Below, in pieces: positions 1 to 64,000 of a DNA stretch of 64,000 bases. The position numbers were made by a program, and so were the translations under genes. Positions within the stretch are counted from its first letter, which is position 1, and the number at the start of each line of letters is the position of its first letter. This DNA comes from a virus: the IMG/VR virus record IMGVR_UViG_3300021197_000993, positions 4,811-68,810 of that record; one strand, written 5' to 3'. The notes under the pieces are model-generated. The model did no database searches, had not been told where the DNA came from, and worked only from the letters and a program-made list of their open reading frames with translations.

Positions 1-1430
1 TCATCATAACTTGGGAGTTTGAATCCGTGTTCCTCTTCGCGAGTTTGTGCGAGTTGTCCAATTTGTTGACTTAGGTTGTGCATCTCATCTTCTTGAGGTG
101 TTCTCTTTGCTTCAAGTCGTGGCGTTCGTTGAATGTGCGGGTCGGGTCCGAAGTTGCCTCCTTCATGGCCGATTTCATGTTGGTCATGCATATACTCGCT
201 TGTGTCGCGCTTAGAGCGGTCGCGAGCAAAGTCATGGTGTCCTTGCATGGTTTCTCCACCAACCTTTGTTTGTGCGAATCGTGGCCTTTTCAACCCTTCA
301 CGATATTCGGAGGTGTTTTCATCATCTCGCATGTCCGGTCGCATGTTCAAGTCATCATCATTGTATTGCAACGAGTCTTCAAGCGCGCGTGCTTGTTGAG
401 CGTGGTTCATCACCGAGGGATGGACAGTATTTCCTTCCGAGTCGGTCATGTCGGGATTCGCTTTCAACAAAGCCCACGCCGCGTCCATGACATTTGTGCT
501 ATCGGAGGATGTGCGCTTGAGTCCATACATGTCGGCTTCAACCGCGTCCATGTCAGTCTCTTCGTGTTCCGAACCTGCCGAAGTTGGCGCGTAAGGATTG
601 GCCGCGCCGAATCCGTAAGTTTCACTTTCAACGCTACCCCTCGGTGCGCGCATAGTTGCACGCGGTGTTCTCCTTGTTTTTCCACTTGACGCGAACGGTA
701 AAGTGCTTGACGCTGTGGTCGCAGGTTCGTAGAACAAACTACCACGACCGCTAAACCTACCTGTTCTTGTGTGTGTGTCTTCGGGATATTCTCTCACTAT
801 GTCGGGGTCGTCTTCATAATCTTCACCCAATTCTTCATTCGGCTCCGGCTCGTAAAGAACATCATCGGGGTCTTCGGATTCGTTTCTTCGCTCTCCCCTT
901 GCCCCTCGCTGTTGTTGCCGCTCTTGGTTTCGTCCTTCATGCGCTCTTTCAGCAAGTTGGTCTATACGCTCTTGGAAATCCATGAATGGTCTATTTTGAA
1001 CTGACCCTCGGAACGCGGCAGGAGATACTTGTCTCCTTCTCAATAATGCCAGTAATCTTTCTTTTGGTCGTCCGTCTTCGTGAAAGGAGCCAGCGTTTTG
1101 TTGTTTCACACCACGCGCTCGTCGTATGGCCGCCATAATGTCAACATCGCCACCTTTGACTGCATCATTAAGCGACATGTTATGAGTATGCTCCATGTAT
1201 TTATTCATGAAATCTGCATCAACACCCGCGCGCTCCATGCGTTCATTGAGGAGATTAGGGTTATTTTCCATCTGTTCTTGAAATAATGCTTTGGTTGCGC
1301 GTTTTGTTTTATCCCCACCACCAATCCGTCGCGGACCACTTTTCTTGAGGTCGCCCTTCTTTTTCTTTGATGGTTTCCCAACACCAATAACGATGACCAT
1401 GCCGCCTTTTTTTGCTTTATTGCTCGCCAT
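1..1430 (-). CDS. Partial (runs off the left edge, >476 aa) hydrophilic low-complexity protein with an internal AWxxLK motif; probable internal virion protein
   Basis: Absent from the ORF track because it has no stop in the window. Hand translation from ATG 1430 (MASNKAKKGGMVIVIGVGKP...) stays open to base 1 and contains VMDAAWALLKA at ~459-491. Confidence 0.8.
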   Translation of the reverse strand, partial: MASNKAKKGGMVIVIGVGKPSKKKKGDLKKSGPRRIGGGDKTKRATKALFQEQMENNPNLLNERMERAGVDADFMNKYMEHTHNMSLNDAVKGGDVDIMAAIRRARGVKQQNAGSFHEDGRPKERLLALLRRRQVSPAAFRGSVQNRPFMDFQERIDQLAERAHEGRNQERQQQRGARGERRNESEDPDDVLYEPEPNEELGEDYEDDPDIVREYPEDTHTRTGRFSGRGSLFYEPATTASSTLPFASSGKTRRTPRATMRAPRGSVESETYGFGAANPYAPTSAGSEHEETDMDAVEADMYGLKRTSSDSTNVMDAAWALLKANPDMTDSEGNTVHPSVMNHAQQARALEDSLQYNDDDLNMRPDMRDDENTSEYREGLKRPRFAQTKVGGETMQGHHDFARDRSKRDTSEYMHDQHEIGHEGGNFGPDPHIQRTPRLEAKRTPQEDEMHNLSQQIGQLAQTREEEHGFKLPSYD

Positions 1431-1431
1431 T

Positions 1432-1626
1432 TTATTCAACTCCGTGTTGTTTGAACTTAGGATTCGCCAGTCTTGATTCGCGCCATAGCCGCGAGCAAAG
1501 CGGACACTCCCATATCAGCACACGCGTATCACGGTCATTAACATACCGCCCTTCAAGCCTTTGCGCGAGAACTGTCTCATGACAACCCGGACAAGTTTGA
1601 CTTAAGCGTTCTTTGAGTTTACCCAT
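1432..1626 (-). CDS. Small zinc-ribbon protein
   Basis: 64 aa with CPGC...WECPLC; abuts both neighbouring genes. Confidence 0.75.
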   Translation of the reverse strand: MGKLKERLSQTCPGCHETVLAQRLEGRYVNDRDTRVLIWECPLCSRLWRESRLANPKFKQHGVE

Positions 1627-1785
1627 TCACTTCATCCCCTTGCGTAATCCATCCCAACATGCTTGTTGCAATTCTTCTTCCGACTCAAAGATGATGAACG
1701 AATCCTTTGATTCAATCGTAGCCAACCACATCGTAATGAAGCCAGCGATAAACGCCATCAAAAACGCAACCCACAACGGTATCAT
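1627..1785 (-). CDS. Small single-pass membrane protein (52 aa)
   Basis: ATG at 1785 overlaps the fibre stop (ATGA). N-terminus MIPLWVAFLMAFIAGFITMWLA is hydrophobic. Confidence 0.6.
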   Translation of the reverse strand: MIPLWVAFLMAFIAGFITMWLATIESKDSFIIFESEEELQQACWDGLRKGMK

Positions 1786-4208
1786 GGTATCGGCCCTCCT
1801 AATGCGAAGAGTTGCGCCGCTAATCGTTGTATTGCTGTATCTAAATCGGCAGGGGGCGCGCCCACCCAATTACCCGCACCGGGACCGGGGTTGTATGGTT
1901 CAGCACCACCTTGTCCGGCTGGCAAAGCGGCGGCGGCCAAAACACCTTGAGCCGCAGTAGCATAGTCGGCGGAGTCAAATGCCTTGACTTGCGCGAGATT
2001 GGTCACTTCACTATCCATTAACGCTCCCGCGGCAGTGACATTGGCCGCATCGGTCACATCTGCACCGTCTTCAACATTGAGTAGGGTTAGCACTTCTGCT
2101 TTGGTGATACCCGAAGCAAACACAGGCGTTCCACTGTTATCTTCAATAGCGGGAGCCGCGCCACCACCACCGCCCGAAGCCGCGGCCCATTTGACACCGG
2201 ATGCCTCCGCGCTATCGGCTGTCAAGACATGGGTATTCGTTCCTACCGCCAAGCGCGTGAGAGTGTTGGCGGCGGTTGCTACGAAGATGTCGCCCTTGGC
2301 ATTAACATCGGTTTCCATAACCGCACCAGCGGCGTTGACATTGGTAGCGTCAGTGACATCCGCGCCCGTTTCAATACCGTTCAACTTCGTGTGGTCAGTA
2401 TCGGTGAACACATTGGAGTCAGTAGCCGCTTCAACAGCCGCGCGTATTTCAGCATTGGTTTGGTCTGCTGTCGCGCTTGCTTCAATACCGTCCAACTTAG
2501 TTTTGTCAGCACCCGACATAGAACCTGCCGCGCTTGTTGTAGCCGCGCTTATACCAATTGTCCCTGTGGTTGTTATTGTCCCTCCGGTGATTGGTGCGGT
2601 TGTTGCTACACTCGTTATTGTTCCTGTGCTTGCACCTGCGGTGATACCGTCCAACTTAGTTTTGTCTCCGTTGGCGAATGCTCCTTCGGATGGAGGTTGT
2701 TGCGCGCTGTCAGCCTTTGCGCCTTGTGCGGCTGTTGCGTAATCGGATGCGGCGAACGCCTTGACTTGAGCAAGGTTCGTGACTTCGCTGTCCATCAATG
2801 CTCCCGCGGCGGTGACATTTGCTGTGTCTGTCACATCTGCGTTGTCTTCAATGTTGAGAAGTGTTTGGACTTCTGCTTTGGTGATACCTGTGGTGAACGC
2901 TGGTGTCCCGCTGTTGTCGTAAATCGCGGCAATCGCACTTCCCGATATGATGGCCGATTGATAGTCGCATCGTATCCAAACACTTCCTTCGTAAATGAAG
3001 GTAGCGCGGTGAGTTGGCCCCACTGTTTCATTAGCACCACTCAAGTCATCAAAAATGATGTTCCCTAAGCCGTTGTTGCACACTTCAATGATGTGTCCTT
3101 CGGGGAACTTGTAGTTGGTTCCGTCCTTTTCGGGTTGAAGTGTGATGTCAACACCTGCATTTGGCGCAAGCATGAAGAAAGAATCACCGTCCGATGTGAT
3201 AACCCATGTGCCGTTTGTGGTTAGCGCGGTAGTGGTTGCGTCAACACCCATACCTTGCAGACGCACCGAGTAGTGTCCGGTCTGTTGATTGTTGCGCCCC
3301 GCGAAATAGAATGTGTCAGCGACATGCCCTGTTCCACGGTCTGCGCCGCGCGATGGTCCTTGACCATATCCGGGGTCGCTGGCTGACGGTGGCGTTTGAG
3401 CAAAGGAGCCGTAGCGCGGATGACTGACCCAATGCACATTGACTGTATCTGTGGTAGCGAGTTCACCGTTATCGTTGTGAATGGCGTTGAGGTGTGCTAT
3501 GTTATTGATACCATGCGCGCCTGTATCAACAATTTCACCACTCGCGATTGCGGCAAGCGACAGCGGCACACGGTAATCGGCTGTGCTTTCTATGAATACA
3601 CGCTTGTCATTGATTTCAACAATGTTGAGGTTGTTGCTCCCACCACCACTGGCTGTGTATTGAACACGGACATGCGCAAGCACAATGGCTTTGGCGTTAT
3701 CACCCAACGAGAGTGACTTGTAGTTGATGAGATATTGGTTGGACGCGGATGGGTAAAGACCGGTCGTTGTATCTGCGGGGCTTCCACCTTCGTAGTGAAC
3801 TTTGTTGTTGCCGCCACTTGGTGCGACATAGATAGTGTAGATGGCTTCTTGGTTGGCTGATAGGGCAAGCGCGCCACTACCATGTGAACCGCTGTTGAGG
3901 TCAAGCGTGATGGTGTTGCCAACACCACTCCCGAACTCATAAAGCGCGCCGTCAAGCACAAGGAAGCCACCACTTACAGTGAGCGTGCTTGAAGAAGCGC
4001 GCACCATTGAACCGGGTTGGTTGCCGCTGTTGGTTTCGTTGCGTGAAGAGTCAAAGGCCCCGTCTTGGTATCGGATGATTCCATTACCATGCACACCTTG
4101 AATCAAGTTCGTTAATGTCGCAGGTGATAATGAATCCCCATCTCGTAGTCCGTCTTCACCAAGTGTGTTCTGCGCGGCTGTATGTCCCGCGATGTTATCA
4201 GTTGCCAT
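1782..4208 (-). CDS. Tail fibre / receptor-binding protein (808 aa)
   Basis: G/S/T/A-rich, with DKTKLDGI/DHTKLNGI repeats and a KGDIFVATAANTLTRLAVGTNTHVLTADS...GVKW module typical of phage fibres. Lies at the end of the tail module, with GAGGTGA RBS. Confidence 0.75.
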   Translation of the reverse strand: MATDNIAGHTAAQNTLGEDGLRDGDSLSPATLTNLIQGVHGNGIIRYQDGAFDSSRNETNSGNQPGSMVRASSSTLTVSGGFLVLDGALYEFGSGVGNTITLDLNSGSHGSGALALSANQEAIYTIYVAPSGGNNKVHYEGGSPADTTTGLYPSASNQYLINYKSLSLGDNAKAIVLAHVRVQYTASGGGSNNLNIVEINDKRVFIESTADYRVPLSLAAIASGEIVDTGAHGINNIAHLNAIHNDNGELATTDTVNVHWVSHPRYGSFAQTPPSASDPGYGQGPSRGADRGTGHVADTFYFAGRNNQQTGHYSVRLQGMGVDATTTALTTNGTWVITSDGDSFFMLAPNAGVDITLQPEKDGTNYKFPEGHIIEVCNNGLGNIIFDDLSGANETVGPTHRATFIYEGSVWIRCDYQSAIISGSAIAAIYDNSGTPAFTTGITKAEVQTLLNIEDNADVTDTANVTAAGALMDSEVTNLAQVKAFAASDYATAAQGAKADSAQQPPSEGAFANGDKTKLDGITAGASTGTITSVATTAPITGGTITTTGTIGISAATTSAAGSMSGADKTKLDGIEASATADQTNAEIRAAVEAATDSNVFTDTDHTKLNGIETGADVTDATNVNAAGAVMETDVNAKGDIFVATAANTLTRLAVGTNTHVLTADSAEASGVKWAAASGGGGGAAPAIEDNSGTPVFASGITKAEVLTLLNVEDGADVTDAANVTAAGALMDSEVTNLAQVKAFDSADYATAAQGVLAAAALPAGQGGAEPYNPGPGAGNWVGAPPADLDTAIQRLAAQLFALGGPIP
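1944..2930 (-). repeat. Internal ~70-aa duplication in the tail fibre (copies ~2721-2930 and ~1944-2150, partial third copy near 2310-2400)
   Basis: DNSGTPxFxxGITKAEVxTLLNxEDxADVTDxANVTAAGALMDSEVTNLAQVKAFxxxDYATAAQG occurs twice. Confidence 0.9.
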
Positions 4209-4554
4209 CGTCTTTCACCTCTTCAAATCTGTCTCTCAATACGGGCTTCCGCACAACGATGTGTCGTCCCCCACCTTTCATTTTTATTGGAGTTCCTTCT
4301 ACATTTTGCACGCGCACCACACCGGGTCGCTCGTTTGGATTTGACTTAGACTGTGTTGCAAAACCGCGCGCCTCTTGTGGGTCGGTCGTGAAGAAGAGTC
4401 CGGGGCTTGGTGCTTGAGTGTTGTCGGGATAGCGCACGCGCCCTTTCGGTTGCAGTCCCTCTTGGTTGGCTTGATTCATGCGCGATGTGCCATGATACCA
4501 CGGTCCTTCGGGTGCTTTGAGCAAACGCCATGCTTTCTCCATCGGACTCATCAT
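4198..4554 (-). CDS. ADP-ribosyltransferase-fold-like small protein with N-terminal AWxxLK leader
   Basis: WYHGTS...EGLQP...GLFFTTDPQEARGFA resembles the H-G-T and aromatic-F-T-T-D strands of ART-fold domains. N-terminus is MMSPMEKAWRLLK. Confidence 0.6.
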   Translation of the reverse strand: MMSPMEKAWRLLKAPEGPWYHGTSRMNQANQEGLQPKGRVRYPDNTQAPSPGLFFTTDPQEARGFATQSKSNPNERPGVVRVQNVEGTPIKMKGGGRHIVVRKPVLRDRFEEVKDDGN

Positions 4555-4901
4555 GACACCTCCAAAATGAATGAGAAGCGCACTTCGTTTTCCGCGCTCT
4601 TTGTGAGTGAGTGGATGTCAGCACGATACACCGGAATGAACTCTCCGGTAGACGCGTCTTTGTATTGTAGGTAAACCTCTTGGATAGGGCTTGCGAAGAC
4701 ATGCGACGCGTTCAGCACGCCTTCAACGAGGATGCTGGTGTCGTCAATGATTTGCACACGAGGAACGACGCGCGCCATCGTGCGCGCACCACCGTCTTCG
4801 GATGTTGCAATGGTCCCGTCGCTACCAACATGCAACTCGTTGACAAGCGTTGCGAGGTGTTCAACCAAGCGTCTCTTGATAGCGTTGAGCATTGGCATCA
4901 A
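4551..4901 (-). CDS. Hypothetical virion (baseplate/fibre-attachment) protein
   Basis: 116 aa, beta-rich, coupled to both neighbours by ATGA overlaps. Confidence 0.6.
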   Translation of the reverse strand: MMPMLNAIKRRLVEHLATLVNELHVGSDGTIATSEDGGARTMARVVPRVQIIDDTSILVEGVLNASHVFASPIQEVYLQYKDASTGEFIPVYRADIHSLTKSAENEVRFSFILEVS

Positions 4902-6568
4902 ATCTTCCTCCGTATTCGTCGTCCCTTCGTTGTTCGCATTTCATGTGCGCGCGGTCGGAGCATACGCACCTCCGCCGCTGAACCGGGTATTGCGGCCCCA
5001 CTTACCAAACTTACGCCTGTGAATGTAGTGGCTGTTTTTCCACTATACGATACGAGCGATTGGTCAGCGATGATGAGATGGCCGCTTGAGTCAAAACCAT
5101 CGGTGCTGGCGACCGTGATAGCCCCTGCCGCATGTGTGCCGCTGATGCGCTTCGTGATACCGAAACCAAGAGCCGACCGTCCCGCGCCATATCCGCTGTT
5201 GCGGTGAGCCAAAAGGATGCCAGCGTGGATGTCCGAGCCTGTATTCAACGCGCTCGTTTTGGTTCTCGCCAACTTACCGATGACCGGTCGCACCAGTAAT
5301 ACACCGCGCACTTTCAACTGCGAACTACCAACACCACTCTTGTTTATGCTGACTACTTGCTGACTGCGGTCTGCTTCACCTTCTTCGTCATCCATATCTG
5401 CGCTGTCTCCGAAGGCGTTGACCACGGCTTCAAGACCAGCCTCGTATGAAAGCATTTGAAAGTTTGAAGTCCCATCGGATTTGTGTTCTAATTCAATAAT
5501 ACCTTGACGCACATCACCAGCAGGTGATTTGTAATTGACAACATCACCGGGTTCTATGTCCCACGATTGCGCGTGTAGATTTGATTGCAACGCACCTTGT
5601 GCTTTTTTGTTAAGGCGAAGCATTTGATTTGCGCTACTTCGTGCCTTCGTTTCATTGTTGACCGTGGGGTCTTTGACTTTCATTTGCTTGATTGAGCCTT
5701 GTCGCTTCTGCGCTTCTGCATCATCAACTTCAACGCTAATAGCATCGTTGAGTGCAATACCTGTTCCGCGCATTAGGATGCGATTAGCCACATCAGTAAT
5801 AGGGTCAACCTTCGTTTTACCGATTCCGCGCTGAACACCTAAATCTCGGTCTTTGATATTGAAAATCTTTGGCGCGTAGATGAAGTTCCCAAAGCGGTCG
5901 TAATACATGATGTAGTGGTCATGTCGCCCAAGGAAACGCACTGCTGTGGGTAAGACAGTAGAGTTGAAGTTTTGCGCGACAAAGAGCGTGCTGTTGCCTT
6001 TTGACTCAACGCTGTTCAATCCATGCAGTGCTTTCGTAAACAACTTTTCAACCAAATCTGTGCTACGCAAACCCACGCTTATTGTTTGTCCAGCGTAAAC
6101 ATGAGTCGTATCAACCATTTGAAAATCGGCCAAACTTCTACCCTTCATGTTGATAAGTTCAATTTGCGCGCCTTTGGATGCTGATGATATGCCTTGCGTT
6201 CTCAATCGTAGAGTTGGGTCGCGAGTATCAATCAACAAAACAGGACGGTTTGATGTCGCGCTCATTTGTTGACCATCAAAGTAAGGAGCGTCTTCATGCG
6301 TCGTATGCGCTAATCTTACAGAAGATTGAGTCTCACTGATTCGGTAGCGACGCGGATGAGTTGGTTGAAAATCTGCTTGGTTTGGTTTGCTTACTTGTGT
6401 CTTTTTGCTGTTGTCTTGAACTGTTTCGTAAACAACATGGTGAACAGCATTGTCTACAAATGTCGGCTCTTCGGCGATGGCTCCGATTTCATCGTGAAGT
6501 TCTTTTGCGCGTCCAAGACGCTGACCAACATAGGAAGCGTTTGCTGGCGTAGGGACGGCAAATGTCAT
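4898..6568 (-). CDS. Baseplate hub / tail-tip (Tal-like) protein
   Basis: 556 aa with YYDRFGNFIYAP, NRILMRG and WDIEPGDVVNY segments typical of hub proteins; downstream of the tape measure gene. Confidence 0.6.
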   Translation of the reverse strand: MTFAVPTPANASYVGQRLGRAKELHDEIGAIAEEPTFVDNAVHHVVYETVQDNSKKTQVSKPNQADFQPTHPRRYRISETQSSVRLAHTTHEDAPYFDGQQMSATSNRPVLLIDTRDPTLRLRTQGISSASKGAQIELINMKGRSLADFQMVDTTHVYAGQTISVGLRSTDLVEKLFTKALHGLNSVESKGNSTLFVAQNFNSTVLPTAVRFLGRHDHYIMYYDRFGNFIYAPKIFNIKDRDLGVQRGIGKTKVDPITDVANRILMRGTGIALNDAISVEVDDAEAQKRQGSIKQMKVKDPTVNNETKARSSANQMLRLNKKAQGALQSNLHAQSWDIEPGDVVNYKSPAGDVRQGIIELEHKSDGTSNFQMLSYEAGLEAVVNAFGDSADMDDEEGEADRSQQVVSINKSGVGSSQLKVRGVLLVRPVIGKLARTKTSALNTGSDIHAGILLAHRNSGYGAGRSALGFGITKRISGTHAAGAITVASTDGFDSSGHLIIADQSLVSYSGKTATTFTGVSLVSGAAIPGSAAEVRMLRPRAHEMRTTKGRRIRRKI

Positions 6569-9500
6569 GCTCCCAACCCCGTATTGTCAGTTCTATCTCC
6601 TTCCGAACTGTGGTTGCTCGTGTTGAGTTTGTCGCCAGCGAAAAGCGATTGTGTGTAGCGCGGTTGCACCGTATAGTCAAGACGAACAAAAGACTCATTC
6701 CCGTCGTTTACCGACTGCCTACGAGATGCGTCCCCACGGAAGTGTTGCAGTGTGTTATTGCTTACAATCATACGCGCCACAGGTTGTGTTGCCAGTGTTG
6801 TGAAATCACTCGCTTCACTACCGGGTATTTTTGGTCCAACGCTCGCAGGTGCGCTTGTTGATGCTCCACTTCCCGAAATCGTAAACAGATAAACAGGCGC
6901 GTAGGGAGGGTTGCTTGGTGTTGGATTGCTGTTGCGCATGTAAGAAGACGCTCCATCAGCGGCGCGTGCATTTGGTGCATCGTAAACAAATACGCCGTAG
7001 CGACCGGCGGCGGTAGCGGATAACACATGCGTCGTATCATCACGGAATAATTCAATGTGTTGGTTGTCAAGCACGCGAACTGGACGCACAAGGAACTTGA
7101 TGGTTGTGTCTTTGGTGTTGGTCTTGTAAGAAGTTGAGTCGTGGTTGCTGGTTTGATATGGGTTGGTTGTAATACCGGAAGACGCACCCCAATGATGGTC
7201 GCTGATGTTTTCGCCATCCGACGACACCTCCATGATGTAAGTCCCACCGATTGGAGGAATACCGTGTGTTGTTCCAAACTTCATCACTTGCTTGGCTGAT
7301 GAAAGGTTAAGCGTGTGTAGGTTGAGGTTGTCAACTGCGCGGTTTGCTGTGCTGACACCACCTGCAAGAATGAATCGTTGTCCAACTTGTCGGTCGGTGT
7401 GAACGCTTGTTGCTTCTGTGCTGGCAATGATATATCGTGGCGACATTTCTCCATTGTTTTCAACCACACTTGTCCCATCTATCCCAATACGCGGTTTTGA
7501 TTTTGCAATTGGTTCTTGCATAAAATTGAAGTTTGATTTTTCAACATTCGTTCCTACATTCGCTTCGCGCTTGAGTAGTCCGTCATCACCTGCAAGTTCT
7601 AATTTTGCGCTTATACCACGAGGAACTTCATGAGATTGCAATTGAACATTTGAAGGGCGCAAGAAACCACCCATAAACGGAGGTTCACTGGTGTGGTGCG
7701 ACAAGACCAAACCGAACGGGCGCATATCCTCCGAAACATCTTGGAGTATGTCTTCGTTGAAGTATGTTGGATAACGAACACCGCGCCCATCACCACGGTC
7801 GCCTACGCGCTTCGCCGTAGCAGGGTCAAAGAAGTTGACACTGGCTTCGGAAAACACCATACCTGTTATTGTTGAATACATTGATTCAGCAGACTTTGTT
7901 CTATCTGTCGCGCGGTATGCATCTTCGGGGTCCCACGATGGTCGGATACCAAAACCGCGCACAGGGAAACGACGAACCTCTTCACCGGTTGTGTTGCCCC
8001 ACCAATCAATCATGTAGTGCGCTTGAGCCAATGCGAGGTTTACCCGTTGGTCATCAACATCTGTTCCGGCTTTATGTCCAGCCGGGAGGTCTGCGTGGAA
8101 CTTACGAATTGCTGTGGTTGGGTTGCGGAAGTTCCGAACCGCGCAACCAAACCCTTTGGTCATACGACGACCATCGCTGTATCGCACTTGTTGAAACTTG
8201 AGGTCGCTACCGATTAGCGCGGATGCGTTGGTTTGTCGTTCAATAATACCGACATAGTTTGGGTTGGTGGTTGCTGTGCCTGTTGTGTTTGAACTGCCCG
8301 ATTGTTGATTGATGCGCGTTGTTCCGTTTTGACTGCTGATAAACGGTCCCTCCGCTTGGAAGTGGTAGTAGGTTTGAGAATCGCGCAAACCTTGATTTGA
8401 TTTGATAGCCCATCGTGGACGATTGTAGGGTTGACGAAGAGACACACGGTATCCCCAACCTGCTTGTTTATGTGCAGTCTTGGACAAAATTGTTTCTGTA
8501 ATTGTTTCTACATCACCGTTTGTGATGACAAGTCCATCTGCATCCGACACTTGCTTGATGATGTTGCTATCCCATTTATCGCGCCATCCGGGTGCGGCTG
8601 TGCCGTAGAGTGATAGTGAACTCATCTGCGCACCAAAACGATGACCACCCGGCCAAAACGCACCGAGGTTGTATTTGCGCGACTTTCCATCTACCCCTGC
8701 TTGATTGATAAGCGCGGCTACCGAATATGTGTCAGCGATTGAACCATCCACATTGCTCGGTGATTTCATTCGGAACTTGAAGGGACCATCGCTCATAGCG
8801 TAAGTAAACTCATGGTAGTGAATCATTTCAAAGTGTTCGGGTGCGTGGTTGTATGCTTTCTTGTCAACCGCGGGGTCATTCTTAGTTGCTCGGTCTGTTT
8901 GACTATCGGAGAACCATGTCATCGGGCGACCGAGGTTGTAATGCCATAGGCACAGATACGCGTCGGGTAAGTGTAGGCTGTTGGTATCTCGCGTTCCCGA
9001 TAGCAACTGTGGTAAATTGCGCGTAGCCACGCTTGCTTTAGAGTTGGTGTAAACTTCACCAGCACCAAGGTTGTTGTATTTTGATTTAAGTCGGACAGTT
9101 GCGTTTTGAACAGCCGCAGTCCAAAATCCACTTGTTATGGCCGCGACCGAGTTAAAGACGACAGGCCCATTCGCACCTACACCGCTGATGTATCCTCGGT
9201 CTTCGTATGATGCTGTTTGCTCTACCCCATTATCATCAACAATAACAAGATATTGCGCGTAGTAGTCTGCCCCAGCAACAGGGAACAAATTGTTGTTGCG
9301 CACATACAGTTTGTTGTTCCCTTGGTCCGCATGTTCAACATTTGCGACAGGCGTAAGCGATGTAAGGTAGTCTGTGTAAACATCAAGATAATGAGACGGG
9401 TATCCAAGCATCGTGGTTTGTGTTCCGACAGCACCAAGCGTAGAGCGACAGAACAAGTAGTAATCGTCGGGATGATACAATTGAGAACCTTTCCACGGTG

Positions 9501-12500
9501 AGGTTGATGAAAACACAGTAGAAGATGCAAGCGCGACACTCCACCACGGAACAGTCACGGTGTGTCCGGGTGTTGAACGATGAAACATGTTCGGGTGATA
9601 CGGCAGACTGCGACGCGTAAATGCACCCGAAGAAGTCGCGTTGACACCGAATGGGTTGCTTAAACCAAGCGTAGGTATATTGGTAAACTGCTCGCGCGTT
9701 GACGGGTCAATATCCAAAATGACTTCGTTAAGATAGATTTCACAACCGCGCACATCAGCCATTGTTGCTTCGGAAAGAATAAGGTCGCGACTTTTCATTC
9801 CGACAACAGTAGCAAACAGTTGGTCAGTGAGTGTGCGCACTGTTGCGTTTGTTGCGCCGGGTTCTTTTGGTGCATCAGTTGATGCGAAGACTGTATTTTC
9901 GTTGTTCCCCATCAACTGCTTGCTGAACAGATTTGGCTGAATAACAATTTGATACGCGCCTACTTCTGCTGGGTCGGGGAAGTGAAATTGTGTGTTGTAG
10001 TTTGCTCCGTTTGCTGAACCAACTTCAAGTTGTATTCTGTGTCCACCTGCGGCATTACATGCCGCGGTATCATCAGCAATACCGTATCCATCAAAGCGCA
10101 GTTTTGTTTCAGTCAACAGTGTGAATCCATCACCGTGAATGTCGCTTGGAGGATTGGGTGCTGTGGTTCCGGAGAACCAAAGAAGAGGGTTGGCGATGGT
10201 CTTGGATGTGTCGTAATCAGTTGCACCAAAACATGCGCGGTTTGCTTGATAGATTCGTTGGTAAAGCGGGTGAGCAAGGTGTCCGGGGAGCATAGCCATT
10301 GTTGGCATGACATAATGATGCCCCATACGAGGCAACGGCATTGGGGTAAGTTTGTTTGCCGCGCGGACTAAAGTTGCTGGACTTGTTCCAGCGGAAAGAG
10401 TTGACCAGTTCGTGTGAGGTTTGTCCGGACTGTTGCCACTCACTTCTGCATGGTCGCGCAAACGGCGTGCCGCAAACTGTCGTGTTGAACCTGCGGGTAT
10501 GTAGAATGACGGCTTGATGCTATCATCTTCGGAAGCGGTGAAATCGGGCGCAAACGCAACACCGGTGAACTGTGTTCCACCGTCGGGCGCATCTGTGAAT
10601 GATGCAATTGTGCCGTTGATTGACAAAAAGTAGCGTCCATCGGGTGTAGGGTCTTGTTTCCAAATGTCAGCAACAATAGCCTCTTTGGTCGTGATTGTGT
10701 TTGTTCCAACAGACGCAACCGTAAGACGGTTGAGTGTCATGGTGTTGTTGACAATGCGCAACGGCTCACGCTCCGTGTAGGTGTAGCCCATCTTGGTGAT
10801 GTGAAAATACAACGCGCGGTCGTGAGGTTCGTATGATGTTTCAAGAATGTTTTCCGATTGCAATGCTTTGTTGCTGTCGGGGAAACTGTTGGGGTTTTGA
10901 TTGATGTGTTCATACCCGTCTTGTTCCCAAAACGGTTCTGTGCGAGGGTGGCCGTCGCTTTGTCCATTGAAAGCATCAATCGTCTGTTTTGTTGGCTGGT
11001 TTGGATGTTGAAGTCCTCCGCTACCTATTGTTTCATGCTGGTATGCTTGAAGACGGTCAAACCCTGCACGAACGAGTATGTTGCCCGGTATCTCATCATG
11101 GTCGGGGAGTTGTATTTTCATGTTCGGTGCAACACCGGAACCTGCTAAAGCAGGAGCAAGACCTTCATTTTCTCGGTCATGGACTATTTTGTAGTCGCGT
11201 ATAACAACCCCAAGAGGTGAACCTCCTGTCAGTATGTGTTCTTGACCTGTATCATCAACAACAACCATGTCTTTGAATTGCATCTCTTCGTTTGGTATGT
11301 TAAGCGCGTTTTGAACTTCGTAAGGATATTGTTCAGCAAGAGCGGGATGAGCCAACTCTTGTGCTTGGATAACAGGATACATTGCCGCGTTGGTAGTCTC
11401 AAACGAAAACCGCACATTACCGTAGATAGTTTCACCAAATCGGATATATTCCGAACCAACCTTGTGAACTTGCCAAGGCATAGAACCAAGACCGCGTGCG
11501 TTTTGAGCAGGGAGTGTGAGGTTGCCACCACCCATACGCTTCCATACCACATGTTCTGCAAAGAAATTGCGACCCGCGTATCGTGTTTTAAAGTAGGAAT
11601 AGATTGTATCCCTGTGTGTTCCGTAGGTATCATAGCCAACATTTTCAGTCTTCGCCACTTCCGAATCAAAAATGTTATCGTTTGGATAATGCGCGTTGTT
11701 TGGATTTTCGGTTTTGTCAAAGAATAAATCACCTGTTGGGTAGAGACAAGTTTCACTTTGCGCAAGTGAAGTTGAAGCCGCATGTGTCCAAAGACGACTA
11801 TTTGCATTGTCGTTTGTTGGTGTTGTCATTGTTGTGTCATGCATAGCCTCAACATGTGGCCCTGCATTTGATTCAGCGTTGTAGCGGTCGTTGTTGAAAC
11901 GCTCATTATGATACGCTGTAATAGTCCCACCTTGTGTTCCTCCCCACTTGAGTTGAAGCATGTCTCCACAGGTCTGTTGTCCGTTGCGCGCGGCTTTAGC
12001 AATGATTGGTAAATCACCTTCGTAAGACACGACAACAAAATGTCGTTGATGCAACGATGTGGCGTTATGTGTATTGGTTTTTGGTTCCCACACATGCTCT
12101 CCGTTGTCTGTTGTTTCCGCCCCGGACCCCGACACAAGACGCAAAACCCATTCTAATGATTGTGGGTTATGACAAGCAGTAGCCGCACCGTAAGGTGTGA
12201 AGCCCATCATAGGATGCCATGCGCCAAGACCTGCGGCAACCTTGTCGCTGATGTTAAGACTGTTGAAGTATGAATATCGTTCACCATGCCAACCCACTGC
12301 ACCAACTGCGCGTGTTCGGTCTATGGCATCAGTTGCACCATTAAAGTGAACCTGTGTTGACGCGTAGTGGTCAAATGGACCGTTTGACATTTGACCCGAT
12401 GATGTTGTTCCTGTTGAGCGTGTTCCGTCAACTGCGTTTTGAAACCCGTTGTCCCAGCGCAAGTTGCCAGCCTTTGACCAAACAAACACTTTGTGCCCCT

Positions 12501-15500
12501 CTCCCTCAACGGATGAAACATCACCTGTTCCGCCAATCGCAGGTTCTTCTAAACGCTTAAATCCGCTACGCATATTTCCTCCAAGAATAAATGTTCCTTG
12601 TGCAACATCGTAGTGAGAGTAGTAGCCGTAGTAGGATTTTGTGCCGTTGCTGACGCGTATCCAACCATTTTCCGGCAGTGTCATCGGTAGAGCAGTTCCT
12701 ACGGAAACAAGACCGTGTGGTTCATTTGTGTAGGCCCCAAGACTACCAACATCAATCCAACCGTAGCGGTCTTGTCGTTGCGCATCTTGGAATGATGGGA
12801 GGAAAGAACCACCAAGAGCCTTGAGGTTTGACCGACCGGGCCATGTATTGATTGCCGCGGCAACAACTGCACCCAACTCTTCGCTGTTTTGACAACGCGT
12901 TGCGTCAATCAAAAACACATCATCGGGGACTACCGCATCTAAATTGTCGTCGTAGTCAGTCAAGACTTGCGAACCAACTCGGAACATTGTCGCGTTAAGT
13001 CCGAGTCGGTCAATGTATTGAACGGTCGCGTTTACCGAATTGACCAGTGTTGCTGTGATTGGATGAGGCGCGTTCTTTCGCACGCTGTTATCAAACCAAG
13101 ACCCACCAGCGGTGTAGCCTCCGTCAAGGTGGAATATCAGTTTATCAAGAGCAAATGATTTGACTCGCGCTGATGAAAAACGAACAGCCGCGGCGTAGAA
13201 AGAGAATGGATGACCGTATTCATTTGCCGCGCTTTGTGCGGCTGATGATGCACCGAAGAAATGACTGCTGACATAGCGTGCTTCTGTTGAAATAGATTGA
13301 TTAAACGCGCTGTTTGGTGAACCATACGACGGCTCCCAATGTCGGAAAGTTGTGTAAGGGAATACATTGTTTGCGCTATATGCGTCTGCTGGTGGTAAGA
13401 ATTGATTTGCCGCGCCGTTGAGCGTTCCGTTGCTTAACTCATTCGGCAGGAAATAACCCGATTCGTTGCCTTGATTAAAAGTAGTCGCCATTGCTCCATC
13501 AAGCGAACAGTATTTTTTGAACGCGGCAGTCCATTTTGCAGACGGCTCTTTGGCTACATCTATTGCAACACCTTCACCATACCAATGCTTAGGAACCGCT
13601 TGACCGGGACCAAATATCATGTAGGCTACGCTGTTGGTTGAGTCTGTGTAGCGCGCATAAGGGTGAGCAAAACGAAGCACAACTGGCGTAGGTTGCGCGA
13701 TATTGACATTGGTGTAAGTTGTAGTAGGTATCGTATGCGTGTTGGTGTTGCCGTCAATGTCGGGATTGAGAACAGCGTCTTGATTAGCAAACGGTGGTGT
13801 TGCTTCACCGCGATGCTGGTTGGTAATTATAGCGGCAGGGAACATAGCAAATAACGCAGTAGTGTCAAGAAGCGCATAGGCTCCCATTTTTTCTCCGATG
13901 TCTTGCAGTCCAGCACTTCCTGTTGGTCCGCTGGCGTATGGGTGTTTGTTATGCGCGCTGTAATCTACACGCGAACTATCATTGATGTCCATAACGACAC
14001 CGCTGAATCCACCACCAAAATACAACGGCACATGATGGTCAATGCTGTCTTGTGCGCCACGGAAATACAACAATGGTTTACCTCTACGATTAGCGCGAAG
14101 TCGCAAACCTTGAATGTCATTAACAAACTTGAATCGTTGAAGAATTGCGTTGACAATTACTTTGTCTTTGAAATCACCTTTGCTGTCGTCGTGATGCCAA
14201 GCGAGTAGGTCTTGCGCAACATCAGTTGGCGCGTCAATTGAACTCAATGCGGCGCAATAAATGTAAGTGTCTTCATCAATATCCATGCGTTTGAAAGGAG
14301 TCCAAGACCCGTCAATTGTGGTGCTACCACCAAACTCGGTTGAAGTGTCATAATTCAAGTTGCTACCGCCGGTGTCAACATGTTGCAATTGCCACGCGTA
14401 TTGACGACCAAGAACAGTAAATAAAGCAGGGTCGCGCATTTGGATTTGGTAAGTGTCGTAAGCAGTCCCACCGGGGAATGCTAATCCAGCGGTTTGCGGG
14501 TCAAGTTCGTAAGTCGCGGCTTCAAGCGAGGGTGTAATATGGTCCCCTTCATAGCGTGTAAACTTATCACCGCGCAAATGTTTTTGCCAATTATCAATAG
14601 GAATAGCATTGTTGGTTTGGTCAACAAGAACAGGCGTTGCTGTGTTTGCATTACTCCCTTTGTATCTTGTAGTAATTGTAAGCAAGGTGTGAGGGAGATA
14701 GCCGACTTCTTCCATTGTTGAACCTACTTTATCCCCAAGACCACCAAATTGTCCCCCCGACGAAAATGAAGCGTTAATGGTAGCATGTTCAACGATACTG
14801 GATTGCAGTCCCCAATCGGGTGATAGCGAAACGGAGAACATTTTGTTCAACGGTATCACTTCTTTGTCTTGATTAAACTTGGTTATTTCAATTGCAGTTT
14901 GTGCATTGTCGCCCATAATTTCTCCATAGGTGCGACCATCCGGTGCGCGCAGATGTGAACAGTCAAAGTATTGGTTGCCTTCGTTGGGGTCAACAGTAAA
15001 AGCGTAAGCGGTCGCCGCGGCAATCAATTCGTCGGTCACGATGGTTGTTTGGTTGAGATGAGGACTGATAATAACAGGCGCGCGTGAGGATGATACGCTG
15101 GTTGGTCCAGCCTTATCTTGAGAGTCAAACCAAGTTGCCGCCATTGAGTTTGCACCAAAGCCTTCAACACCAAAAAAGGTATGAGGTCCACCGCGACCGT
15201 TTTGTGTGCGCGAAGTGTAGGAAAACACCACACCAACATTGTTGTATTGACTTCTTGATGATGGTATAGCCAACCACACCAGTCCACTATTGGGAAAGCC
15301 CATCCATCCTAACACATCGTCAACATCCGGCAGTTGATGCCAAATACCGCCATTGTGGTATCCGTAGCCACTCGCATCATGAATACCAAGAGTGTTGTTA
15401 GCCATTGCAGTATCCATCGTGACCGCATATCCAGCGTTCGGGGTGTGAACGCCGCGCCATTTATTGCCGCGCCAATTGTGGTCTGTTGTTCCTGTGTAGA

Positions 15501-18500
15501 AAAACGGCGTTCCGTCGGAACCTTTGCCCCACATGTTTGCACCAATTGTAAAACCACCCTGCGCAATATCACGGTCGTTAAAATAAACAAGCGTTTCTTC
15601 GTCAATTGTGTTTGGCATAACCGAGTTTTTGTGTGAGAAAGAATCTCCCGCGCGACGATAAATGTATCGTAGAATATGTGATTTACCGCGATGGTCAACC
15701 ATTTTTAATCCATAAAGCGATTGCGTGCCAACTGACGCGTCGTTGACTTGTAATGACGGCACATACGAATTATAAACGCTGTAATAAGTGTCATCTGCTT
15801 CAAGGTAGTTTCCATAAATTGACGACACAAACCGACCAGTGTCTTTACCGTCTTCGCCAAAACCCCAATCACCAGCATCCGGTGCAAACCCCGGAACACC
15901 TGCGGCAACTATACCACCAAAGTTGATTCTTGCTCGCGCATTACTACCTGTCTGCAATCCTTCACGGATGGTAAACTTTTGACCACTGTTTTCAAATGAT
16001 TCCATAGCACCTGTATTTGAAGCGCGACCAGTTGATGTTCCGCTGTTTGGTGTTTCTTGTGTAGATGTGTTGAAATTGCTGTTAAAACCAAGATGTAAGT
16101 TGGTGAAAAACTCATCCGAGTCCTCATCCAACGCTACATATTCGCGCAAAGTTGTAATTGGTGCAAACGGTTTACCGTTTTTGTCAATCGGCATAGGTGC
16201 AGGGTGCATATTTTCACCTGCTATTTCGGGTGGTGCGCAGTAGAAATTGCGGAAACGGCCACCGTGTCCAATAAGGAATTGTGGCTTGTATTCAGCCTGT
16301 CCTTTGCTGTTGTCAAGCCACGCACAAAAGTTGCGGCTGGTCGCGCCGGGAACGGTGCTGTGAATAACGATGCTGTATCCTTCGTTGCCGTTTGCATCCT
16401 CAACGACACGCCCTAAATGAGCGCGTAAATATCCCATGTGAGAACCGCGGTCAAATGATGTAAAGGCTGTTTGCGCGTTCCAAAATGGCGCGGGGTCATG
16501 CGTGCTACCTGTGGTTGCAAAGTCTGCATGATGATGTGCGGCTGTTGCATCAGTTGGTTCTTCGGTATCAATACCGCCAACAGAAACAGCGCGACGATTG
16601 ATGTCAAAGCGTTCTCCCTCACCTGCGTATTGGTCGGATGGTCGTCGTTGACTGCTTTGTCCATTAAGCGCACCCCCTTGATTGATGAGACGAACAACTT
16701 CGCGAGCCGCCGCTTCAATGTCTGTCACACCTTCGCGCAACCCAATTTCACCCATGTCAATGCTAAGACGACGAACAAAATCCATGTCTGTCCAGTGAGG
16801 CAGTTTGGACAAGTGACTATCACCCACATCCACTATATTGTGAGCAACAGCACGCTTGCCCTTCAAACAAAGAAACGCTGAAATAACACGCGTCCCTTCG
16901 GGCGTATCAAAGAATGTTGATGAAAATTGATAGTGTCCTGTCGTGTTATCAATAATGGCTTCGGATGTGTCGTGGTCAATTGTTTCAGCGTGTTGCGTTT
17001 GTGCGCTATCAACATCAACCGTTGATTGCTGGACCCGTCCTTGTCCGAACTGTGTTGTTTCAGTTCCAAATTGAATTGTATGTTGTGTTGCGCGTCCTTT
17101 TCGGTTGAAACGATTCAGTGCTACATTGTTTGTCAGCATGAACGACTCATCCATCAACCACCATGATTTGTGAGCATACGCGCTTTCAACATATTGTGAT
17201 TTGCCTTCGTCTTTGATAAGGTTGTAAGAAGTGCTGTTAATTGTTTGAGCGTCAGTAGTTGAAGTTGTTGCGTTGTCTTTGCGCTGTGTTTTAAATCCAG
17301 CCGCTACATCAAGTCCTTCAATGGTCGGAGTAGCCGCGCTTGTTTGAACTTGCATGTGAAGGTCATGAAACGAAATAAACTCACGGTCATGCTCTACATC
17401 GTAAAGCAATACTCGCGCGTGTGTTTCTGTGCTAAGGTAGGGGTCAAGGAAAGCGACGACGGGTGCGCTTGTGCCGTGTCCAAGTTCAGTCCAGTTCAAC
17501 TCTATGGTTTTGTTTACATGTTGAACAAAGTTGCGAGCAGATTCAAGACAAGTATCGCCAATAAGGAAGTTTTCAAGAGGAAGACTGTCGCGCGCTTCAA
17601 CTCCCAAAGAGCCTTTCCCACCATCAAATCCACTCCAAACTTCGTATTCGTTAAGAACACCTCGCGATTTACAAAACATTCCTTCAATTGCGTGAGGGTT
17701 GGTGTAGTGCATGTTCATCCAAACCGTGTCGCCGTAGCGCAGTCCACCGGGGCAATATGGATTATTCCATGTCGCGTTTGCGATACCATCTTCAAGTTTG
17801 ATAGGGAATGTTGTTGCGCTTGTTGAATAAATACCAAGAAGCGTAAGAGTATCACCTGCCGCGACATTGGGTGCTGTGTTGTCAAGAAGAGGGTGAGCGT
17901 TGATTGTAAGTTGAGTAGCGTTGGTTGTAGAGTTGTAAGTGATTACATACTTACGACCCGTAGCCTCGTTGACAGCGGCAAATGAATAGTTCGTTGGTAA
18001 ATGTCCTTTAGGTATATCACCTTTGAATGAAAATGTTTGACCGGTGATGAGTATTAACAAGTCCAACTTTGCATTTTTAGATTTAATTCGTGGTAAATGA
18101 GGATTTGCGCTTGGCCCAGCCTTGAACTCAACTGCACTGACATACTGACGCAGACCATAGTCAAGATTGCCGCCTTGAGTCATTACACTCCCGCGGTCGT
18201 AGTAAAATGGTCGTCGGTATTCTTGTGCTGATGATGCGTAATCATCATCACCCGCGAGAGGAAAACTTGTATTGTTTGGTAGAACACCAACAATAATTTG
18301 AGAGCCAACAGTCAGCGAAGCAAAGAAGTCGGGACTTGAGTGAGTATCCAACTCGCTTAGTGTGATGGTTGACCCACCTGCATATTCGTAGTAAGCCCAC
18401 TCTCCGTTTCCAAGCACCAGTTTGCGTGTGCGTCGTGTGCTGACACCTTTGACGGTTCCAGCCGCGTTGAAGTTTGATTTGGGTATTCGGAGAAGACCAT

Positions 18501-21500
18501 CACCAATGTAGAGGATTCTGTTTGTGCCTTGCTGGTCATAGCGACGGACAGTAGCGCGAATAGGCAAATCGTTTGATAGTCGGTATTGGTATTGCCCGAA
18601 TGCTTCGTAATCGTTGGCTGGATAGTTTGGCGCGCGACGACCAACAGGCGAAGGGTTCCAAGCCTGTGCAGTCATCGTTGCATCAAGGTGCAACTTCATG
18701 CTGTTGTCGGGTCCGGGGAAAATACCTGTGTTGCGGTTTTCAAAAAATTGTTGAGGAAAGAGTGGTATTTCAACAAGTGCGCGTGTGCTGGCGTATTGCG
18801 TCCCAAGTTGATAATCGTGTTGAACAGAACCAAGTGATTGAAACAATCGGTCGTTGACGGTTGTCCCATCCGCGCAAATTGAAGAAGTTGCGAACAACGG
18901 GTCAAGCAGAACCAATTGACCCGCGGTAATTCCGCTTTGCGTGACCCAATTAGCAAATGAACCGGTTTCGTTGCCGTTAGGGAGCAAAAACTTACCGGAA
19001 CCCGTATGCACTATTCCGGAAGCAAAAGTAAAAGTGGTTCCTGTCTTGCTTGCGTATTCAGCACTCGCTCCGTTCTCCAAATAGATGCGACCAGTAGCGG
19101 GGAAACAATATGTCCCCCATGTTGCTAATGTAATTCCAGCGTTGTTCAAAGCGGCTACAACCACTGTTTGACTTGAACTTGATTCTATATTTTGAATGAT
19201 TGCGGCGCAATCATGACGCGTGTTCCAACCTACGCGAGACAGTGATGCAGGGTCCCATGTTGGTTTTGTATTGATAGCACCTTGACCAACACCACCAAGC
19301 GTGACCGATACAACAGGTGCGCCCGGTTGAATCTCTTTGACGATGTGTGAATTAGGACTCCCATCACCGCTGTAAGCAACAGTTTGGTCAGCAATGTCTG
19401 CCATTAACCCTTGACCCTCCATGATGAGGTATCGTCCAGCACCACTGTCGTTGACTTGCATAGATGTTATACGCGCGGTTGTTTGAATGTATTCAATCGT
19501 AAAGTAGGTGTTATCATTGAAGTCTACCGTTGCTGGTGTTGTTCGCGTCAATTGCATGGTGCGTTCGCGCTTACTTGGTTGAACAATAAAAATGTAAGAA
19601 TCACCTTCTTTGTCATTATCAATAATGTCAAACATTTCAAACGCACCACCTTTCTGTGAAGCAAACTGTGTGCTTTCTTGGTAATGAGTTGGTGCTTCAC
19701 CAACAGGTGGGTCGCTTGCACTTCGTTGCATAGGTTGAAGATGAAGTTTGTGATAGGCTGATGGGTGGGATGTTGTTCCAATACCTTGAGGGGGTTTTTG
19801 TGATTCATCACCTGCAACACGCGGAGTATAGTTGCTTGGCAAAAACGATTCATCTAAATCAGTTTCATACGAAATGCCACCAGTGTTATCACCAACAAGA
19901 TGATGAGGTTTCATTGCAACTTGCGCACTTCCAATATCTTGAGATGAGGCAGTGATAACCCCACCCGGAGAATGAATTGTCGCGCCAGCACCAACAGCAT
20001 TAGCAATATGCGCGGCTACTCGGTTGCCGTCAAGTAGACAACCACCGTCGGGAACTGTTTTGGTGATGAGCAATGCTGGGTTGCTTAATCCCATTTTACT
20101 ACCTGTAAGGTCAACCGCGTTGTAATGAATCTCAACATAACCAGCGGTCAATCCCGACACTTCAAGAATAGCAACGCGTGATTCTGTTTCGGGTGTAAGG
20201 TGCTTTGTGTATTGAGCATCGGTAGTTGATGACACACCAATGCCTCCACCTTTCAACAAAAACGGCTCAATGCTATCAACTGATATAGCAATGACACCAT
20301 CACGGTGTGCATCAAGTGAAGCAAGACCGTTTCGCACAATACCGTTGGTTGTTGCTGATGTTTTGATGCTCATTATCCGCGCGTTAAAAGCCGTATGTGA
20401 AATCTCAACTTTGCTGTTAATCGGCATTACATTTTTCAGTCCAAGGTAAGAACCCGCGAAGGTCACAAGAACATCATCAGCAATACCGTCAATCGTTCTC
20501 GTAATTTCTTGTTCGTGAATAGGAGGTAGCATTTGTAAGAAAGGATGCCCTTTTCTGTGAGAATACACATGTCTACCTGCGTGTCCTGTTTTGAATCGTT
20601 CTGCAATTGTCCATGACGAAGGAGCAAACGCGTTGGTGTTTACAGCAATACCGCGCGAGTAGATAAAACCATGAAACTCGTTTTGACTTTCATCAATCAC
20701 CATCGCGCCTGTTCGGTCAATGGCTTGGCTACCCGTCCCAAGTCGTTGAAATGGCTTACCGCTTTCGCTGTCAATAAGCAAATCGGAACGAACGAGAACC
20801 AATGATGAATCATTAGCAAAGTTGTTTCCGCTGTTGAATGCAGTTCGTGAGTGTAGCACACCGCGCGAACCTGTGTTGCTTGATACACCAAAGTCAAGGT
20901 GGATGCTTTCAACCGTTATGGTTCCGTTGGTGTTGATTTGTTTAAGACGAACTCGTTCCGGTGGAGTGCCGTTGGGTAGTCCAGTAAGCACATCTGTTGC
21001 GGTAGGGTTGATAATGAGATTAAATGGAGTATGAGCCACGCTGATTACCTGCGCACCTCCGCTGTGCGCGGCGTTTGCAACTTGATAATTACCAAGACTT
21101 TCAAGCGGGTAGTTGGTTGCCAGCGTATCGGATTTACCGCTTACCGTTTCGTAAAGGGTTTGACACGCGGTGCTACCAATTGTGATGGTTGTGTCGCCAG
21201 CAGTGATGTTGCTGGTTGCGTAAAATGTTGTTTCATCAACACTGACTGGCTCTTCAAATCGCCAAAGTCCAATTGTGCTGTTTGAAAGCATGCATGGTTT
21301 TGCGCGTGTTTCAAGTGTAGACACATCGGATTTCCAATGCACTGTCTCAATGTAGCCGCGATACTCACCTCCTTTACCTCCAATGAAAAAGTCTTGGTCA
21401 TTCATATTGCATGAGTATTTTTTGTTCATTTTATGCGATGCCAGTAGTTCACCGTTGACATAAAGTTTGACTTGCTCACCATTGAACTCGCCGGATATAT

Positions 21501-21930
21501 GATACAACTCGCGCTGTCCTGTGTTGTAGCCAACATTGTTGCTGATAAACGAACCTGCCGCTGTTGGATAATTGTTCGCGCTTGTTGCAATAACAGATGT
21601 TTGGTTGGTGAGTTGAACCTTGAATGATGCTTTACCGGGGGCATCTACTGTCCCCATGCGTAATTCAAACAGCCCACTCTTGCTTGCAATCACACCACCG
21701 CAATCGGGCGACACCCACGCTTCAACAGTGAAACTGCTTAGTGATTGGTTGTTGGCGTTTGCAAAGCGATGGCCGTCCCCATCTTGTAATATGGGCGCAG
21801 ATGAGCGCGCAACGGCTCCGTTTAGTTCGCGCTTATGTCCTGTTTTGACAAAGTTGCCTTGTGGACAAACAATGCTATCGCTCACACCGTTGAAAAACAA
21901 CGCGTGGCTTGTTTGTCCAATAACTGCCAT
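6565..21930 (-). CDS. Giant (~5120 aa) tail/baseplate protein with N-terminal LamG (ConA-like) domain
   Basis: Uninterrupted 15.4-kb ORF. ALFFNGVSD...FTVEAWV...YHISGEF...KLYVNG...FFIGG...IGLWRFEE is the LamG signature. Start taken at ATG 21930 after GGGGAG. Confidence 0.8.
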   Translation of the reverse strand: MAVIGQTSHALFFNGVSDSIVCPQGNFVKTGHKRELNGAVARSSAPILQDGDGHRFANANNQSLSSFTVEAWVSPDCGGVIASKSGLFELRMGTVDAPGKASFKVQLTNQTSVIATSANNYPTAAGSFISNNVGYNTGQRELYHISGEFNGEQVKLYVNGELLASHKMNKKYSCNMNDQDFFIGGKGGEYRGYIETVHWKSDVSTLETRAKPCMLSNSTIGLWRFEEPVSVDETTFYATSNITAGDTTITIGSTACQTLYETVSGKSDTLATNYPLESLGNYQVANAAHSGGAQVISVAHTPFNLIINPTATDVLTGLPNGTPPERVRLKQINTNGTITVESIHLDFGVSSNTGSRGVLHSRTAFNSGNNFANDSSLVLVRSDLLIDSESGKPFQRLGTGSQAIDRTGAMVIDESQNEFHGFIYSRGIAVNTNAFAPSSWTIAERFKTGHAGRHVYSHRKGHPFLQMLPPIHEQEITRTIDGIADDVLVTFAGSYLGLKNVMPINSKVEISHTAFNARIMSIKTSATTNGIVRNGLASLDAHRDGVIAISVDSIEPFLLKGGGIGVSSTTDAQYTKHLTPETESRVAILEVSGLTAGYVEIHYNAVDLTGSKMGLSNPALLITKTVPDGGCLLDGNRVAAHIANAVGAGATIHSPGGVITASSQDIGSAQVAMKPHHLVGDNTGGISYETDLDESFLPSNYTPRVAGDESQKPPQGIGTTSHPSAYHKLHLQPMQRSASDPPVGEAPTHYQESTQFASQKGGAFEMFDIIDNDKEGDSYIFIVQPSKRERTMQLTRTTPATVDFNDNTYFTIEYIQTTARITSMQVNDSGAGRYLIMEGQGLMADIADQTVAYSGDGSPNSHIVKEIQPGAPVVSVTLGGVGQGAINTKPTWDPASLSRVGWNTRHDCAAIIQNIESSSSQTVVVAALNNAGITLATWGTYCFPATGRIYLENGASAEYASKTGTTFTFASGIVHTGSGKFLLPNGNETGSFANWVTQSGITAGQLVLLDPLFATSSICADGTTVNDRLFQSLGSVQHDYQLGTQYASTRALVEIPLFPQQFFENRNTGIFPGPDNSMKLHLDATMTAQAWNPSPVGRRAPNYPANDYEAFGQYQYRLSNDLPIRATVRRYDQQGTNRILYIGDGLLRIPKSNFNAAGTVKGVSTRRTRKLVLGNGEWAYYEYAGGSTITLSELDTHSSPDFFASLTVGSQIIVGVLPNNTSFPLAGDDDYASSAQEYRRPFYYDRGSVMTQGGNLDYGLRQYVSAVEFKAGPSANPHLPRIKSKNAKLDLLILITGQTFSFKGDIPKGHLPTNYSFAAVNEATGRKYVITYNSTTNATQLTINAHPLLDNTAPNVAAGDTLTLLGIYSTSATTFPIKLEDGIANATWNNPYCPGGLRYGDTVWMNMHYTNPHAIEGMFCKSRGVLNEYEVWSGFDGGKGSLGVEARDSLPLENFLIGDTCLESARNFVQHVNKTIELNWTELGHGTSAPVVAFLDPYLSTETHARVLLYDVEHDREFISFHDLHMQVQTSAATPTIEGLDVAAGFKTQRKDNATTSTTDAQTINSTSYNLIKDEGKSQYVESAYAHKSWWLMDESFMLTNNVALNRFNRKGRATQHTIQFGTETTQFGQGRVQQSTVDVDSAQTQHAETIDHDTSEAIIDNTTGHYQFSSTFFDTPEGTRVISAFLCLKGKRAVAHNIVDVGDSHLSKLPHWTDMDFVRRLSIDMGEIGLREGVTDIEAAAREVVRLINQGGALNGQSSQRRPSDQYAGEGERFDINRRAVSVGGIDTEEPTDATAAHHHADFATTGSTHDPAPFWNAQTAFTSFDRGSHMGYLRAHLGRVVEDANGNEGYSIVIHSTVPGATSRNFCAWLDNSKGQAEYKPQFLIGHGGRFRNFYCAPPEIAGENMHPAPMPIDKNGKPFAPITTLREYVALDEDSDEFFTNLHLGFNSNFNTSTQETPNSGTSTGRASNTGAMESFENSGQKFTIREGLQTGSNARARINFGGIVAAGVPGFAPDAGDWGFGEDGKDTGRFVSSIYGNYLEADDTYYSVYNSYVPSLQVNDASVGTQSLYGLKMVDHRGKSHILRYIYRRAGDSFSHKNSVMPNTIDEETLVYFNDRDIAQGGFTIGANMWGKGSDGTPFFYTGTTDHNWRGNKWRGVHTPNAGYAVTMDTAMANNTLGIHDASGYGYHNGGIWHQLPDVDDVLGWMGFPNSGLVWLAIPSSRSQYNNVGVVFSYTSRTQNGRGGPHTFFGVEGFGANSMAATWFDSQDKAGPTSVSSSRAPVIISPHLNQTTIVTDELIAAATAYAFTVDPNEGNQYFDCSHLRAPDGRTYGEIMGDNAQTAIEITKFNQDKEVIPLNKMFSVSLSPDWGLQSSIVEHATINASFSSGGQFGGLGDKVGSTMEEVGYLPHTLLTITTRYKGSNANTATPVLVDQTNNAIPIDNWQKHLRGDKFTRYEGDHITPSLEAATYELDPQTAGLAFPGGTAYDTYQIQMRDPALFTVLGRQYAWQLQHVDTGGSNLNYDTSTEFGGSTTIDGSWTPFKRMDIDEDTYIYCAALSSIDAPTDVAQDLLAWHHDDSKGDFKDKVIVNAILQRFKFVNDIQGLRLRANRRGKPLLYFRGAQDSIDHHVPLYFGGGFSGVVMDINDSSRVDYSAHNKHPYASGPTGSAGLQDIGEKMGAYALLDTTALFAMFPAAIITNQHRGEATPPFANQDAVLNPDIDGNTNTHTIPTTTYTNVNIAQPTPVVLRFAHPYARYTDSTNSVAYMIFGPGQAVPKHWYGEGVAIDVAKEPSAKWTAAFKKYCSLDGAMATTFNQGNESGYFLPNELSNGTLNGAANQFLPPADAYSANNVFPYTTFRHWEPSYGSPNSAFNQSISTEARYVSSHFFGASSAAQSAANEYGHPFSFYAAAVRFSSARVKSFALDKLIFHLDGGYTAGGSWFDNSVRKNAPHPITATLVNSVNATVQYIDRLGLNATMFRVGSQVLTDYDDNLDAVVPDDVFLIDATRCQNSEELGAVVAAAINTWPGRSNLKALGGSFLPSFQDAQRQDRYGWIDVGSLGAYTNEPHGLVSVGTALPMTLPENGWIRVSNGTKSYYGYYSHYDVAQGTFILGGNMRSGFKRLEEPAIGGTGDVSSVEGEGHKVFVWSKAGNLRWDNGFQNAVDGTRSTGTTSSGQMSNGPFDHYASTQVHFNGATDAIDRTRAVGAVGWHGERYSYFNSLNISDKVAAGLGAWHPMMGFTPYGAATACHNPQSLEWVLRLVSGSGAETTDNGEHVWEPKTNTHNATSLHQRHFVVVSYEGDLPIIAKAARNGQQTCGDMLQLKWGGTQGGTITAYHNERFNNDRYNAESNAGPHVEAMHDTTMTTPTNDNANSRLWTHAASTSLAQSETCLYPTGDLFFDKTENPNNAHYPNDNIFDSEVAKTENVGYDTYGTHRDTIYSYFKTRYAGRNFFAEHVVWKRMGGGNLTLPAQNARGLGSMPWQVHKVGSEYIRFGETIYGNVRFSFETTNAAMYPVIQAQELAHPALAEQYPYEVQNALNIPNEEMQFKDMVVVDDTGQEHILTGGSPLGVVIRDYKIVHDRENEGLAPALAGSGVAPNMKIQLPDHDEIPGNILVRAGFDRLQAYQHETIGSGGLQHPNQPTKQTIDAFNGQSDGHPRTEPFWEQDGYEHINQNPNSFPDSNKALQSENILETSYEPHDRALYFHITKMGYTYTEREPLRIVNNTMTLNRLTVASVGTNTITTKEAIVADIWKQDPTPDGRYFLSINGTIASFTDAPDGGTQFTGVAFAPDFTASEDDSIKPSFYIPAGSTRQFAARRLRDHAEVSGNSPDKPHTNWSTLSAGTSPATLVRAANKLTPMPLPRMGHHYVMPTMAMLPGHLAHPLYQRIYQANRACFGATDYDTSKTIANPLLWFSGTTAPNPPSDIHGDGFTLLTETKLRFDGYGIADDTAACNAAGGHRIQLEVGSANGANYNTQFHFPDPAEVGAYQIVIQPNLFSKQLMGNNENTVFASTDAPKEPGATNATVRTLTDQLFATVVGMKSRDLILSEATMADVRGCEIYLNEVILDIDPSTREQFTNIPTLGLSNPFGVNATSSGAFTRRSLPYHPNMFHRSTPGHTVTVPWWSVALASSTVFSSTSPWKGSQLYHPDDYYLFCRSTLGAVGTQTTMLGYPSHYLDVYTDYLTSLTPVANVEHADQGNNKLYVRNNNLFPVAGADYYAQYLVIVDDNGVEQTASYEDRGYISGVGANGPVVFNSVAAITSGFWTAAVQNATVRLKSKYNNLGAGEVYTNSKASVATRNLPQLLSGTRDTNSLHLPDAYLCLWHYNLGRPMTWFSDSQTDRATKNDPAVDKKAYNHAPEHFEMIHYHEFTYAMSDGPFKFRMKSPSNVDGSIADTYSVAALINQAGVDGKSRKYNLGAFWPGGHRFGAQMSSLSLYGTAAPGWRDKWDSNIIKQVSDADGLVITNGDVETITETILSKTAHKQAGWGYRVSLRQPYNRPRWAIKSNQGLRDSQTYYHFQAEGPFISSQNGTTRINQQSGSSNTTGTATTNPNYVGIIERQTNASALIGSDLKFQQVRYSDGRRMTKGFGCAVRNFRNPTTAIRKFHADLPAGHKAGTDVDDQRVNLALAQAHYMIDWWGNTTGEEVRRFPVRGFGIRPSWDPEDAYRATDRTKSAESMYSTITGMVFSEASVNFFDPATAKRVGDRGDGRGVRYPTYFNEDILQDVSEDMRPFGLVLSHHTSEPPFMGGFLRPSNVQLQSHEVPRGISAKLELAGDDGLLKREANVGTNVEKSNFNFMQEPIAKSKPRIGIDGTSVVENNGEMSPRYIIASTEATSVHTDRQVGQRFILAGGVSTANRAVDNLNLHTLNLSSAKQVMKFGTTHGIPPIGGTYIMEVSSDGENISDHHWGASSGITTNPYQTSNHDSTSYKTNTKDTTIKFLVRPVRVLDNQHIELFRDDTTHVLSATAAGRYGVFVYDAPNARAADGASSYMRNSNPTPSNPPYAPVYLFTISGSGASTSAPASVGPKIPGSEASDFTTLATQPVARMIVSNNTLQHFRGDASRRQSVNDGNESFVRLDYTVQPRYTQSLFAGDKLNTSNHSSEGDRTDNTGLGA

Positions 21931-21931
21931 C

Positions 21932-23095
21932 TTAACTCCCCACAATAAAATCAATTGGCATGAATGTCAAAGAGCCTTCGTAAACATTTTCACCAGCAAT
22001 GTAGTTGAATGACATAGCAACCACTGTTCCAGCCATGCCTGTCTTCTTATCGGTTGGGTCAAACTTGACACCAACATCAAGGTTGTTTGCAAGCGCGTCT
22101 TGTTGATTTGCATTAGCGCGACCAGTTATCATCATGAGGTTGCGTTCAGTGTAATCGTCAGCGGCGGCTGTGCTGGTAATCAGTGAGTTGTAGGGGATTT
22201 GCACACCAATGATGTAGTCGGATGTTTGTTGCGTCAAAAGACTTGCATCTGCTTCAAGCATTGGGTCATTATCGGGTGTGTTGACTAACACACCGGATGC
22301 ACCAAAGAGGCTGGCGTTGCCAACATACGCGATGAGGTCTTGGAGTTTATCTCCCGCGCTACGACAAGACTTGGCTTGACCACCAGCAAACACCTCAAAC
22401 AACGGTGCTTTTGTAGCCAACCCTTTGCTGAAAAATGGTGTTTCGCTGTTGCCGCCAGCACCTTTGTCCACTTGAGTAAAGGTGAGTTTTGCGTTGTTTG
22501 TCAGTTCACCGTTGCTGGTGGTGATTGTGAACGCGCTACTGAAAGTTGTGCTTGTTGTGCTGACTTGTCGCGGGCTAAAGTTGGCGGCTTCACACGCTGT
22601 CTTAACAGCCGCCGCCAGTCCGTTATCAGTCGTGATGCCTTGAATACCAACAATCACGGTGGGCGGCACATTGATGTCGCTGTGGGATGCTGTGCTACTA
22701 TCAAATTGGATTTTGATTGGGTCGCGCGTTGTGTTTTCACCTGTGTAGGTTGATTCAATTGAAAACGACTGACCGTTAAGGTCGCTCAAAGAAACTGATG
22801 GGCTACCCCCACTCAAATACGATTGGCGCGTGCCGCCGTCGCTGTTTGCTAATGCGCTAAAATCAACCGATGCTTTTGCCGCGATTGATTCAAACGCACT
22901 GGCCGCGCAGTCGTCATCAGCAAGAATAACATTGAACTTGAAGTCTGCTGTGACCATGTTGAGGTCAATACCGTAGCGTTCACCAAGAACAGGAACAGGC
23001 ATAACAGGAACGCTTCGCGTGATGTTCATGCTGTAATCGGTAGCGTCCAGCGTCAAGACTTGACCATCGTTGCGAATCAATCGTATTTTGGTCAA
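21932..23095 (-). CDS. Distal tail (Dit-like) protein
   Basis: 387 aa, beta-rich, directly after the tape measure gene. Assignment is by position. Confidence 0.55.
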   Translation of the reverse strand: MTKIRLIRNDGQVLTLDATDYSMNITRSVPVMPVPVLGERYGIDLNMVTADFKFNVILADDDCAASAFESIAAKASVDFSALANSDGGTRQSYLSGGSPSVSLSDLNGQSFSIESTYTGENTTRDPIKIQFDSSTASHSDINVPPTVIVGIQGITTDNGLAAAVKTACEAANFSPRQVSTTSTTFSSAFTITTSNGELTNNAKLTFTQVDKGAGGNSETPFFSKGLATKAPLFEVFAGGQAKSCRSAGDKLQDLIAYVGNASLFGASGVLVNTPDNDPMLEADASLLTQQTSDYIIGVQIPYNSLITSTAAADDYTERNLMMITGRANANQQDALANNLDVGVKFDPTDKKTGMAGTVVAMSFNYIAGENVYEGSLTFMPIDFIVGS

Positions 23096-24798
23096 ACACC
23101 CGACCTCCTGTTTCCGTGTGAACGACCGCCACGAGACATTTCAGCGCGGATAAGGTCGCCAATTTCGCGCGCAAGTTGTTTCTTGTCAGTGCGGTCTGTC
23201 ACGCCACCGACATTGATGTTGACCGTCATACCTCCGCCCATACCGATACCTGTTGGATTGTTTTTGCGGTTGAGCGGCACAACGGCCTCCGGACCATCCT
23301 CGCCAATCATAGCGAGCGTTGGTTTGTTGACAATACCACCTTGTGCGAGCATTGGGATTTGCGGTAGTTTGAACTCTTTACCGCCAACAACAGGAACCCA
23401 ATCGGGGATGTCAAACGCCATCAAATCTGCGAAGTCATTGTAAATGCCCGATACTGCGTTAAAGACACTTTTGAAAGCGTCAAGCGCGCCATCCTTTATT
23501 CGCCCCGGCAATTTGGTAAAGAACTCAACAATGCCTTCTCCACCTTTTATGACATTTTCGTAGAACGATATAAACGGCGTGGCTAAAAGAACAGCCGCAC
23601 CTGTAATCAATCCGAGTATTGTTGCAATGACGAGTGTGATAGAAGCAACGATGAAACCTATGACAACGACGAAAGCCGTTTTTATTCCGAGGAAAATTGC
23701 TCCACCGAGGAACTTCAAGAACTCCCACATGCCTGTGAAAAACAGTTTGACCGTATCCCACTCGCGTATCATCAAAGCAATAATAAAAACGATGGCCGCG
23801 GCGATAGCGGCAGGGACAGCGGCAACACCAATCAAGATAGCACCGACGGCAATTGCAATCGCGCTGACTACACCAATGAGAATACCTTTGATACCATCAC
23901 CAGCACCCATCGCGAAGGCTACCATACCTGCAACTCCACCAATGAAAAGACCAATACCAGCAACGACAGCACCCACAGCACCCACAGTCGCCGCTTTGAC
24001 ACCAAAAGCGGCGGCAATCGCGGCAGATTTCAATGTAATAAGAATCCCAGCAAACACAATAGCAAGACCAGTAGCGACGACAGTTGCAAGACGCGAGTTT
24101 TCAAACTCCGCGTTGAACATACGGAATGCTCCAACAACGAGAACAGCCGCACCTGCTAACAGTCCAACGGTTCCTCCAAGTGCTAATGATGCGATACCCG
24201 CGACCACGAAAGCCGCCGCGAGGATGTCAAGTGCTGTTATCAAACCTCCTTCATCACCTTCTCCGCTGATGACAAACACCAAACCCAGCATCGCGTCATG
24301 CAGTGGCCCTAAATCCTCCGTCATGTCAAGAATAGGACTATTGGCTCCTTCAAAAGCAATGGACAATGTAGCAAGCGCGAATCCAACAATGAGGAAAATG
24401 CTTACCAACGAAAATGCCGACACCATAACACGACGGAGCAGTGTGTTCTTTTTGTCCAAATACTTGTTGGCGAACTTAACTGCAACTCCATGCGCGATGG
24501 TAGCCGCCGCCAACTTCTCCATGACAGTCATGTTTTCTTTCAGTTCATCCTGTTGTTTTGTGTTGAGGTTTGAAAATAATGCGCCGCGTTTAACCACGGT
24601 AGATATGCTTTCAGCAAAGCCTTGCAATTGAAGACGAATGGCGTTAAGTGGTGAGCGTTTTAGCGCGGTTGTGACCTTCTTTTGTTGCTTCTCAAACACG
24701 CCCATTTTTTTCGTCGCGTTCATGTTGAAAACGCCAAACTGCTCAAGTGCGACGGTGAGTTCATCCACTTGGTCTTTTAATTGCTGAATCTCGCTCAT
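23092..24798 (-). CDS. Tape measure protein (568 aa)
   Basis: N-terminal coiled coil, long Ala/Gly/Ile hydrophobic helices and the C-terminal PMLAQGGIVNKPTLAMIGEDGPEAVVPL motif. Follows the chaperone genes. Confidence 0.85.
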   Translation of the reverse strand: MSEIQQLKDQVDELTVALEQFGVFNMNATKKMGVFEKQQKKVTTALKRSPLNAIRLQLQGFAESISTVVKRGALFSNLNTKQQDELKENMTVMEKLAAATIAHGVAVKFANKYLDKKNTLLRRVMVSAFSLVSIFLIVGFALATLSIAFEGANSPILDMTEDLGPLHDAMLGLVFVISGEGDEGGLITALDILAAAFVVAGIASLALGGTVGLLAGAAVLVVGAFRMFNAEFENSRLATVVATGLAIVFAGILITLKSAAIAAAFGVKAATVGAVGAVVAGIGLFIGGVAGMVAFAMGAGDGIKGILIGVVSAIAIAVGAILIGVAAVPAAIAAAIVFIIALMIREWDTVKLFFTGMWEFLKFLGGAIFLGIKTAFVVVIGFIVASITLVIATILGLITGAAVLLATPFISFYENVIKGGEGIVEFFTKLPGRIKDGALDAFKSVFNAVSGIYNDFADLMAFDIPDWVPVVGGKEFKLPQIPMLAQGGIVNKPTLAMIGEDGPEAVVPLNRKNNPTGIGMGGGMTVNINVGGVTDRTDKKQLAREIGDLIRAEMSRGGRSHGNRRSGV

Positions 24799-24799
24799 T

Positions 24800-25093
24800 T
24801 CACCACCCTTCGCTAAACGGCATCGGTCCGTGTGTTGAGCCTACGCGCTTCTTGTTATTTGCACCATCGGTTGCTTTCTGTATTTCTTCTCCTTTGATAC
24901 GCTCCGAAGCGGTCGCCCAAATGAAAGAAGTCTCAAACGCGCTGATACTCATATCCCACACCTGTTGAATGCTAATCCCGTAATGCTTGGCTACGAAATA
25001 CGCCGCCGCGCTAAAACCGTGTTCAAGATTGGGCGATGGTTTTCGTAGAAACTGATAGGCTTCTTCTATTCGCTCGCCCCATCCGCTAAAGGG
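24800..25093 (-). CDS. -1 frame extension of the tail assembly chaperone (gpGT-like, 97 aa)
   Basis: Not in the ORF track. Hand translation from the slippery site gives PFSGWGERIEEAYQFLRK...YFVAKHYGISIQQVWDMS...PFSEGW*, with the stop at 24800-24802 just before the tape measure ATG. Confidence 0.8.
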   Translation of the reverse strand, partial: PFSGWGERIEEAYQFLRKPSPNLEHGFSAAAYFVAKHYGISIQQVWDMSISAFETSFIWATASERIKGEEIQKATDGANNKKRVGSTHGPMPFSEGW

Positions 25094-25428
25094 TTCGCCA
25101 GCAAGTCTTGAGGTTGAGGCAACAATGCGGTGATTTGATTCGCGATGAATGGCCGTAGCGACAACATTTGCGGAATAGTAAGACGCGGTTCTGTTTTGTC
25201 AATGGCTTCGGCGAACATGTATTTCCAGTAGTTGGCGAGGTCAATATCAACCGAGCCACCCGCGCTTAGGTTCACAAAAGTTTTGATTGCGTCTTGCAAC
25301 TGCATGAAGGATAATTCCTTCACCCATACTTTCATGACCACTTCGGAGTCATTTTCGTCTGCTTGTATTTCATGCTCCACCGCTTGGCTGTTCACCAAGA
25401 GGCTCATCGGGTCCGCTATTTTCGGCAT
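25066..25428 (-). CDS. Tail assembly chaperone (gpG-like)
   Basis: ~120 aa, acidic, between tail tube and tape measure, ending in a slippery site. Confidence 0.8.
   Translation of the reverse strand: MPKIADPMSLLVNSQAVEHEIQADENDSEVVMKVWVKELSFMQLQDAIKTFVNLSAGGSVDIDLANYWKYMFAEAIDKTEPRLTIPQMLSLRPFIANQITALLPQPQDLLANPLADGASE
25087..25093 (-). promoter_or_regulatory. Programmed -1 ribosomal frameshift heptamer C CCT TTA
   Basis: X XXY YYZ pattern in the correct frame (AAC CCT TTA), five codons before the chaperone stop. The -1 frame stays open for 97 codons. Confidence 0.8.
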
Positions 25429-25807
25429 TGTTCTCACTTACTCCCTCGTCGCTTGTCGCGGCTTCTTCGGAAGGAGCGACTTCATCCACTTCAACTGCCT
25501 CTTCGGAGGGGGTATCGGCTTCAATAAGGCGAGCAATGAGGTCCGCCTTTGCACCAGCAACCGGAAGACCTCGCGCCCGTAATAGGGCTTTGAGTTCTTC
25601 AACAGTCATGGACTCGTAATCGGGTTCAGCAACTTCAACAGATTGTTCTTCTGTTTGTTGCTCTTCGGGAAACGGATTGCCGTCAGTCTTTGCGGCTTCG
25701 GGGTTGAACACTTCGTCAATGACTTCGGGTTCAGCAATGAAAGTCTCTTTTTCAACCGCGCGAATGTGAAGAGGTCGTTCGCCTCCAATGTGCATGTCTC
25801 GCTTCAT
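25370..25807 (-). CDS. Acidic protein with SAP domain
   Basis: DYESMTVEELKALLRARGLPVAGAKADLIARLIEAD matches the SAP consensus. ATG 25807 overlaps the upstream stop (ATGA). Confidence 0.8.
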   Translation of the reverse strand: MKRDMHIGGERPLHIRAVEKETFIAEPEVIDEVFNPEAAKTDGNPFPEEQQTEEQSVEVAEPDYESMTVEELKALLRARGLPVAGAKADLIARLIEADTPSEEAVEVDEVAPSEEAATSDEGVSENNAENSGPDEPLGEQPSGGA

Positions 25808-25950
25808 GCGCCACACCCCATTTTCTCACAGGTTGAGCCTTCGGGTTTGCACTTTGGACATGTTTTGCAACCACGACAACCTTTACAGTCGTCGTCTTTG
25901 CACATACTTTCTTTCAACAGCGTTCCCCAACTTTCTCTAAACGGATTCAT
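25804..25950 (-). CDS. 48-aa Cys-rich metallothionein-like peptide with AWxxLK-type leader
   Basis: Below the ORF-track cutoff. MNPFRESWGTLLKESMCKDDDCKGCRGCKTCPKCKPEGSTCEKMGCGA*, with GAGGTGA RBS and an ATGA overlap with the next gene. Confidence 0.75.
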   Translation of the reverse strand: MNPFRESWGTLLKESMCKDDDCKGCRGCKTCPKCKPEGSTCEKMGCGA

Positions 25951-25959
25951 TTTTTCACC

Positions 25960-27873
25960 TCACATGTGCAAGAAAGCATCGTGCGAAATCACGCGCACAT
26001 GCTTTGGCATAATCTTCAACTCACTCTTGATAACACCCTTGTCTTCGGGTATAGGGAGTGGAGCCTCCGTGATAATGTAGTCGTCAACGACGATGATGAC
26101 CTCTTCGCGATTAGAACCCGCACCAGCCTTTGTCAGCGTAAGCGTGATAGGTTCGGTGAAGTCATGAGTTCGGTTGGTTCGGAACTCATGCCAAATCAAC
26201 GGGTCGCTGGCGATGACGGTCATGGACAACTCGTATTCCATTGCCTTCTCAATCATGAGGTTCGCGTTGCGTGAACCACCAAACGGGATTTGTTCAAGCG
26301 AATCACCAGCGGTGTTTCGGTCTTCGGCTTGTCCGTTGCCGCGGATTGTGTAAATGCTTTCAACATTGTTGTTGCCGCTCAATGCAAAGTTCGTGACTTG
26401 CGCGATGTTGATTCCAAAGGAACTGATTGAACCGTTGTAGAAGAAGAACGGCTTCTCGGTGTTTGGTGCAATACCAGCCTTCTTGCGGTTAATGGTGCTG
26501 TTCGCGGTGTTTTCAAACATGCGGTGTGCTGTGTAGCGGTCGCCTTTGTTGGAGTCTTCAAGACGACCTGTGTCGGTGTAGCAGTAAAGCGCGTCAAAGT
26601 TGATGCTCAATTTGACTTCTGCGTCTGCATCAGCCGCGAGAGAAAAGTCCTTGACTTTACAACCTTTCCAAACGCGCGTAAGTTGCTTGCTGTCGTTGGT
26701 TGAACCGGGGGCCGCAATGCCTTCTGCGCTGGCGTTGAAAGAGCCTGTGTTGTTGGTTCGGATGCTTGATTCAATAGAAAACGAAGGGAGTGTTGCACCG
26801 GAGAATAATAATCGCGATTGACGGTTGGTGATTGTTCCGAAGGAAGCGGCGGTTGTGACAAAATTGGGCGAACCGTTGGATGCCGCCGCGTCGTATTTCA
26901 AAGCCCTCAATGAATATACACTTGCGAGGTGGTTGAAGTAGAATGGCTCTTCAACATGGATTCGCCTTGTTGTCGTGTCAATGTAGAGGACTTGACGGAT
27001 TTCATTGCGTTCCGTGTTTTCCATGTCAATACCAAGACCGTCAGCACCCCATTCTTTTGAAGCGGCGGCTGGGGTATCCTTGGGGAAATCTGTGGCTGTG
27101 CTGTCTTGCACGACGACATAATCACCTGCCGCGAGATTAGAAAGTGTGCCTGTGTAAGCAATGAAAGTGTCGCCAGCGGCGATGTCCAATTTGCCGTGTC
27201 CGCTTGGGTCGGTCATGAGTGCGGCGGGAATATCAATGACTTCGCGACCGAGGGAGTAGTAAAGCCAGCGCGCGCTGTTCATCATTATCTCCATTGAACC
27301 ACCTTCGTTGGAGAATCGCTGTGGTTCTTGGATGACAACATCACGGCCTACGCCGACGATGTGCGAGCGTCGCACTTCCACTTTGGTTTCCGGCAATGCG
27401 ACAGTTGCCGCGAGGCCGATAAATTGGTCTGTGAGAACAGATTCATCGGAAGAAGAAGCAGATGCGTGAAAAGTCATCCCTGCGTCAATCGTTGGTGTTC
27501 CGACCGTATCAATGCGCAACTCATCACCCGACGCAGATGTAGTAGACACTTCTTTCATTGCAGGTGAAACGGTGAGTGTAGCACCACTGTTTGCGACAAT
27601 TGTGTAAACATGTCCTTTGGTGGCGTTGTCATCAAGGGTGAAATTGCCACCACCAATGACGCGAAGTTGAGAACCAACAAGCATACCAGCAGGGTATCGC
27701 AACAGTGAGCCGGACGAGAAGAAACCAGCACTCGCGCCTGTGAAAGTGATTAAAGTGCCAGCGGCATTTGTCGCGAAACGAAGACCACCAAAACTATCAA
27801 AGGCTAATGCCAATCCACATTCTTTACCGAATGTCACTTCGGATAGGTCGCCTTTATACACTGTTGATGCCAT
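25960..27873 (-). CDS. Major tail tube protein (~637 aa, with inserted beta domains)
   Basis: Upstream of chaperone and tape measure. Contains tube-like segments (LPSFSIE, GCKVKDFSL, FALSGNNN) and G/S/T-rich insertions. No sheath gene recognised, so siphovirus-like. Confidence 0.7.
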   Translation of the reverse strand: MASTVYKGDLSEVTFGKECGLALAFDSFGGLRFATNAAGTLITFTGASAGFFSSGSLLRYPAGMLVGSQLRVIGGGNFTLDDNATKGHVYTIVANSGATLTVSPAMKEVSTTSASGDELRIDTVGTPTIDAGMTFHASASSSDESVLTDQFIGLAATVALPETKVEVRRSHIVGVGRDVVIQEPQRFSNEGGSMEIMMNSARWLYYSLGREVIDIPAALMTDPSGHGKLDIAAGDTFIAYTGTLSNLAAGDYVVVQDSTATDFPKDTPAAASKEWGADGLGIDMENTERNEIRQVLYIDTTTRRIHVEEPFYFNHLASVYSLRALKYDAAASNGSPNFVTTAASFGTITNRQSRLLFSGATLPSFSIESSIRTNNTGSFNASAEGIAAPGSTNDSKQLTRVWKGCKVKDFSLAADADAEVKLSINFDALYCYTDTGRLEDSNKGDRYTAHRMFENTANSTINRKKAGIAPNTEKPFFFYNGSISSFGINIAQVTNFALSGNNNVESIYTIRGNGQAEDRNTAGDSLEQIPFGGSRNANLMIEKAMEYELSMTVIASDPLIWHEFRTNRTHDFTEPITLTLTKAGAGSNREEVIIVVDDYIITEAPLPIPEDKGVIKSELKIMPKHVRVISHDAFLHM

Positions 27874-27893
27874 GTTTTTCGCTCCGCCTTGTC

Positions 27894-28334
27894 TCACGCG
27901 ATGAGTTCCGAGAATATAACGATTTCAACTTGAAAGGTCATCCTATGTAGTCTCTTCGTTCGGTCCGAAAGGTCAGTTCGCATCTTATAGAGTAATCGGT
28001 CAAAGTTCGCGCCATCGCCCTTGCGCTGACTGTGAACGATGCGACGAACCTCATCCTCCATTTTCATGAGGTGGCTACGACCGTTCATGGTGCGCGCGTC
28101 AACGGTGATGTTGATTCGCGTGTGAACAAAGTCGTAGAACACTTCGGGTTGCTCTTCGTTGTGGACTGTTTCGTAAAGGAGGATAGCATCTTTGTTGGTG
28201 AGGTCAAGACGCTTACCGCGACCAGCCTCAACCGTGGTGATGTCCTCAACGATAGGTGTGCGTTGGTTCGTGTTGCCACGGTTCCAATTATCCGTAAGGA
28301 TTTTCTTGATGAGTTCAACAGATTCAAGAGCCAA
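27894..28334 (-). CDS. Tail completion/terminator-like protein
   Basis: 146 aa directly upstream of the tail tube; TTG start after GGGAGG. Confidence 0.55.
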   Translation of the reverse strand: MALESVELIKKILTDNWNRGNTNQRTPIVEDITTVEAGRGKRLDLTNKDAILLYETVHNEEQPEVFYDFVHTRINITVDARTMNGRSHLMKMEDEVRRIVHSQRKGDGANFDRLLYKMRTDLSDRTKRLHRMTFQVEIVIFSELIA

Positions 28335-28596
28335 TTATATTCCTCCCTATTGCAGATTCCCCGCGAGCCTGTTTCTTCGCCAAAGCAACAATGGTTTTGT
28401 ATTCGGGGCTTGATTCATCCATCACCTTTCCGTTCGCGTCAATCAACTCTCCTTCGCTGTTGACAGCCGCCCCGTAGTCAAGAGCGCACGCATCAAGAAA
28501 AACACGCCCTTCATCGCTGAACACGCTGTTCTCGCGTGTTTGCTTGACAGGCTCAATCATAGCCTTCGCAATTGCTTTCTTGATGATTTCTTTCAT
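28324..28596 (-). CDS. Hypothetical protein (neck region)
   Basis: 90-aa ORF packed between neck genes. Confidence 0.6.
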   Translation of the reverse strand: MKEIIKKAIAKAMIEPVKQTRENSVFSDEGRVFLDACALDYGAAVNSEGELIDANGKVMDESSPEYKTIVALAKKQARGESAIGRNIIGS

Positions 28597-28600
28597 GTTA

Positions 28601-30181
28601 TCACAACACCGTCATCACTTCTGTGTAGCGCGGCATGGCCTCCGCCACTTGCGCCTTGAACAATTGATACTTGCTACCCAAGTCCACATTCTGTGTCCCT
28701 TCGGGCAACAGCACGCTTCGGTCGTCGGAGAGAATGAGGTCCATCGCAACCAACTTCGTGCAGATGTCTTCAATGGCCTTCTCAACATACCGCTCACCGT
28801 AGACATAGGACACCTTGACGGCGTTCCATGAGAAGTAGGGGTAGGAGTTGTTGAAGTAGATGACACCCATGTCGTAGTCAGCCCACCAATCGCGAAGACG
28901 AGCCTCGTCTCCTGTGGTCGTCCCGACATAATCAATTTTGAACTTCTTTTGGAGAAGGGTCGCGCCGTTGGTTGCCGCCGCGCTAATGTCGCCTACAAGG
29001 TCAGCCACACCGCTCATGACATTGCCGCTAAGACTGGTGTAGTATCCGAACGCACTTCCGATGCTGATGATACCGTAAGGGGCGAAGCCAGTAGCGTCAG
29101 CGACCGTGATGGTGGTCGCGGTGGACGATGATACCGTAGTTGAGTTATCAGTCGCGCCTGTGAAAGTGATACCGGATGATGTGCAAGCGTAGGTAGCGTT
29201 CTCGCCAGCCTCACCGCGTCGCATAGAAGTGATTTTGATTTGACCACCACCGTAGTCAGCGTTTGCGGATGCCATGAACTCATGATGCACATTGGCTGTG
29301 GTTGTTCCGTCAGTCTCGGTGATGTCTTCAAACTCAAAGGATGGACTGAACGGTATTGCGTCTTTCCCTTTACGCGCATCCTTATTGATGATGTCAGCGA
29401 GTTGTTGTGCGGTGCTGACATTATCAAACTGCGCGCGGAACTTAGAACTGCCACTACCAGCCGTGAGCGTGGCGACACCGCCACCACCCGGACAGAAGAA
29501 AACTTTGTCTGTGTCAGCCGTCAGTTGTGTGAAGTCAGCCACTTTGAGGCGGATTTCAGCCGCGGCAATCTCGCGGTAGTCTTGACCTTGCCATATCTCA
29601 AGTCGCAATACCTGCTGAACATTGCGGAACATAAGCGGAACAGACCCAACATAGTCGGTATAGTAGCGACGACGGTAGGGCTTGTAAGTGTCAAAGTTGA
29701 GATATTCAGCCGTCTGCAACATTGGTCGCCATGCGTTGTTCGTGAGGTTGTCAATTTTGTCTTGAGTGCGGAGAATGAGTGTTTCAACTTGTTTGCGCGT
29801 GACACCCTTACGCTTACCGTTGGTGAACGATTGTAGGTTTTGCACTTGCGCGTTTGCCGTAGTCGTGTAGTCGCCTGTTAAAGTTCCCGAAAAAGAAAGA
29901 CGAACATTGCCGGAAGCGCGAGCAATTGCTGTGATAGTTCGCTCTTCACCCATTTCAGTATCGCTGGTGATTTCAATTTTATCACCTACTTCAAAACCAA
30001 CCAATCGGTAGTCTGCGGGGGAAATATCAACATCTGTGCCACCATCTTCTGCGGCCAAATAAACAGGGTCGGGAAATGGTATTTGAAGAATGTCCGCTAC
30101 TTTCTGTGCGGATGTGTAGTAAAGCCTATCGGGGAATAAAGGTCGTCCTTCACGCTCACCTGTTTGAAAAACTGTCGGCAT
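28601..30181 (-). CDS. Head-tail adaptor/neck protein with insertions
   Basis: YTSAQKVADIL, LILRTQDKIDNLT...W and VKVSYVYG...AIEDICTKLVA resemble gp6/gp15-type connectors. Confidence 0.65.
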   Translation of the reverse strand: MPTVFQTGEREGRPLFPDRLYYTSAQKVADILQIPFPDPVYLAAEDGGTDVDISPADYRLVGFEVGDKIEITSDTEMGEERTITAIARASGNVRLSFSGTLTGDYTTTANAQVQNLQSFTNGKRKGVTRKQVETLILRTQDKIDNLTNNAWRPMLQTAEYLNFDTYKPYRRRYYTDYVGSVPLMFRNVQQVLRLEIWQGQDYREIAAAEIRLKVADFTQLTADTDKVFFCPGGGGVATLTAGSGSSKFRAQFDNVSTAQQLADIINKDARKGKDAIPFSPSFEFEDITETDGTTTANVHHEFMASANADYGGGQIKITSMRRGEAGENATYACTSSGITFTGATDNSTTVSSSTATTITVADATGFAPYGIISIGSAFGYYTSLSGNVMSGVADLVGDISAAATNGATLLQKKFKIDYVGTTTGDEARLRDWWADYDMGVIYFNNSYPYFSWNAVKVSYVYGERYVEKAIEDICTKLVAMDLILSDDRSVLLPEGTQNVDLGSKYQLFKAQVAEAMPRYTEVMTVL

Positions 30182-30552
30182 CAGTCATCCCTCACTCGCA
30201 GTCTGTCAAGTCTTCGCACCATTTTTTTCCCGACTCCCTTTGGGTAATGTCCGTGTTGTTGGTAAAATTGTTCGGTCATGTTTCTTGCTTCTTTGAGTCT
30301 CCCACCCTCTTTTAGCATAACGCGTATGCGCTGACCTTGGTCTATTTTCGCTTGTTTAGCGTCAAGTTGTTGTTGATACGATTGAGCCTGTGGTGTCATT
30401 TTTGGAGCAGTGTCTTGGCCTTGTTGACGAACTTGTTGTTCTTGCGCTTGCATTTGACGCATTTGTTCAGCCGCGGCGCGGAAACCTTGAGCCTCCATTT
30501 CTTCGGGTGTCATCTTGAGCAACCGCCAAGCCGTCTCAAACGCATTCATCAA
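30181..30552 (-). CDS. Gln-rich protein with N-terminal AWxxLK leader
   Basis: MMNAFETAWRLLK followed by a Q-rich helical region; strong GGAGGAGGTGG RBS. Confidence 0.75.
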   Translation of the reverse strand: MMNAFETAWRLLKMTPEEMEAQGFRAAAEQMRQMQAQEQQVRQQGQDTAPKMTPQAQSYQQQLDAKQAKIDQGQRIRVMLKEGGRLKEARNMTEQFYQQHGHYPKGVGKKMVRRLDRLRVRDD

Positions 30553-30815
30553 ACCACCTCCTCCGTTTTCGCGAGGTTGTAGTCCATAGGCTTCTTACAC
30601 GCACCGCACCGTTCAAGGTAGCAAAAATGAAGCATGCCGCAATGACGGCAACGAGTTCCGGAACCGATGTTTACAATATCTCGGATGTTGCGCGTCTTCA
30701 TGTTTTGACGCTTGATAACACCCTTCAACTTGTCGCGCTCATCGCGCTTAACCATTGACTCTTCGGCTTTACGCCAGCCCTGTTTTTCAAGTCGTTGCAA
30801 TTCAGTCAAGTCCAT
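30549..30815 (-). CDS. Zinc-ribbon protein
   Basis: CRHC...CGAC at the C-terminus; GAGGTGA RBS before ATG 30815. Confidence 0.75.
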   Translation of the reverse strand: MDLTELQRLEKQGWRKAEESMVKRDERDKLKGVIKRQNMKTRNIRDIVNIGSGTRCRHCGMLHFCYLERCGACKKPMDYNLAKTEEVV

Positions 30816-30825
30816 GTCGCTCACC

Positions 30826-30999
30826 TCACGAGGTGACGACTACGACATATAAATTGCCCTGCAAAGTGTAAGAGGTGATTGCTTCAACCGTCTTTCCGTT
30901 GGTGTAGTCATCAAGAACCTTCTGCGCTCCACCGGCCACAGCCGCGCCTGTTTCGCAACCCTCGTTGGGTGTGAACTCAAACACTTTTGTATCGGACAA
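30826..30999 (-). CDS. 57-aa small protein, probably virion-associated
   Basis: Below the cutoff. TTG start after GAGGTGA gives MSDTKVFEFTPNEGCETGAAVAGGAQKVLDDYTNGKTVEAITSYTLQGNLYVVVVTS*, which fills the gap. Confidence 0.7.
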   Translation of the reverse strand: MSDTKVFEFTPNEGCETGAAVAGGAQKVLDDYTNGKTVEAITSYTLQGNLYVVVVTS

Positions 31000-31010
31000 G
31001 GTGAATCACC

Positions 31011-31289
31011 TCATCGCCGTCCAATGACAGTCCACTTTCCTGTGTTTCCGCTTACGCAGTCAATTGTCAAAGTTGTAGCCGCGGTAATCAAACCAAGCGC
31101 ACCATCAACACCGCCACCGGTCACATCACCAAGAGTGTCGCCATTTACTTGCGCACTCAAGATGTTGCTAAGGTGGGATGATAGGTCAATTGCGCCAGTT
31201 GTCGCGCTATCCGCGTTGAATGTTCCGCTGAGAAGAACCAAATCTCCAATACTGTGTGGTCGGTTATCAATTGTTGAACTAAATGCCAT
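31011..31289 (-). CDS. Small beta-rich virion (capsid decoration-like) protein
   Basis: G/T/S-rich, 92 aa, downstream of the capsid gene. Confidence 0.6.
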   Translation of the reverse strand: MAFSSTIDNRPHSIGDLVLLSGTFNADSATTGAIDLSSHLSNILSAQVNGDTLGDVTGGGVDGALGLITAATTLTIDCVSGNTGKWTVIGRR

Positions 31290-31291
31290 AA

Positions 31292-31669
31292 TCATTCATC
31301 TCCTGTTGTTTGTGCTTCTTCGCCATCGGTTAAAGACTCTTCGGGTGGATTAAGGTGCGCCTCAATTGCCGCGAGCAACTTCTTCTTTGTGGATAGTGAA
31401 GATGAGGCAATGCCTTTCTCCTCCATCCACGAGAGGATGTCGCCTTTGGTCCAACCCATGTCGGGGAGGCCATCATCGCCTTCATCAACGGTCTTTTCGG
31501 CCTCTTTGAAGGTGTATCCTTCAATTCGGAACTCCGGTCCGTCAATAGCCACGCGATGTGCTTCAAGCCATTCAGCCGAAACTTCGCGTGGTTTACCCCA
31601 AGCCCACCAACCTAAGCGTCCACAGTTCGCACCAGTGCGTCGTGGTCCTCGGTAGGTAATCGTAGGCAG
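31292..31669 (-). CDS. Head-associated protein with C-terminal HeH/SAP-like helical motif; probable CTG start
   Basis: GAGGTGA-TTCTT-CTG gives (M)PTITYRGP. C-terminal WTKGDILSWMEEKGI...TKKKLLAAI. Confidence 0.6.
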   Translation of the reverse strand: MPTITYRGPRRTGANCGRLGWWAWGKPREVSAEWLEAHRVAIDGPEFRIEGYTFKEAEKTVDEGDDGLPDMGWTKGDILSWMEEKGIASSSLSTKKKLLAAIEAHLNPPEESLTDGEEAQTTGDE

Positions 31670-31679
31670 AAGAATCACC

Positions 31680-32141
31680 TCAAACCACAAGCAGTAGCAG
31701 TTCAGCACCAGTCGTATCGTCGGTCACGCCGTCGCTGGATAGTTCAACATCAAAGGTCAAAACAAGCGCGCTGGTCTTGGTCACACCAAGAGAAGCGGTT
31801 GCGTCAACTTGTGAGGTATAAACACCAAGAATGGTGCTGATACCTGCGCCACCAGCGTCCTGTGTAGGGTCGTTGGAGAGCGTAAGCGTGTTGCCTTCGG
31901 TAAGCGCGCCACTCATGGTAAGACCAATCAGTCGCGGGCTTTGGTGAGAGTTCGTTCCGTCGCTTTGTCGTGGTTCAAAAGGCGTAAGAGTTCCGGGGTA
32001 AGTCCCGGCTCCACCTGCCAGCCATGTCGTGCTGTCGTTGTTGCTCGCACCTGCTTGCATTTCAATGTCAAAGTTCACTGCCGTAGTAGCGGTTCCGCTA
32101 CAAACATATCGTATTCCTCGGTTGTCTTTTGTCGTTGCCAT
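31680..32141 (-). CDS. Minor capsid/decoration protein
   Basis: 153 aa, T/G/S-rich, immediately after the major capsid gene; GAGGTGA RBS. Confidence 0.6.
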   Translation of the reverse strand: MATTKDNRGIRYVCSGTATTAVNFDIEMQAGASNNDSTTWLAGGAGTYPGTLTPFEPRQSDGTNSHQSPRLIGLTMSGALTEGNTLTLSNDPTQDAGGAGISTILGVYTSQVDATASLGVTKTSALVLTFDVELSSDGVTDDTTGAELLLLVV

Positions 32142-32152
32142 ATCTCATCACC

Positions 32153-33300
32153 TCATTGTAGGTCGCGAATGCTCCCGCTTGCGCCAAAGAATGAACACCA
32201 AAGTTCACCCATTGTTCGGTAAAGCCCCTCTTGTCCAAGACGGTTAATCGCGAATGGGTCGCCAGTCTCAATACCGCTTTCGTAGTATTGGGTTGGGATT
32301 GCGGTTTGGAACCACAAGTAGTCAGTGTCCAAGTAGTAGATACGCGACAGACTACCTGCGCCTTCGTCGGGCATATCCTTGGTTGGAATCATTGGGACAC
32401 CGTTGTAGGTTGCGACGATGAACCCAGCCTCAAGACCGGGGACACCCTTCACACCGTTGAAGGTAGGAGTCACGCGCTTGCTGTCCATGAATCGCTGTTG
32501 CGATTGGAGCAATTGCTGAACGCGCATCAAAGTGTCGTAGCCCGTAAGCATAACCTTCGGGTTGCCACCACGAGTCCAAAGTTGCTGGAACAATCCGTCC
32601 ATTTGGTTGAGGGACAGGTTGCGGTTCGCGCTGGTAGCGTCAACATCAACTTCTGCGCTGTGGAAAGCGGCAGAACCATCGCGAGTGATGGAATACATGT
32701 CGTGCTTGGTCAGCGAAGTGGTGATGTGGTTGGTTCCCGTCGTCATCTTGTCCGGGTCGGAAGTGATTCGGTCAAGTGATTCAAAGTCGTTGCCAGCGGT
32801 TGTGTCAACATCCTCAAGAAGCATACGGTTGATGTGTTCTGCGTGGTGCTTACCCATTTCTTCTTTGAGAACGGTTCGCACATCGCCAAGTCCGTCGTCC
32901 TTGTCGGAAAGGAACATGCTCACTTCGGACAGGTCAAAAGTGTGCGCGACAGTCTTTGGCTTTGCGGCCACATGTAGGAACTCCGGCTTGGTGGTGTCGG
33001 GAAGAACGCCGTTCTCCGCGATACCGCCACCCTTGGTGAAGGATGCGCGCTCCGTGAGGATTCGCCATCCACTTCGTTCCCAAGGCTTCTTTGGTAGAAT
33101 TGAAAATGCATTGAACTCTTGGTTCAACTGCGACCATACTTTGCGACCGTAGATTGCTTGGTATGTTCCTGCGGTAGTGGACAACAAAGGCGCGTCAGCC
33201 TTCAAAATGTCTCCGCTTCCGTAGGTGTATCCTGTTTGAGAAGCACCACCGTAGTAGTATCGCTCCATGTCTTGCACTGTTCTTACATAATCTCTTGCCA

Positions 33301-33301
<1 letters not shown>
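32153..33301 (-). CDS. Major capsid protein (HK97 fold)
   Basis: 382 aa directly after protease/scaffold. GGIAENGVLP, KPKTVAHTF, ATYNGVPMIP and IYYLDTDYL segments fit HK97-type capsids of archaeal tailed viruses. Confidence 0.9.
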
Positions 33302-34728
<1,427 letters not shown>

Positions 34729-34745
34729 TGCCTCCCGACTTAACT

Positions 34746-37700
34746 TCATCCTATATCAAGTGAATTGCTCTCAACAACGATAACACCGTCGTCTTCAAGC
34801 GTCGCGCTTTCGCCTTGATTGGTTCGCAGTCGCTTGGTTTTCTTGGCTGTTGCTGGCTTCAACTCATCGTCGGCTCGCGCTTGAGGGTCAAAATCCGGCA
34901 TAGTGTTGTCGCGGATATTCTGCGTTGGTCCTCGCGGAGACTCGTCGGGTGTCGCATAATCCATACCTAACCCCTGCACACCAGTGCTGGTGATTTTTTC
35001 TTTAGAGAGATGTTCCAGCCCGCGCTCAATCAATTCAAGTCCACGCTTGATAACTTCTTCTTCTTCTTCAAGAACCTTCTTCGGTTTTTTTACATGACCC
35101 GCGGGTGCTTCGGGTTGCACCTCATCATATTCCGGTTCTTCAACATCCTCTTCTTTCAACAACCAAGCCGCTTTTGAAATCCAATACGCTTCTTGGTCTT
35201 GCGCTAATCGCACAAGATACTCGTTGCCCCATACTGATGATTGCGGTTCTACATACCAAAGACCGTCTTGTTTGCGCGTTTTACAAATAACTTCATCATC
35301 AAACGCAGTGAAGCGGATGGTGATGTTGCCTTTCTTCATAGATACCTGTTGAGGCACATGATGTTCACCCGACATGATAGCAAGAGTTTCTACGCTGTTC
35401 GCGGCAAACGGTTCGTTGTCGGTGATTTTCGCGGAGCGGATGCGGTAGACGGGGTGTTCTTTCTTTGATGATACACTCACACCTGTGCAACGAACAGTAG
35501 CAAAATCGCCTACCTTCAACCCGCGTGGACCTTTCGCGCTACCTACATTCATGTAGTGTTCATCACCAACTTGTTGTGCGCGCTTACCGTAATGTTCGGG
35601 ATGCATGAGTGGTCCGACACCAACACCATAGGTTGTGCCGGATGCTGACAAAACGATAACATCTACCATTTTCTCTTTGCTCAATAGCACCCACTTAGGA
35701 TGGCGCGATTCTCCTTTCATGTAAGTTGCATTAGCGTCGCGAAGAAGAATGTCAATGTTGTTTTCTTTTTGCAATCCTTCAATAGCGACTTGCAATCCTT
35801 CGTCGTCGCTACGCTTTGTGTTGATAGGTTCGGGCATTTTGATATGCTCACTGGATTCATATTGAGAGCGGAGATGGCGAATCCGGTCTTTGGTTGGCAT
35901 ATTATGTGTGTCTTCATCAGCAGTCTTGAGGAGGTCAAGAATCGTCATCACTCCATCATGAATAATCGCGTGAACCGTGAAGTCTTTCTCGTAAACTTTT
36001 TCCGCTTCCTCCAAAATAGCCTCATCCAACTTCACCTCTCCATCAATACCGTATGCGGTGATACCTTTTTTGTCTTTGGTTGCAATCACATGTTCGCCTT
36101 GTGGGTAGAGTGAAATGACCCAATCGCCTGTAAATCCGCGCAAATGTTGCATGTCATCTAAATCAAAAATGCGATGCATAAACTTCACAGGTTGCGGTTT
36201 TCCATCATCCTTGATGAGCAATGTGTCATCAAGCGCGACATCAAGAAGGTGAGAAGAATAGGTGAAGATGCTTTCATCATTCGCGCCCATCTCATCTTCT
36301 GCAAATGTTGTAGCCGCGTTGATACCTTGTCCCAACCGCATGTTGGTGTTTGCACCTTGATACGCTTGGTAATTGAAGTAATTCATGGGTTTTGATACAT
36401 CCAGTTGAGGGAGGTCGGGATTTGCGTGCTTCATGTGCCGAATGTTCATCCTCAACATTTGAGGTGATGGTGCGTTGAAAGTGTGCAAATCGTCTGTTTC
36501 AAACACAATTTTTCCGTCTCCCAAAAAGTGAGGTTGGTGAACAAACGGTGGAGAGCGAGTTCCTTCAATACCGTAGTTGAACTTTCCTTCATGACAGGTA
36601 TTGATAGGAGTTGCGTGAGCGTTGTTCATGTTGTAGCCACCCATGACGGTTTGCGGTTCGGGTTCAGTTGAACTTTCGTCAAGAAGTTGTGTGCCTGTTT
36701 TGTCGTGAAGAAGTGCCGCGATGTTTTCAAGCGAGTTTGGTTTGTTGAAGTTCATCATACGCTTCAACGATTTTGTATCCATCGCGCCTCGTTGTATTCC
36801 GAAGTTTCTCATGCGTTTGAAATCCATCGCAATGTCGCTACCTCGTTGAGTGGCTTTACCTGCATGTTTCAACACATTGACGATTGCCTCGCGTTCACGC
36901 TTCATGCTGATTGGTTTCATTTTTCTTTTACCCATAAGCACACTTTCACCACCGCTGGTGCATGAATCATCTGCTATGTCATGAAAGATGCCGCCATCAT
37001 TGAATGCAAATCTGCTTCCTCCGCGCTTCAATCCTTGGCCTTGTAGTTGCTCATAAAGAATTGATTGTAGATTACCGCGAATAGGTTTACCTTTCAAGTC
37101 GTGAGGATGATAACGAGCCATGAACGCTTTTTCAAAACCAACACCTTCTTGAGCGTCTGCGGCTTTTTTCACATTCTCCATCACTGCATCAAATATCTCA
37201 ACATCCTCATCACTTACGCCGCTACCTTCACGCCGAGCGAGTTTGCTCGCGGCTTCGTGTCCTCTTGGTTGAACACCACCGAATTGCCTATCAAGGGCTT
37301 TTTCAGCCATATCTGTTGAACCTTTGTGTTTCTCGCGAGAGACATGTAGATTCGCAAGGTTGTCTTTTTCATCATCACTAAGGTAGTCAAAGGGGATGTT
37401 TTGTCCACCGTAGAATATACCGTTCTCAAACACTTGACCGCGCGTGTCGGGGTCAAGCATAGCAATTTGTTCAGCAAGTTTCAGCGTGTAAGCAGTCGCG
37501 GCGTAGGCTTTGTCGTTGCCTTCGGTGAATACATTGGGGAATAATTTCTCAATCGCGGGGCGAATTGCTTTGAAGATTTTTGCAGTTGCGTTGACTGTTT
37601 GCACCTCATTGCGTAATCGTTTATCTTCGTTATTGAAAACAGCCTCACCACCATCTTCGGGTGGAGTAGCGCGACGAACTTGAGATAATTTTTGTTCAAT

Positions 37701-40700
37701 CAATTCTTTGGTGTTGTTATCACCACTTTTTTCTGCGAAACGCATTGCTTTCGCCAACTGCGCTTTCATAATAGACGCGAGATACGACGGTGAAGGGGCA
37801 ACAACAAGAGATGAAACTGCGGGTTCTTCTTCTGTTCCGTGTTGATGCAACGAAGAGAGAGGCACACCGTCGTCGTTGTCAAGTCTTTCCTTCATTTGGA
37901 TAAACTGTTCAAGTTCGTTCGCGCGCTCTCCTCTTGTGTTTTCATCCTTAGCGTTGAGGTATTGCATATCAAGCGTTTTGAGTTCTTGCAACAATGCTCG
38001 TCGCGTGCGTATGTTTGATGATTGAGTAGGAGGGAGTGAATACGGTTCACTCATTTTAAATTGATTTTGAATGTAATCATCAAGGTCCTCTTTGAAATAA
38101 ATTGCAAGTTGAGACGGAGGTTCACGGTCGCGCACAATGTCATTTACCATATCCTTACCAGTCCGACCACCTTCACCGATAACATCCCTGTGATTCATTT
38201 GTTTTAGCGCGGAAAAACGGTCTTCGTGGTCTTCGCGCAACAAGTCTTCAAATTGCTTTTGGTCTGCTTCATCAAACTCATGGAGAGGTAGATGTGAACC
38301 ATGCAAAAGAAAGTCAATGAGTAAACGGTCTATGTGAGGCATTGTTCCTTTCTCATATCCAAACTTTCGCGCTTCATCACTCTTTTTTTGGTCGTGATAA
38401 CCCGGAGCGTGCCGAGCCTCGTAGAGTTTTTTACCGCCCTTTTTTTGTGAGCGAATGCGCTCTTTTCTCAACCCCAGCATAGGCGTGTCAAGAGCAACAC
38501 GCGAACCACGCCTTCTTTTACCGTCAAGGCTCAAGAAACCTACAAAGTCATCCATGTCGCCGCTGTTCAAAAAATCACTGTGCGCCATGTAAAATGAGTG
38601 TAAACCCGCTGTGGATGGTGTTCTTGGTGAAGGCATATCCTTGATGTAATCCTCAAGTGCTTCTTTAGGTGTAGTCCCATCCATGTCCGATACCACACCT
38701 TTTCCTTTAGAATCAAGTGCTTCTTCAAGCGAGAGGTTTTGTCGCGGCATGTCAAGTTGAACTGCTTTACCGCTCTTGAATTGCTCAATCAATTTTTCCG
38801 CGTCTTCATCATCGCGAGACTCCAACGCATTTTCTAAATCAAGAAGCAATGAACCGTCTACATCCTTCGCTGGGTCGTAAACATCTTTCTGTTCAACAGT
38901 TCTTTTTGAGCCGGTAGCGTCTCGCTCCGGACGCGAAGGTATCAAAAATGTGCGTTGTGATAACGGCGCGCGGAACACATTACCAAATCCTTCGTCGTAA
39001 GCGTTTTGCACATCACCTGTTTCACCACTGTTGTTCCCGCGGCGGCTACCAACACCCTGCATGACGATACCAAGCGGTGAGGGTTCAGCGAACTGTGGCT
39101 CTTCAAGCATGTCAAACTCATCTGCGGTGTTATGCGTGTGCGTGTATCCTTGAACACTTTCACGCAATAAATCACCAAACTCTTGTTGTCCGTAAGCAAT
39201 CAGTGTGCGTTCAGCGATACGCTCCGACTCATCATCAGTAAAGAAGTTGTGAAGATTCAAACTGCGCAAATCGGGAGGTTTCTCTTTCATGTGAATAGTA
39301 TCACCATGCTCACCTCGCTTGATGTGCGGATAGCGACCACCGTCTTCAACAATTTCAGCATCGTGTTCATCAGCGTATCGTTTTGCTAAATTGTTGAAGT
39401 TGACATATTCAACAGCGCGCTCAATGGTTTCGGGTGCTAATCCTTGCCAGTTGTTTTCTTTCAACTGCTCTTTCATTTTTTGACTTCGTTTTTCAATATC
39501 AGTCGCAATCGTTTCTTTGTATTTTTTAGTGTAATGATTGGGTAGCGTTTGGTTGTATCCGTTTCGCCCAGCCCCACCAGCGTAAAGAGTGTCAATCATG
39601 TTATCCATGAGATAAGCGTGGTTTGCCATGTAGCCGCGCATATCGCTACCATATTGTCGGTTGGCGAAAAATGAGTCATCAATTTTACCCTCGCTGTTTG
39701 TCCCACCGTTCGTGACCAGCATCCACTTCATGATGTTGTAGATTTGGCTATACGGGAGCATAGCGATACCTAAACGATAAGCGTCAATACCAACGCGACC
39801 AAAATTGCGTTCACCTTCTTTCGGCACACGGCGTTGGTCATTGTATTTGTCAGCCATCTTTCTCAACCGTTGCACAGGAGATTCTTTTTCATCCTCGTAA
39901 ACTTGACGAGGCATACCATCATCTTTGAACAAAACTTTCATCACTTCGTCGCGAGGTATGCCTTCATTCTCCCAATTTTTGACGCGAATATAATGATTGA
40001 TGGCTTCCGGGTCTGTGAAAAACTTCTGCATTTCGGGGAACTTTTCAAGGTATGCGCGCTTGAAATCGTCGTAGCCGATGTTGAAGAGACGCATCATGGT
40101 CGCGTTATTGCCGACCCAATCGGAAAACATGTGTGGTTCTTTTGCTTTCGGATGCATACCTTTCGCGGTCTTCACCATTGCTTTATGCAATCGTTCAGCA
40201 TTCTCACCTTTACCTCCAAACAAATATCGCGTAAGATGTTGAAAGACAGGCATCTCACCATACGATGCTTTTCCTTCGCGTTGAGGGAACAGATTTGCCG
40301 CATCAAGTTTAGAATGAGAGCCAACAACATCACCATCTCGTTCCGGGTTTTGCATCGTGTGCATACGCCAACCAACATACTTGCGAACAATTTTGTCAAG
40401 GGGGAGTTCGTCTTCATCCTTAAACGCGACTTTGATTGCATTAAGAAGTTCCTTTTCATTGAATACGGGAATCTGTTTGTAATGACGAGCGGGTGCGCGC
40501 TCTTGGAGGGTATCTCCACGCGGAGATGAAAAAATATCCTTCGTTGCTGATGTGGATTGCGACATCACTGTGGAGGGTTTGAGATATTCTTCGGCCTCAT
40601 TCTTCAACAGAATACGCGTGAATCCGTTGTTTTCTAAGTTGTTTGCACTTAGCAAAACATTGACCGCTTCTTCGCGTGCGTCTTCTTTGTTGATGACGGC

Positions 40701-40754
40701 ATTGATGAACTCATTCATCACACGGCGATGATATTGACCAGCGTCTTCGCGCAC
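34746..40754 (-). CDS. 2002-aa head-module protein with C-terminal degenerate ATP-dependent DNA-ligase-like (NTase + OB) domain
   Basis: From ~36200 the motif order is ligase-like (LDLL, DRIRHL, ILLRDANATYMKGESRHPKW, VDVIV...VG), but motif I reads SLYPQGEH instead of ExKxDGxR. Confidence 0.7.
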   Translation of the reverse strand: MREDAGQYHRRVMNEFINAVINKEDAREEAVNVLLSANNLENNGFTRILLKNEAEEYLKPSTVMSQSTSATKDIFSSPRGDTLQERAPARHYKQIPVFNEKELLNAIKVAFKDEDELPLDKIVRKYVGWRMHTMQNPERDGDVVGSHSKLDAANLFPQREGKASYGEMPVFQHLTRYLFGGKGENAERLHKAMVKTAKGMHPKAKEPHMFSDWVGNNATMMRLFNIGYDDFKRAYLEKFPEMQKFFTDPEAINHYIRVKNWENEGIPRDEVMKVLFKDDGMPRQVYEDEKESPVQRLRKMADKYNDQRRVPKEGERNFGRVGIDAYRLGIAMLPYSQIYNIMKWMLVTNGGTNSEGKIDDSFFANRQYGSDMRGYMANHAYLMDNMIDTLYAGGAGRNGYNQTLPNHYTKKYKETIATDIEKRSQKMKEQLKENNWQGLAPETIERAVEYVNFNNLAKRYADEHDAEIVEDGGRYPHIKRGEHGDTIHMKEKPPDLRSLNLHNFFTDDESERIAERTLIAYGQQEFGDLLRESVQGYTHTHNTADEFDMLEEPQFAEPSPLGIVMQGVGSRRGNNSGETGDVQNAYDEGFGNVFRAPLSQRTFLIPSRPERDATGSKRTVEQKDVYDPAKDVDGSLLLDLENALESRDDEDAEKLIEQFKSGKAVQLDMPRQNLSLEEALDSKGKGVVSDMDGTTPKEALEDYIKDMPSPRTPSTAGLHSFYMAHSDFLNSGDMDDFVGFLSLDGKRRRGSRVALDTPMLGLRKERIRSQKKGGKKLYEARHAPGYHDQKKSDEARKFGYEKGTMPHIDRLLIDFLLHGSHLPLHEFDEADQKQFEDLLREDHEDRFSALKQMNHRDVIGEGGRTGKDMVNDIVRDREPPSQLAIYFKEDLDDYIQNQFKMSEPYSLPPTQSSNIRTRRALLQELKTLDMQYLNAKDENTRGERANELEQFIQMKERLDNDDGVPLSSLHQHGTEEEPAVSSLVVAPSPSYLASIMKAQLAKAMRFAEKSGDNNTKELIEQKLSQVRRATPPEDGGEAVFNNEDKRLRNEVQTVNATAKIFKAIRPAIEKLFPNVFTEGNDKAYAATAYTLKLAEQIAMLDPDTRGQVFENGIFYGGQNIPFDYLSDDEKDNLANLHVSREKHKGSTDMAEKALDRQFGGVQPRGHEAASKLARREGSGVSDEDVEIFDAVMENVKKAADAQEGVGFEKAFMARYHPHDLKGKPIRGNLQSILYEQLQGQGLKRGGSRFAFNDGGIFHDIADDSCTSGGESVLMGKRKMKPISMKREREAIVNVLKHAGKATQRGSDIAMDFKRMRNFGIQRGAMDTKSLKRMMNFNKPNSLENIAALLHDKTGTQLLDESSTEPEPQTVMGGYNMNNAHATPINTCHEGKFNYGIEGTRSPPFVHQPHFLGDGKIVFETDDLHTFNAPSPQMLRMNIRHMKHANPDLPQLDVSKPMNYFNYQAYQGANTNMRLGQGINAATTFAEDEMGANDESIFTYSSHLLDVALDDTLLIKDDGKPQPVKFMHRIFDLDDMQHLRGFTGDWVISLYPQGEHVIATKDKKGITAYGIDGEVKLDEAILEEAEKVYEKDFTVHAIIHDGVMTILDLLKTADEDTHNMPTKDRIRHLRSQYESSEHIKMPEPINTKRSDDEGLQVAIEGLQKENNIDILLRDANATYMKGESRHPKWVLLSKEKMVDVIVLSASGTTYGVGVGPLMHPEHYGKRAQQVGDEHYMNVGSAKGPRGLKVGDFATVRCTGVSVSSKKEHPVYRIRSAKITDNEPFAANSVETLAIMSGEHHVPQQVSMKKGNITIRFTAFDDEVICKTRKQDGLWYVEPQSSVWGNEYLVRLAQDQEAYWISKAAWLLKEEDVEEPEYDEVQPEAPAGHVKKPKKVLEEEEEVIKRGLELIERGLEHLSKEKITSTGVQGLGMDYATPDESPRGPTQNIRDNTMPDFDPQARADDELKPATAKKTKRLRTNQGESATLEDDGVIVVESNSLDIG

Positions 40755-40765
40755 ACTTCATCACC

Positions 40766-41116
40766 TCAAGAGTAGTCGGTGATGGTATATGCTCCGGCTG
40801 GGTTTTTATCGGACGGGTCGCCTTTCTTGTTCTCGCGTGCCTCAAGTGGATATGGATAGCCGATTGGAGTCAAAGTGATGTTCTCCGTCTTTGGGTTGTC
40901 TTTCTTGACATCCTCAACCGTGATTCGTCGTTGATTGGTGTCGTAATACCCTGTGCGGACTGGCTCACTGCCTGTGACATTTGCAAAAAGGTCGCCACTT
41001 TCTGTTCCGAAGTCTTTCGTTTCTTTGTCAACTTTGGCAATCAATTCATTTGCCTCTTTGATGATTTCATCTACATCGGGGGCAAGTTGCCCTGCTTCAA
41101 CTTTCATTGGCTTCAT
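40766..41116 (-). CDS. Hypothetical head-module protein
   Basis: 116 aa, ATGA-coupled, GGAGGA RBS. Confidence 0.7.
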   Translation of the reverse strand: MKPMKVEAGQLAPDVDEIIKEANELIAKVDKETKDFGTESGDLFANVTGSEPVRTGYYDTNQRRITVEDVKKDNPKTENITLTPIGYPYPLEARENKKGDPSDKNPAGAYTITDYS

Positions 41117-41466
41117 TGGTCAATCCTCCTTCCTTCTGCTTGCGCGGCTGTGTCAGCCATTGCGTGAATCTCATCCCATGACATCTCATGCCATTCTTCA
41201 TTTGACGCTGGCATATTCATACCAGCATCGTCAATAGCGGCGGCGGCTTTGCTGATAACTGAATCGCGGTCGCCTCGTAGTGGGTCGCCCCAAACATCCT
41301 CGTTTGCGGGAGTGTTGGCGCGAACGAATCCAGCGCGCTTAAGAAGAAGTTCGGGAGTGTCCATGCTTTTTCGCATAGCGTTGATTTCAGCATCCATAGT
41401 CTCCATTTTGCTGATGAGTGCTTTCATCAGCATCATAGCGTCTCCGGATTCTTCCGACACGCTCAC
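41113..41466 (-). CDS. Small scaffold-like protein
   Basis: Coiled coil plus C-terminal MSWDEIHAMA, matching MSWDDVHRLA at the end of the protease/scaffold. Confidence 0.65.
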   Translation of the reverse strand: MSVSEESGDAMMLMKALISKMETMDAEINAMRKSMDTPELLLKRAGFVRANTPANEDVWGDPLRGDRDSVISKAAAAIDDAGMNMPASNEEWHEMSWDEIHAMADTAAQAEGRRIDQ

Positions 41467-41807
41467 ACCTGTCCTTGCTTCTTGAAGTGGCTACCGATTC
41501 GGTCGGGGCCGATGTAGCCCATTGGTCGGTCATTAGATTTCGCGATAACACCTTGAGTGCTGTTGAATTGCATGACAGGCGCGCCACCAGCGAACATATC
41601 GTTGACACCAAGAATGCGGTCATTTTGACCGGTTTGTGATTTGTAGATTTGACCGACATCATCCGCGAGATAATCGCTGGTTGATTGAATACTTCGTAGG
41701 AATTGTTCGGCTGATACAAGGTCGTTGTTCGCGAGTGCAACCTTAAACTCCGACACAGCGGTTTCAAGTTTGCGCACCATCGGGTCCATCTTCTGCAATA
41801 GGCTCAT
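41463..41807 (-). CDS. Hypothetical head-module protein
   Basis: 114 aa. GGTTAAAG lies 24 nt upstream of the ATG, a possible archaeal TATA box for a leaderless transcript. Confidence 0.7.
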   Translation of the reverse strand: MSLLQKMDPMVRKLETAVSEFKVALANNDLVSAEQFLRSIQSTSDYLADDVGQIYKSQTGQNDRILGVNDMFAGGAPVMQFNSTQGVIAKSNDRPMGYIGPDRIGSHFKKQGQV

Positions 41808-41838
41808 GGCTCCGACGAAGACGCATCACCACTTTAAC

Positions 41839-43689
41839 CTATTGGAAACCACTGTCTTTCTGTTTAGCAGTTGGGTCTTTCGCGGCTTGAACGCTATCAA
41901 GAGCCTGTTCAATAGGTGTTTTCTTTGCACCGCGTTGATTCTTTTTGCTTGAAGGCGCGCCGGATTGTTGTGTCTCCGAACTGATTGGTGCAGGGCCGCG
42001 GTCGCGCTGACCTGTGCCTTCACCAAGACCGATTGCCTTCTCCATCATCATAATTTGACCGCCTCCCTGCGGAGGAGGTCCTCCACCGCCCGGAGGAAGC
42101 CCACCGCCGGGCGGCATCATTGGACCCCCACCCTGTGGAGGTATGCCGCCCCCCGGCGGCATAGGTGGAGGCATACCGCCACCCGGAGGCATACCGCCAC
42201 CCGGTGGCATTCCGCCCATCGCGCCGCCACCCTGTTGTTGCATAGCGGCTTCTTGTGGGTCGGGTTTTGTGTAAGTGAATCGTATGTCGCTACCGCCGTC
42301 TTCTGTTAATTCGGGTTGGAACCCAAGTGCTTGCATACGCTGTGCGATGTTGACTTCTTGTTCGTCGCGTCGCAGTCGCGTAATTTCGTCTTCTTCTTCA
42401 TTTGGATAGAGTGTGAGCATCCAGTCATGAACACCCATTTGGTCAAGCAAGCGGGGGAATAACTCGCGTGAATACAACTTCTGCCCCGATTCAACAGCAC
42501 GATTCGTGACAAGGATTTGCATTCCTTCGTTGTTCAATCCACCGGACTTACCACTATCCATCATGAAAACATTGGATACGCCATAGAAAGCCGCTATACG
42601 CATTCGTATTTCATCACGGACTTGCGCGTATTGCATTTCATCAAGACTATCCATGAAGCGAACAAACTCAACTTTACCGCGTCCCGACGCTGATTCAACG
42701 CCGACTTTAGGAATGTAGTGGGGGTCGCGCTCCATTTTTTCTTCTGCTCCTTTCCAAAACGAAGCGGTAGATTGAATGTTATCAGTGGTGATAGCGAGAA
42801 CACCACGAGGGATACGACGCTTTTGATACGCGAGGTAAATGTAATTGTCCATAGCAGTGAGTGATTGCGCTTGTCGCCACATGCTGGCGACAGGTGAGCG
42901 GCCATACAATTTTGACGGATTGAACTTGGAGATGTGCAACACTTCACCGTCAATGTAGTATTGCGTCTTTCCGCTACCGGCAGTGTTGATGTAGTGAACA
43001 TCTTGAAGAGGTAAGCCACAATTGTGAACTTCACACTTTTTGTGGTCGCCGTTGTGGGGGTAGGTTTTGTCGCGGTGGACAGGACACAGAAGGTATCGTC
43101 CTCCGCGCTTACCTGCTTTATCAGCAACAATACGCATGAATGTTGGGTCGCCACGAACCAATTCTTTGACGCGGAAAAACTCTATTTTGCCGTCTTGAGG
43201 GTCAATGAAATACTCTTTGATAAGCAACAAAAACGCGTCATCAACGATGTCCAAGTCCCATTCAATCTCCTTCATCACTTCAATAAATGACTGGTCCATA
43301 GTGTTGCGTTGTTTCATCAACCATCGCGGGTATAGGATTTGGTCAGCATCGGGGCTTTCAAACTTTTTATTGCCGCAAATACGACACGAGTCAATCGTGT
43401 CATGCTGGTATTCTTCTTCACAGTTGGTGCATTTCTTGTGAAACTTCTTCTCCCAATAATAGCCGCGACGAAAAATCTCTTGACATAGTGTGTTGATAGT
43501 CGTTCGGAGGATGATGGATTCTTGCACTGTTGCATAAAGAGCAGGTATGGATACACCTTGAACGAGAACAGGTTCTTGAATACCCGTTTTCCAAAGCGGC
43601 ATCTGCGGTTCGGGGGTTGTTCTACGGCTAAATGGTTTGGTCAACGAAGACAAAAAACGCCCTACTATTCCTTTTTCTTCGGCCATCAT
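41839..43689 (-). CDS. Portal protein with zinc-ribbon insertions and Pro/Gly-rich tail
   Basis: EVLHISKFNP..LYGRSPV, RIPRGVL, DEMQY...IAAFYGVS portal motifs; CTNC/CRIC and CPVH/CEVHNC inserts. Confidence 0.9.
   Translation of the reverse strand: MMAEEKGIVGRFLSSLTKPFSRRTTPEPQMPLWKTGIQEPVLVQGVSIPALYATVQESIILRTTINTLCQEIFRRGYYWEKKFHKKCTNCEEEYQHDTIDSCRICGNKKFESPDADQILYPRWLMKQRNTMDQSFIEVMKEIEWDLDIVDDAFLLLIKEYFIDPQDGKIEFFRVKELVRGDPTFMRIVADKAGKRGGRYLLCPVHRDKTYPHNGDHKKCEVHNCGLPLQDVHYINTAGSGKTQYYIDGEVLHISKFNPSKLYGRSPVASMWRQAQSLTAMDNYIYLAYQKRRIPRGVLAITTDNIQSTASFWKGAEEKMERDPHYIPKVGVESASGRGKVEFVRFMDSLDEMQYAQVRDEIRMRIAAFYGVSNVFMMDSGKSGGLNNEGMQILVTNRAVESGQKLYSRELFPRLLDQMGVHDWMLTLYPNEEEDEITRLRRDEQEVNIAQRMQALGFQPELTEDGGSDIRFTYTKPDPQEAAMQQQGGGAMGGMPPGGGMPPGGGMPPPMPPGGGIPPQGGGPMMPPGGGLPPGGGGPPPQGGGQIMMMEKAIGLGEGTGQRDRGPAPISSETQQSGAPSSKKNQRGAKKTPIEQALDSVQAAKDPTAKQKDSGFQ
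42060..42240 (-). repeat. Tandem GGMPP(G) coding repeat in the portal C-terminus
   Basis: GGCATACCGCCACCCGG units repeated on the + strand; protein GGMPPGGGMPPGGGMPPPMPPGGGIPP... Confidence 0.85.
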
Positions 43690-45068
43690 ATCATCTCCAC
43701 AAGTCGGTTGGCATCGTCAAGAAGACGAAGGGTTTCACCGTCCCGACTAAACATCGCATGAACTCCCGCTTCATCAATGTTCCACTCTTTCAACAACTCT
43801 TCACGCTTATCGGGAACATCTTTCCAATTCAACCATTTGACAACACGATAAAGTTCGTCGCGTCTTGATTTTATGATGTCAGTTTTGCGACCGCGCAAAT
43901 CCAGTAATTCAAGGACTGCGCCAGCCTGTCCTTTTTTCATGCGGAGATGTGGGCGGATACCTTTCATCAGTGAACGAAGGTCGTTTTCGGAATAGAATTG
44001 AAGACGGTGTTGAGTGCGTCGGCTGTTCTTGTGGATTTTCAAATCAGTTTGTAGCACGCCACATCCAAGTGCTTTGTGTAGTTGTTCGCAATGCAACTTA
44101 CCCCGCTCACCTGTTGCAATGAAACCAGCACGAGGCTCAAGTCGTTTGGTGATGGTGATGTATCCGTCAGCATCAAGGAAACCAGCCGCATACGCCCAAA
44201 CATCCTTGAACACCATTGTGTTATCGCGAACAATACCCCACCCAACGCCGACCTTTTCAATATCGTATTCTACACCATGCATTTTGAAAAGCGCGCTTAG
44301 TTGAGAAATTGAAAGATTTTTGATTTTATCCATGCTCGCGAAAACCTCACTTGTAGGTAAAGGACCGCGCTCTTCAAGAATTGTAGCGGCTTTTGTTAAA
44401 TAAATAGCATCCGTTTTTTTGATGTTATCAATAGAATGAAGCGCGTTCCTCCATTCCTTTTTTGCGTTCTTTTTAACCTCTTGACAATCAACCCACAGTT
44501 GCCTTTGTTCATCGTTGAAATCACCTTCAATCAACAACAATTTTGTGATTGAATCATTGGCTCTTTCCCATTGAACACAAGCACGACGAAGCGCATATTC
44601 GCGTGATTTGCCGTGTTTCCGCAACGCTTGTAAATCTCTTTCACTGATACCCAAATTGCGAACAGTCGGCTCATGTTTACCAATCCAATCAATGGATTGA
44701 AGCGTAGCCTCTACTTCTTGCTTCTTTGCGATACGGATAGCGTCAATTGCATAGTCAATGGCTTCACGCATTTCTTTGTGTTCGCGTCGCGCCATGCGGA
44801 GGTCTTTCACTAAATCCCCAGCACCACGACCAAACATAGACTGAAACCAACCACCTTTGGGGAGAGAACGATTGAGTTGCTCCCGTATTTTCTTCTTCTC
44901 TTCGCCTTCTTCAATTTGATTTGGGCGTGGAGGTGTAGGGTTGGCATTGGCTTCACCTTGACCTTGAGATACAGGCATAGGCGCATCACCAAATGTAGGA
45001 CCCTCAATGACATTCTTCAACAACGGATTATCGTTGAACAGGTTGGAGTCCGATAAATCAATTTTCAA
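43686..45068 (-). CDS. Free-standing LAGLIDADG-domain protein with long N-terminal extension
   Basis: YAAGFLDADGYITI, LGCGVL and IRPHLRMKKGQA; single motif; TTG start after AGGTGA. Confidence 0.8.
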   Translation of the reverse strand: MKIDLSDSNLFNDNPLLKNVIEGPTFGDAPMPVSQGQGEANANPTPPRPNQIEEGEEKKKIREQLNRSLPKGGWFQSMFGRGAGDLVKDLRMARREHKEMREAIDYAIDAIRIAKKQEVEATLQSIDWIGKHEPTVRNLGISERDLQALRKHGKSREYALRRACVQWERANDSITKLLLIEGDFNDEQRQLWVDCQEVKKNAKKEWRNALHSIDNIKKTDAIYLTKAATILEERGPLPTSEVFASMDKIKNLSISQLSALFKMHGVEYDIEKVGVGWGIVRDNTMVFKDVWAYAAGFLDADGYITITKRLEPRAGFIATGERGKLHCEQLHKALGCGVLQTDLKIHKNSRRTQHRLQFYSENDLRSLMKGIRPHLRMKKGQAGAVLELLDLRGRKTDIIKSRRDELYRVVKWLNWKDVPDKREELLKEWNIDEAGVHAMFSRDGETLRLLDDANRLVEMI

Positions 45069-45210
45069 CGCGATTCACCTTTCTCTCATTCCAAGCCATT
45101 ATTTGCGGACTACCGTTTTTCTCCCAACACTTTTTACAAAATCCAAAAGGATATACCTTATCTGTTGTGTAGCAACAAGTGTGATAGTGATACTCAACAG
45201 ATTGGGTCAT
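45058..45210 (-). CDS. 50-aa Cys/His-rich peptide
   Basis: Below the cutoff. TAATG-coupled: MTQSVEYHYHTCCYTTDKVYPFGFCKKCWEKNGSPQIMAWNERKVNRVEN*. Confidence 0.55.
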   Translation of the reverse strand: MTQSVEYHYHTCCYTTDKVYPFGFCKKCWEKNGSPQIMAWNERKVNRVEN

Positions 45211-45623
45211 TAACAATTCCACCTTTTCAACGCCGCGCCTTTCGGAGTCATCTTACCACCTTTGCTGGTTGGACCTTTAACGCCACTCATTCGCGCGCAA
45301 AAAGACTTTCTACGCTTGGCTTTTTTACCGCCCGGTTTTAGTTTGCTTGGTTTTGTCGTGACCGGAGGTTTGAGGTTTGCACCACTCTTTCGCTTTGCCG
45401 CGGCGCGACCTTTCGCGTTCAGTCCACCTTTGCGACTGTGTTTGTTTGGATTGTATCCGTGAAACGGCTTGCTCTTTTTCTTCGCTTTCAACACCGTGTT
45501 TGCAATGTCAAACGGTGAGCAACATGTGCAAAACGACACCTCTTTCGCGATGTCGTCGTCGTTCATCATTGCTAATTCTTCTGCTGTTATTGGTTCATGC
45601 ATTATGTATTCGTATTCTGTCAT
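45210..45623 (-). CDS. Highly basic small protein (DUF6321-like) with acidic pro-region
   Basis: GGLNAKGRAAAK...NLKPPV...RRKSFCARMSG...ALKRWNC, a pattern recalled from marine phages near terminase genes; not searched. Confidence 0.7.
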   Translation of the reverse strand: MTEYEYIMHEPITAEELAMMNDDDIAKEVSFCTCCSPFDIANTVLKAKKKSKPFHGYNPNKHSRKGGLNAKGRAAAKRKSGANLKPPVTTKPSKLKPGGKKAKRRKSFCARMSGVKGPTSKGGKMTPKGAALKRWNC

Positions 45624-45624
45624 G

Positions 45625-46080
45625 TTATCCCCTCGTCAAATGATGATACCCGCATACGCATGGGTATGTTGAAATCGGTCGTCCCGATTGGCGCGATTGA
45701 TAGTCTCTATCGCGTTCCGCATGTGCGGGTGATTCGTATTTGTTCTTCTCCGGAGTAGGGCATGGTGGATAATTACCGCGACCCTTCATGAACACCCACG
45801 CCTCGTCCATCCCTTTAACGATGGTGGGCTTTCCGCCTACGCCCTGTTTCTTGCTACGCTTGCGTTTCGTTGCCGCGCGCTTTTGACCTGCTGACATAGA
45901 ACCGCTGGTCTTCGGAGTCTTGCTTGATACCTTGACGGAGGGGCGACACTTGGGGTATCCTTTGCTACCCTTCTTTGCCTTAGAACGCCCACAGGGAGGA
46001 TGCTTACCATCCTTACCTGTGCGCGAAACATCAACCCACTTTTCCTTGAACCAACGATTCAAGTTTTTCTCAACCGTCAT
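45625..46080 (-). CDS. Highly basic protein (DUF5872-like) fused to an AWxxMK-led zinc-finger domain
   Basis: LNRWFKEKWVDV...CGRSKAK...YPKCRP, then MDEAWVFMK, then C...YPCVCGYHHLT. Confidence 0.7.
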   Translation of the reverse strand: MTVEKNLNRWFKEKWVDVSRTGKDGKHPPCGRSKAKKGSKGYPKCRPSVKVSSKTPKTSGSMSAGQKRAATKRKRSKKQGVGGKPTIVKGMDEAWVFMKGRGNYPPCPTPEKNKYESPAHAERDRDYQSRQSGRPISTYPCVCGYHHLTRG

Positions 46081-46280
46081 TTTCCAGCCCACGCATCACA
46101 AATATATTCTTTGTTGCAAGTAAAATCATACCACTTGCAGTAGCCCGTTTGAGGGTCTTCTGTTGCTGAATCGTCCCACGCCTTGCAGTTGCCACACTTC
46201 TTCGGACCTGTGGCCTTGCGATAATTCGGCGCGTCTTTCTTGGCTTTCATCAAAGCCCACGCTTCTTCAAGAGGAATCAT
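46077..46280 (-). CDS. HiPIP-like Cys protein with AWxxLK-type leader (67 aa)
   Basis: MIPLEEAWALMK, then NY...KKCGNC-x15-C-x12-CDAW, the Cys/aromatic spacing of small high-potential iron-sulfur proteins. Confidence 0.6.
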   Translation of the reverse strand: MIPLEEAWALMKAKKDAPNYRKATGPKKCGNCKAWDDSATEDPQTGYCKWYDFTCNKEYICDAWAGK

Positions 46281-46468
46281 TTCTTTTTGCCTCCCTTCTT
46301 TTTCTTGAACTTGCCGCGACAGTATTGAACAGCCCATCCATTTGCATACGCGCTTGGATAAACTTTGAACTTACGCTTCGCCGCGGCCTTACCCGCCGGA
46401 CACAGTTTCTTCTCAAGATAGCCGAACGCGGCTTCTCCGCCTACGCAAAACTCACAATTACAAGCCAT
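46277..46468 (-). CDS. Small basic protein
   Basis: CPAGKAAAKRKFKVYPSAYANGWAVQYC and a Lys-rich tail; resembles small basic phage proteins recalled near terminases. Confidence 0.7.
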   Translation of the reverse strand: MACNCEFCVGGEAAFGYLEKKLCPAGKAAAKRKFKVYPSAYANGWAVQYCRGKFKKKKGGKKK

Positions 46469-46497
46469 TCAAAAACCCCATTCAGTAAAAGGATACA

Positions 46498-47898
46498 TCA
46501 ATCTAACAACCCCTCCATTATTTCATCCAAGTCCACAATGCGCTCACGGAACTCCGTGGTGGCCCAATGAGCCAACGCGAGAGCAATAGCAAAGTCATCG
46601 TGCCTACCAATACTGTCAAGCCGACCTTTCTTGCTCATACCAAACATAAGCAACTCTCGTTCAAGTTCCGACATCATCGTTCGTGAACGGTCATCACCCC
46701 ACGGCAATCGCATCTGCTCATTTTCAAAGCGCAACACCAAACCCATGAGAAGAGACTCACGGCGTTGGCGTGTGGAGATGAATGTTTTGATAGGGAGGTC
46801 TGTATCTGCGCGTAGTTCAGTAGCGAACACACGCTGAAAGTTGTTGGCTTCAAGTTCAATAACATCGGGATTAAACTTCGCGTTGAGTCTTTGAATCTCC
46901 ATTATCTGTGTTCGGAAGTCCATATTCTTGCGACGAACCGCGTGAACCAATTCAAGCAGTTCGGGGTTGGTTGATGGGCGACGAAGCACCACCATGACAG
47001 TATAGTCAGCCGCGCGGTCCGAAGAAATAGCAGGGTCCCAACCGATGAAGTATTGGTCATCGGGGTCGCCTACTTCGCGTTCAATCAGTTTGAGTGTGTT
47101 GTCTTTTGCGGCTTGCAGAATGGTTGAAGGGAACAAACTGCTCACATCGTCCATTGGTTCGCACAAGTATTCACGAGCAAATGCGATGGCTGGCATATCA
47201 TTGCGACGCGCATCAAGAGAATCTAAATCCCAACGCTCCGGCCAAAGAGCCTCACCTTTGGCGTTGATAGCAGGGTAGGTTTCAACGAGATAACCCTCCC
47301 TACTCTCCAACTCCGTGTAAAGGTCAGTTGGTGTAAACGGTGTCCCGACAATCATCAATTTGGATGTGTGGTGAAGTGTAGGAACAAGAACCTCGTAGAA
47401 CCATGAAGCAACGCGAGCGAGTTCAGTATCAGTCGTTCCCCACAGAATGTCGTCGCAAAGGATGAGGTCGGGGTGAATACCACGGATAGCACCACCAACT
47501 GACTTCGCGCTAATGTTGGAGCCGTTGCTAAAACCGAAGAATGTCTTTGACCAAGAATCTGCTTTCTTCATTTTCGCGAGGAACGGCACTCCATCAATCA
47601 AGTCATTGAGTGTGCGCATGTGGTGAATGGACTGATGAAGACTGTGTGAAATTAACACGGCTTTGGTCTTTGGGTTAAACGCTGTTTTCCACAGCATGTA
47701 GCCAAGAAAGAGCGTTGATTTACCGTGGTCGCGAGCCGCTTTGACACAATATCGTTTGCGTTTTTCAAGGTTGTTATACCAGTCTTCGTGATGATGTGAT
47801 AATTGAAAACCGAGTATCTCTTCAAAAAAGAATCTAAAATCGCGCTTCGCTACCTCAAAGTCAATCTCTTCAATTGCTTCAAGTGATAGGGATTGCAC
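46498..47898 (-). CDS. terL: Terminase large subunit
   Basis: Walker A AARDHGKST, Walker B ILCDD, coupling motif VGTP, FAREYLC, RNase H IGWDPA...DYT, and C-terminal HDDFAIALALA. Confidence 0.95.
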   Translation of the reverse strand: MQSLSLEAIEEIDFEVAKRDFRFFFEEILGFQLSHHHEDWYNNLEKRKRYCVKAARDHGKSTLFLGYMLWKTAFNPKTKAVLISHSLHQSIHHMRTLNDLIDGVPFLAKMKKADSWSKTFFGFSNGSNISAKSVGGAIRGIHPDLILCDDILWGTTDTELARVASWFYEVLVPTLHHTSKLMIVGTPFTPTDLYTELESREGYLVETYPAINAKGEALWPERWDLDSLDARRNDMPAIAFAREYLCEPMDDVSSLFPSTILQAAKDNTLKLIEREVGDPDDQYFIGWDPAISSDRAADYTVMVVLRRPSTNPELLELVHAVRRKNMDFRTQIMEIQRLNAKFNPDVIELEANNFQRVFATELRADTDLPIKTFISTRQRRESLLMGLVLRFENEQMRLPWGDDRSRTMMSELERELLMFGMSKKGRLDSIGRHDDFAIALALAHWATTEFRERIVDLDEIMEGLLD

Positions 47899-47904
47899 AC
47901 TTCA

Positions 47905-49581
47905 TCACCGAATCTTGAACCCCTTCAACAGTGAATCCCACGCCGCTTGGTGCTTATCCGAGGACATTTTGAACGCACCACCTTCGGACATACCGCCCTC
48001 GTCGTCTTCTTGTTCGGTTGGTTCACCAAAGTTCAATTTCATACCCTTGGTTTTTTCTTCTGCGATGTCTTTTGCTCCTTCTGTATCACCAGCGGCAATA
48101 GCCTGTTGAAATCGCGGGTCGGCTTGAAGCGTTTGCATGAAATACTTTCCTTGTCGCGATTTGGGGTTAAGACCAAAACCGTCAAGCATTTCTTGTGTAA
48201 TTTTCATCGCGGTGTCGGCAGGGTCAAAACCTGCATCCATCATGCGCTGTGCTAATCCCGATTGGCTACCTTTTTCTCCAATCGTGCGCTGGCCGTAATA
48301 CTGTCCTTTTTCGCGACCCTCTTTGGATGTAAGGTAATCGCGGATTCGGCCAAGTTGTCCGCCATCGGCTTCGGTCGCCATAGCGGTTTCTCCACCACCG
48401 CCTTCCATAGCCATTCTCTTGCGCTTGTTTTCTTGCACTTTGTCAAACAACTTAGCCGCTTCATCCGCTTTTGAAGGTGTTGGTGCGGCTGGTTCAGCCG
48501 GTGCTTCGGGTTCAACCGGTGTCGGTGGCCCCGCTTGAGGAGCCGGTGGTTCTTCGGTTGCTGGTGGTGTTCCAAAGTTCAAATCTATACCAGTCGGTCC
48601 GGGGTCTGTGTCAGTGAGCGCACTTTCTTCTTGCTCCTGTGTCCCCGGTTGCATCTCTTCTAAGGATTCTTCTTCTTCTACGGCTGGCTCTTCTTCTGCA
48701 CCACGCATCATGTCGGGTCGGAATGCTACACCCGCGTCTTGCGCTCGCTTTCTGTCGCGCATTTGTCGTGCGCGGTCAAATCGCCCTTGCATCGGCTTTT
48801 TCGCACCCGCTGTTATGTCAGCAATTTGTCTGTCTATTGCTTGTTGCGTTGTCAATTGATTACCTTCTTCATCATCCATAGGGTCAATGTTAAAGTCTCG
48901 CGCTAATCGTCGGTTTTGCTCACCTTCAAACGCAAGCATGTTTTCATCATAACCTTGGCTACCGGGGACATAACGCCTCATGGCTTGTTGTCGTCGTTGT
49001 TCGGTATCAGCGAGCGCGCCTTCAAGACGAGTGCGTCGCGCCGCTTGGTTGTCACGCTCGGATGATGCTCGGCGATAATCGCGGAACGCGCCGGGTAGTT
49101 GTCGTGCCGTCGCGAATCTGTCCTTCATGCGTTGACGCACTCCGGGTTTAATGAGGCCACCAAGTGAAGCGACATTCCGGAGAGCCGTTCCAGCGGCCAT
49201 CATAGGTTGACCACTCACAGCATAATCTCGCATTTGCCCGCGATAGGGTTGACCAGTAGCCTGTGCTTCGGACAACCGCTGTCCAGCACCTATACCCTGT
49301 AAGTTTTGAGAAAAGTTTTGTCCACCACCTTGTGCCATCAACTGGTCATTGGTGAAGTTTTGGCTAAACGCAGGTTGTTTCCGAATGATGTCGGGGTGTG
49401 AATTATCGCGTTCCGCGATTGCTTTGATAAGCGGTTCCCAAGTGTTATCCTCAACGCCAAAAAACACATAATTGATGTCGCTAAGGTTGCCCCCTTTATT
49501 GATAATGAACTCAACAGTTCCGTCTTCTTTACCATGCTTAAGCATGCTGTCGTTCCATTCAATCTCCCAATTATCAACCAT
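47905..49581 (-). CDS. Hypothetical low-complexity protein (probable internal/ejection protein)
   Basis: Start taken at ATG 49581 (MVDNWEIEW), overlapping the upstream stop. Q/R/E/P-rich; ends with AAWDSLLKG. Confidence 0.7.
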   Translation of the reverse strand: MVDNWEIEWNDSMLKHGKEDGTVEFIINKGGNLSDINYVFFGVEDNTWEPLIKAIAERDNSHPDIIRKQPAFSQNFTNDQLMAQGGGQNFSQNLQGIGAGQRLSEAQATGQPYRGQMRDYAVSGQPMMAAGTALRNVASLGGLIKPGVRQRMKDRFATARQLPGAFRDYRRASSERDNQAARRTRLEGALADTEQRRQQAMRRYVPGSQGYDENMLAFEGEQNRRLARDFNIDPMDDEEGNQLTTQQAIDRQIADITAGAKKPMQGRFDRARQMRDRKRAQDAGVAFRPDMMRGAEEEPAVEEEESLEEMQPGTQEQEESALTDTDPGPTGIDLNFGTPPATEEPPAPQAGPPTPVEPEAPAEPAAPTPSKADEAAKLFDKVQENKRKRMAMEGGGGETAMATEADGGQLGRIRDYLTSKEGREKGQYYGQRTIGEKGSQSGLAQRMMDAGFDPADTAMKITQEMLDGFGLNPKSRQGKYFMQTLQADPRFQQAIAAGDTEGAKDIAEEKTKGMKLNFGEPTEQEDDEGGMSEGGAFKMSSDKHQAAWDSLLKGFKIR

Positions 49582-51385
49582 GTAGTAAGCCCCCGCAAGA
49601 CCTCTTGATAGCGCGAACCACATCATGCGTAGTGTTAAAGGATTTCGCAATGATACCCCAATCACCAAGCGACATAGCAATCGCGCGAACTGTTGTGCTG
49701 GATACACCGACTTTACCACTCAACTTTTGCATATCGTATGCGTCCATTGGGTCATACTTGGTTATCAAAGAGCCACCAGCGTCGTGCATTTGCACACGCT
49801 CCATGATGGTCGCGATAACACCCATAGGGTCGTCATCGGAAAATTGAAAATCTTCTCCAAAGTCAAGCGGGTTGCCGAACTGTCCTTGTGATGGGTCAAA
49901 CGGAATAGGCTCTCGCGCTACTGCTTGTGGAGGCATATCATCACCAATCGGCTCTTGAGTTGTATCAATTGCTGGTGGCGCGCTCATTGGCTCTTTCGGC
50001 ATGACAGGAGCGACAGGTCGGTCATCTCCAAGCGCACCACCGCTCAAATGTGCAGGGAACTCACCGTAGCGATGTTCTGTATCTCGCGACACATTGCCGC
50101 GCAAAGAGTGTCCTTCATCCACCACTCCCAACGCCTCCATGTCAATTTCTTTACCACCTGCTTGAAGTGCTACATTGCGCCAATTGCTGGTGTTTGATTC
50201 GGAGGTTGGTCTTGCTGAAAACTTGTTGGGGTCAATGCCCAACTGCTCGGCTGTTTTCAACATCGCTAAAATCTCAATGGCGGCTGTTTGACGGCCTTTG
50301 TCATTACCAGCATCAACCATAGGAGCAACATGGTCGCGATGGTTTCGGAACATAGCATGTATCTCATCATTGCTATCAATTTGCAATCCCGCGCGCATGT
50401 TGCTCATCACCTTACGCAATCCTGTCGCCGCTCCGTCTTTACCTCGTCCGTAGAGCAATTGGTTGACTGGTGCGCGCGCCATTTGGCGAGCCGTGTTTTG
50501 GTTGTAGCCCATACCTTCTAAATCGTGCATTATTCTACTTGACATACCACCAGCGGTTGAAGGTGCGAAGAAGTCGTTGGGGAGAATGGATACAATGTCC
50601 ATAGGTGAAATGCGACCGTATGCCGCACTTTGAGCGTGCAAATCCTTGTGGTGAGAAGGATATTTGGTGTTGTCGCGTGAAGTAGGGTCTTTGTCGTTGG
50701 ATGTATAGCGATGCGTGACACCGTTGGTGATTTGTTGAGGTTCAATGACATTTTGACCCGCGCCTATTGTGCTTTTCAAACCCATACTCTCGGCTTCTTC
50801 TTGTATTTCTTTAGCGGCGTGAAGAGCGGCGGATTCAAGGTGTTGACCGAGTTCGGGGTGTGTCTCGTTTCGTGCGTGGTTATTGATGAGTTTTCCATCA
50901 GTTGTTCGGGTTTTGCGTTGAGCAGTAGGAATACGCTTGTGTTGGTGTCCGCCGTAGTGGTTGTTTTTGTAATCGGGGTGAAGCATACCACTGTCGCTAA
51001 ACGGTGTGGGTAGAATATGAAAATCGTCGCCATTTTCGCGCTTAATTTTATTGAAGCGTTTGGTGGCATTATTGAATATGGTATGCGCTAATCGCGTTGC
51101 TGATTGTTCGGATGAGGGTTTTTGACGAACCCCACCTTCGCCTGTGTAGCCATTTTGCATCAATTCTCGCGCCATGATGCGTGCGGCAATCTCCATAGGG
51201 AATAAACCAAGCAACCCCGATTCAATCAATTCATTGAATGGTTTGCCGGTTTTGGAGTGAATGTGAAAGTGAGACAAATCCTCATGGTCGGAGTCATTTG
51301 GAGGAAAAGTCATGTCCTCCATTTCACCCGTTTCGGGGTTGAGATACCAAACACCCTTACCCTTGAGAATAATATCACTCATCAA
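49574..51385 (-). CDS. Hypothetical protein (603 aa)
   Basis: Long ORF with GAGGTGG RBS; begins MMSDIILKG. Confidence 0.75.
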   Translation of the reverse strand: MMSDIILKGKGVWYLNPETGEMEDMTFPPNDSDHEDLSHFHIHSKTGKPFNELIESGLLGLFPMEIAARIMARELMQNGYTGEGGVRQKPSSEQSATRLAHTIFNNATKRFNKIKRENGDDFHILPTPFSDSGMLHPDYKNNHYGGHQHKRIPTAQRKTRTTDGKLINNHARNETHPELGQHLESAALHAAKEIQEEAESMGLKSTIGAGQNVIEPQQITNGVTHRYTSNDKDPTSRDNTKYPSHHKDLHAQSAAYGRISPMDIVSILPNDFFAPSTAGGMSSRIMHDLEGMGYNQNTARQMARAPVNQLLYGRGKDGAATGLRKVMSNMRAGLQIDSNDEIHAMFRNHRDHVAPMVDAGNDKGRQTAAIEILAMLKTAEQLGIDPNKFSARPTSESNTSNWRNVALQAGGKEIDMEALGVVDEGHSLRGNVSRDTEHRYGEFPAHLSGGALGDDRPVAPVMPKEPMSAPPAIDTTQEPIGDDMPPQAVAREPIPFDPSQGQFGNPLDFGEDFQFSDDDPMGVIATIMERVQMHDAGGSLITKYDPMDAYDMQKLSGKVGVSSTTVRAIAMSLGDWGIIAKSFNTTHDVVRAIKRSCGGLLHG

Positions 51386-52653
51386 TGTCCACCTCTTCGC
51401 ACATACAAGTCATACGGATGCGCGCCCCAGCGTGTCGCGTCATCATCGGGGTCAGTCTCCGTCGCACCCGTTGGAGCGGATGTCAAACCACCCGACGCGT
51501 TATCACTTGGTCCTTCACTCGCACCTTGCATGGATTTGTCTTCTTTCCGCATCATGCGTCGCAACAAATGATTGAGTTGGTCTATTAGTTGACGATATTC
51601 AATTTTATCGCGTGGTGAAATGCGATTGGTAATTTTAACACGCTGTGCGCGCGCTTTCAAGAACTCCTCGGATGCAAGAATAGCGTCGGATGCACCTATG
51701 CCACCAGCACCGCCAGTAAGCGATGTTGCTTCGGACATAATTTTACCACCCGGTGTTTTTGCTGTGCGTGGTTGGCGCATTGCTTTACCGTGTGGTCGTG
51801 AATCACGAGAACCGCGAATTGCTTTCGGTATTCGCGCCTTCGGAGTCACTGTGGGAATAGGTGGTGTAAGGTCTTGTGTGGGTTGACTTTGACGCTGTTG
51901 TTGTCGCATAGCCTCCGCTTCACGCTGTCTTGGGTCGGAGTAAGATTGTTTTGCTCGTGAACGACCACTCGCACCACCAACTCGGATGGGTGCTGTTCGT
52001 TGTCGGTAGGTGTATCCCGCACCAAACGAAGCATACGGAGCGCGAGCGGCACTCATACTTGCCATGTATTGCGGTTGGCGTATGTTCCCCGCTTTGAGAC
52101 GGACACCGCTACCCTTTTTTCTTCGCTTACGCTTGATTGATTCGGTGGTGACATTTTTACGCGCTTTCCGTTTTTTACCAGTTTTGGCGCGTTCACGAGC
52201 GCGAATTGTTTGAATTGTAGTCGTTTTCTGCGGTTTATCGGTATCAAACTTCGGCGCATCTTTTTTCTTACGAATCATTTCAAATGCATCGTCAATGAAT
52301 GGAGCGGTGGAGAGCATCATGTTCATACCCATACCGCTTGCGCGTGGGTTTGCACCAGCGTTGGCTTCACTTTGTCCGACTTGTCCTGTGAGTTGACTCA
52401 ATTCAGCCTGTTGTTTCACTTGACTGTCCTCTTCGTCATCGGGGTCTTTTTGCGGTATTTTGACTTTCATGTGTTGCAATCCTTGCAACTTATGTGCGCG
52501 CTGTTCTTGTTCTTCACGCTTCTTCGCATCATCTCGTGCGCGCTCATCGGAATCTTCGCGACCGACAGTTGAATCGCCCTGCAACTCTTCTGCGCTCTCG
52601 CGAGGGTTGAAACGCATACCTGCTGTTCCGCCTTCGGGTCCACCAACCATCAT
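51382..52653 (-). CDS. Hypothetical protein with Arg/Lys-rich core
   Basis: 423 aa. The acidic N-terminus switches to basic after PFIDDAFEMIRK. GGAGGTGA RBS. Confidence 0.75.
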   Translation of the reverse strand: MMVGGPEGGTAGMRFNPRESAEELQGDSTVGREDSDERARDDAKKREEQEQRAHKLQGLQHMKVKIPQKDPDDEEDSQVKQQAELSQLTGQVGQSEANAGANPRASGMGMNMMLSTAPFIDDAFEMIRKKKDAPKFDTDKPQKTTTIQTIRARERAKTGKKRKARKNVTTESIKRKRRKKGSGVRLKAGNIRQPQYMASMSAARAPYASFGAGYTYRQRTAPIRVGGASGRSRAKQSYSDPRQREAEAMRQQQRQSQPTQDLTPPIPTVTPKARIPKAIRGSRDSRPHGKAMRQPRTAKTPGGKIMSEATSLTGGAGGIGASDAILASEEFLKARAQRVKITNRISPRDKIEYRQLIDQLNHLLRRMMRKEDKSMQGASEGPSDNASGGLTSAPTGATETDPDDDATRWGAHPYDLYVRRGGH

Positions 52654-53318
52654 TCATCACCTCCCATGAGTTTACCGCGTAATCTCGCCCATACTTCGGG
52701 AGACTCTTTCGCTAATTCAACTTTGAGGATGTTGATGGTTTGTGCCGTCATGTGTTCATTGGTAGTTCCAGCCGCACGCTCTTGGACTCTCATAATGTCT
52801 TTTACCGTTTCGCGAACTTCTTTGTGCAACGAAACGATGTTGCGCACATACTGTGGGTCGTTTCGGTCAGCATCATCAAGAAAATGACCCAATTCACCAT
52901 TCATGCGAGCCAAATTGTTGCGCAGACTTTCCATCTCTTGACCCGCTTCAACAATGATGATGTCAGCCGCACCCTTCTGCACAACTGGTTTGAGGTGATG
53001 TTTGAGGTGGTGATACACACTGGATTCGGGCATTTGAATATCCAAAGCAATCTCTTCGGCAGTCATTGAAGCGTTAAAATACGCCAATTCTAATTCTTCG
53101 CGTTTAACAGACACACATAATTTGCATTCACTATTTGATGCCATGTGGTATTCGCCCATGTGGTTGCGAAAATGACGGTCAGCCGTTCCTTCGCGCCAAC
53201 CTTTGTCTTTATCCAATTGCTTTGCTGTGATGATACCATGTGTCATCATTTCTTCAAGACCGTCGCGGTCGGAATCTTGACAGAACTTGCAAGATGCTCG
53301 CGTTATACGCTCCGCCAT
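52650..53318 (-). CDS. Probable terminase small subunit
   Basis: Two CxxC...HxxxH repeats flanking HTH-like helices, then a coiled coil and C-terminal INILK strand. First gene of the operon containing terL. Confidence 0.6.
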   Translation of the reverse strand: MAERITRASCKFCQDSDRDGLEEMMTHGIITAKQLDKDKGWREGTADRHFRNHMGEYHMASNSECKLCVSVKREELELAYFNASMTAEEIALDIQMPESSVYHHLKHHLKPVVQKGAADIIIVEAGQEMESLRNNLARMNGELGHFLDDADRNDPQYVRNIVSLHKEVRETVKDIMRVQERAAGTTNEHMTAQTINILKVELAKESPEVWARLRGKLMGGDE

Positions 53319-53355
53319 AGGAAAGTCCAAGTAGCCGTAGCAAAAGAGCGTTTCT

Positions 53356-53685
53356 ATGAGAAAGCGGCTTGGTCGTGCGCCAAAAATCGCGGGTGTTCCT
53401 CTCACTATACAGACTACCAAGAGCCTTTCACGCGCGGCTATGGACATTCTCGCCAACAATAAAGCGTCGTTATCCGAGCGTGAACGAAGAATGAACATTT
53501 GCCGTCAATGTCCGGAACGGAATCACGACCGATGCGGCCTATGCGGTTGCTTCATCAAGACCAAAACAATTCTCAATAATAGCGAGTGTCCTGTTGGTAA
53601 ATGGTCAACCTTGTTGTCCGAGACGACGGTAGACGATACCAGTCGCGCTGAAACAAACGAAAAGCGCGCCGATAATCCAACTTAA
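53356..53685 (+). CDS. Cys-rich small protein (DUF6171-like); the only credible plus-strand gene
   Basis: RMNICRQCP...CGLCGCFIKTKT...CPVGKW family pattern; divergent from the terS candidate. Confidence 0.7.
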   Translation: MRKRLGRAPKIAGVPLTIQTTKSLSRAAMDILANNKASLSERERRMNICRQCPERNHDRCGLCGCFIKTKTILNNSECPVGKWSTLLSETTVDDTSRAETNEKRADNPT

Positions 53686-53838
53686 GTCAGTTGAAGTCAT
53701 TTTAGGTCCGGAAAAAACCAAAATGAGGAAACAACCGAGCGTCAACGCGATAAGTTGCACCATAATCATGTCAACAACGACTGATTTGCGCAAATTGGTC
53801 ATGTCGCTCAATGCGCCATAGAGACTTGTCATATCCAT
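53605..53838 (-). CDS. Small two-TM membrane protein
   Basis: Two hydrophobic helices and a basic C-terminus (holin-like topology); last gene of the GTPase operon. Confidence 0.7.
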   Translation of the reverse strand: MDMTSLYGALSDMTNLRKSVVVDMIMVQLIALTLGCFLILVFSGPKMTSTDLSWIIGALFVCFSATGIVYRRLGQQG

Positions 53839-53839
53839 T

Positions 53840-54412
53840 TCAGCGACCTCCTACAAGACCACGCGCCAGCGCACCGATGCCACCACCGACATTTTGCATC
53901 ATACCGGGGTCTGCGAGCGCACCATCCAGCATGGTTTGCATTGTGCTTTGATTCGCTATGGCTACCATCTGCTGAAATTGCATACTCATTTGCTGAACAT
54001 TGTTTGAAGCCGTGTTCAACATTTGTGTTTGGCTCATGGTCACGCTATCAGCGGTCGGCATACCTTGAACGCCACTAAAATCAAACTTGTAGCCGTCTCC
54101 GTCTTCAATCAAGCGCGCATTTGCCAAAAGACTACTCATTGAAACAGTCATCAAGTTGCTCAACAATGCAATAAGCATGTTCATGTTCGCGCCGTTATTA
54201 TCCGAAAGCCACCTGTCAATCATCGGATTAGAGGTTATCATTGATGAAAGAATCTCCATTTCAGTAGGTGGTGGAGGTGGCGCATACGGATTGTATCCAC
54301 CAGCCGCACCATAGCCCGCACCAGCGGGGATTTGTTGCTGTCCATTCGGTAAACCGAGGTTCAATGTTCCCGTATTTTGCACAGGTTGTTGGTTATTTGA
54401 CCACCATGCCAT
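53840..54412 (-). CDS. Gln/Met/Gly-rich protein with poly-Pro segment
   Basis: 190 aa; GAGGTGG RBS. Confidence 0.75.
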   Translation of the reverse strand: MAWWSNNQQPVQNTGTLNLGLPNGQQQIPAGAGYGAAGGYNPYAPPPPPTEMEILSSMITSNPMIDRWLSDNNGANMNMLIALLSNLMTVSMSSLLANARLIEDGDGYKFDFSGVQGMPTADSVTMSQTQMLNTASNNVQQMSMQFQQMVAIANQSTMQTMLDGALADPGMMQNVGGGIGALARGLVGGR

Positions 54413-54421
54413 AATACCACC

Positions 54422-55306
54422 TCACGCGCTACCCTCATTTTGTTGTTGCGGTAGAGGGAGAGGCGCACTTTGTTGCTGTAATTGGTGCATCGCGAGTGCG
54501 TCATGAAGCAATTTTGTGTTGTTCCCTGCTTGAAATTGACGCATATCAAAGACAATCATAACCAAATCGTTCATTCCTGTTGCGGAATTGGTAAAATGAG
54601 TGATAGGGATGTTGTCTTGTTTCAACATCGCGAAGAATTGTTCGTATTTTGCAAGTATTGGCGGTGTGTTATCTCTCTTTTTGATGCTATTTACAGGAAC
54701 AGCAACAACAGAAACACCCTTTTTCAACTTGGCTTTCAGTGTTCCTCCACTCGCTTCTTGCTCCGCTTCTTCTTCTCTTTCCCATTTACAAAGCAAATGA
54801 TAGAGGTGTAGGTGTTCGGGACAGTATGTTCCGCGCATTTTGCGTCCGCTGGTCACATTTTCTCGCGCTACGAAGGCTTCAACCTCTCCTGTGACCGGAT
54901 TTTTGAAGTAAATGTCCCATAATGACTGTCCAGTTTCCTCATCAATGATTTGTTCGTAGATATTACCAGCCATCCGCAATAAATGTTCAACATCTGCACC
55001 GTCAATGACACAACGCATGGTATTGGTGTTATAGCGGTATTTTCCCCCGAATAACCACCTTCGCGGAGAGAACATGCTTCTTTTTGTCGGTTTTAAGAGG
55101 CGATATGCCTGTTTTATGTCCTTTCTTCGCGCTTTTTTGGGGTTTGGGTGCTGTGAAGGGTAGAAGTTGACCTGCGGAACCTCAATATGTTCACTCACAT
55201 TGCTCATTGCGGCTTGCGCGGATGCCTGTTGTTGCATCTGTGCAAGGCTCATTTGGGTCTGTGCGGCAAGCCTAAGTAGGTCATTTTGGGGTTTATTTCC
55301 GAGCAT
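54422..55306 (-). CDS. Hypothetical protein (294 aa), possible Cys/His metal site
   Basis: RCVIDG...TYCPEHLHLYH; GGTGA RBS. Confidence 0.75.
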   Translation of the reverse strand: MLGNKPQNDLLRLAAQTQMSLAQMQQQASAQAAMSNVSEHIEVPQVNFYPSQHPNPKKARRKDIKQAYRLLKPTKRSMFSPRRWLFGGKYRYNTNTMRCVIDGADVEHLLRMAGNIYEQIIDEETGQSLWDIYFKNPVTGEVEAFVARENVTSGRKMRGTYCPEHLHLYHLLCKWEREEEAEQEASGGTLKAKLKKGVSVVAVPVNSIKKRDNTPPILAKYEQFFAMLKQDNIPITHFTNSATGMNDLVMIVFDMRQFQAGNNTKLLHDALAMHQLQQQSAPLPLPQQQNEGSA

Positions 55307-55310
55307 TTTA

Positions 55311-56033
55311 TCACCAATTCAACATTTCAATCATCGTTTTTTCAACATTCCAGCCGATTTTGGTCGCCATCATGCTAACGCGACACGGAATACCTGCTTT
55401 TTGGAGTCTTCGCATGGCTGGGCGGTGCAAATTGAACACTTTATGCTCGCGTAAACGCCCCGATTGCCACAAAATGTTCGCATTTTCGTCCCACCACTCG
55501 TCTGCTTTGTTCGCGACAAGCCATATTTGCTTCGGAGAGTAGCGTTTCCCGCGTAAACGCGACTTGAGAGAGCGATAGTTCCACCTTTTTTCAATCAAAG
55601 CGTCCACAAGATACTCAAAACCGCCTACTGCGTCAATGACCTGCGCTCCGTTTCCTTTCAAAACACGCGTATCGGTCATGAAGACAGCAATTTCTACCTG
55701 CCTATCAACCATATCGTCAATCCACAGGTTCCAAAATCGTTGTTGACCGCCAATATCGGACGAATGAACAACTCTTTTCTCACCTTGCCAACGGATTCGT
55801 TTGCGTGTTGCGTTCGGAAGCACATATCCTCCTCCTAAGAGTCGTTTCGCGTGCATTGTGCGCTCTTCAATGTCATCCATTTCACCGGGAGTGCGCATAA
55901 AGAGGTCAAGAGTTGTTTTACCGACCTGTGTTGGTCCATAAACACCTATTCTGCGCGGTTTGAGGAAGTTATAGAGTTCCCGTCCGTAAACAACCGCACC
56001 CATCAGCGCGCTACCTGCCATCGTCGCGACCAT
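55311..56033 (-). CDS. Small Ras-superfamily (Arf/Sar-like) GTPase
   Basis: G1 GPTQVGKTT, G2 ERT, G3 DIGGQ followed by FWNLW, G4 NKAD, G5-like MATKIG; hydrophobic N-terminal helix; TAATG coupling. Confidence 0.85.
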   Translation of the reverse strand: MVATMAGSALMGAVVYGRELYNFLKPRRIGVYGPTQVGKTTLDLFMRTPGEMDDIEERTMHAKRLLGGGYVLPNATRKRIRWQGEKRVVHSSDIGGQQRFWNLWIDDMVDRQVEIAVFMTDTRVLKGNGAQVIDAVGGFEYLVDALIEKRWNYRSLKSRLRGKRYSPKQIWLVANKADEWWDENANILWQSGRLREHKVFNLHRPAMRRLQKAGIPCRVSMMATKIGWNVEKTMIEMLNW

Positions 56034-56269
56034 TATGACACCCATCCGCGCACTTTGTTGTAAAACCATTCAATGGTGTTCTCCCAAATGCTCACATCGG
56101 AATGCAATTCAAAAAAAGACACGCTCAAAGCAGTAGCAAAACCTGTGATGATACAATACACCAATGCTTTACCCTTCTCGTAGTAGGTATCAAGAGTGTT
56201 TTGAGTGTGCAAAGCCCGCAAAGTGGCCTCCGTCGCGTCATCGCTCGGAGTTTTGAAAAGCCAACCCAC
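56033..56269 (-). CDS. Small single-TM membrane protein
   Basis: 78 aa, hydrophobic ALVYCIITGFATALSVSFF; GTG start after GGAGTGA. Confidence 0.7.
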   Translation of the reverse strand: MGWLFKTPSDDATEATLRALHTQNTLDTYYEKGKALVYCIITGFATALSVSFFELHSDVSIWENTIEWFYNKVRGWVS

Positions 56270-56275
56270 GCAAAA

Positions 56276-56800
56276 TCACTCCTTTTTCTTAGCGTAAGTT
56301 CCATCAGTGTTGCGTTTGCGCGTATCTCCGCCCAATTTCATTGGTTTTTTGTGATTCGCTTTGTGTTGAGGTGCTTCGGGTTCAATCTCACCGTTCATCA
56401 GCCCAAGATATTGCTGGACTTCGGGGTCTTTCTCCAATTCCTCCATCTGTTTTGCGAAGACAACCTCTTGTTTTTTAATCTCCATCTCCATTTGCGCTTG
56501 AGCAAAACGCATTTGTTGGTTTTGCATTTGACGCGTCATGTTGCGTTGCATGTTTGAAACAACAGCGCGCTGGTCCATACCGTCTTGCGCCAGCATTTTG
56601 TAGATGAAATACGCCATACCTTGCAAAGTAAACGCGCCCATCGTGTAAGTGATAGCATTCGTGTAGGTGTCGGGTGATGTCAACCACAACCCTGCGTCAA
56701 ATACCGCGATTGCGCATCCAACGAGTATGCTGACGAATGAAATCAGTCCCAGCACTCGTAATTCGTCTTTGTTTTGGGGGGTTTGTTGTTGCATCAGCAT
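56276..56800 (-). CDS. Two-TM membrane protein with cytoplasmic coiled coil
   Basis: Two hydrophobic helices, then a Q/M/E coiled coil; AAGGAGG RBS; first gene of the operon. Confidence 0.8.
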   Translation of the reverse strand: MLMQQQTPQNKDELRVLGLISFVSILVGCAIAVFDAGLWLTSPDTYTNAITYTMGAFTLQGMAYFIYKMLAQDGMDQRAVVSNMQRNMTRQMQNQQMRFAQAQMEMEIKKQEVVFAKQMEELEKDPEVQQYLGLMNGEIEPEAPQHKANHKKPMKLGGDTRKRNTDGTYAKKKE

Positions 56801-56829
56801 AATCCTCCTTACATCGCGACATCGCGTGC

Positions 56830-56925
56830 GCTACATAAGGATGTTGATTCACCCTTTTATTGATATTATCATATTATTGTTAGAACAATAACAATTATTA
56901 TCATTATAAGAAAAATATGAGATTA
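56830..56925. promoter_or_regulatory. AT-rich intergenic element with hairpin and direct repeat; probable terminator/promoter
   Basis: TTATTGTT-AG-AACAATAA (56874-56891) flanked by two TATTATCAT copies (56864, 56896). CTTATGTA TATA-like element on the minus strand near 56832-56839. Confidence 0.55.
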
Positions 56926-59900
56926 TTGCGAATCCTGTTGTTGACTTTGGTCAATATGCGCTTGAGGCTGATATGGAGGGAACGCCGCCATACCTTCTCT
57001 CAACTCTTGCCCTGCGACTTGTCGTTGACGATATGCCGTTCTTGGGTTTTGCATCACCGGCGGCATGTTCGGGTCCGGTTGCGCTGGCCGACGGCGGTCT
57101 ACACTCGCGTCAAACCTTTGTCGCGCAATTTCTTGGCGTTCATCAAAGTCCATCGGTTGTTGTTCACCATTGACTTGTTTATTTGCGTAGTCGTAATGAG
57201 CCATCGTATCATAATTGTGTGGTCGCAATGTAGGATGCGCGAATGCTGACATCGTTTTCATGTTTGTAAGTTTCTTCATCACATCATCGGGTAGCGCGCC
57301 TTCTTTGTAAGCGCGTTGCAATTCTTCGTAGTTGTCAAACCCGTCAATACCTTCTTGTCCTTGCATCAGTTTGGTGAGGTCTTCTTGCATAGACCAGTTT
57401 GGACGCAAATGATAACGCATCATATCCAACATCGTATCAAACTTACTACCGTCAAGTTCCGACATTGCTTCTCCCTTGTCCAGCATTTTGTCTACTTCAA
57501 CCGGCTCAATAGTGGTCGTTGGGTTTCCGTTTCCGTCTTTGCCGTATTGAGCATGGCTGAAACCAAGTTGGTCGCCGACTTTTTCTGTGATGTTTCTCAT
57601 CACTTCTGCCTTGAATGCTTTCGGGTCAAGAACGAAGTCGCCACGATTACCGCGCGGAATGTGATGTTTCTTGATGAGGCCCATTTTACCTTTACCTTTA
57701 TCCATGCTTTTTTCATCCGCGTAGCCGTAAAGTTTTGCTACTTCGTCATAGAACAATTCGGGGTTGTATTGTTCTTTCTGTTGCCCGAATTGTTCAATCG
57801 TCAACCCTTCGGGTATAAACGGATGGTCAAGAGGATTTGCGTGGTCAGCCAAGAAAATCTCCAACCCTTTGAGTTTAGCGTATTGAAGATACATTGCGCG
57901 TATCTGCTTATTCAATTTAGAGGTGTAATCGCCACCAATACTTCGTCTACGACCGTTTTGTATCGTTGAAAGCATGTTTCCAACATCCTTCGCTCCGTTT
58001 TCTTTGAACGCTTTGGTAAGTTCATCGCTGAATGACAGCCCTTCTTCAACCATGTCGTAATTCTCCAAAGGCATTCCAGCGCGATTAGAAACTTCTGTGA
58101 GGTCAGCATGTTCAAGCCCAGTTGCCTTTTTCATAACCATAGGTAGGTTCTTCAAACCACCAATAGAGTCTACAATAGGTTTCAATTTTTCATCCGACAA
58201 ATCGTGTTCGCGCTGTTTCATTTTAATGAGGCGACGCGCTTCTTTGTTATTGGCGAAGAAGTCTTCCATATCCTCAAAACGAATATCGCGAGGTTGCGCA
58301 TTTGTTCGCGACGGGTCAAACAAACCTTCGCTTATTTCAGTTGGCGTTAAGAAACGACCGTGATAGAAGTGCAATGGTGGGTAATGCTGAAACTTCATCG
58401 GTAGTTCACCCGAAAATACATCATCAACTCCCAAATTGAATGCACCTTTTTCATCAACGGGTAAAGTTGGGGTTTGAGGCATTCTACCCTTCTCATCCGG
58501 GTCAACCGTGAAGTGCATCTCGGCCATCTCTTGCAACTCTTGCAGGTCATCGTTGAGTGAATGCATGTCATCGTTATGTAGACTGTGCGAATCGGGTTGT
58601 AGCAATCTGTTAATGTAATCTTGCGCTTCTTCAATGAAGGCATCCTTTTCGTTTTGAGTCATACTGTTGCCGCTCTTTGCAACAAAACTTTCAATAATTT
58701 TACCAAGAATCATCACACGCTCGCGAAGAGCCGTTTTGTGGTGTGAATCCATGAAGGCGTTATGTGTGCTTTGAAAGTTCAACTGCGCTAAGGCTTGTTT
58801 TGCTGGTGTTTCTTCACCCGCTTCTTTGGTGGGTTCGGGCTTTGGATTGGCGGCGAGTTCTTTGGCGCGTTCAGCGGCGCGGGCGCGGCCTTCTTCTTCT
58901 TCTTTTTCGTAGTTGCGTCCCACATCGGGGAGTTCCGGAGCATAATCATCCATTGAGAGTGGTATGTGTTGTTTCTTTCGCGCTCGCATAAGTTGCGCGC
59001 GGCTCATGTATTTACCACTTTCAAGTGCGTCTGCGTAAACTTGCGACGGTAAGGGAATCCGCGGCATCATGTCCCTCAAGAAGTCCGGCATATCATTTCT
59101 CAAGCGCGCATCAAACACTTGTCCGAACATTCTGTTGAGCAAATCAAACCCTTGACTCGTCATGCCGTCGTAATGGTGATTCTTTCCTTTGACGGTGTTT
59201 CCGTCTGCGTCTGTGTATCCTTCTTGGAGGTGTTCATCGTCATCAACACATCGTTTTCCGTGTCCGTGGCAATGAGAACACAATCCGTTGGACACACGCC
59301 CACCGATAACATCGGGGTCTTCGTGGTCGCAATCGGGACACGCGAGTTGTTCGTGGTCATTAACATGCATCGTATCAGCGTGTATGTGGTCAGCATAGGA
59401 TGGGGTATCGCGAGGACGACAGTGTGAAGCCATGTATTTGTTAATCGCCGCGCTATTCTTCACTTCACCTTTGAGTTCGGGAATGTGGTTTCGTAGATAT
59501 GTGGCGGCTTCATCTCGTGAAACATGGCCTGTTCCGTGGCAAGTGCCGCACAGCGTTGGTGCGTGTTGTCGCCAGTTGGAGTGCAACTTTTCAATCGGCA
59601 TAAACTCATAATCATTGCGAAGGATGGCACTTTCCGCACCGCGCGTGAAGTGAGAGTTGTGATGACGCTTCCTCATTTCAGCCTCACTCAACTGCCCCGC
59701 TTCGTTTGGCTCTTCGTTATGATGGTCTTGAGGAACATCTGCATGATTGATAATTTCTCCTTCGGGAACAAGATGAGCGAGACTATCGTTCAATTCTTTG
59801 TCAATGTGTTCAGCCATTTCGCCGTCGTGAATCAATCCCTTTGCGCGTTCAGCCTGTTCTTTTGTTAATGGGAAACCCATTTTGGCTCGGTGCGCTTTTA

Positions 59901-62900
59901 ACATGTTGATGTCATCAACGATAGGAGCGGCGAGATTATTAGTGAACTCACGGATGTTGGTTCCCCCCATTTCACCAAGTTTACCCATAGGCATGCGCGA
60001 ATCTTTGTATTCATCAATGGTGTGTGATTTATTCTCATACACATTGCCGTTGGATTGGGCCGCGAAGATGATGTCTTCTGTGTCTCCATAAAGGTCATCC
60101 ATGATTGCAGTAAGCCCCTCCAATTGGTCTTGACGGTTTTTCATACCGTGAACTTTCAGCAACAGTGGTCCGGCTTTGATAAATGCACCAAGCGCGTATT
60201 CATTTGTTCGCGAAAGGTTTTCTCGTGATGTAGCGAGTTGACTCTTGAGTTTTTCTTTTCCTTTGTCTATTCGGTTATTGGCATTTTTCAACTGCCGTTC
60301 CAGTGTGTCATATTTTGCTTTGAAGTCATTTTTCATTTGCTCAATTCTTGCGCGACCTTGAGGGTTATCATACACACCGGGATATTTTCTCTCTATGCCA
60401 GTTTCATCTGTTTCTTTTCTTTGCTTCAAGCCTTCTTCAGCACGCTTCAATTCACCAATGTCTTTGGCGTAGGTGCGCCATGTTTTATTTTGTGAAATCA
60501 ATTCCTTCTCTTTTTTGACATTTTCCAATTTTTTTCTCGTAAGTCTCATCGCATTTTGAGGGTCTTTGTAGATTTCTTGCGCGATGCTTTGTCGTGTAGC
60601 CTCGTCGCCCAACGCTCCCGGTTTGTATGTTTTACCGAGTTCACCTTGTGCGATAGCGTCAATCATTGTCAGTGCAGTATCAAGTGCATCCATGCGTGTC
60701 GCCACCAAAGTGCGAACGCGAGCCTTTTCGTGATGCGCGTCGTATGCGTCATCGTCGTTGAGGAAAAATGAGAGTGCGGCGAGTTGTTTACCACTCATAC
60801 CAGCAGAACCACCTGCTATCGTATTTTCAGCAGTTTTGTAGAGTCCAAATTGTTTGTAGATGTTGTGAGCGCGCGGATTACCACTTGCGACAGCGTTCTT
60901 GATGAGAGCGCGATAGCGACGAGCATTTCTCTTTTCCCACGCCATCTTTTGCCCTTTCTTTGCCGCACTTGCTTGAAAACTCTCCAATTTACTTTTGTTG
61001 AATTGGTCATCATCGGGGTAGATGTATTGAAGGATTTTTTGAAGCGTAGCGCGCTCACCTTCGTCTCCCAAAACTTTCAACTTTGCAGTTCGTCCACCTT
61101 GCTGATACTCTTCCAACAAAGGCATGGTCATCATTTTGTATTTGTAAGGCGTTTTGTCCCTTCTCTTCGGAGAATGCGCGTATGCTTCATCTGCTGTTCT
61201 GTTGCCAAAACGGTCCGGATGACACGCGACACACTCTTCGTCTTCGCCAATGAGGTGATGTTTGTGTTCCTCGGAAACTTCATCATCTTCACCTGCGCTT
61301 TGAAGAGCGTTGTGATGGTTTTGCCACCTCTTTTGTTGATGAATCACTTTCTGTTGATGTTCTTCATCCATTGCTTCGCGCTCTCCTGTGCGTTCCAAGT
61401 ATCGTAGCAAGCGTGTTATCTCGTATCCTTTGAGTGAACCTTTCTGTGTAAATTGACGACCCAAATACTTGAACGCGTCTTTGTATCCATCAACGCTCAT
61501 GTCAGCGTTGGTGTAGCGCATAGCCGCATTCAACAATTTTGTTCGCCAAGCAGGGTCATCGTGAGGAAAGAGAGCATGCATTCGCGACATGCGTCGGTTC
61601 ATTTGCGAACTCATTCTTTCCATCAACATCTGCGATTTGCCACCAAGCAATTCATCCAATTTTTTGTAGCGATTGCTGTCTTGTAGTGTTTGCGGATTTG
61701 AAAAGTGCAGAATGTCGTCAGCGGTGAGATTTATTTCTGCCAACTGTTTATCCACATCACCCATTTCACTCCTCAACTGCGCGTCTTGGTGATAATAGGC
61801 CGAAAAGCGCAAATCACTCAACACTCGTCCCATACCGACAAGATTGGATGCGAAGTCGCTTGTAGCACGAAGAATGCTTGATGTTGACGCACCATGTAGA
61901 GGGTGGCCCACTTCAAAGTCGTTGCCGCTCAACCCACCGAGTTCAGCAAAGTCGTCAATACGGTGTTTATCGTCTGCATCGTTTTTATTCGCACGATTGA
62001 GTTGTGCCGCCAACACTTGCATTTGATAGTCTTCTTCGGTCATGAAACCGCTGGATTTCATGCGCTCCAACTTAGCCAACTGTCGTTGATATTTTTGGTC
62101 TGCTTCGTCGTCCAACCTTTCTCCAAGTTCGGGGTCGCGCAACCCTTCTTCGGTGACACCTACACCCATTCTTGCTTCTGCCCCTTTACCTTCGCGCTCT
62201 TCTTGTGAGCCGGATATTGAAGCGTCGGGGATTGCCTCTTGTGGGTCATCCTTGTTGGCATCCAATTCACCACCGCTACGAATTGCGTTCATCAATTGAG
62301 GATGAAAATTGCTTGTGTCTTCTAATTGACCAAGTTGTTCTGTCAACGACTCAACAACCTCTCTACTGAATGCATTTTTACCAGCGACGAACGGCCTCAA
62401 AAGCAAATCGGGGACAGTAGCAACAGGCAATGCGATACCCAATTGTTTCGCGGCCTCTCGTAGCGACGGTGTAAGCGCGTTCTTTGATTTAACCGCGGTG
62501 ATTTCACCACCGAAACGACCCGCGCGTCCCGCAGTCCCAAACGGGTTGCCTGTCAAATCACTCATGAAATTGTTGAACTTTTCTTGTATTTCATTGAAAG
62601 CGGAGAGGGTATGTTCACTACGCATTTCGGCGGCTTGCCGCTCATACTCTTCTTCATCGGGTGTTATCCCCCGTCCTTTCGCACGCCGTCTTTCATTCCC
62701 TTTTTCATCAATGAAAGTTTCATAACGCTGTTCTCTTTGCTGTCTTTTTTCAGCATCTCGTCGTTCTGCTTCACTGGTGTCAACGGCATTGGTGCGTATC
62801 AATTCTACAAGTTGATTGACCATATTTGACGAGGGCTTTCTTAACGAAATAGACGGTGCATCCTCTCCACCGCGCCTCTCCATATCTGTCTGTTCAAAGA

Positions 62901-63690
62901 ATCTCGCGTAGTCCTCTCCCACTTCTTTTTCGCGTTCAACAGTGTCAACCTTTTCTTCGGGGTTGCGAAACATTGTGTCAAGCATTTCTTGTTGGCGCGT
63001 AGCCGCTTTATCTTGGTCGCTTTGAAACGAAGGGTCAGCGATTTCACCGCGTCGTCGTCGCTTTCTGTCAGCCATCTCCGCAATCTCTTCTGCGCTTAAT
63101 TGTCTCTCTTGTCGTGGAGTAGGGAGAATGTTGTCTTGGGACAATTCAACGGCTTTACCCAGCGCGAGTCCGAGCGGGTGTGTTAATCCTCTACCGTCGC
63201 TCAACAGCAAGTTTTGAATGCCCTTCAACTCATTCTCGTAGTATTGTGTATTTTCTCTACCATCAAGGAACGGTTGCGCGATAAAAGCCGATATGTCATC
63301 GCGCACACCTCTTGTGGCTCCCTGCATTTGATTGAGCGTTTCATTACCCTCAACTGCTTCGTGTTCTTCTTGACACTGTTTGAGTTCGGGGTATTCATTT
63401 TGCAACCTTTTGAGGTGCATTATGACAGGACGGTTGACAAGCAGGTCATCACCAAGTGCCGGAGTGTCTTCATCCGGCGCGTCATCCATTTTACGCGAAA
63501 GAAGTAGCGAGAGGTTGGTGTTGTTCATGCTAAGTAATTCGTAAAAGAAGTCCCACTTGTCTATTTCACTGTTCTCGTAGCGTTGTTGTATTCCGTCTGC
63601 GAACGGTGCAAGAGCCGCATAACCAGCGTTCGCTTGCTCTTCGCGGTGAGGCTTCTTATCGGCTTTGATGATACTGATGAGACGACCCAT
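56923..63690 (-). CDS. Giant (~2255 aa) hydrophilic protein with DnaJ-type zinc-finger motifs; probable internal virion protein
   Basis: Uninterrupted ORF with CGTCHGTG, CPDC, CSHCHGHG and CVACH. Start uncertain (63690 MGRLISIIKAD vs 63792). Confidence 0.75.
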   Translation of the reverse strand: MGRLISIIKADKKPHREEQANAGYAALAPFADGIQQRYENSEIDKWDFFYELLSMNNTNLSLLLSRKMDDAPDEDTPALGDDLLVNRPVIMHLKRLQNEYPELKQCQEEHEAVEGNETLNQMQGATRGVRDDISAFIAQPFLDGRENTQYYENELKGIQNLLLSDGRGLTHPLGLALGKAVELSQDNILPTPRQERQLSAEEIAEMADRKRRRRGEIADPSFQSDQDKAATRQQEMLDTMFRNPEEKVDTVEREKEVGEDYARFFEQTDMERRGGEDAPSISLRKPSSNMVNQLVELIRTNAVDTSEAERRDAEKRQQREQRYETFIDEKGNERRRAKGRGITPDEEEYERQAAEMRSEHTLSAFNEIQEKFNNFMSDLTGNPFGTAGRAGRFGGEITAVKSKNALTPSLREAAKQLGIALPVATVPDLLLRPFVAGKNAFSREVVESLTEQLGQLEDTSNFHPQLMNAIRSGGELDANKDDPQEAIPDASISGSQEEREGKGAEARMGVGVTEEGLRDPELGERLDDEADQKYQRQLAKLERMKSSGFMTEEDYQMQVLAAQLNRANKNDADDKHRIDDFAELGGLSGNDFEVGHPLHGASTSSILRATSDFASNLVGMGRVLSDLRFSAYYHQDAQLRSEMGDVDKQLAEINLTADDILHFSNPQTLQDSNRYKKLDELLGGKSQMLMERMSSQMNRRMSRMHALFPHDDPAWRTKLLNAAMRYTNADMSVDGYKDAFKYLGRQFTQKGSLKGYEITRLLRYLERTGEREAMDEEHQQKVIHQQKRWQNHHNALQSAGEDDEVSEEHKHHLIGEDEECVACHPDRFGNRTADEAYAHSPKRRDKTPYKYKMMTMPLLEEYQQGGRTAKLKVLGDEGERATLQKILQYIYPDDDQFNKSKLESFQASAAKKGQKMAWEKRNARRYRALIKNAVASGNPRAHNIYKQFGLYKTAENTIAGGSAGMSGKQLAALSFFLNDDDAYDAHHEKARVRTLVATRMDALDTALTMIDAIAQGELGKTYKPGALGDEATRQSIAQEIYKDPQNAMRLTRKKLENVKKEKELISQNKTWRTYAKDIGELKRAEEGLKQRKETDETGIERKYPGVYDNPQGRARIEQMKNDFKAKYDTLERQLKNANNRIDKGKEKLKSQLATSRENLSRTNEYALGAFIKAGPLLLKVHGMKNRQDQLEGLTAIMDDLYGDTEDIIFAAQSNGNVYENKSHTIDEYKDSRMPMGKLGEMGGTNIREFTNNLAAPIVDDINMLKAHRAKMGFPLTKEQAERAKGLIHDGEMAEHIDKELNDSLAHLVPEGEIINHADVPQDHHNEEPNEAGQLSEAEMRKRHHNSHFTRGAESAILRNDYEFMPIEKLHSNWRQHAPTLCGTCHGTGHVSRDEAATYLRNHIPELKGEVKNSAAINKYMASHCRPRDTPSYADHIHADTMHVNDHEQLACPDCDHEDPDVIGGRVSNGLCSHCHGHGKRCVDDDEHLQEGYTDADGNTVKGKNHHYDGMTSQGFDLLNRMFGQVFDARLRNDMPDFLRDMMPRIPLPSQVYADALESGKYMSRAQLMRARKKQHIPLSMDDYAPELPDVGRNYEKEEEEGRARAAERAKELAANPKPEPTKEAGEETPAKQALAQLNFQSTHNAFMDSHHKTALRERVMILGKIIESFVAKSGNSMTQNEKDAFIEEAQDYINRLLQPDSHSLHNDDMHSLNDDLQELQEMAEMHFTVDPDEKGRMPQTPTLPVDEKGAFNLGVDDVFSGELPMKFQHYPPLHFYHGRFLTPTEISEGLFDPSRTNAQPRDIRFEDMEDFFANNKEARRLIKMKQREHDLSDEKLKPIVDSIGGLKNLPMVMKKATGLEHADLTEVSNRAGMPLENYDMVEEGLSFSDELTKAFKENGAKDVGNMLSTIQNGRRRSIGGDYTSKLNKQIRAMYLQYAKLKGLEIFLADHANPLDHPFIPEGLTIEQFGQQKEQYNPELFYDEVAKLYGYADEKSMDKGKGKMGLIKKHHIPRGNRGDFVLDPKAFKAEVMRNITEKVGDQLGFSHAQYGKDGNGNPTTTIEPVEVDKMLDKGEAMSELDGSKFDTMLDMMRYHLRPNWSMQEDLTKLMQGQEGIDGFDNYEELQRAYKEGALPDDVMKKLTNMKTMSAFAHPTLRPHNYDTMAHYDYANKQVNGEQQPMDFDERQEIARQRFDASVDRRRPAQPDPNMPPVMQNPRTAYRQRQVAGQELREGMAAFPPYQPQAHIDQSQQQDSQ

Positions 63691-63744
63691 TGGTGATGGG
63701 GAGGGCGACCATACCCTTGAAGGTAGCGGTTGATGGAAAATTGG

Positions 63745-64000
63745 CTGGGATTTTTTTTTGGCCCCCACGAAAAAAATGTCTGTATTTCGCATGCGGTTAA
63801 GCAGGGCAAATTGCCACCGCGCGAGCGCGAGTCCGGCTAACGCGAGGGCAAATTGCGCGAGGCCGCGAGGGGTAGGTCTGTCTCGCGCGTGTTGCGCTTT
63901 CGCGGTAGGGTGAACAGGCTCGCAGTGTCGCGTTTAGCGTCGCGCTCAACTGCGCGAATCGCGGGTTGGTCGCGCGAAACACTTTCGCTCGCTCGCGCTC
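63745..64000. other. Non-coding GC/CGCG-rich segment preceded by T9...A7 tracts; possible module boundary or genome end
   Basis: Abrupt compositional shift with repeated CGCGAG/GCTC units and no credible ORF. Confidence 0.45.

What the first reader, a model, noticed from the sequence alone, without database searches (positions are those of the whole stretch)
459..52300. Shared 'AWxxLK' tag on unrelated proteins: candidate capsid-cargo addressing and cleavage system
Seen: the same amphipathic peptide ending in hydrophobic-hydrophobic-Lys recurs in unrelated ORFs across head, neck and tail modules. N-terminal copies are MSPMEKAWRLLK (4554, ART-like), MNPFRESWGTLLK (25950, Cys-rich), MNAFETAWRLLK (30552) and MIPLEEAWALMK (46280, HiPIP-like). 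Internal copies are MDAAWALLK (~462-488), MDEAWVFMK (~45785-45810) and HQAAWDSLLK (~47920-47950). Weaker variants are EAAFGYLEK, PFDIANTVLK and FIDDAFEMIRK. In the N-terminal cases the payload starts right after the Lys. Established: T4 internal proteins carry a short capsid-targeting sequence removed by the prohead protease, and some prohead proteases cut after Lys. Inference: this is a modular tag that lets an archaeal virus load interchangeable effectors into the head, remove the tag at maturation and inject them. I know of no description of such a system in this group.
Basis: partly seen in the sequence, partly recalled or inferred. Interest (0 to 1): 0.9.

Follow-up and report, generated by a model that had tools for sequence, protein, structure and literature searches.

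The report
Portable 12-residue tag in magroviruses
Viruses of the abundant marine archaea Poseidoniales put the same 12-residue helical peptide in front of dozens of unrelated proteins, most likely as an address label that loads them into the virus head, though packaging and cleavage remain untested.

Summary
All seven strong copies sit at the stated places. Four are true N-termini behind Shine-Dalgarno sites. The motif is about 10-fold enriched over shuffled proteomes.

A back-translated DNA pattern found 102 loci in public viral contigs, against 0 for a reversed-codon control. The consensus is M-x-[PA]-[FLM]-E-x-A-W-x-[LF]-L-K, and conservation stops sharply after the Lys. It precedes 42 unrelated payload clusters, with up to 11 tagged genes in tandem in one genome. 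It also occurs inside fused, polyprotein-like ORFs.

The carriers are magroviruses, viruses of Poseidoniales archaea. Tags lie almost only on the strand that carries the capsid genes: 59 of 63 core matches in 10 records.

One payload family has an ADP-ribosyltransferase-like fold, which recalls T4 Alt.

Capsid targeting with removal after Lys is the best reading, at about 0.45. No result here shows packaging, cleavage or injection. I found no description in print.

The parts
4516..4551 (-). N-terminal tag MSPMEKAWRLLK
   Evidence: A Shine-Dalgarno-like site lies upstream. Orthologues start the same way.
4198..4515 (-). Payload: small ADP-ribosyltransferase-fold domain, with YHGT directly after the tag
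   Evidence: AF2 model has pLDDT 78.4, and the tag helix (residues 3-12) has low confidence. Top Foldseek hits are KptA/Tpt1, Arr, PARPs and diphtheria toxin catalytic domain: E 6e-3, TM 0.51 normalised to the query and about 0.35 to the target.
25912..25950 (-). N-terminal tag variant MNPFRESWGTLLK, one residue longer
   Evidence: Relatives of this Cys-rich peptide carry the canonical tag (L035; G007).
25804..25911 (-). Payload: 35-residue Cys-rich peptide just downstream of the tail tube gene
   Evidence: No Pfam or PHROG family.
30514..30549 (-). N-terminal tag MNAFETAWRLLK
   Evidence: It is the highest-scoring site of the contig (29.4 bits).
30181..30513 (-). Payload: Gln/Glu-rich, probably coiled-coil protein. 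It is a core gene at a fixed place 2.2-3.3 kb downstream of the capsid gene start in relatives.
   Evidence: In some relatives it is fused in frame to an upstream domain, with the tag kept.
46245..46280 (-). N-terminal tag MIPLEEAWALMK
   Evidence: The start is fixed by the Shine-Dalgarno site and by 9 orthologues.
46077..46244 (-). Payload: 55-residue CxxC protein just downstream of the large terminase
   Evidence: The HiPIP resemblance is only a lead.
462..491 (-). Internal tag VMDAAWALLK in the 479-aa ORF
   Evidence: The downstream part (ANPDMTDSEG...) exists as a free-standing N-terminally tagged gene in relatives.
45784..45813 (-). Internal tag GMDEAWVFMK, after the DUF5872 domain
   Evidence: G002's orthologue has a tag at residue 480, in front of another module.
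47923..47952 (-). C-terminal tag-like HQAAWDSLLK, 5 residues before the stop of the 604-aa ORF upstream of the large terminase
   Evidence: No orthologue was found in G001-G005.
52267..52302 (-). Decayed tag PFIDDAFEMIRK in the 423-aa basic protein
   Evidence: The G001/G002 proteins at the corresponding place in the gene order carry two full internal tags. BLAST matched the window's protein only to G004's.
45486..45518 (-). Tag-like SPFDIANTVLK in front of the DUF6321 domain
   Evidence: There is no Trp in any orthologue seen, so membership is doubtful.
33301..34749 (-). Prohead serine protease (Peptidase_S78) fused to a helical scaffold-like C-terminal half: the candidate tag-removing enzyme
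   Evidence: Pfam E 1.7e-9. Alignment, model.
32153..33301 (-). Major capsid protein (SU10-type HK97 fold), with conserved hydrophobic-x-Lys at residues 32-34 before the ADAP block
46498..47898 (-). Large terminase
   Evidence: Pfam Terminase_6N and 6C.
41839..43689 (-). Portal protein
   Evidence: Pfam Phage_portal E 4e-9, score just under the curated cut-off. It is 57-76% identical to the portal genes of G001, G002 and G004.

Best explanation
The peptide M-x-[PA]-[FLM]-[ED]-x-A-W-x-[LF]-[LMV]-K is a self-contained amphipathic helix of about 2.5 turns, often bracketed by Pro. Magroviruses (tailed viruses of Poseidoniales archaea) place it in front of many unrelated proteins. I read it as a virion (prohead) address label of the T4 capsid-targeting-sequence kind.

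Proposed steps:
1. During head assembly the helix docks on a conserved site of the assembling head. Candidates are the scaffold-like half of the protease, the small scaffold proteins, the capsid protein interior or the giant head-module protein.
2. The S78 prohead protease then probably cuts after the closing Lys.
3. The payloads stay in the head and enter the cell with the DNA.

Shown here:
- The tag exists.
- It is selected at the amino-acid level.
- It is portable between unrelated payloads, both at N-termini and at domain junctions.
- It is confined to one virus lineage and to the capsid-gene strand.
- Some payloads are ADP-ribosyltransferase-like.

Inferred: docking, cleavage, packaging and injection.
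For: 1. Reality and portability.
- The search pattern found 102 loci against 0 for the reversed-codon control.
- These gave 109 matches and 78 unique sequences. In 76 of the 78 an in-frame stop lies within 50 codons upstream of the ATG, and 64 of 78 have a Shine-Dalgarno-like 4-mer upstream.
- Position 4, which the search pattern left free, is F, L, M or I in 75 of the 76 unique sequences of 20 aa or more.
- There are 42 payload clusters among 76 payloads at BLASTP E < 1e-3.
- Only 1 of 47 representatives hits Pfam and 2 of 47 hit PHROGs.

2. Selection acts on the peptide, not the DNA. Third codon positions carry 0.08-0.55 bits, and conservation ends at K12.

3. Lineage.
- 26 of 45 tag-bearing records encode the magrovirus capsid protein, including 3 of the 4 that are at least 90% complete. 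The fourth holds only a chance-like hit.
- A Poseidoniales single-cell genome contig carries three tagged genes and the capsid gene.

4. Place in the genome.
- In 80 capsid-centred loci (928,227 nt), 53 of 53 hits at 16 bits or more lie on the capsid-gene strand.
- In 10 longer records, 59 of 63 core matches lie on that strand, and the reversed-pattern control gave 0 in every record. A binomial test against a 65% share gives about 1e-7, but the hits are not independent.
- In G007 (complete) and G006 (98% complete) no hit at 14 bits or more lies on the opposite strand, which carries the other gene block.
- Core tagged genes sit inside the head, neck and tail gene order.

5. Unit character. Fused ORFs carry a tag in front of each module: L165 has two; L145, L162, L188, L193 and L205 have one after a Zn-finger domain; G007 and the G001/G002 456-aa protein have two internal tags.

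6. Payload parallel.
- An ART-like fold follows directly after the tag.
- The H-G-T signature is present in 7 of 76 unique tagged proteins and in 5 of 11 genes of the G003 array.
- T4 packs the ADP-ribosyltransferase Alt through a 10-20-residue N-terminal targeting peptide that the prohead protease removes (PMC7411985, passages).

7. Monomer model. The tag helix has mean pLDDT 54, against 80-90 for the domain. It is therefore not predicted as part of the fold.

8. Compatible with Lys-directed cutting.
- In 111 diverse capsid proteins, residue 32 is I/L/F/V in 87 and residue 34 is K in 83 and R in 15. The conserved [AKTS]-D-[AD]-P...T-T-G block follows, after an N-terminal part of variable length.
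- F-R-I-L-K is invariant in 30 of 30 proteases. It lies in a low-confidence stretch just after the catalytic domain.
Against: - No experiment and no proteome exists for these uncultured viruses. Nothing here shows packaging, cleavage or ejection.
- The specificity of this protease is unknown. That HK97's protease cuts after Lys is recalled, not checked here.
- The hydrophobic-hydrophobic-Lys near the protease N-terminus is a beta-strand of the fold in the model, so it is not evidence.
- In close relatives the capsid protein's first 30 residues are as conserved as the rest, so a removed propeptide is not evident.
- The big tandem arrays lie at either end of the structural block, beside the other gene block. 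They could be expressed early.
- 4 of 63 core matches lie on the other strand.
- The tag is far better conserved than a cleavage site alone needs. This points to a specific receptor, which I could not identify.
Confidence: 0.45

Rival explanations
1. The tag is a docking motif for a partner other than the capsid. Candidates are a host hub protein or a viral factor such as the virus-encoded chaperonin. The tagged proteins would then act in the cytoplasm and would be neither packaged nor cleaved.
For: - It is a short, Pro-bracketed amphipathic helix that works at N-termini, inside proteins and near a C-terminus, as short linear motifs do.
- Its very high conservation across divergent genomes suggests one conserved receptor.
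- Arrays border the non-structural gene block, and in G003 and G000 they lie next to the thermosome gene.
- Payloads look like effectors.
Against: - Tags are nearly absent from the strand that carries the replication and other genes.
- Core tagged genes lie between head, neck and tail genes.
- The scan of 185,579 species genomes found no cellular Poseidoniales protein with the tag. The only archaeal hits were on a viral contig.
- Only 12 of 26 magroviruses encode a chaperonin (PMC5434244, passages).
Confidence: 0.25
2. The tagged genes are one hyper-divergent paralogous multigene family. The N-terminal helix is simply its best-conserved structural element and has no addressing role.
For: - Tandem arrays of 7-11 tagged genes look like duplication products.
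- Several array members share the ART-like H-G-T signature right after the tag.
- Viral multigene families often keep only a short N-terminal motif. This point is recalled, not checked.
Against: - Payloads range from 24 to more than 400 residues. Their compositions are incompatible: Cys-rich peptide, CxxC domain, coiled coil, ART fold, basic low-complexity. They form 42 clusters without detectable similarity.
- Conservation ends abruptly at K12.
- The helix has low confidence and is not packed in the ART model.
- The tag is also found behind unrelated upstream domains such as Zn fingers and DUF5872.
Confidence: 0.15
3. The tag is a membrane-binding amphipathic helix that takes the proteins to the cell or a viral membrane.
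For: The hydrophobic moment is 0.38-0.78 for the 9-residue core, with Trp, Phe and Leu on one face.
Against: - It has only about 9-10 helical residues and a net charge near zero. It is shorter and less basic than typical membrane-targeting helices (recalled).
- This reading does not explain the strand restriction or the sharp Lys boundary.
Confidence: 0.05
4. The conserved element works at the nucleotide level, as a translation-initiation, regulatory or recombination site, and the peptide is a by-product.
For: It sits at gene starts behind Shine-Dalgarno sites. Cassette-like exchange of payloads would be helped by a shared DNA stretch.
Against: - Synonymous positions vary freely: 0.08-0.55 bits at unconstrained third positions.
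- Paralogues within one genome use different codons.
- Internal copies lie far from any start.
Confidence: 0.03

Closest known systems
T4 capsid targeting sequence (IPI, IPII, IPIII, Alt), removed by prohead protease gp21
   Same: It is a short N-terminal peptide (10-20 aa) shared by otherwise unrelated proteins. One cargo is an ADP-ribosyltransferase. The peptide ends at the cleavage site, and the genes lie with late genes (PMC7411985, passages).
   Different: - There is no sequence similarity.
- T4 cuts after Glu with a different protease family (recalled). Here there is an S78 protease and a closing Lys.
- The magrovirus tag is far more strongly conserved.
- It also occurs inside fused proteins and reaches 11 genes per genome.
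- The host is an archaeon.
- Packaging and cleavage are unproven here.
Propeptides of ejection proteins in phiKZ-like giant phages (SPN3US gp53, gp54, gp47)
   Same: Many head-internal proteins are cut by the prohead protease at a shared motif, and N-terminal propeptides are proposed to target them to the prohead (PMC7411985; PMC10052503, abstract and passages).
   Different: Those propeptides are long (111-130 residues) and are not one shared portable sequence. Their motif is A-x-E.
Encapsulin cargo-loading peptides
   Same: A short conserved peptide on diverse cargo proteins binds the inside of an HK97-fold shell encoded nearby. This is recalled, not checked in a paper here.
   Different: These peptides are usually C-terminal, with a different motif and no cleavage (recalled). 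Here the tag is N-terminal or internal, and the shell is a true viral capsid with portal, terminase and protease.
Shared N-terminal extension of staphylococcal phage 80alpha capsid and scaffold proteins, cut by the host L27 protease Prp (recalled)
   Same: Unrelated proteins share the same short N-terminal motif, and it is removed at a fixed residue.
   Different: There the motif copies a host ribosomal protein extension, marks only two structural proteins and is not an address label. Here no cellular protein with the tag was found.
C-terminal capsid-targeting tails of prohead proteases and scaffolds (HK97 gp4, recalled; SPN3US gp245, PMC7411985)
   Same: A short terminal peptide takes a protein into the prohead. 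This virus appears to have that system too: the protease and a 117-aa protein share a C-terminal W-D-[DE]-[VI]-H-x-[LM]-A motif.
   Different: That motif sits at the other end of the protein, has a different sequence and is found on two proteins only.

Membership tests
T4-type capsid targeting sequence (function class) | Short N-terminal peptide shared by otherwise unrelated proteins of one virus | tested here: met
   There are 4 N-terminal copies in the window and 42 payload clusters in relatives.
T4-type capsid targeting sequence (function class) | Peptide is removed by the prohead protease at its own cleavage motif | not testable with these tools
   Only compatible patterns were seen: the sharp boundary after Lys, hydrophobic-x-Lys before the conserved capsid protein block and FRILK after the protease domain.
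T4-type capsid targeting sequence (function class) | Tagged proteins are inside the mature head and enter the cell | not testable with these tools
   The viruses are uncultured and no virion proteome is available. The only relevant data are the strand and module positions.
T4-type capsid targeting sequence (homology) | Sequence relationship to T4 targeting peptides and a gp21-type protease cutting after Glu | tested here: not met
   The protease is Peptidase_S78 and the tag ends in Lys. The T4 motif itself is recalled. The tag is therefore an analogue at most, not a member by descent.
Encapsulin cargo-loading peptide | Conserved terminal peptide on diverse cargo, encoded with an HK97-fold shell gene | tested here: met
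   Tags on diverse payloads lie in the same strand block as the HK97-type capsid gene.
Encapsulin cargo-loading peptide | Shell without portal, terminase or tail, with the peptide binding the shell interior | tested here: not met
   Portal, terminase, protease and tail genes are all present. Binding could not be assessed.
ADP-ribosyltransferase superfamily (payload 4198-4515) | ART fold | tested here: met
   The top 12 Foldseek hits are all ART-fold enzymes (KptA/Tpt1, Arr). The best has E 6e-3, probability 1.00 and TM 0.51 (query-normalised; about 0.35 target-normalised), so the match is weak to moderate. A relative has a sub-threshold PARP Pfam hit, E 5.5e-5.
ADP-ribosyltransferase superfamily (payload 4198-4515) | Catalytic H-Y-E (or R-S-E) triad | tested here: inconclusive
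   The H-G-T motif is conserved in most of the 15 aligned sequences. The later Tyr and Glu positions are not reliably aligned.
Magroviruses (tailed viruses of Poseidoniales) | Characteristic capsid, portal and terminase genes, a chaperonin gene and a link to Poseidoniales | tested here: met
   - At least 600 viral contigs carry a related capsid gene, and the 80 loci kept are 75-99% identical.
- A thermosome-like ORF lies on the contig outside the window. Thermosomes are reported for magrovirus groups A and D (PMC5434244).
- A Poseidoniales single-cell contig carries both tags and the capsid gene.

The most novel reading that the evidence does not exclude
Magroviruses have a universal, portable 12-residue address label. 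It loads a changeable arsenal of up to about a dozen effectors per genome into the capsid for delivery with the DNA, among them several ADP-ribosyltransferase-like enzymes. Gene fusion and fission happen freely at tag boundaries because the prohead protease cuts each unit free. This would be the first cargo-addressing system described in an archaeal virus. It would be convergent with the T4 targeting sequence and with encapsulin loading peptides, and it would give a sequence rule that identifies injected proteins of uncultured viruses directly from metagenomes.
Probability: 0.35. Interest if true: 0.9.

Novelty: new variant of a known kind. Interest (0 to 1): 0.8.

Why it matters
[quoted passage not shown] Nearly all accessory genes of these viruses are dark matter: 1 of 47 tagged proteins hits Pfam.

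If the tag is an address label, three things follow.
- A simple sequence rule would pick out virion-delivered proteins of these viruses.
- It would turn the question of which proteins an uncultured archaeal virus injects into something testable with a few clones.
- It would give a short cargo tag for an HK97-type shell.

If it is instead a docking motif for another hub, it still marks a large, coherent effector set and points to one conserved receptor worth finding.

Tried and rejected
- Complex prediction of capsid protein + protease-scaffold + the first 40 residues of the tagged coiled-coil protein, all given as alignments, returned 'no answer' (score 0.00, controls not run). It counts neither for nor against binding.
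- Protease sites as evidence for Lys specificity. The N-terminal P-[ILV]-[IL]-L-K-[GS], invariant in 30 of 30, is strand 21-24 of the fold in the model, so I dropped it. FRILK (174-178) lies in a low-confidence stretch after the domain and stays ambiguous.
- Capsid propeptide idea. Among 118 close relatives the first 30 residues are as conserved as the rest, so no clear propeptide signature appears. Only the wider set shows variable length before the K-ADAP block.
- Degenerate tag at the N-terminus of the 2002-aa head-module protein. It is not kept in orthologues, so I rejected it.
- Nucleotide-level element: rejected.
- Chance: rejected.
- Host use of the tag. The scan of one genome per prokaryote species gave 28 loci. 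Apart from the Poseidoniales viral contig and one mis-binned viral contig, these were short ORFs or an unrelated Glaciecola permease family.
- Word-index homologue search for the ART-like protein gave only 5 close relatives.
- Literature search for Lys-specific prohead proteases or for processed haloarchaeal capsid proteins gave nothing usable.
- The earlier-findings tool was not open.


Full report
WHAT THE WINDOW IS

All long ORFs lie on the minus strand. Pfam identifies the following:
- large terminase, 46498-47898
- portal, 41839-43689
- Peptidase_S78 prohead protease, 33301-34749
- SU10-type major capsid protein, 32153-33301
- tail tube protein, 25960-27897

PHROGs adds a tape-measure-like protein (23092-24798) and a tail fibre (1782-4208).

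The window is bases 4811-68810 of a 68,810-nt virus contig. The remaining 4.8 kb holds a thermosome-like ORF on the other strand.

The capsid protein has at least 600 relatives in viral contigs and 1438 in the protein collection. A Candidatus Poseidoniales single-cell genome has a 106-kb contig with the same capsid gene and three tagged genes. Thermosome genes are reported for magrovirus groups A and D (PMC5434244, passages). The contig is therefore a magrovirus, and 'archaeal virus' is right.

THE OBSERVATION

- Four are real N-termini: each ATG follows a GGAGG-like site. For the 46280 copy the start is fixed by that site and by nine orthologues.
- Three are internal or near a C-terminus.
- An eighth, degenerate copy lies just outside the window.

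A matrix built only from foreign sequences gives 5 hits at 14 bits or more against 0.10 expected. Two of the nine regex hits are probably chance.

HOW FAR IT REACHES

A DNA pattern for M-x-[PA]-x-E-x-A-W-x-L-[LMI]-K found 102 loci in 2.9 million viral contigs. The same codons in reverse order found none.
- Of 78 unique sequences, 76 have an in-frame stop within 50 codons upstream of the ATG, and 64 have a Shine-Dalgarno-like 4-mer upstream.
- Position 4, which the pattern left free, is F, L, M or I in 75 of the 76 unique sequences of 20 aa or more.
- Without the tag, the 76 payloads fall into 42 clusters with no BLASTP similarity at 1e-3.
- Only 1 of 47 representatives has a Pfam hit (sub-threshold PARP) and 2 of 47 a PHROG hit of unknown function.
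- Information per codon shows free third positions inside the tag and a drop to background right after K12.
- In the 16-member family of the 30549 gene the invariant residues are M1, E5, A7, W8, L11, K12 and three others.

The tag is thus a discrete unit selected as a peptide.

COPY NUMBER AND FUSIONS

Some genomes carry tandem arrays. G003 has 11 tagged genes in a row, and G001 and G002 have 7 N-terminally tagged genes each plus internal copies.

A matrix scan that does not require a start codon found 53 hits in 80 capsid-centred loci. Of these, 36 have a start codon three codons upstream, and the rest lie inside longer ORFs. Those ORFs are fusions:
- L165, a near-identical relative of the window, has an N-terminal tag, a module of about 160 residues, a second tag and then the coiled-coil payload.
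- L145 and L162 have a Zn-ribbon domain, then tag and payload.
- L188, L193 and L205 have a Zn finger, then tag and payload.

G007 and the 456-aa protein of G001/G002 have two internal tags of the form G-E-P-M-[DE]-x-A-W. The window's own internal copy at 462-491 precedes a module that is a free-standing, N-terminally tagged gene in relatives. Genes therefore fuse and split at tag boundaries, and the tag always stands in front of a module.

WHERE IT LIES

Of 45 tag-bearing records searched, 26 have the magrovirus capsid gene. Most of the others are fragments. Among the 4 records at least 90% complete, 3 have it, and the fourth holds only a chance-like hit.

All 53 matrix hits are on the capsid-gene strand. 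In ten longer records, 59 of 63 matches to the core A-W-x-h-h-K are on that strand, and the reversed control gives 0.

In the complete genome G007 and the 98%-complete G006 the two strands form two large gene blocks. All hits at 14 bits or more lie on the strand of the block that holds the terminase, portal and capsid genes.

Inside that block there are two kinds of tagged genes:
- Core genes at fixed places: after the terminase, between capsid and neck genes, and by the tail tube.
- Arrays at one or the other end of the block.

PAYLOADS

The 117-aa product of 4198-4551 was modelled with 14 relatives (pLDDT 78.4). The tag is a helix of low confidence (mean 54) in front of a well-predicted domain. 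Its best structural matches are all ADP-ribosyltransferase-fold enzymes (KptA/Tpt1, Arr, PARPs), at modest scores. The H-G-T signature follows the tag in 7 of 76 unique tagged proteins and in 5 of 11 genes of the G003 array. The 67-aa CxxC payload has only a weak HiPIP lead.

MECHANISM

The closest working model is the T4 capsid targeting sequence: a 10-20-residue N-terminal peptide on the internal proteins and on the ADP-ribosyltransferase Alt. It binds the prohead core and is cut off by the prohead protease (PMC7411985, passages).

The features that fit are the short portable N-terminal peptide, the sharp end at one residue, the ART-like cargo, the position with the morphogenesis genes and the polyprotein-like fusions.

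For Lys-directed cutting I have only compatible patterns:
- a conserved hydrophobic-x-Lys (K in 83 and R in 15 of 111) before the conserved ADAP...TTG block of diverse capsid proteins;
- an invariant FRILK in a low-confidence stretch after the protease domain.

A similar motif near the protease N-terminus is a strand of the fold and says nothing. In close relatives the capsid N-terminus is conserved throughout.

The receptor is unknown, and the one complex job gave no verdict. I put the address-label reading at about 0.45, with cleavage less certain than targeting.

The rivals are a docking motif for a non-capsid partner (0.25), a hyper-divergent paralogue family (0.15), a membrane helix (0.05) and a DNA-level element (0.03).

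WHAT IS NEW

- Term searches in three magrovirus papers found no mention of an N-terminal motif, cargo or ADP-ribosylation.
- 'Capsid targeting sequence' together with 'archaeal' gave two papers. Judged from titles, abstracts and, for one, passages, neither concerns archaeal virus tags.
- Six tag hexapeptides searched as strings gave four unrelated papers.
- Supplements were not read.

Within these limits the tag is undescribed. By function it would be a new variant of a known kind, a capsid-targeting propeptide. By sequence, protease family and host it has no known relative.

Noticed in passing
33331-33360 and 41155-41184 (minus strand): The prohead protease and the 117-aa protein downstream of the portal end in the same motif, [MD]-W-[DS]-[DE]-[VI]-H-x-[LM]-A. 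It is kept in G001, G002 and G004 and in the 53 protease relatives printed. This is probably a shared C-terminal capsid-binding tail of protease and scaffold: a second, separate addressing signal in the same virus.
   Followed up: partly
6565-21954, 34746-40754, 56923-63792 (minus strand): There are three giant ORFs of 5129, 2002 and 2289 aa without Pfam families. The 2002-aa one sits inside the head module between the scaffold and protease genes. Its G002 orthologue has a faint ATP-dependent DNA ligase hit (E 4e-4), so it is a candidate packaged giant protein.
   Followed up: no
45210-46468 (minus strand): Four small, very basic proteins (phrog_27331, the tagged 67-aa protein, DUF5872, DUF6321) lie between terminase and portal. 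A 460-aa protein with an HNH-like domain (43686-45068) follows them. They could be DNA-associated internal head proteins.
   Followed up: no
G002 (L107:9088-9912) and G003 (L109:3729-4736): An HMGL-like (aldolase / pyruvate carboxyltransferase family) gene sits in the middle of the tagged-gene arrays of two relatives.
   Followed up: no
contig bases 2200-3699, plus strand (outside the window): A thermosome-like (group II chaperonin) ORF is convergent with the tag-bearing ORFs at the end of the structural block. G003 and G005 have one too.
   Followed up: partly
L142; P0013, P0014, P0024: Magrovirus contigs and capsid proteins are filed in public records under bacterial names (Parvibaculum, Phenylobacterium, Luminiphilus, Alteromonadaceae). 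These are evidently viral contigs binned into bacterial genomes.
   Followed up: no
25370-25816 (minus strand): A SAP-domain protein (E 6.9e-15) lies between the tail tube gene and the tape-measure-like gene. This is an unusual place for a DNA-binding motif.
   Followed up: no
53605-53838, 56276-56800, 55311-56069 (minus strand): Several conserved small proteins upstream of the packaging genes have hydrophobic, probably membrane-spanning stretches. They are shared with G001, G002 and G004 and have no known family.
   Followed up: no
G002 (L107:15862-16818): An ArdC-like anti-restriction protein with a zincin metallopeptidase domain lies in the other gene block of a relative.
   Followed up: no

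Follow-up and report, generated by a model that had tools for sequence, protein, structure and literature searches.

A single gene of 15.4 kb, encoding a chain of 5,121 amino acids, probably specifies the main structural protein of the distal tail end (the tail-tip/baseplate complex) in what is probably a magrovirus-type tailed virus of marine archaea. We infer this distal-tail role from the position of the gene, its operon structure, its fixed synteny, a series of gene fusions that involves its neighbour p556, and the presence of LamG modules at varied places in the family. The giant, as we call the protein here, stands out for its size, its single-chain form, a natural series in which its content is carried by one, two or three genes, its lack of repeats and its large share of unrecognised structure. 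About 15% (about one seventh) of the genome is devoted to this one conserved tail-module protein, whose core blocks are now defined.

The giant gene and its neighbourhood

The genes flanking the giant all lie on the same strand and make up a canonical siphovirus late module, ordered tube, chaperones, TMP (tape measure protein), p387, giant, p556, p116, p118, tail fibre. Features of the window (the whole stretch of 64,000 nucleotides that was analysed) are listed below.

46498-47898, minus strand: large terminase
41839-43689, minus strand: portal
between portal and prohead protease in module order, minus strand: 2,002-aa unknown ORF
listed just ahead of the major capsid protein, minus strand: prohead protease
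32153-33301, minus strand: major capsid protein (MCP)
25960..27897, minus strand: tail tube protein, 645 aa; Pfam Phage_tube_2, E 2.2e-8
between tube and TMP, minus strand: overlapping pair of genes in the chaperone position
23092..24798, minus strand: TMP, 568 aa; nine PHROG matches, best E 4.4e-12
21932..23095, minus strand: p387, in the Dit position; its stop is 1 nt upstream of the giant ATG
6565..21930, minus strand: giant ORF, 5,121 aa, 558 kDa; ATG at 21930, stop TGA at 6565-6567
4898..6568, minus strand: p556; its ATG overlaps the giant TGA (ATGA); PHROG 'virion structural protein', E 1.8e-6
4551..4901, minus strand: p116, small and conserved, encoded between p556 and the fibre
1782..4208, minus strand: tail fibre protein, 808 aa; PHROG tail fibre, E 4.4e-46

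With 5,121 codons, a mass of 557.8 kDa and a pI of 5.8, the giant occupies 24% of the window, which bears out the first-pass annotation of a single 15.4-kb ORF filling about a quarter of it. The same annotation called the protein His/Pro/Gly-rich, an overstatement given its unremarkable composition (H 3.2%, P 5.0%, G 9.2%). A TTG at 21954 offers an alternative start; the ATG at 21930 is more plausible and is preceded by GGGAG. Promoter-like or terminator-like sites within the gene show no excess over shuffled sequence. The virus has two more giant ORFs without an assigned role.

Through the single-nucleotide spacing from p387 and the ATGA overlap with p556, the giant is translationally coupled to the adjoining tail genes. 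The trio downstream of it has fixed synteny in 15 of 15 loci; p116 is kept in all 15 and in 8 of 8 sister loci, and p387 is kept in 14 of the 15 and also occurs in sister lineages. The position of the gene between TMP/p387 and the fibre, within a conserved and translationally coupled module, supports the tail-tip location proposed at first pass. Neither Pfam nor PHROGs gave a family match for p387, nor did a p387-family profile run against all PDB sequences, and the protein would be Dit-like by gene position only. The tube protein is homologous to the HVTV-1 ORF that lies upstream of the HVTV-1 chaperones. Seven of the nine PHROG matches of the TMP are annotated as tape measure, and its match to the HVTV-1 TMP is weak. 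In the tail fibre protein, the N-terminal ~200-690 aa alone are conserved in relatives.

Identity of the virus

The MCP is 33-34% identical to those of the Haloarcula viruses HVTV-1, HCTV-1 and HCTV-5, its other named relatives are methanogen viruses, and its named relatives are therefore archaeal tailed viruses only. For the founding magrovirus, the published MCP identity to haloarchaeal siphovirus MCPs is 33% (PMC5434244). The source IMG/VR record (68.8 kb, estimated 66% complete) encodes a Cpn60/TCP1 chaperonin just beyond the window, next to the tail module, and the four relatives that are 98-100% complete measure 103-118 kb and all carry both PolB and the chaperonin. Because of the MCP identity and the ~100-kb relatives with PolB and chaperonin, we have treated the virus as magrovirus-like (Magrovirales). 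Its host is probably Marine Group II/Poseidoniales, an indirect assignment taken from the literature. In surface ocean waters, magroviruses are reported to be some of the most abundant viruses (PMC5434244, PMC11706807). Their hosts are uncultured.

HVTV-1 (Druskaviridae) shares with this virus a homologous portal, protease, MCP, tube and TMP as well as the overall gene order. Beyond the TMP, however, the HVTV-1 genome continues with seven genes of ordinary size (151-524 aa, ~2,380 aa in total). Neither BLAST nor slice profiles, run on the complete set of HVTV-1 ORFs, linked any of them to p387, p556 or the giant. The homology between the two viruses covers head, tube and TMP genes and nothing distal to the TMP.

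Spread and conservation of the giant

Homologues of the giant form at least 268 full-length clusters in the protein collection (length band 2,816-8,962 aa), and nearly all come from marine metagenomes. The best 120 are mostly 5,048-5,969 aa long and 37-90% identical, with a few shorter, truncated entries among them. In public databases the family members stand as hypothetical proteins, some of them mis-binned to bacterial MAGs. Among 64 IMG/VR loci, 30 carry a single intact ORF (5,098-5,663 aa), 32 are truncated where the contig ends and two are frameshifted, so that 30 of the 32 complete loci have an intact giant. The two exceptions, L029 and L031, are near-identical; in both, the homologous sequence continues unbroken in another frame with an ambiguous base adjacent, and judged on these sequences they are frameshifts and not separate genes. 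We also considered 64 shorter matches as possible split genes. Those inspected either have an end within a conserved block or come from short contigs, and they were set aside as fragments. Sequence from independent runs agrees with the record: in a viral-fraction metagenome of another study, identical contigs tile 30 of 30 bins, and a sediment metagenome contains a ~96% variant with one contig spanning 9749-22100.

A full-length alignment of 30 sequences, with identities down to 43%, retains more than 1,000 invariant columns. Mapping of variable against conserved blocks, as proposed in the first-pass annotation, revealed blocky conservation, which is high at residues 851-1100, 1391-1550, 1651-1950, 2601-2700, 3451-3650 and others, and indel hot spots at ~616, 757, 2450-2600, 4392 and 4915. 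Among ten close relatives the identity per 100-aa window is 57-90%, and there are no swapped cassettes. Relatives whose MCPs are 79-84% identical have giants that are only 44-50% identical, MCP and giant contigs having been paired by their length. The alignment and this comparison with the MCP together indicate that the giant is constrained along its whole length, yet evolves faster than the capsid. When 12 lineage-specific insertions were run against Pfam, one was identified, an extra LamG in L026. In none of 126 long family members is p556, p387, p116 or the TMP fused to the giant.

A fusion and fission series in a sister lineage

A profile search with residues 1391-2590 of the giant against 1.84 billion representatives returned only 130 proteins, which comprise giants, fragments and a second set, mostly of 1,600-2,200 aa, with a common module of ~130-170 residues. 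By BLAST, this shorter set is colinear with the giant at residues 1-237, 449-905, 1027-1089, ~1716-1929 and 2630-2693, and several of its members have a LamG near the C-terminus. In the sister lineage (19 IMG/VR loci, of which eight were examined for synteny) the gene order matches that of the window: p526, p146, tube, chaperone, TMP, p387, the giant's slot, p116 and fibre. The slot is filled in 13 of the 19 loci by a gene A of 2,169-2,408 aa followed, where the contig continues, by a gene B of 2,248-3,083 aa. Gene A spans 6.5-7.2 kb, bears a LamG and lies in the tail module. Five loci carry A1 (820-929 aa), A2 (1,670-1,787 aa) and B, with A1 matching giant residues 1-345 and A2 matching 449-2693. 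In the remaining locus, L068, A is split unlike in its close relatives, probably because of a frameshift. The parts of the giant delimited by these comparisons are as follows, with residue numbers in parentheses.

21334..21768, minus strand: N-terminal LamG / ConA-like jelly-roll (Pfam limits aa 55-199; fold ~aa 3-215)
19216..20586, minus strand: core block 1 (aa 449-905), BLAST-colinear with the 1,600-2,200-aa family and with gene A/A2
18664..18852, minus strand: core block 2 (aa 1027-1089), 44-57% identity across lineages; monomer pLDDT below 50
16144..16785, minus strand: core block 3 (aa 1716-1929), the most conserved module, common to all shorter family members
14011..15963, minus strand: nested globular region (~aa 1990-2640), largely confined to the fused lineage; pLDDT mostly 80-96
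13852..14043, minus strand: core block 4 (aa 2630-2693), 39-52% identity across lineages; low monomer pLDDT
10303..11304, minus strand: block equivalent to the N-terminal part of gene B (aa 3543-3876); tblastn 41-47% identity, hhalign probability 99.8%
6634..7974, minus strand: C-terminal region equivalent to the central part of gene B (aa 4653-5099); hhalign E 3e-17, probability 98.9%

Core block 3 corresponds to positions ~372-550 of the representative search profile, in agreement with BLAST. By tblastn, p556 is homologous to the C-terminus of gene B. The giant and p556 together (5,677 aa) equal A (or A1 and A2) plus B (~4,600-5,800 aa), with the gene borders shifted at three places and colinearity kept. 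As B ends in a p556-like region and A and B are colinear with the giant, the comparison points to a lineage-specific fusion: as far as homology can tell, the giant is a fusion of sister genes A (or A1+A2) with the N-terminal two thirds of B, and p556 is the counterpart of B's C-terminal end. The first-pass annotation had expected that homologues consistently split into separate genes would speak against the giant. In its own clade it is intact in 30 of 32 complete loci; in the sister lineage it is indeed split into two or three genes, which we read as showing that the giant is a fusion of proteins that work together, and not as refuting the gene. By the usual Rosetta-stone logic, the series indicates that the A, B and giant chains belong to one assembly, and in this way the one-, two- or three-gene arrangement identifies the proteins that must assemble with one another. 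We found a chaperonin in 5 of 5 records of the fused type, in 2 of 2 with two genes and in 0 of 3 with three genes, each of the last three being incomplete.

Domains, folds and enzyme searches

The only domain recognised by Pfam in the giant is Laminin_G_3 (PF13385) at aa 55-199, with E 1.2e-9 and 38.9 bits against a gathering cut-off of 27.6. The model of this N-terminal region is a two-sheet jelly-roll sandwich that superposes on solved LamG and pentraxin domains, so that Pfam and the model both uphold the LamG assignment made at first pass. We regard the domain as a putative lectin; a shared fold of this kind reveals no ligand, whether glycan or Ca2+.

The AlphaFold2 models cover 2,400 of the 5,121 residues (1-1200 and 1641-2840), and their alignments pooled the three architectures. 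Model 1 (residues 1-1200; mean pLDDT 77.5, pTM 0.69) starts with the LamG sandwich, to which a strand near residues 458-464 returns, and continues with confident beta-rich domains to ~846, among them a long hairpin (809-841); next come a small domain at 907-1027 and another that begins at 1113. Residues 847-906, which follow the confident domains within core block 1, and residues 1028-1112 are the parts with the highest conservation, yet their pLDDT is under 50. In model 2 (residues 1641-2840; mean pLDDT 66.0), ~1990-2640 is modelled at 80-96, whereas the cross-lineage blocks (parts of 1755-1985, so that core block 3 is partly low, and 2640-2840) are below 50. Mean conservation of low-confidence against confident blocks is 0.76 against 0.59 in model 1 and 0.67 against 0.62 in model 2, the latter gap being small, and alignment depth is low, with a Neff of 2.4 reported for A3. 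These models suggest that the conserved blocks of low pLDDT may fold only within an assembly, and the shallow alignments could contribute to the effect.

The prediction and Foldseek search of structure proposed at first pass thus recovered the LamG in one slice and gave no PDB match for the other: for model 2 nothing reached E <= 0.001, the best value being 1.3. In BFVD, model 2 had a single significant match, an unnamed entry of the same family with 39% identity. The weak structural neighbours that were found come from sheath and flagellar proteins, where they are decoration domains exposed on the surface. For model 1, LamG matches filled the fold-search lists (Foldseek, VIA), with residues 216-846 being confidently modelled all the same. 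Scores in the ESM Atlas were all <= 0.82 and were dominated by LamG or by unnamed clusters, and they serve as leads only. For about 650 residues modelled at pLDDT ~90 there is no clear match in the PDB or among viral models, and probably many more residues of the protein lack a clear structural relative.

Sequence searches beyond the LamG were negative within their respective scopes. PHROGs (threshold E <= 0.001) and NCBIfam gave no match to the giant; Tal/hub-type tail-tip families in Pfam, PHROG and NCBIfam gave none beyond LamG; and all PDB sequences, searched with profiles of both giant halves and of the p387 family, gave a best E of only 0.47. No match was found by tblastn of both halves against 50,697 GenBank phage records. 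Similarity to known Dit, Tal/hub, central fibre or baseplate proteins was detected neither by sequence searches nor by the fold search with model 2. The suggestion that the giant might hide a hydrolase found no support: the domain libraries, the motif scans and the two folded slices (1-1200 and 1641-2840, about half of the protein) contain no hydrolase or other enzyme, and regex scans for HExxH, GxSxG and GDSL revealed no conserved catalytic-looking motif.

Self-BLAST returned only the identity match, and the best off-diagonal match among 51 HMMER slice profiles was 2 bits, so that internal repeats are lacking; this is unusual for a protein of this size. Pfam detected no collagen, coiled-coil or Ig-repeat matches. 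There are no TM segments, with a single 19-residue window exceeding a Kyte-Doolittle mean of 1.6.

Proposed role at the tail end

If the giant is the main structural protein of the distal tail, then the short blocks that are conserved across architectures and do not fold as a monomer (~847-906, 1027-1112, 1797-1929, 2630-2700 and 3543-3670) would form an oligomeric core, which could dock onto the tube/tape-measure end via p387. The globular domains, mostly of unrecognised folds, would project outward together with the LamG lectin modules and may make the first contact with glycans of the host envelope. The adhesion role first suggested for the protein is likely, as it fits the predicted lectin-type LamG domains. 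Fine host specificity would probably reside in the mosaic downstream fibres. The pattern of a hypervariable receptor-binding fibre is seen in the 808-aa fibre and is not seen in the giant; because the giant is without fibre hallmarks and the fibre is conserved at its N-terminus only, we place specificity in the fibres, and glycan pre-binding and tip architecture in the giant.

A more far-reaching version, which we put forward tentatively and consider rather doubtful, is that the giant and p556 constitute a single-chain baseplate. Here a 558-kDa chain in three or six copies would replace a whole multi-protein adsorption organelle, its conserved blocks would intertwine as an axial core and DNA exit, and ~4,000 residues of unseen folds would face the host. 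The virus would have retained its chaperonin for folding, because such chains could not fold unaided.

Alternatively, the giant could be a peripheral adhesin or decoration, such as a lateral appendage, a whisker or an ornament of the tail shaft, whose weak lectin binding would widen the capture radius in dilute seawater. The large size, the LamG at several positions and the decoration domains of sheath and flagellar proteins among the weak structural neighbours are all consistent with such a role, as is the fact that no hub-like fold was detected, the fold lists for residues 216-1200 being filled by LamG. However, the giant is neither repetitive nor fibrous, it is conserved over its whole length and its position directly after TMP/p387 is invariant. 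Moreover, the candidates for a tip core between TMP and fibres would then shrink to p387 and p556, and we consider a peripheral role unlikely.

Very large virion-borne proteins that are ejected exist in other phages, and some podoviruses have internal or ejection proteins. The giant might by analogy be a pilot or cargo protein that travels inside the head or tail of the particle and is then injected into the host envelope, or through it, as a channel former or early-acting factor; the highly conserved segments predicted not to fold alone, and the two additional giant ORFs of the virus that have no known role, could be taken in this sense. Against this, the giant has no hydrophobic or TM-like segments and no enzymatic motif was found, its N-terminal lectin fold is typical of extracellular proteins, and its gene comes after the TMP and before the fibres and takes part in the fusions and splits that involve p556, a match to a virion structural PHROG, all of which makes an ejected protein improbable. 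A non-virion protein encoded in the late operon (an enzyme or host-takeover factor), or a non-functional or chimeric ORF, is very improbable even with ~96% of the length lacking an assigned function, given a 15.4-kb frame that is intact in nearly all complete loci, with its hundreds of homologue clusters and over a thousand invariant columns, the translational coupling to tail genes, the corroboration by independent runs and the absence of any catalytic family match. The main structural protein of the distal tail therefore remains our preferred reading, since the rivals agree less well with the gene order, with a lectin domain of extracellular type and with a sequence that lacks repeats and hydrophobic segments. 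The lectin domains (for glycan binding), the core blocks (for multimer modelling) and peptides of the giant (for viral metaproteomes) are suitable targets for following it up.

Relation to published descriptions and known tail tips

The magrovirus papers searched describe the tail end as having a 'large LamGL-like protein of unknown function' or do not describe it. One paper classed the LamG domain as an auxiliary metabolic gene. Among the supplementary tables of PMC11706807 that the analysis covered there is no LamG entry; Table S13 of that paper may list the gene. The published LamG-bearing gene of ~2,000 aa probably belongs, by size and domain, to the same superfamily as sister gene A; the giant differs from it in having 5,121 aa and in including the equivalent of most of B. 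In the literature searched, including one ICTV profile, we found no description of a magrovirus tail gene of ~5,000 aa.

A ~120-aa module of one sister-lineage B protein matches PHROG 701 (6,136 positions; virion structural proteins of giant phages) with E 1e-10, which is a match of one small module and not family membership, the giant itself matching no PHROG.

Siphovirus tip proteins encoded downstream of the TMP include lambda gpJ, T5 pb3/pb4 and SPP1 gp21 (Tal/hub, central fibre). Like Tal/hub and central fibre proteins, the giant is encoded directly after the TMP and a gene in the Dit position and before the fibres, and like Tal/hub proteins it is large and multi-domain, with modules of a carbohydrate-binding type. 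Unlike them, it is 4-5 times longer and begins with a LamG, not a hub domain. The lactococcal baseplates of TP901-1, Tuc2009 and p2 are megadalton assemblies of many copies of several small proteins. If the giant were trimeric, its total mass would be comparable (~1.7 MDa), but here that mass lies in one chain, and in the sister lineages in two or three.

Small recurring elements and frame breaks in the giant tail protein

Within the 5,121-aa giant, the short motif P..G[RLW][IV].[LV], together with the aromatic-rich strand that follows it, is found three times.

Occurrences of the motif in the giant
Residues 947-954, window ~19069-19092: occurrence 1
Residues 2216-2223, window ~15262-15285: occurrence 2
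Residues 3089-3096, window ~12643-12666: occurrence 3

The first two occurrences fall within the sole weak reciprocal matches among the giant's slice profiles (51 profiles of its segments, compared for internal repeats), and the motif may represent a small hairpin module that recurs. A Gly/Thr/Val-rich insert of ~70 aa ('...DGD.VYK.DGT..G...') sits at different positions in the family members P0157, P0144 and P0153, and this variation in placement suggests that it is a small mobile insertion domain.

In the near-identical IMG/VR contigs L029 and L031 the giant changes frame at two points (locus positions ~18231-18736 and ~24245), adjoining an ambiguous base. These changes are probably assembly or sequencing errors; possibly, the gene in these contigs is instead a decaying copy.

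Other genes of the window and its flank

Several further genes of the window, and one lying beyond it in the same record (numbered as G000:C1), are described here.

Genes discussed in this section
25066-25816 (-): ORF pair, 148 aa and 123 aa, overlapping by 68 nt, directly upstream of the tape measure gene
25960-27897 (-): tail tube protein, 645 aa, with a Phage_tube_2 match
34746-40754 (-): ORF of 2,002 aa, lying between the portal and prohead protease genes
43686-45068 (-): 460-aa ORF between terminase and portal
56923-63792 (-): third giant ORF, 2,289 aa
G000:C1:2263-3684 (+): chaperonin gene of the Cpn60/TCP1 type (E 3e-118), ~1.1 kb to the left of where the window begins

The three giant ORFs sum to 9,412 aa, or ~28 kb of the 64-kb window, and neither the 2,002-aa nor the 2,289-aa ORF has a match in Pfam, PHROG or NCBIfam. 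The former may be an internal head protein or an ejection protein; the equivalent place in the haloarchaeal siphovirus HVTV-1 holds ORFs of 1,048 aa and 1,313 aa ('zeta toxin'). The 460-aa ORF contains an HNH-endonuclease-like region (PHROG 5046, E 2.3e-10), and according to a passage of PMC5434244, published magroviruses have a nuclease gene inserted into the structural module.

The chaperonin gene lies just past the last tail-fibre gene, in divergent orientation. A chaperonin was found in 5 of 5 records examined with the giant as one gene, and, in the sister lineage, in 2 of 2 two-gene records and 0 of 3 three-gene records; these five sister-lineage records are all incomplete.

By its position, the 148-aa/123-aa pair occupies the place of the frameshifted tail assembly chaperone, which in HVTV-1 is annotated as a joined CDS. 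The 148-aa ORF carries a eukaryote-type SAP domain (PF02037, E 6.9e-15), an odd feature for a tail chaperone. In the tail tube protein the Phage_tube_2 match is limited to residues 288-595, leaving ~290 N-terminal residues unexplained; at 645 aa the protein is unusually long.

Follow-up and report, generated by a model that had tools for sequence, protein, structure and literature searches.

The six open reading frames g1 to g6 lie together on the minus strand at 53605-56800 of the window (the whole stretch of 64,000 nucleotides of viral DNA analysed here), where the initial annotation had placed a tightly coupled six-gene unit, and their frames, their spacing and their conserved order all bear out that description (Table 1). 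The intergenic spacings are 6, -1, 4, 9 and 1 nt, with the negative value reflecting a TAATG overlap between g2 and the small GTPase gene g3, and Shine-Dalgarno-like words precede the starts.

Table 1. Features of the six-gene cassette and its flanks, with positions in the window.
Feature	Position	Strand	Remarks
AT-rich intergenic region	56801-56922	-	122 nt, 70% A+T, upstream of g1
g1	56276-56800	-	174 aa
g2	56033-56269	-	78 aa, GTG start
g3, small GTPase	55311-56033	-	240 aa from M13; ORF as listed 55311-56069, 252 aa
g4	54422-55306	-	294 aa
g5	53840-54412	-	190 aa
g6	53605-53838	-	77 aa
DUF6171 gene	53356-53685	+	Pfam PF19668, E 4.8e-7, 30.5 bits vs cut-off 27
g7	52650-53318	-	about 222 aa from M61 of the listed 282-aa ORF

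The AT-rich upstream region that had been ascribed to this unit is confirmed, and none of the other 15 gaps that a greedy ORF tiling lists in the window, this one included in the count and some being tiling artefacts, exceeds 57% A+T. Within the region, a promoter-like TTTATG-type box stands approximately 45-55 nt ahead of the ATG of g1, with a strong ribosome-binding site, AAGGAGG, coming after the box, and a similar YTTATG box occurs at a similar distance in most of 20 relative loci (by eye, unscored). At the opposite end, the DUF6171 gene, whose product carries the cysteine motif CxxCP...RCxxCGC...K...CPxGKW, converges on g6, whose 3' end it overlaps, and forms the downstream boundary of the unit; it lies on the opposite strand in 79/80 related IMG/VR loci, and its motif is kept down to 36% identity. 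Beyond it, g7 is a constant downstream neighbour (80/80 loci) that we do not count in the cassette, and encodes a Cys-rich N-terminus, a weak helix-turn-helix match (below threshold) and a coiled coil, with its conserved part beginning at about residue 61. The giant upstream gene g0 is found in only 37/80 loci, and because the upstream neighbour varies between lineages, the cassette behaves as a portable unit.

Synteny across related viruses, proposed beforehand as a check, shows that the six genes occur together and stay collinear in 75-80 of the 80 related IMG/VR loci, with GTPase identities as low as 57%; these loci were picked by their GTPase, such that the counts say little about viruses that have none. 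Both the GTPase gene and g4 are present in 80/80 loci, as is g6, with g2 in 79/80, g1 in 77/80 and g5 in 75/80 (by tblastn), and all six genes are present on 3 of 5 MAG-binned contigs. Of two contigs at 40% identity, L084 retains the six gene shapes in unchanged order and L085 shows five of them, after which its sequence changes; g4 is found in both, and always directly follows the GTPase gene. In the 23 of 30 pairwise comparisons with estimable dS, dN/dS was 0.03-0.25 (the other 7 were saturated), with 0.04-0.07 for g1, 0.05-0.15 for g2, 0.05-0.25 for g6 and, where estimable, 0.14-0.15 for g5. All six genes are under purifying selection. Since gene order is kept in nearly all loci and dN/dS is low, the pattern exceeds chance, and the results support the view that g1-g6 form a true and conserved operon-like unit, carried by an archaeal tailed virus.

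The proteins encoded beside the GTPase are largely of membrane type. At a Kyte-Doolittle cut-off of 1.6, hydrophobic segments were called in g1 (1), g2 (1), the GTPase N-terminus (1), g5 (1) and g6 (2), and none in g4, supporting a cassette made of a GTPase and several small membrane proteins, three of them g1, g2 and g6. Basic residues flank the hydrophobic helices on the side of the soluble parts, as read from the sequences and alignments, and we infer membrane topology by the positive-inside rule. In the g1 protein, a hydrophobic hairpin at the N-terminus is combined with a long helical region that is charged and rich in Q/M/E, and the tail at the C-terminus is basic. Of the two transmembrane helices initially assigned to it, one is strong and the other, although conserved in sequence, is only moderately hydrophobic and stays under the cut-off. 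The single transmembrane helix expected in g2 does pass, and lies between a conserved N-terminal MGWLFKTPSDD... segment and a Trp-rich C-terminal tail; its start codon is ATG in most relatives and GTG in this virus. The g5 protein has a disordered-looking Q/G/M/P-rich N-terminus, a conserved middle containing its hydrophobic helix, and a Gly-rich C-terminus. In g6, two transmembrane helices are joined by a short loop and followed by a short basic C-terminus, in agreement with its earlier description as holin-shaped. This makes g6 a putative protein of class II holin size and shape and no more than that: small two-transmembrane proteins are common, no holin family in Pfam or PHROG matched g6, and no endolysin adjoins it.

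The remaining partner, g4, is soluble with Q-rich ends, and its alignment shows the Cys/His cluster noted earlier, an invariant C99 ... C162-P-x-H165-x-H167-x-x-H170 that is probably a metal site; a further cysteine, C104, occurs in most relatives and is Ala in this virus. A Foldseek search with its AF2 model (pLDDT 69.6), as had been proposed for finding GEF, GAP or coat folds, returned no match at E <= 0.001, and no match was obtained in Pfam, PDB or the Atlas. Likewise, g1 had no Pfam, PHROG or PDB match and g5 no PDB or Atlas lead, such that none of g1, g2, g4, g5 and g6 matches a known family or recognisable fold in the searches run.

For the GTPase itself, we placed the start at M13, as the 12 upstream codons hold stops or are not conserved in relatives. 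Its motifs are G1 GPTQVGKT, G3 DIGGQ, G4 NKAD and a G5-like MMATK/SAK, and in an alignment of 22 family sequences G45, G50, K51, D105, G108, N187 and K188 are invariant. The initially reported G1-G4 motifs therefore stand in their G1, G3 and G4 residues but not in the catalytic Gln of DxxGQ, which varies across the family (Q, E, D, H, A). The AF2 model (pLDDT 87.8, pTM 0.82) has a long N-terminal helix at residues 5-36, and this helix, already recognised as hydrophobic, is plainly so and of low moment (mean H 0.42, moment 0.21). A Foldseek comparison of the model with the PDB yielded 1185 matches at E <= 0.001, headed by Rab27B, Rap1, Rab43 and KRas (E ~1e-8; target TM 0.63-0.71). With GPTQVGKT, DIGG and NKAD set in a small G-domain fold of the Ras superfamily (TRAFAC class), g3 is, judged by motifs and model, a real small GTPase of that superfamily with its nucleotide-binding residues intact, and may bind and hydrolyse GTP, the varying catalytic Gln making the mechanism of hydrolysis less certain. 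Members of this narrow family were found on viral or viral-looking contigs only, and no homologue occurs among 50,697 phage records, including those of related haloarchaeal siphoviruses that share the portal. By its sequence, the viral GTPase is very divergent and appears to form a virus-only lineage within the small-GTPase superfamily.

The affiliation of this lineage is less clear-cut than the initial label, Arf/Sar-like, implied. The best PDB matches of the family profile do lend the label weak support, being the Asgard Arf GerdArfR1 (8OUN, E 4.2e-6; bioRxiv 10.1101/2024.02.28.582541) and Arl8A (E 5.8e-4), but Pfam, Foldseek and the tree do not bear it out. Arf is the Pfam family touched most often, by 9/22 members, with a best E of 0.0048 that lies below threshold, and the window GTPase itself had no Pfam match at E <= 1; no Arf, Arl or Sar protein was among the best 50 of the 1185 Foldseek matches. 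Profile-profile scores to ArvA, Asgard Arf-like and Ras/Rab-like sets lie close together, with global hhalign scoring best of the three against ArvA candidates (probability 98.3, E 1.9e-13, score 72.8) and giving probability 97.5, E 3e-11 and score 60.7 against the Asgard Arf-like set. A GTPase phylogeny had also been suggested, and we ran one against these three sets, using 46 rows that comprised 22 viral sequences, 13 ArvA candidates (GTPases adjoining PF09846 matches), three Asgard Arf-like and Ras/Rab-like rows; as the tree holds no eukaryotic sequences and long branches meet in it, it is a limited test. The 22 viral GTPases formed their own clade (support 100/99, branch length 1.95), the ArvA candidates formed another, apart from it (100/98), and the three Asgard Arf-like rows clustered with the Ras/Rab-like rows (93/82) rather than with the viral clade, giving neither an Arf nor an ArvA grouping. 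Membership in the Arf family (PF00025) was accordingly rejected, on the sub-threshold matches to the curated model and on this limited tree. Membership in ArvA was rejected as well, on the separate clade and on the lack of any PF09846 match in the whole 68.8-kb record, in a search in which the controls Haloferax volcanii and Methanosarcina acetivorans did match. PF09846 is the family of ArvB (DUF2073/OapB), which was reported directly downstream in 93% of the analysed ArvA-containing genomes (PMC10927574).

The cassette has a fixed genome position, directly upstream of a block encoding the large terminase subunit, portal, protease and capsid protein. Magroviruses have been described as marine viruses of about 100 kb with halovirus-like portal, capsid and protease of approximately 30% identity and a chaperonin near the replicative genes (PMC5434244). 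The virus studied here is likewise marine, with halovirus-like structural genes and a chaperonin: it encodes families of capsid, protease, portal and terminase, its portal shares 30.5% identity with the one in HVTV-1, a Cpn60_TCP1 match (E 3e-118) lies at 2263-3684 of G000, and relatives sit on 90-118 kb contigs. It thus fits the magrovirus type, as assigned by these described traits. The host of the virus is uncultured.

An earlier observation was that the window holds no recognisable lysis gene, and a scan of 35 of its proteins (E limits 1, 0.01, 0.01, 0.001) agrees, with no match to any 'lysis' PHROG. Lysis genes stand at the start of the late operon in phage lambda, immediately ahead of those for the terminase; the hosts in the present case lack murein. 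The record is about 66% complete by CheckV, which leaves room for a separate release system in the third that is missing. The egress players of archaeal tailed viruses are described in a review as completely uncharacterised (PMC10791045).

Combining these results, we propose that the cassette is a virus-specific membrane module of a magrovirus-type virus, most likely serving virion release, a reading suggested by sequence features to which we give a probability of roughly 40%. Since an AT-rich gap with a TATA-like box precedes g1 and a convergent gene follows g6, the cassette would be transcribed as its own unit, with a separate promoter, where the block of packaging and structural genes begins, and from that position we infer late timing. 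Its hydrophobic N-terminal helix would keep the GTPase at the membrane's cytoplasmic face, and the GTPase would act as a nucleotide-dependent switch or timer, with the probably metal-binding g4 as its constant partner. Through presumed physical interaction among the six proteins, the GTPase, g4 and the low-complexity g5 would govern the assembly of g1, g2 and g6 into a structure by which the host membrane is deformed or opened at a late stage of infection, most likely for the release of virions from a host without a murein wall. Anatomy and position make a part in egress or membrane remodelling plausible, and we favour egress because there is no other lysis candidate among the 35 proteins scanned, because the cassette lies before the terminase block, and because ArvA offers a precedent (PMC10927574). 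A more far-reaching version, in which the cassette is a self-contained GTPase-timed egress machine and the first release system identified for archaeal tailed viruses, we regard as unlikely; here an anchored switch related to ArvA and Arf would recruit membrane and low-complexity proteins of the virus and so breach an envelope consisting of no more than an S-layer. GTPase-driven remodelling of membranes, which is a hallmark of trafficking in eukaryotes, would on this version have been taken up independently by abundant ocean viruses.

The same anatomy could serve membrane remodelling without lysis, through ArvA- or Arf/Sar1-like budding or a membrane platform, whose purpose might be a replication or assembly site, decoy vesicles, or a cell-surface change that blocks superinfection. 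Alignment of the viral profile is no worse with ArvA candidates than with Asgard Arf-like sequences, and ArvA drives vesicle budding with the help of a Zn-ribbon protein and a second operon partner (PMC10927574), as the viral GTPase gene is always followed by the Cys/His gene g4. However, the ArvB family was not found in the record, neither g4 nor g5 matched DUF2073 or DUF2072 at E <= 1, and in the tree the viral clade stays apart from ArvA; moreover, it is not obvious why a tailed virus without an envelope would need vesicles, and a position at the head of the late block suits release at least as well. We therefore consider this explanation somewhat unlikely.

A function in host takeover or defence, by interference with host division or envelope synthesis or as a counter-defence switch, would agree with the general use of small GTPases as switches, with partners unique to the viruses that have the cassette, and with the portability that its changing upstream neighbour implies. 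It is nevertheless improbable, as accessory takeover genes are usually patchy whereas the cassette occurs in every relative retrieved by its GTPase, and as it sits in the late block rather than the replicative one. Virion morphogenesis or genome packaging, with the cassette as a membrane tether for procapsid assembly or packaging, or with its products packaged and injected, is about as improbable. The shared strand and the invariant place beside g7, which looks DNA-binding, and beside the terminase-portal-capsid block would favour it, but the conserved convergent DUF6171 gene separates the cassette from g7, cassette proteins matched no PHROG structural family, and the related haloarchaeal siphoviruses share the portal but have no homologue of the GTPase among the phage records searched. 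Moreover, neither integral membrane proteins nor a GTPase anchored in the membrane are known from the heads or tails of tailed viruses.

The cassette is a concrete egress candidate, with a switch protein that offers mutational handles (the P-loop Lys and the G3 Asp and Gly) and five co-inherited partners. We found no description of it in the literature, and the papers on magroviruses or Poseidoniales viruses that we searched make no mention of a GTPase, though their supplementary gene tables might list the gene as hypothetical. Magrovirus-type viruses are reported to be globally abundant in surface oceans (PMC5434244), and they may use the cassette to reshape or break the membrane of the host. 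The viral lineage also combines ArvA-like and Arf-like signatures, which bears on the diversification of membrane-acting GTPases outside eukaryotes.

Compared with known systems, the cassette shares only part of its design with each. Like the S-R-Rz genes of lambda and other phage lysis cassettes, it groups small membrane proteins upstream of terminase and structural genes, but it has no endolysin, spanin or holin family match, and we know of no described phage lysis cassette that includes a GTPase. As in SR-beta and Sar1, an N-terminal hydrophobic anchor precedes the G domain, and the DIGGH of some family members places His where the catalytic Gln would stand, as in Sar1. Only 1/22 viral members touched Pfam SRPRB, however (E 0.19), and comparison of g4 with the PDB and by Foldseek revealed no SRX/longin-like or Sec23/24-like partner. 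The viral switch II, DIGGQ..F.NLW, has its Trp at the Arf offset. With Arf, GerdArfR1 (8OUN/8OUM) and Arl8, the viral GTPase further has in common the Ras-superfamily fold and a hydrophobic N-terminal helix, and it differs from Arf in being virus-encoded, in a long insert between G1 and G3, and probably in its helix, which by its low moment looks hydrophobic rather than clearly amphipathic. The ArvA-ArvB-ArvC system of Euryarchaeota (OapABC; PMC10927574) likewise sets a small GTPase of the archaeal world at the cell membrane, in an operon with dedicated partners of which one is Cys-rich; in place of the consensus DTPG of the ArvA candidates, the viral G3 reads DIGGQ, and the viral cassette adds three small membrane proteins.

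Reading the open reading frames confirmed all six cassette genes where the initial annotation had placed them, encoding g1 (174 aa), g2 (78 aa), the small GTPase g3, a Cys/His protein (g4, 294 aa), g5 (190 aa) and a small protein with two transmembrane (TM) helices (g6, 77 aa). Consecutive genes from g1 to g6 are separated by 6, -1, 4, 9 and 1 nt. Upstream of the cassette starts lie words resembling Shine-Dalgarno sequences. We used the GTPase as bait to collect 80 IMG/VR loci (57-93% identity), and found that the order and strand of the proposed operon are kept in 75-80 of these 80 GTPase-selected loci, with collinear same-strand detection of g1 in 77, g2 in 79, g3 in 80, g4 in 80, g5 in 75 and g6 in 80; several of the missed genes belong to loci truncated at a contig end. 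Downstream of the cassette, its neighbour g7 was detected in 80/80 loci, and all of g1-g7 occurred on 3/5 further contigs binned into metagenome-assembled genomes (MAGs). In the other two of these five, which have only 40% GTPase identity, g3-g4 were retained by sequence. Judged by ORF shape, one of them (L084) carries in series a two-helix coiled-coil protein, a one-TM protein, the GTPase, a Cys/His protein, a Q/M-rich protein and a small two-TM protein, and the other (L085) follows the first five shapes before its sequence changes. The short MAG-binned cassette contigs (L081-L085) come from bins assigned to Promethearchaeati, Maricaulis, Parvibaculum (two contigs) and Methanobacteriota; since these assignments contradict one another, the contigs appear to be viral sequence binned in error and provide no host evidence. 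Against five relatives, dN/dS of the cassette was 0.03-0.25 (23/30 comparisons; the rest were saturated in dS).

The 122 nt preceding g1 are 70% A+T, and in our own ORF tiling no other gap in the window exceeds 57% A+T. A YTTATG-type box occurs ~45-55 nt upstream of the g1 start in most of 20 loci (by eye, unscored), regardless of which gene lies upstream of the cassette. That neighbour is variable, since the 2289-aa gene found there in this virus was detected in only 37/80 related loci. Within the AT-rich region, TTATTGTT and AACAATAA also form an 8-bp inverted repeat around a 2-nt spacer; this repeat is not obviously retained in the upstream sequences of the 20 loci. At the downstream end, a DUF6171 gene converges with g6 and overlaps its 3' end. 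It lies on the opposite strand in 79/80 loci, retains its Cys motif down to 36% identity, and is the only plus-strand gene confirmed in the otherwise minus-strand late region, where it may insulate the packaging genes or regulate read-through into them. The 106-nt space after g6 was considered as an N-terminal extension of g7 and rejected, because the stretch diverges in the g7 frame and its opposite strand encodes the conserved DUF6171 protein. The conserved part of g7 carries CxxC in its N-terminus, matches a helix-turn-helix weakly and includes a coiled coil; possible identities for g7 are a late regulator and a small terminase subunit. Framed by the promoter-like box before g1 and by the DUF6171 gene and g7 start downstream, g1-g6 probably constitute a single transcription unit. 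Among the sequencing runs sought as RNA, none was recorded as such; two runs (shares 0.09 and 0.08) were classed as 'probably DNA', and their four contigs of 174-226 nt, which partly cover g4 and the GTPase gene's 3' end, are uninformative on expression, on transcript ends and on the structure of the operon.

Coordinates of the cassette, its surroundings and the main landmarks of the genome (window positions unless another sequence is named)
Feature	Position	Strand	Remarks
Cassette g1-g6	53605-56800	-	
Inverted repeat, 8 bp	~56880-56900	-	precedes g1
DUF6171 gene	53356-53685	+	PF19668, 30.5 bits (cut-off 27); between g6 and g7
g7, listed ORF	52650-53498	-	conserved only from ~residue 61 (M61 at 53318)
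Large terminase subunit	46498-47898	-	tailed-virus morphogenetic block
Portal	41839-43689	-	tailed-virus morphogenetic block
Prohead protease	33301-34749	-	tailed-virus morphogenetic block
Major capsid protein	32153-33301	-	tailed-virus morphogenetic block
Giant ORF, 2289 aa	56923-63792	-	
Giant ORF, 2002 aa	34746-40754	-	
Chaperonin Cpn60_TCP1	2263-3684 of the whole record, outside the window	+	E 3e-118
Small basic Cys/His ORF	7040-7306 of L084, locus orientation	+	same-strand, in place of the opposite-strand DUF6171 gene

The GTPase begins at M13 of the annotated frame, giving 240 aa, as the 12 preceding codons carry stops or diverge in relatives; most database homologues measure 236-241 aa. 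Taken alone, it matched no Pfam family at E ≤ 1, and a single-sequence search of the PDB gave a chance match only (E 1.3). The family is narrow, since 1.84 billion cluster representatives, searched exhaustively with HMMER, yielded only 71 matches at E ≤ 0.001, of which many are fragments. No homologue was found in 50,697 GenBank phage records, and the sole 'cellular' matches were short viral-looking contigs within unrelated MAGs. Among 747 candidates of 421-2000 aa we found no fused form at E ≤ 0.001, which is weak evidence. The nucleotide-binding residues are the same in all members of an alignment of 22 sequences, divergent members carry a G5-like SAK/SAR motif, and some members have E, D, H or A in place of the Gln of DxxGQ. 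AlphaFold2 run with this alignment (pLDDT 87.8) predicted a G domain together with a long helix at the N-terminus.

Directly after the GTPase, invariably, comes g4, the second most conserved cassette protein (50-93% identity). Its residues C99, C162, P163, H165, H167 and H170 are invariant and would make up a putative metal site; position 104 is Cys in most relatives and Ala in this virus. Its PDB profile search gave a single match (E 0.14), and the ESM Atlas gave no usable one. Foldseek returned 71 matches for the mediocre g4 model (pLDDT 69.6), none at E ≤ 0.001. Three partners, g1, g2 and g6, are predicted to be small membrane proteins; by the positive-inside rule their soluble parts would face the cytoplasm, as would that of the GTPase. 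Of the two hydrophobic helices first assigned to g1, the second is conserved in sequence but weakly hydrophobic. A dual-start (holin/antiholin) motif considered in g6 was rejected because its MDM start is not conserved (MDI in the related locus L010). The g5 protein has low-complexity ends around a conserved core. For g1, g2, g5 and g6 no known family or structure was matched: the PDB profile search of g1 gave no match and that of g5 a best E of only 0.28, and the Atlas matches of g5 (scores 0.80, a cluster recorded as viral, and 0.75) carried no named family.

The record is linear, 68.8 kb long and ~66% complete by CheckV, the window covering 64 kb of it, with nearly all window genes on the minus strand. 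Beyond the genes tabulated, the window encodes a tail tube, tape measure and tail fibre. At E ≤ 0.01, neither giant ORF matched a Pfam or PHROG family. The portal shares 30.5% identity with its counterparts in the haloarchaeal siphoviruses HVTV-1 and HCTV-5, its next-best matches are viruses of methanogen-related archaea, and relatives were found on marine contigs of 90-118 kb. Magroviruses are described as having halovirus-like structural genes at ~30% identity and genomes of ~100 kb, of which 12/26 encode a thermosome subunit or GroEL (PMC5434244); the features of our virus fit this published description. The 4.8 kb at the record's left end, outside the window (positions 1-4810 of the record), carry plus-strand replicative-block genes, including the thermosome-type chaperonin and, judged by eye, a DnaQ-type exonuclease-like ORF; these genes fit the group-A-like magroviruses as described in the same source. 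The word 'GTPase' is absent from the main texts of the magrovirus and Poseidoniales-virus papers examined, and we found no description of the cassette in the literature searched on Poseidoniales-virus GTPases and Arf-like proteins of archaeal viruses.

The anatomy of the cassette, its co-inheritance and its place at the start of the packaging and structural genes point to a late, membrane-directed function. The GTPase would act as a membrane-held nucleotide switch with g4 as its dedicated Cys/His partner, and the low-complexity g5 and the membrane proteins g1, g2 and g6 would complete the machinery. Lysis cassettes open phage late operons, and the position of g1-g6 mirrors theirs. This parallel, the need of non-enveloped viruses to open the host cell, and the fact that no other release candidate was seen among the 35 window proteins scanned (~1/3 of the genome lying outside the record) make virion release our first choice, at a probability of about 40%. 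A role in virion morphogenesis, with which the place beside the structural genes would also agree, and one in host takeover are both improbable.

The main rival to release, unlikely in our estimate yet ahead of these two, is membrane remodelling without lysis in the manner of ArvA. In Haloferax, ArvA (OapA) is described as a small GTPase driving vesicle formation with ArvB (DUF2073) and the Zn-ribbon protein ArvC (PMC10927574). We assembled 13 ArvA candidates adjoining PF09846 matches, which occur in 33/61 archaeal genomes sampled, and drew Arf-like and Ras/Rab-like comparison sets from one Asgard MAG. A profile of the viral family scored 11.4-22.2 bits against the 13 short ArvA candidates (12/13 at or above 16.4), 21.1-21.6 against the three best Asgard Arf-like proteins and 3.0-10.1 against six Ras/Rab-like proteins, with E-values that are relative only in this 31-sequence set. 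Local hhalign gave ~95% probability for all three sets alike, and global hhalign gave 98.3 for ArvA (E 1.9e-13, score 72.8), 97.5 for Arf-like (E 3e-11, score 60.7) and 96.6 for Ras/Rab-like proteins (E 5.6e-10, score 53.7).

The initial description of the GTPase as Arf-like is weakly supported. Its switch II is Arf-like, and the top PDB match of the family profile is GerdArfR1 (8OUN, E 4.2e-6), described as an Asgard Arf-family protein (10.1101/2024.02.28.582541); Arl8A/B (~6e-4 to 1e-2) and Rab33B (~1e-3) also match. Arf is the Pfam family most frequently touched (9/22 members, best E 0.0048), Roc and MMR_HSR1 each being touched by 5/22. However, the Foldseek matches of the predicted model are Rab, Ras, Rap, Rho and Ral structures (~1e-8), with no Arf, Arl or Sar protein among the best 50 listed, and in a maximum-likelihood tree the family falls outside the Arf-like group. 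In this tree of 46 rows, which contains no eukaryotic Arf, Sar1, SR-beta or MglA and in which long-branch joins are possible, the viral sequences form one clade (100/99) on a long branch, nested neither in ArvA (100/98) nor in the group of Arf-like and Ras/Rab-like proteins (93/82); long multi-domain Arf-like ORFs of four loci (L104, L105, L106, L108), a 366-aa ORF of the ArvA-candidate locus L094 and exact duplicates were excluded. We read the viral GTPase as a distinct, virus-only small-GTPase lineage belonging to neither the ArvA nor the Arf family. The ArvA candidates, encoded beside OapB (L086, L088-L100), share the P-loop block GIYGPPNxGKTTLANRI, which is closer than the LGLDxAGKTT of Arf to the viral GVYGPxxVGKTTLD, and the viral protein appears to combine an ArvA-like P-loop and switch I with an Arf-like switch II.
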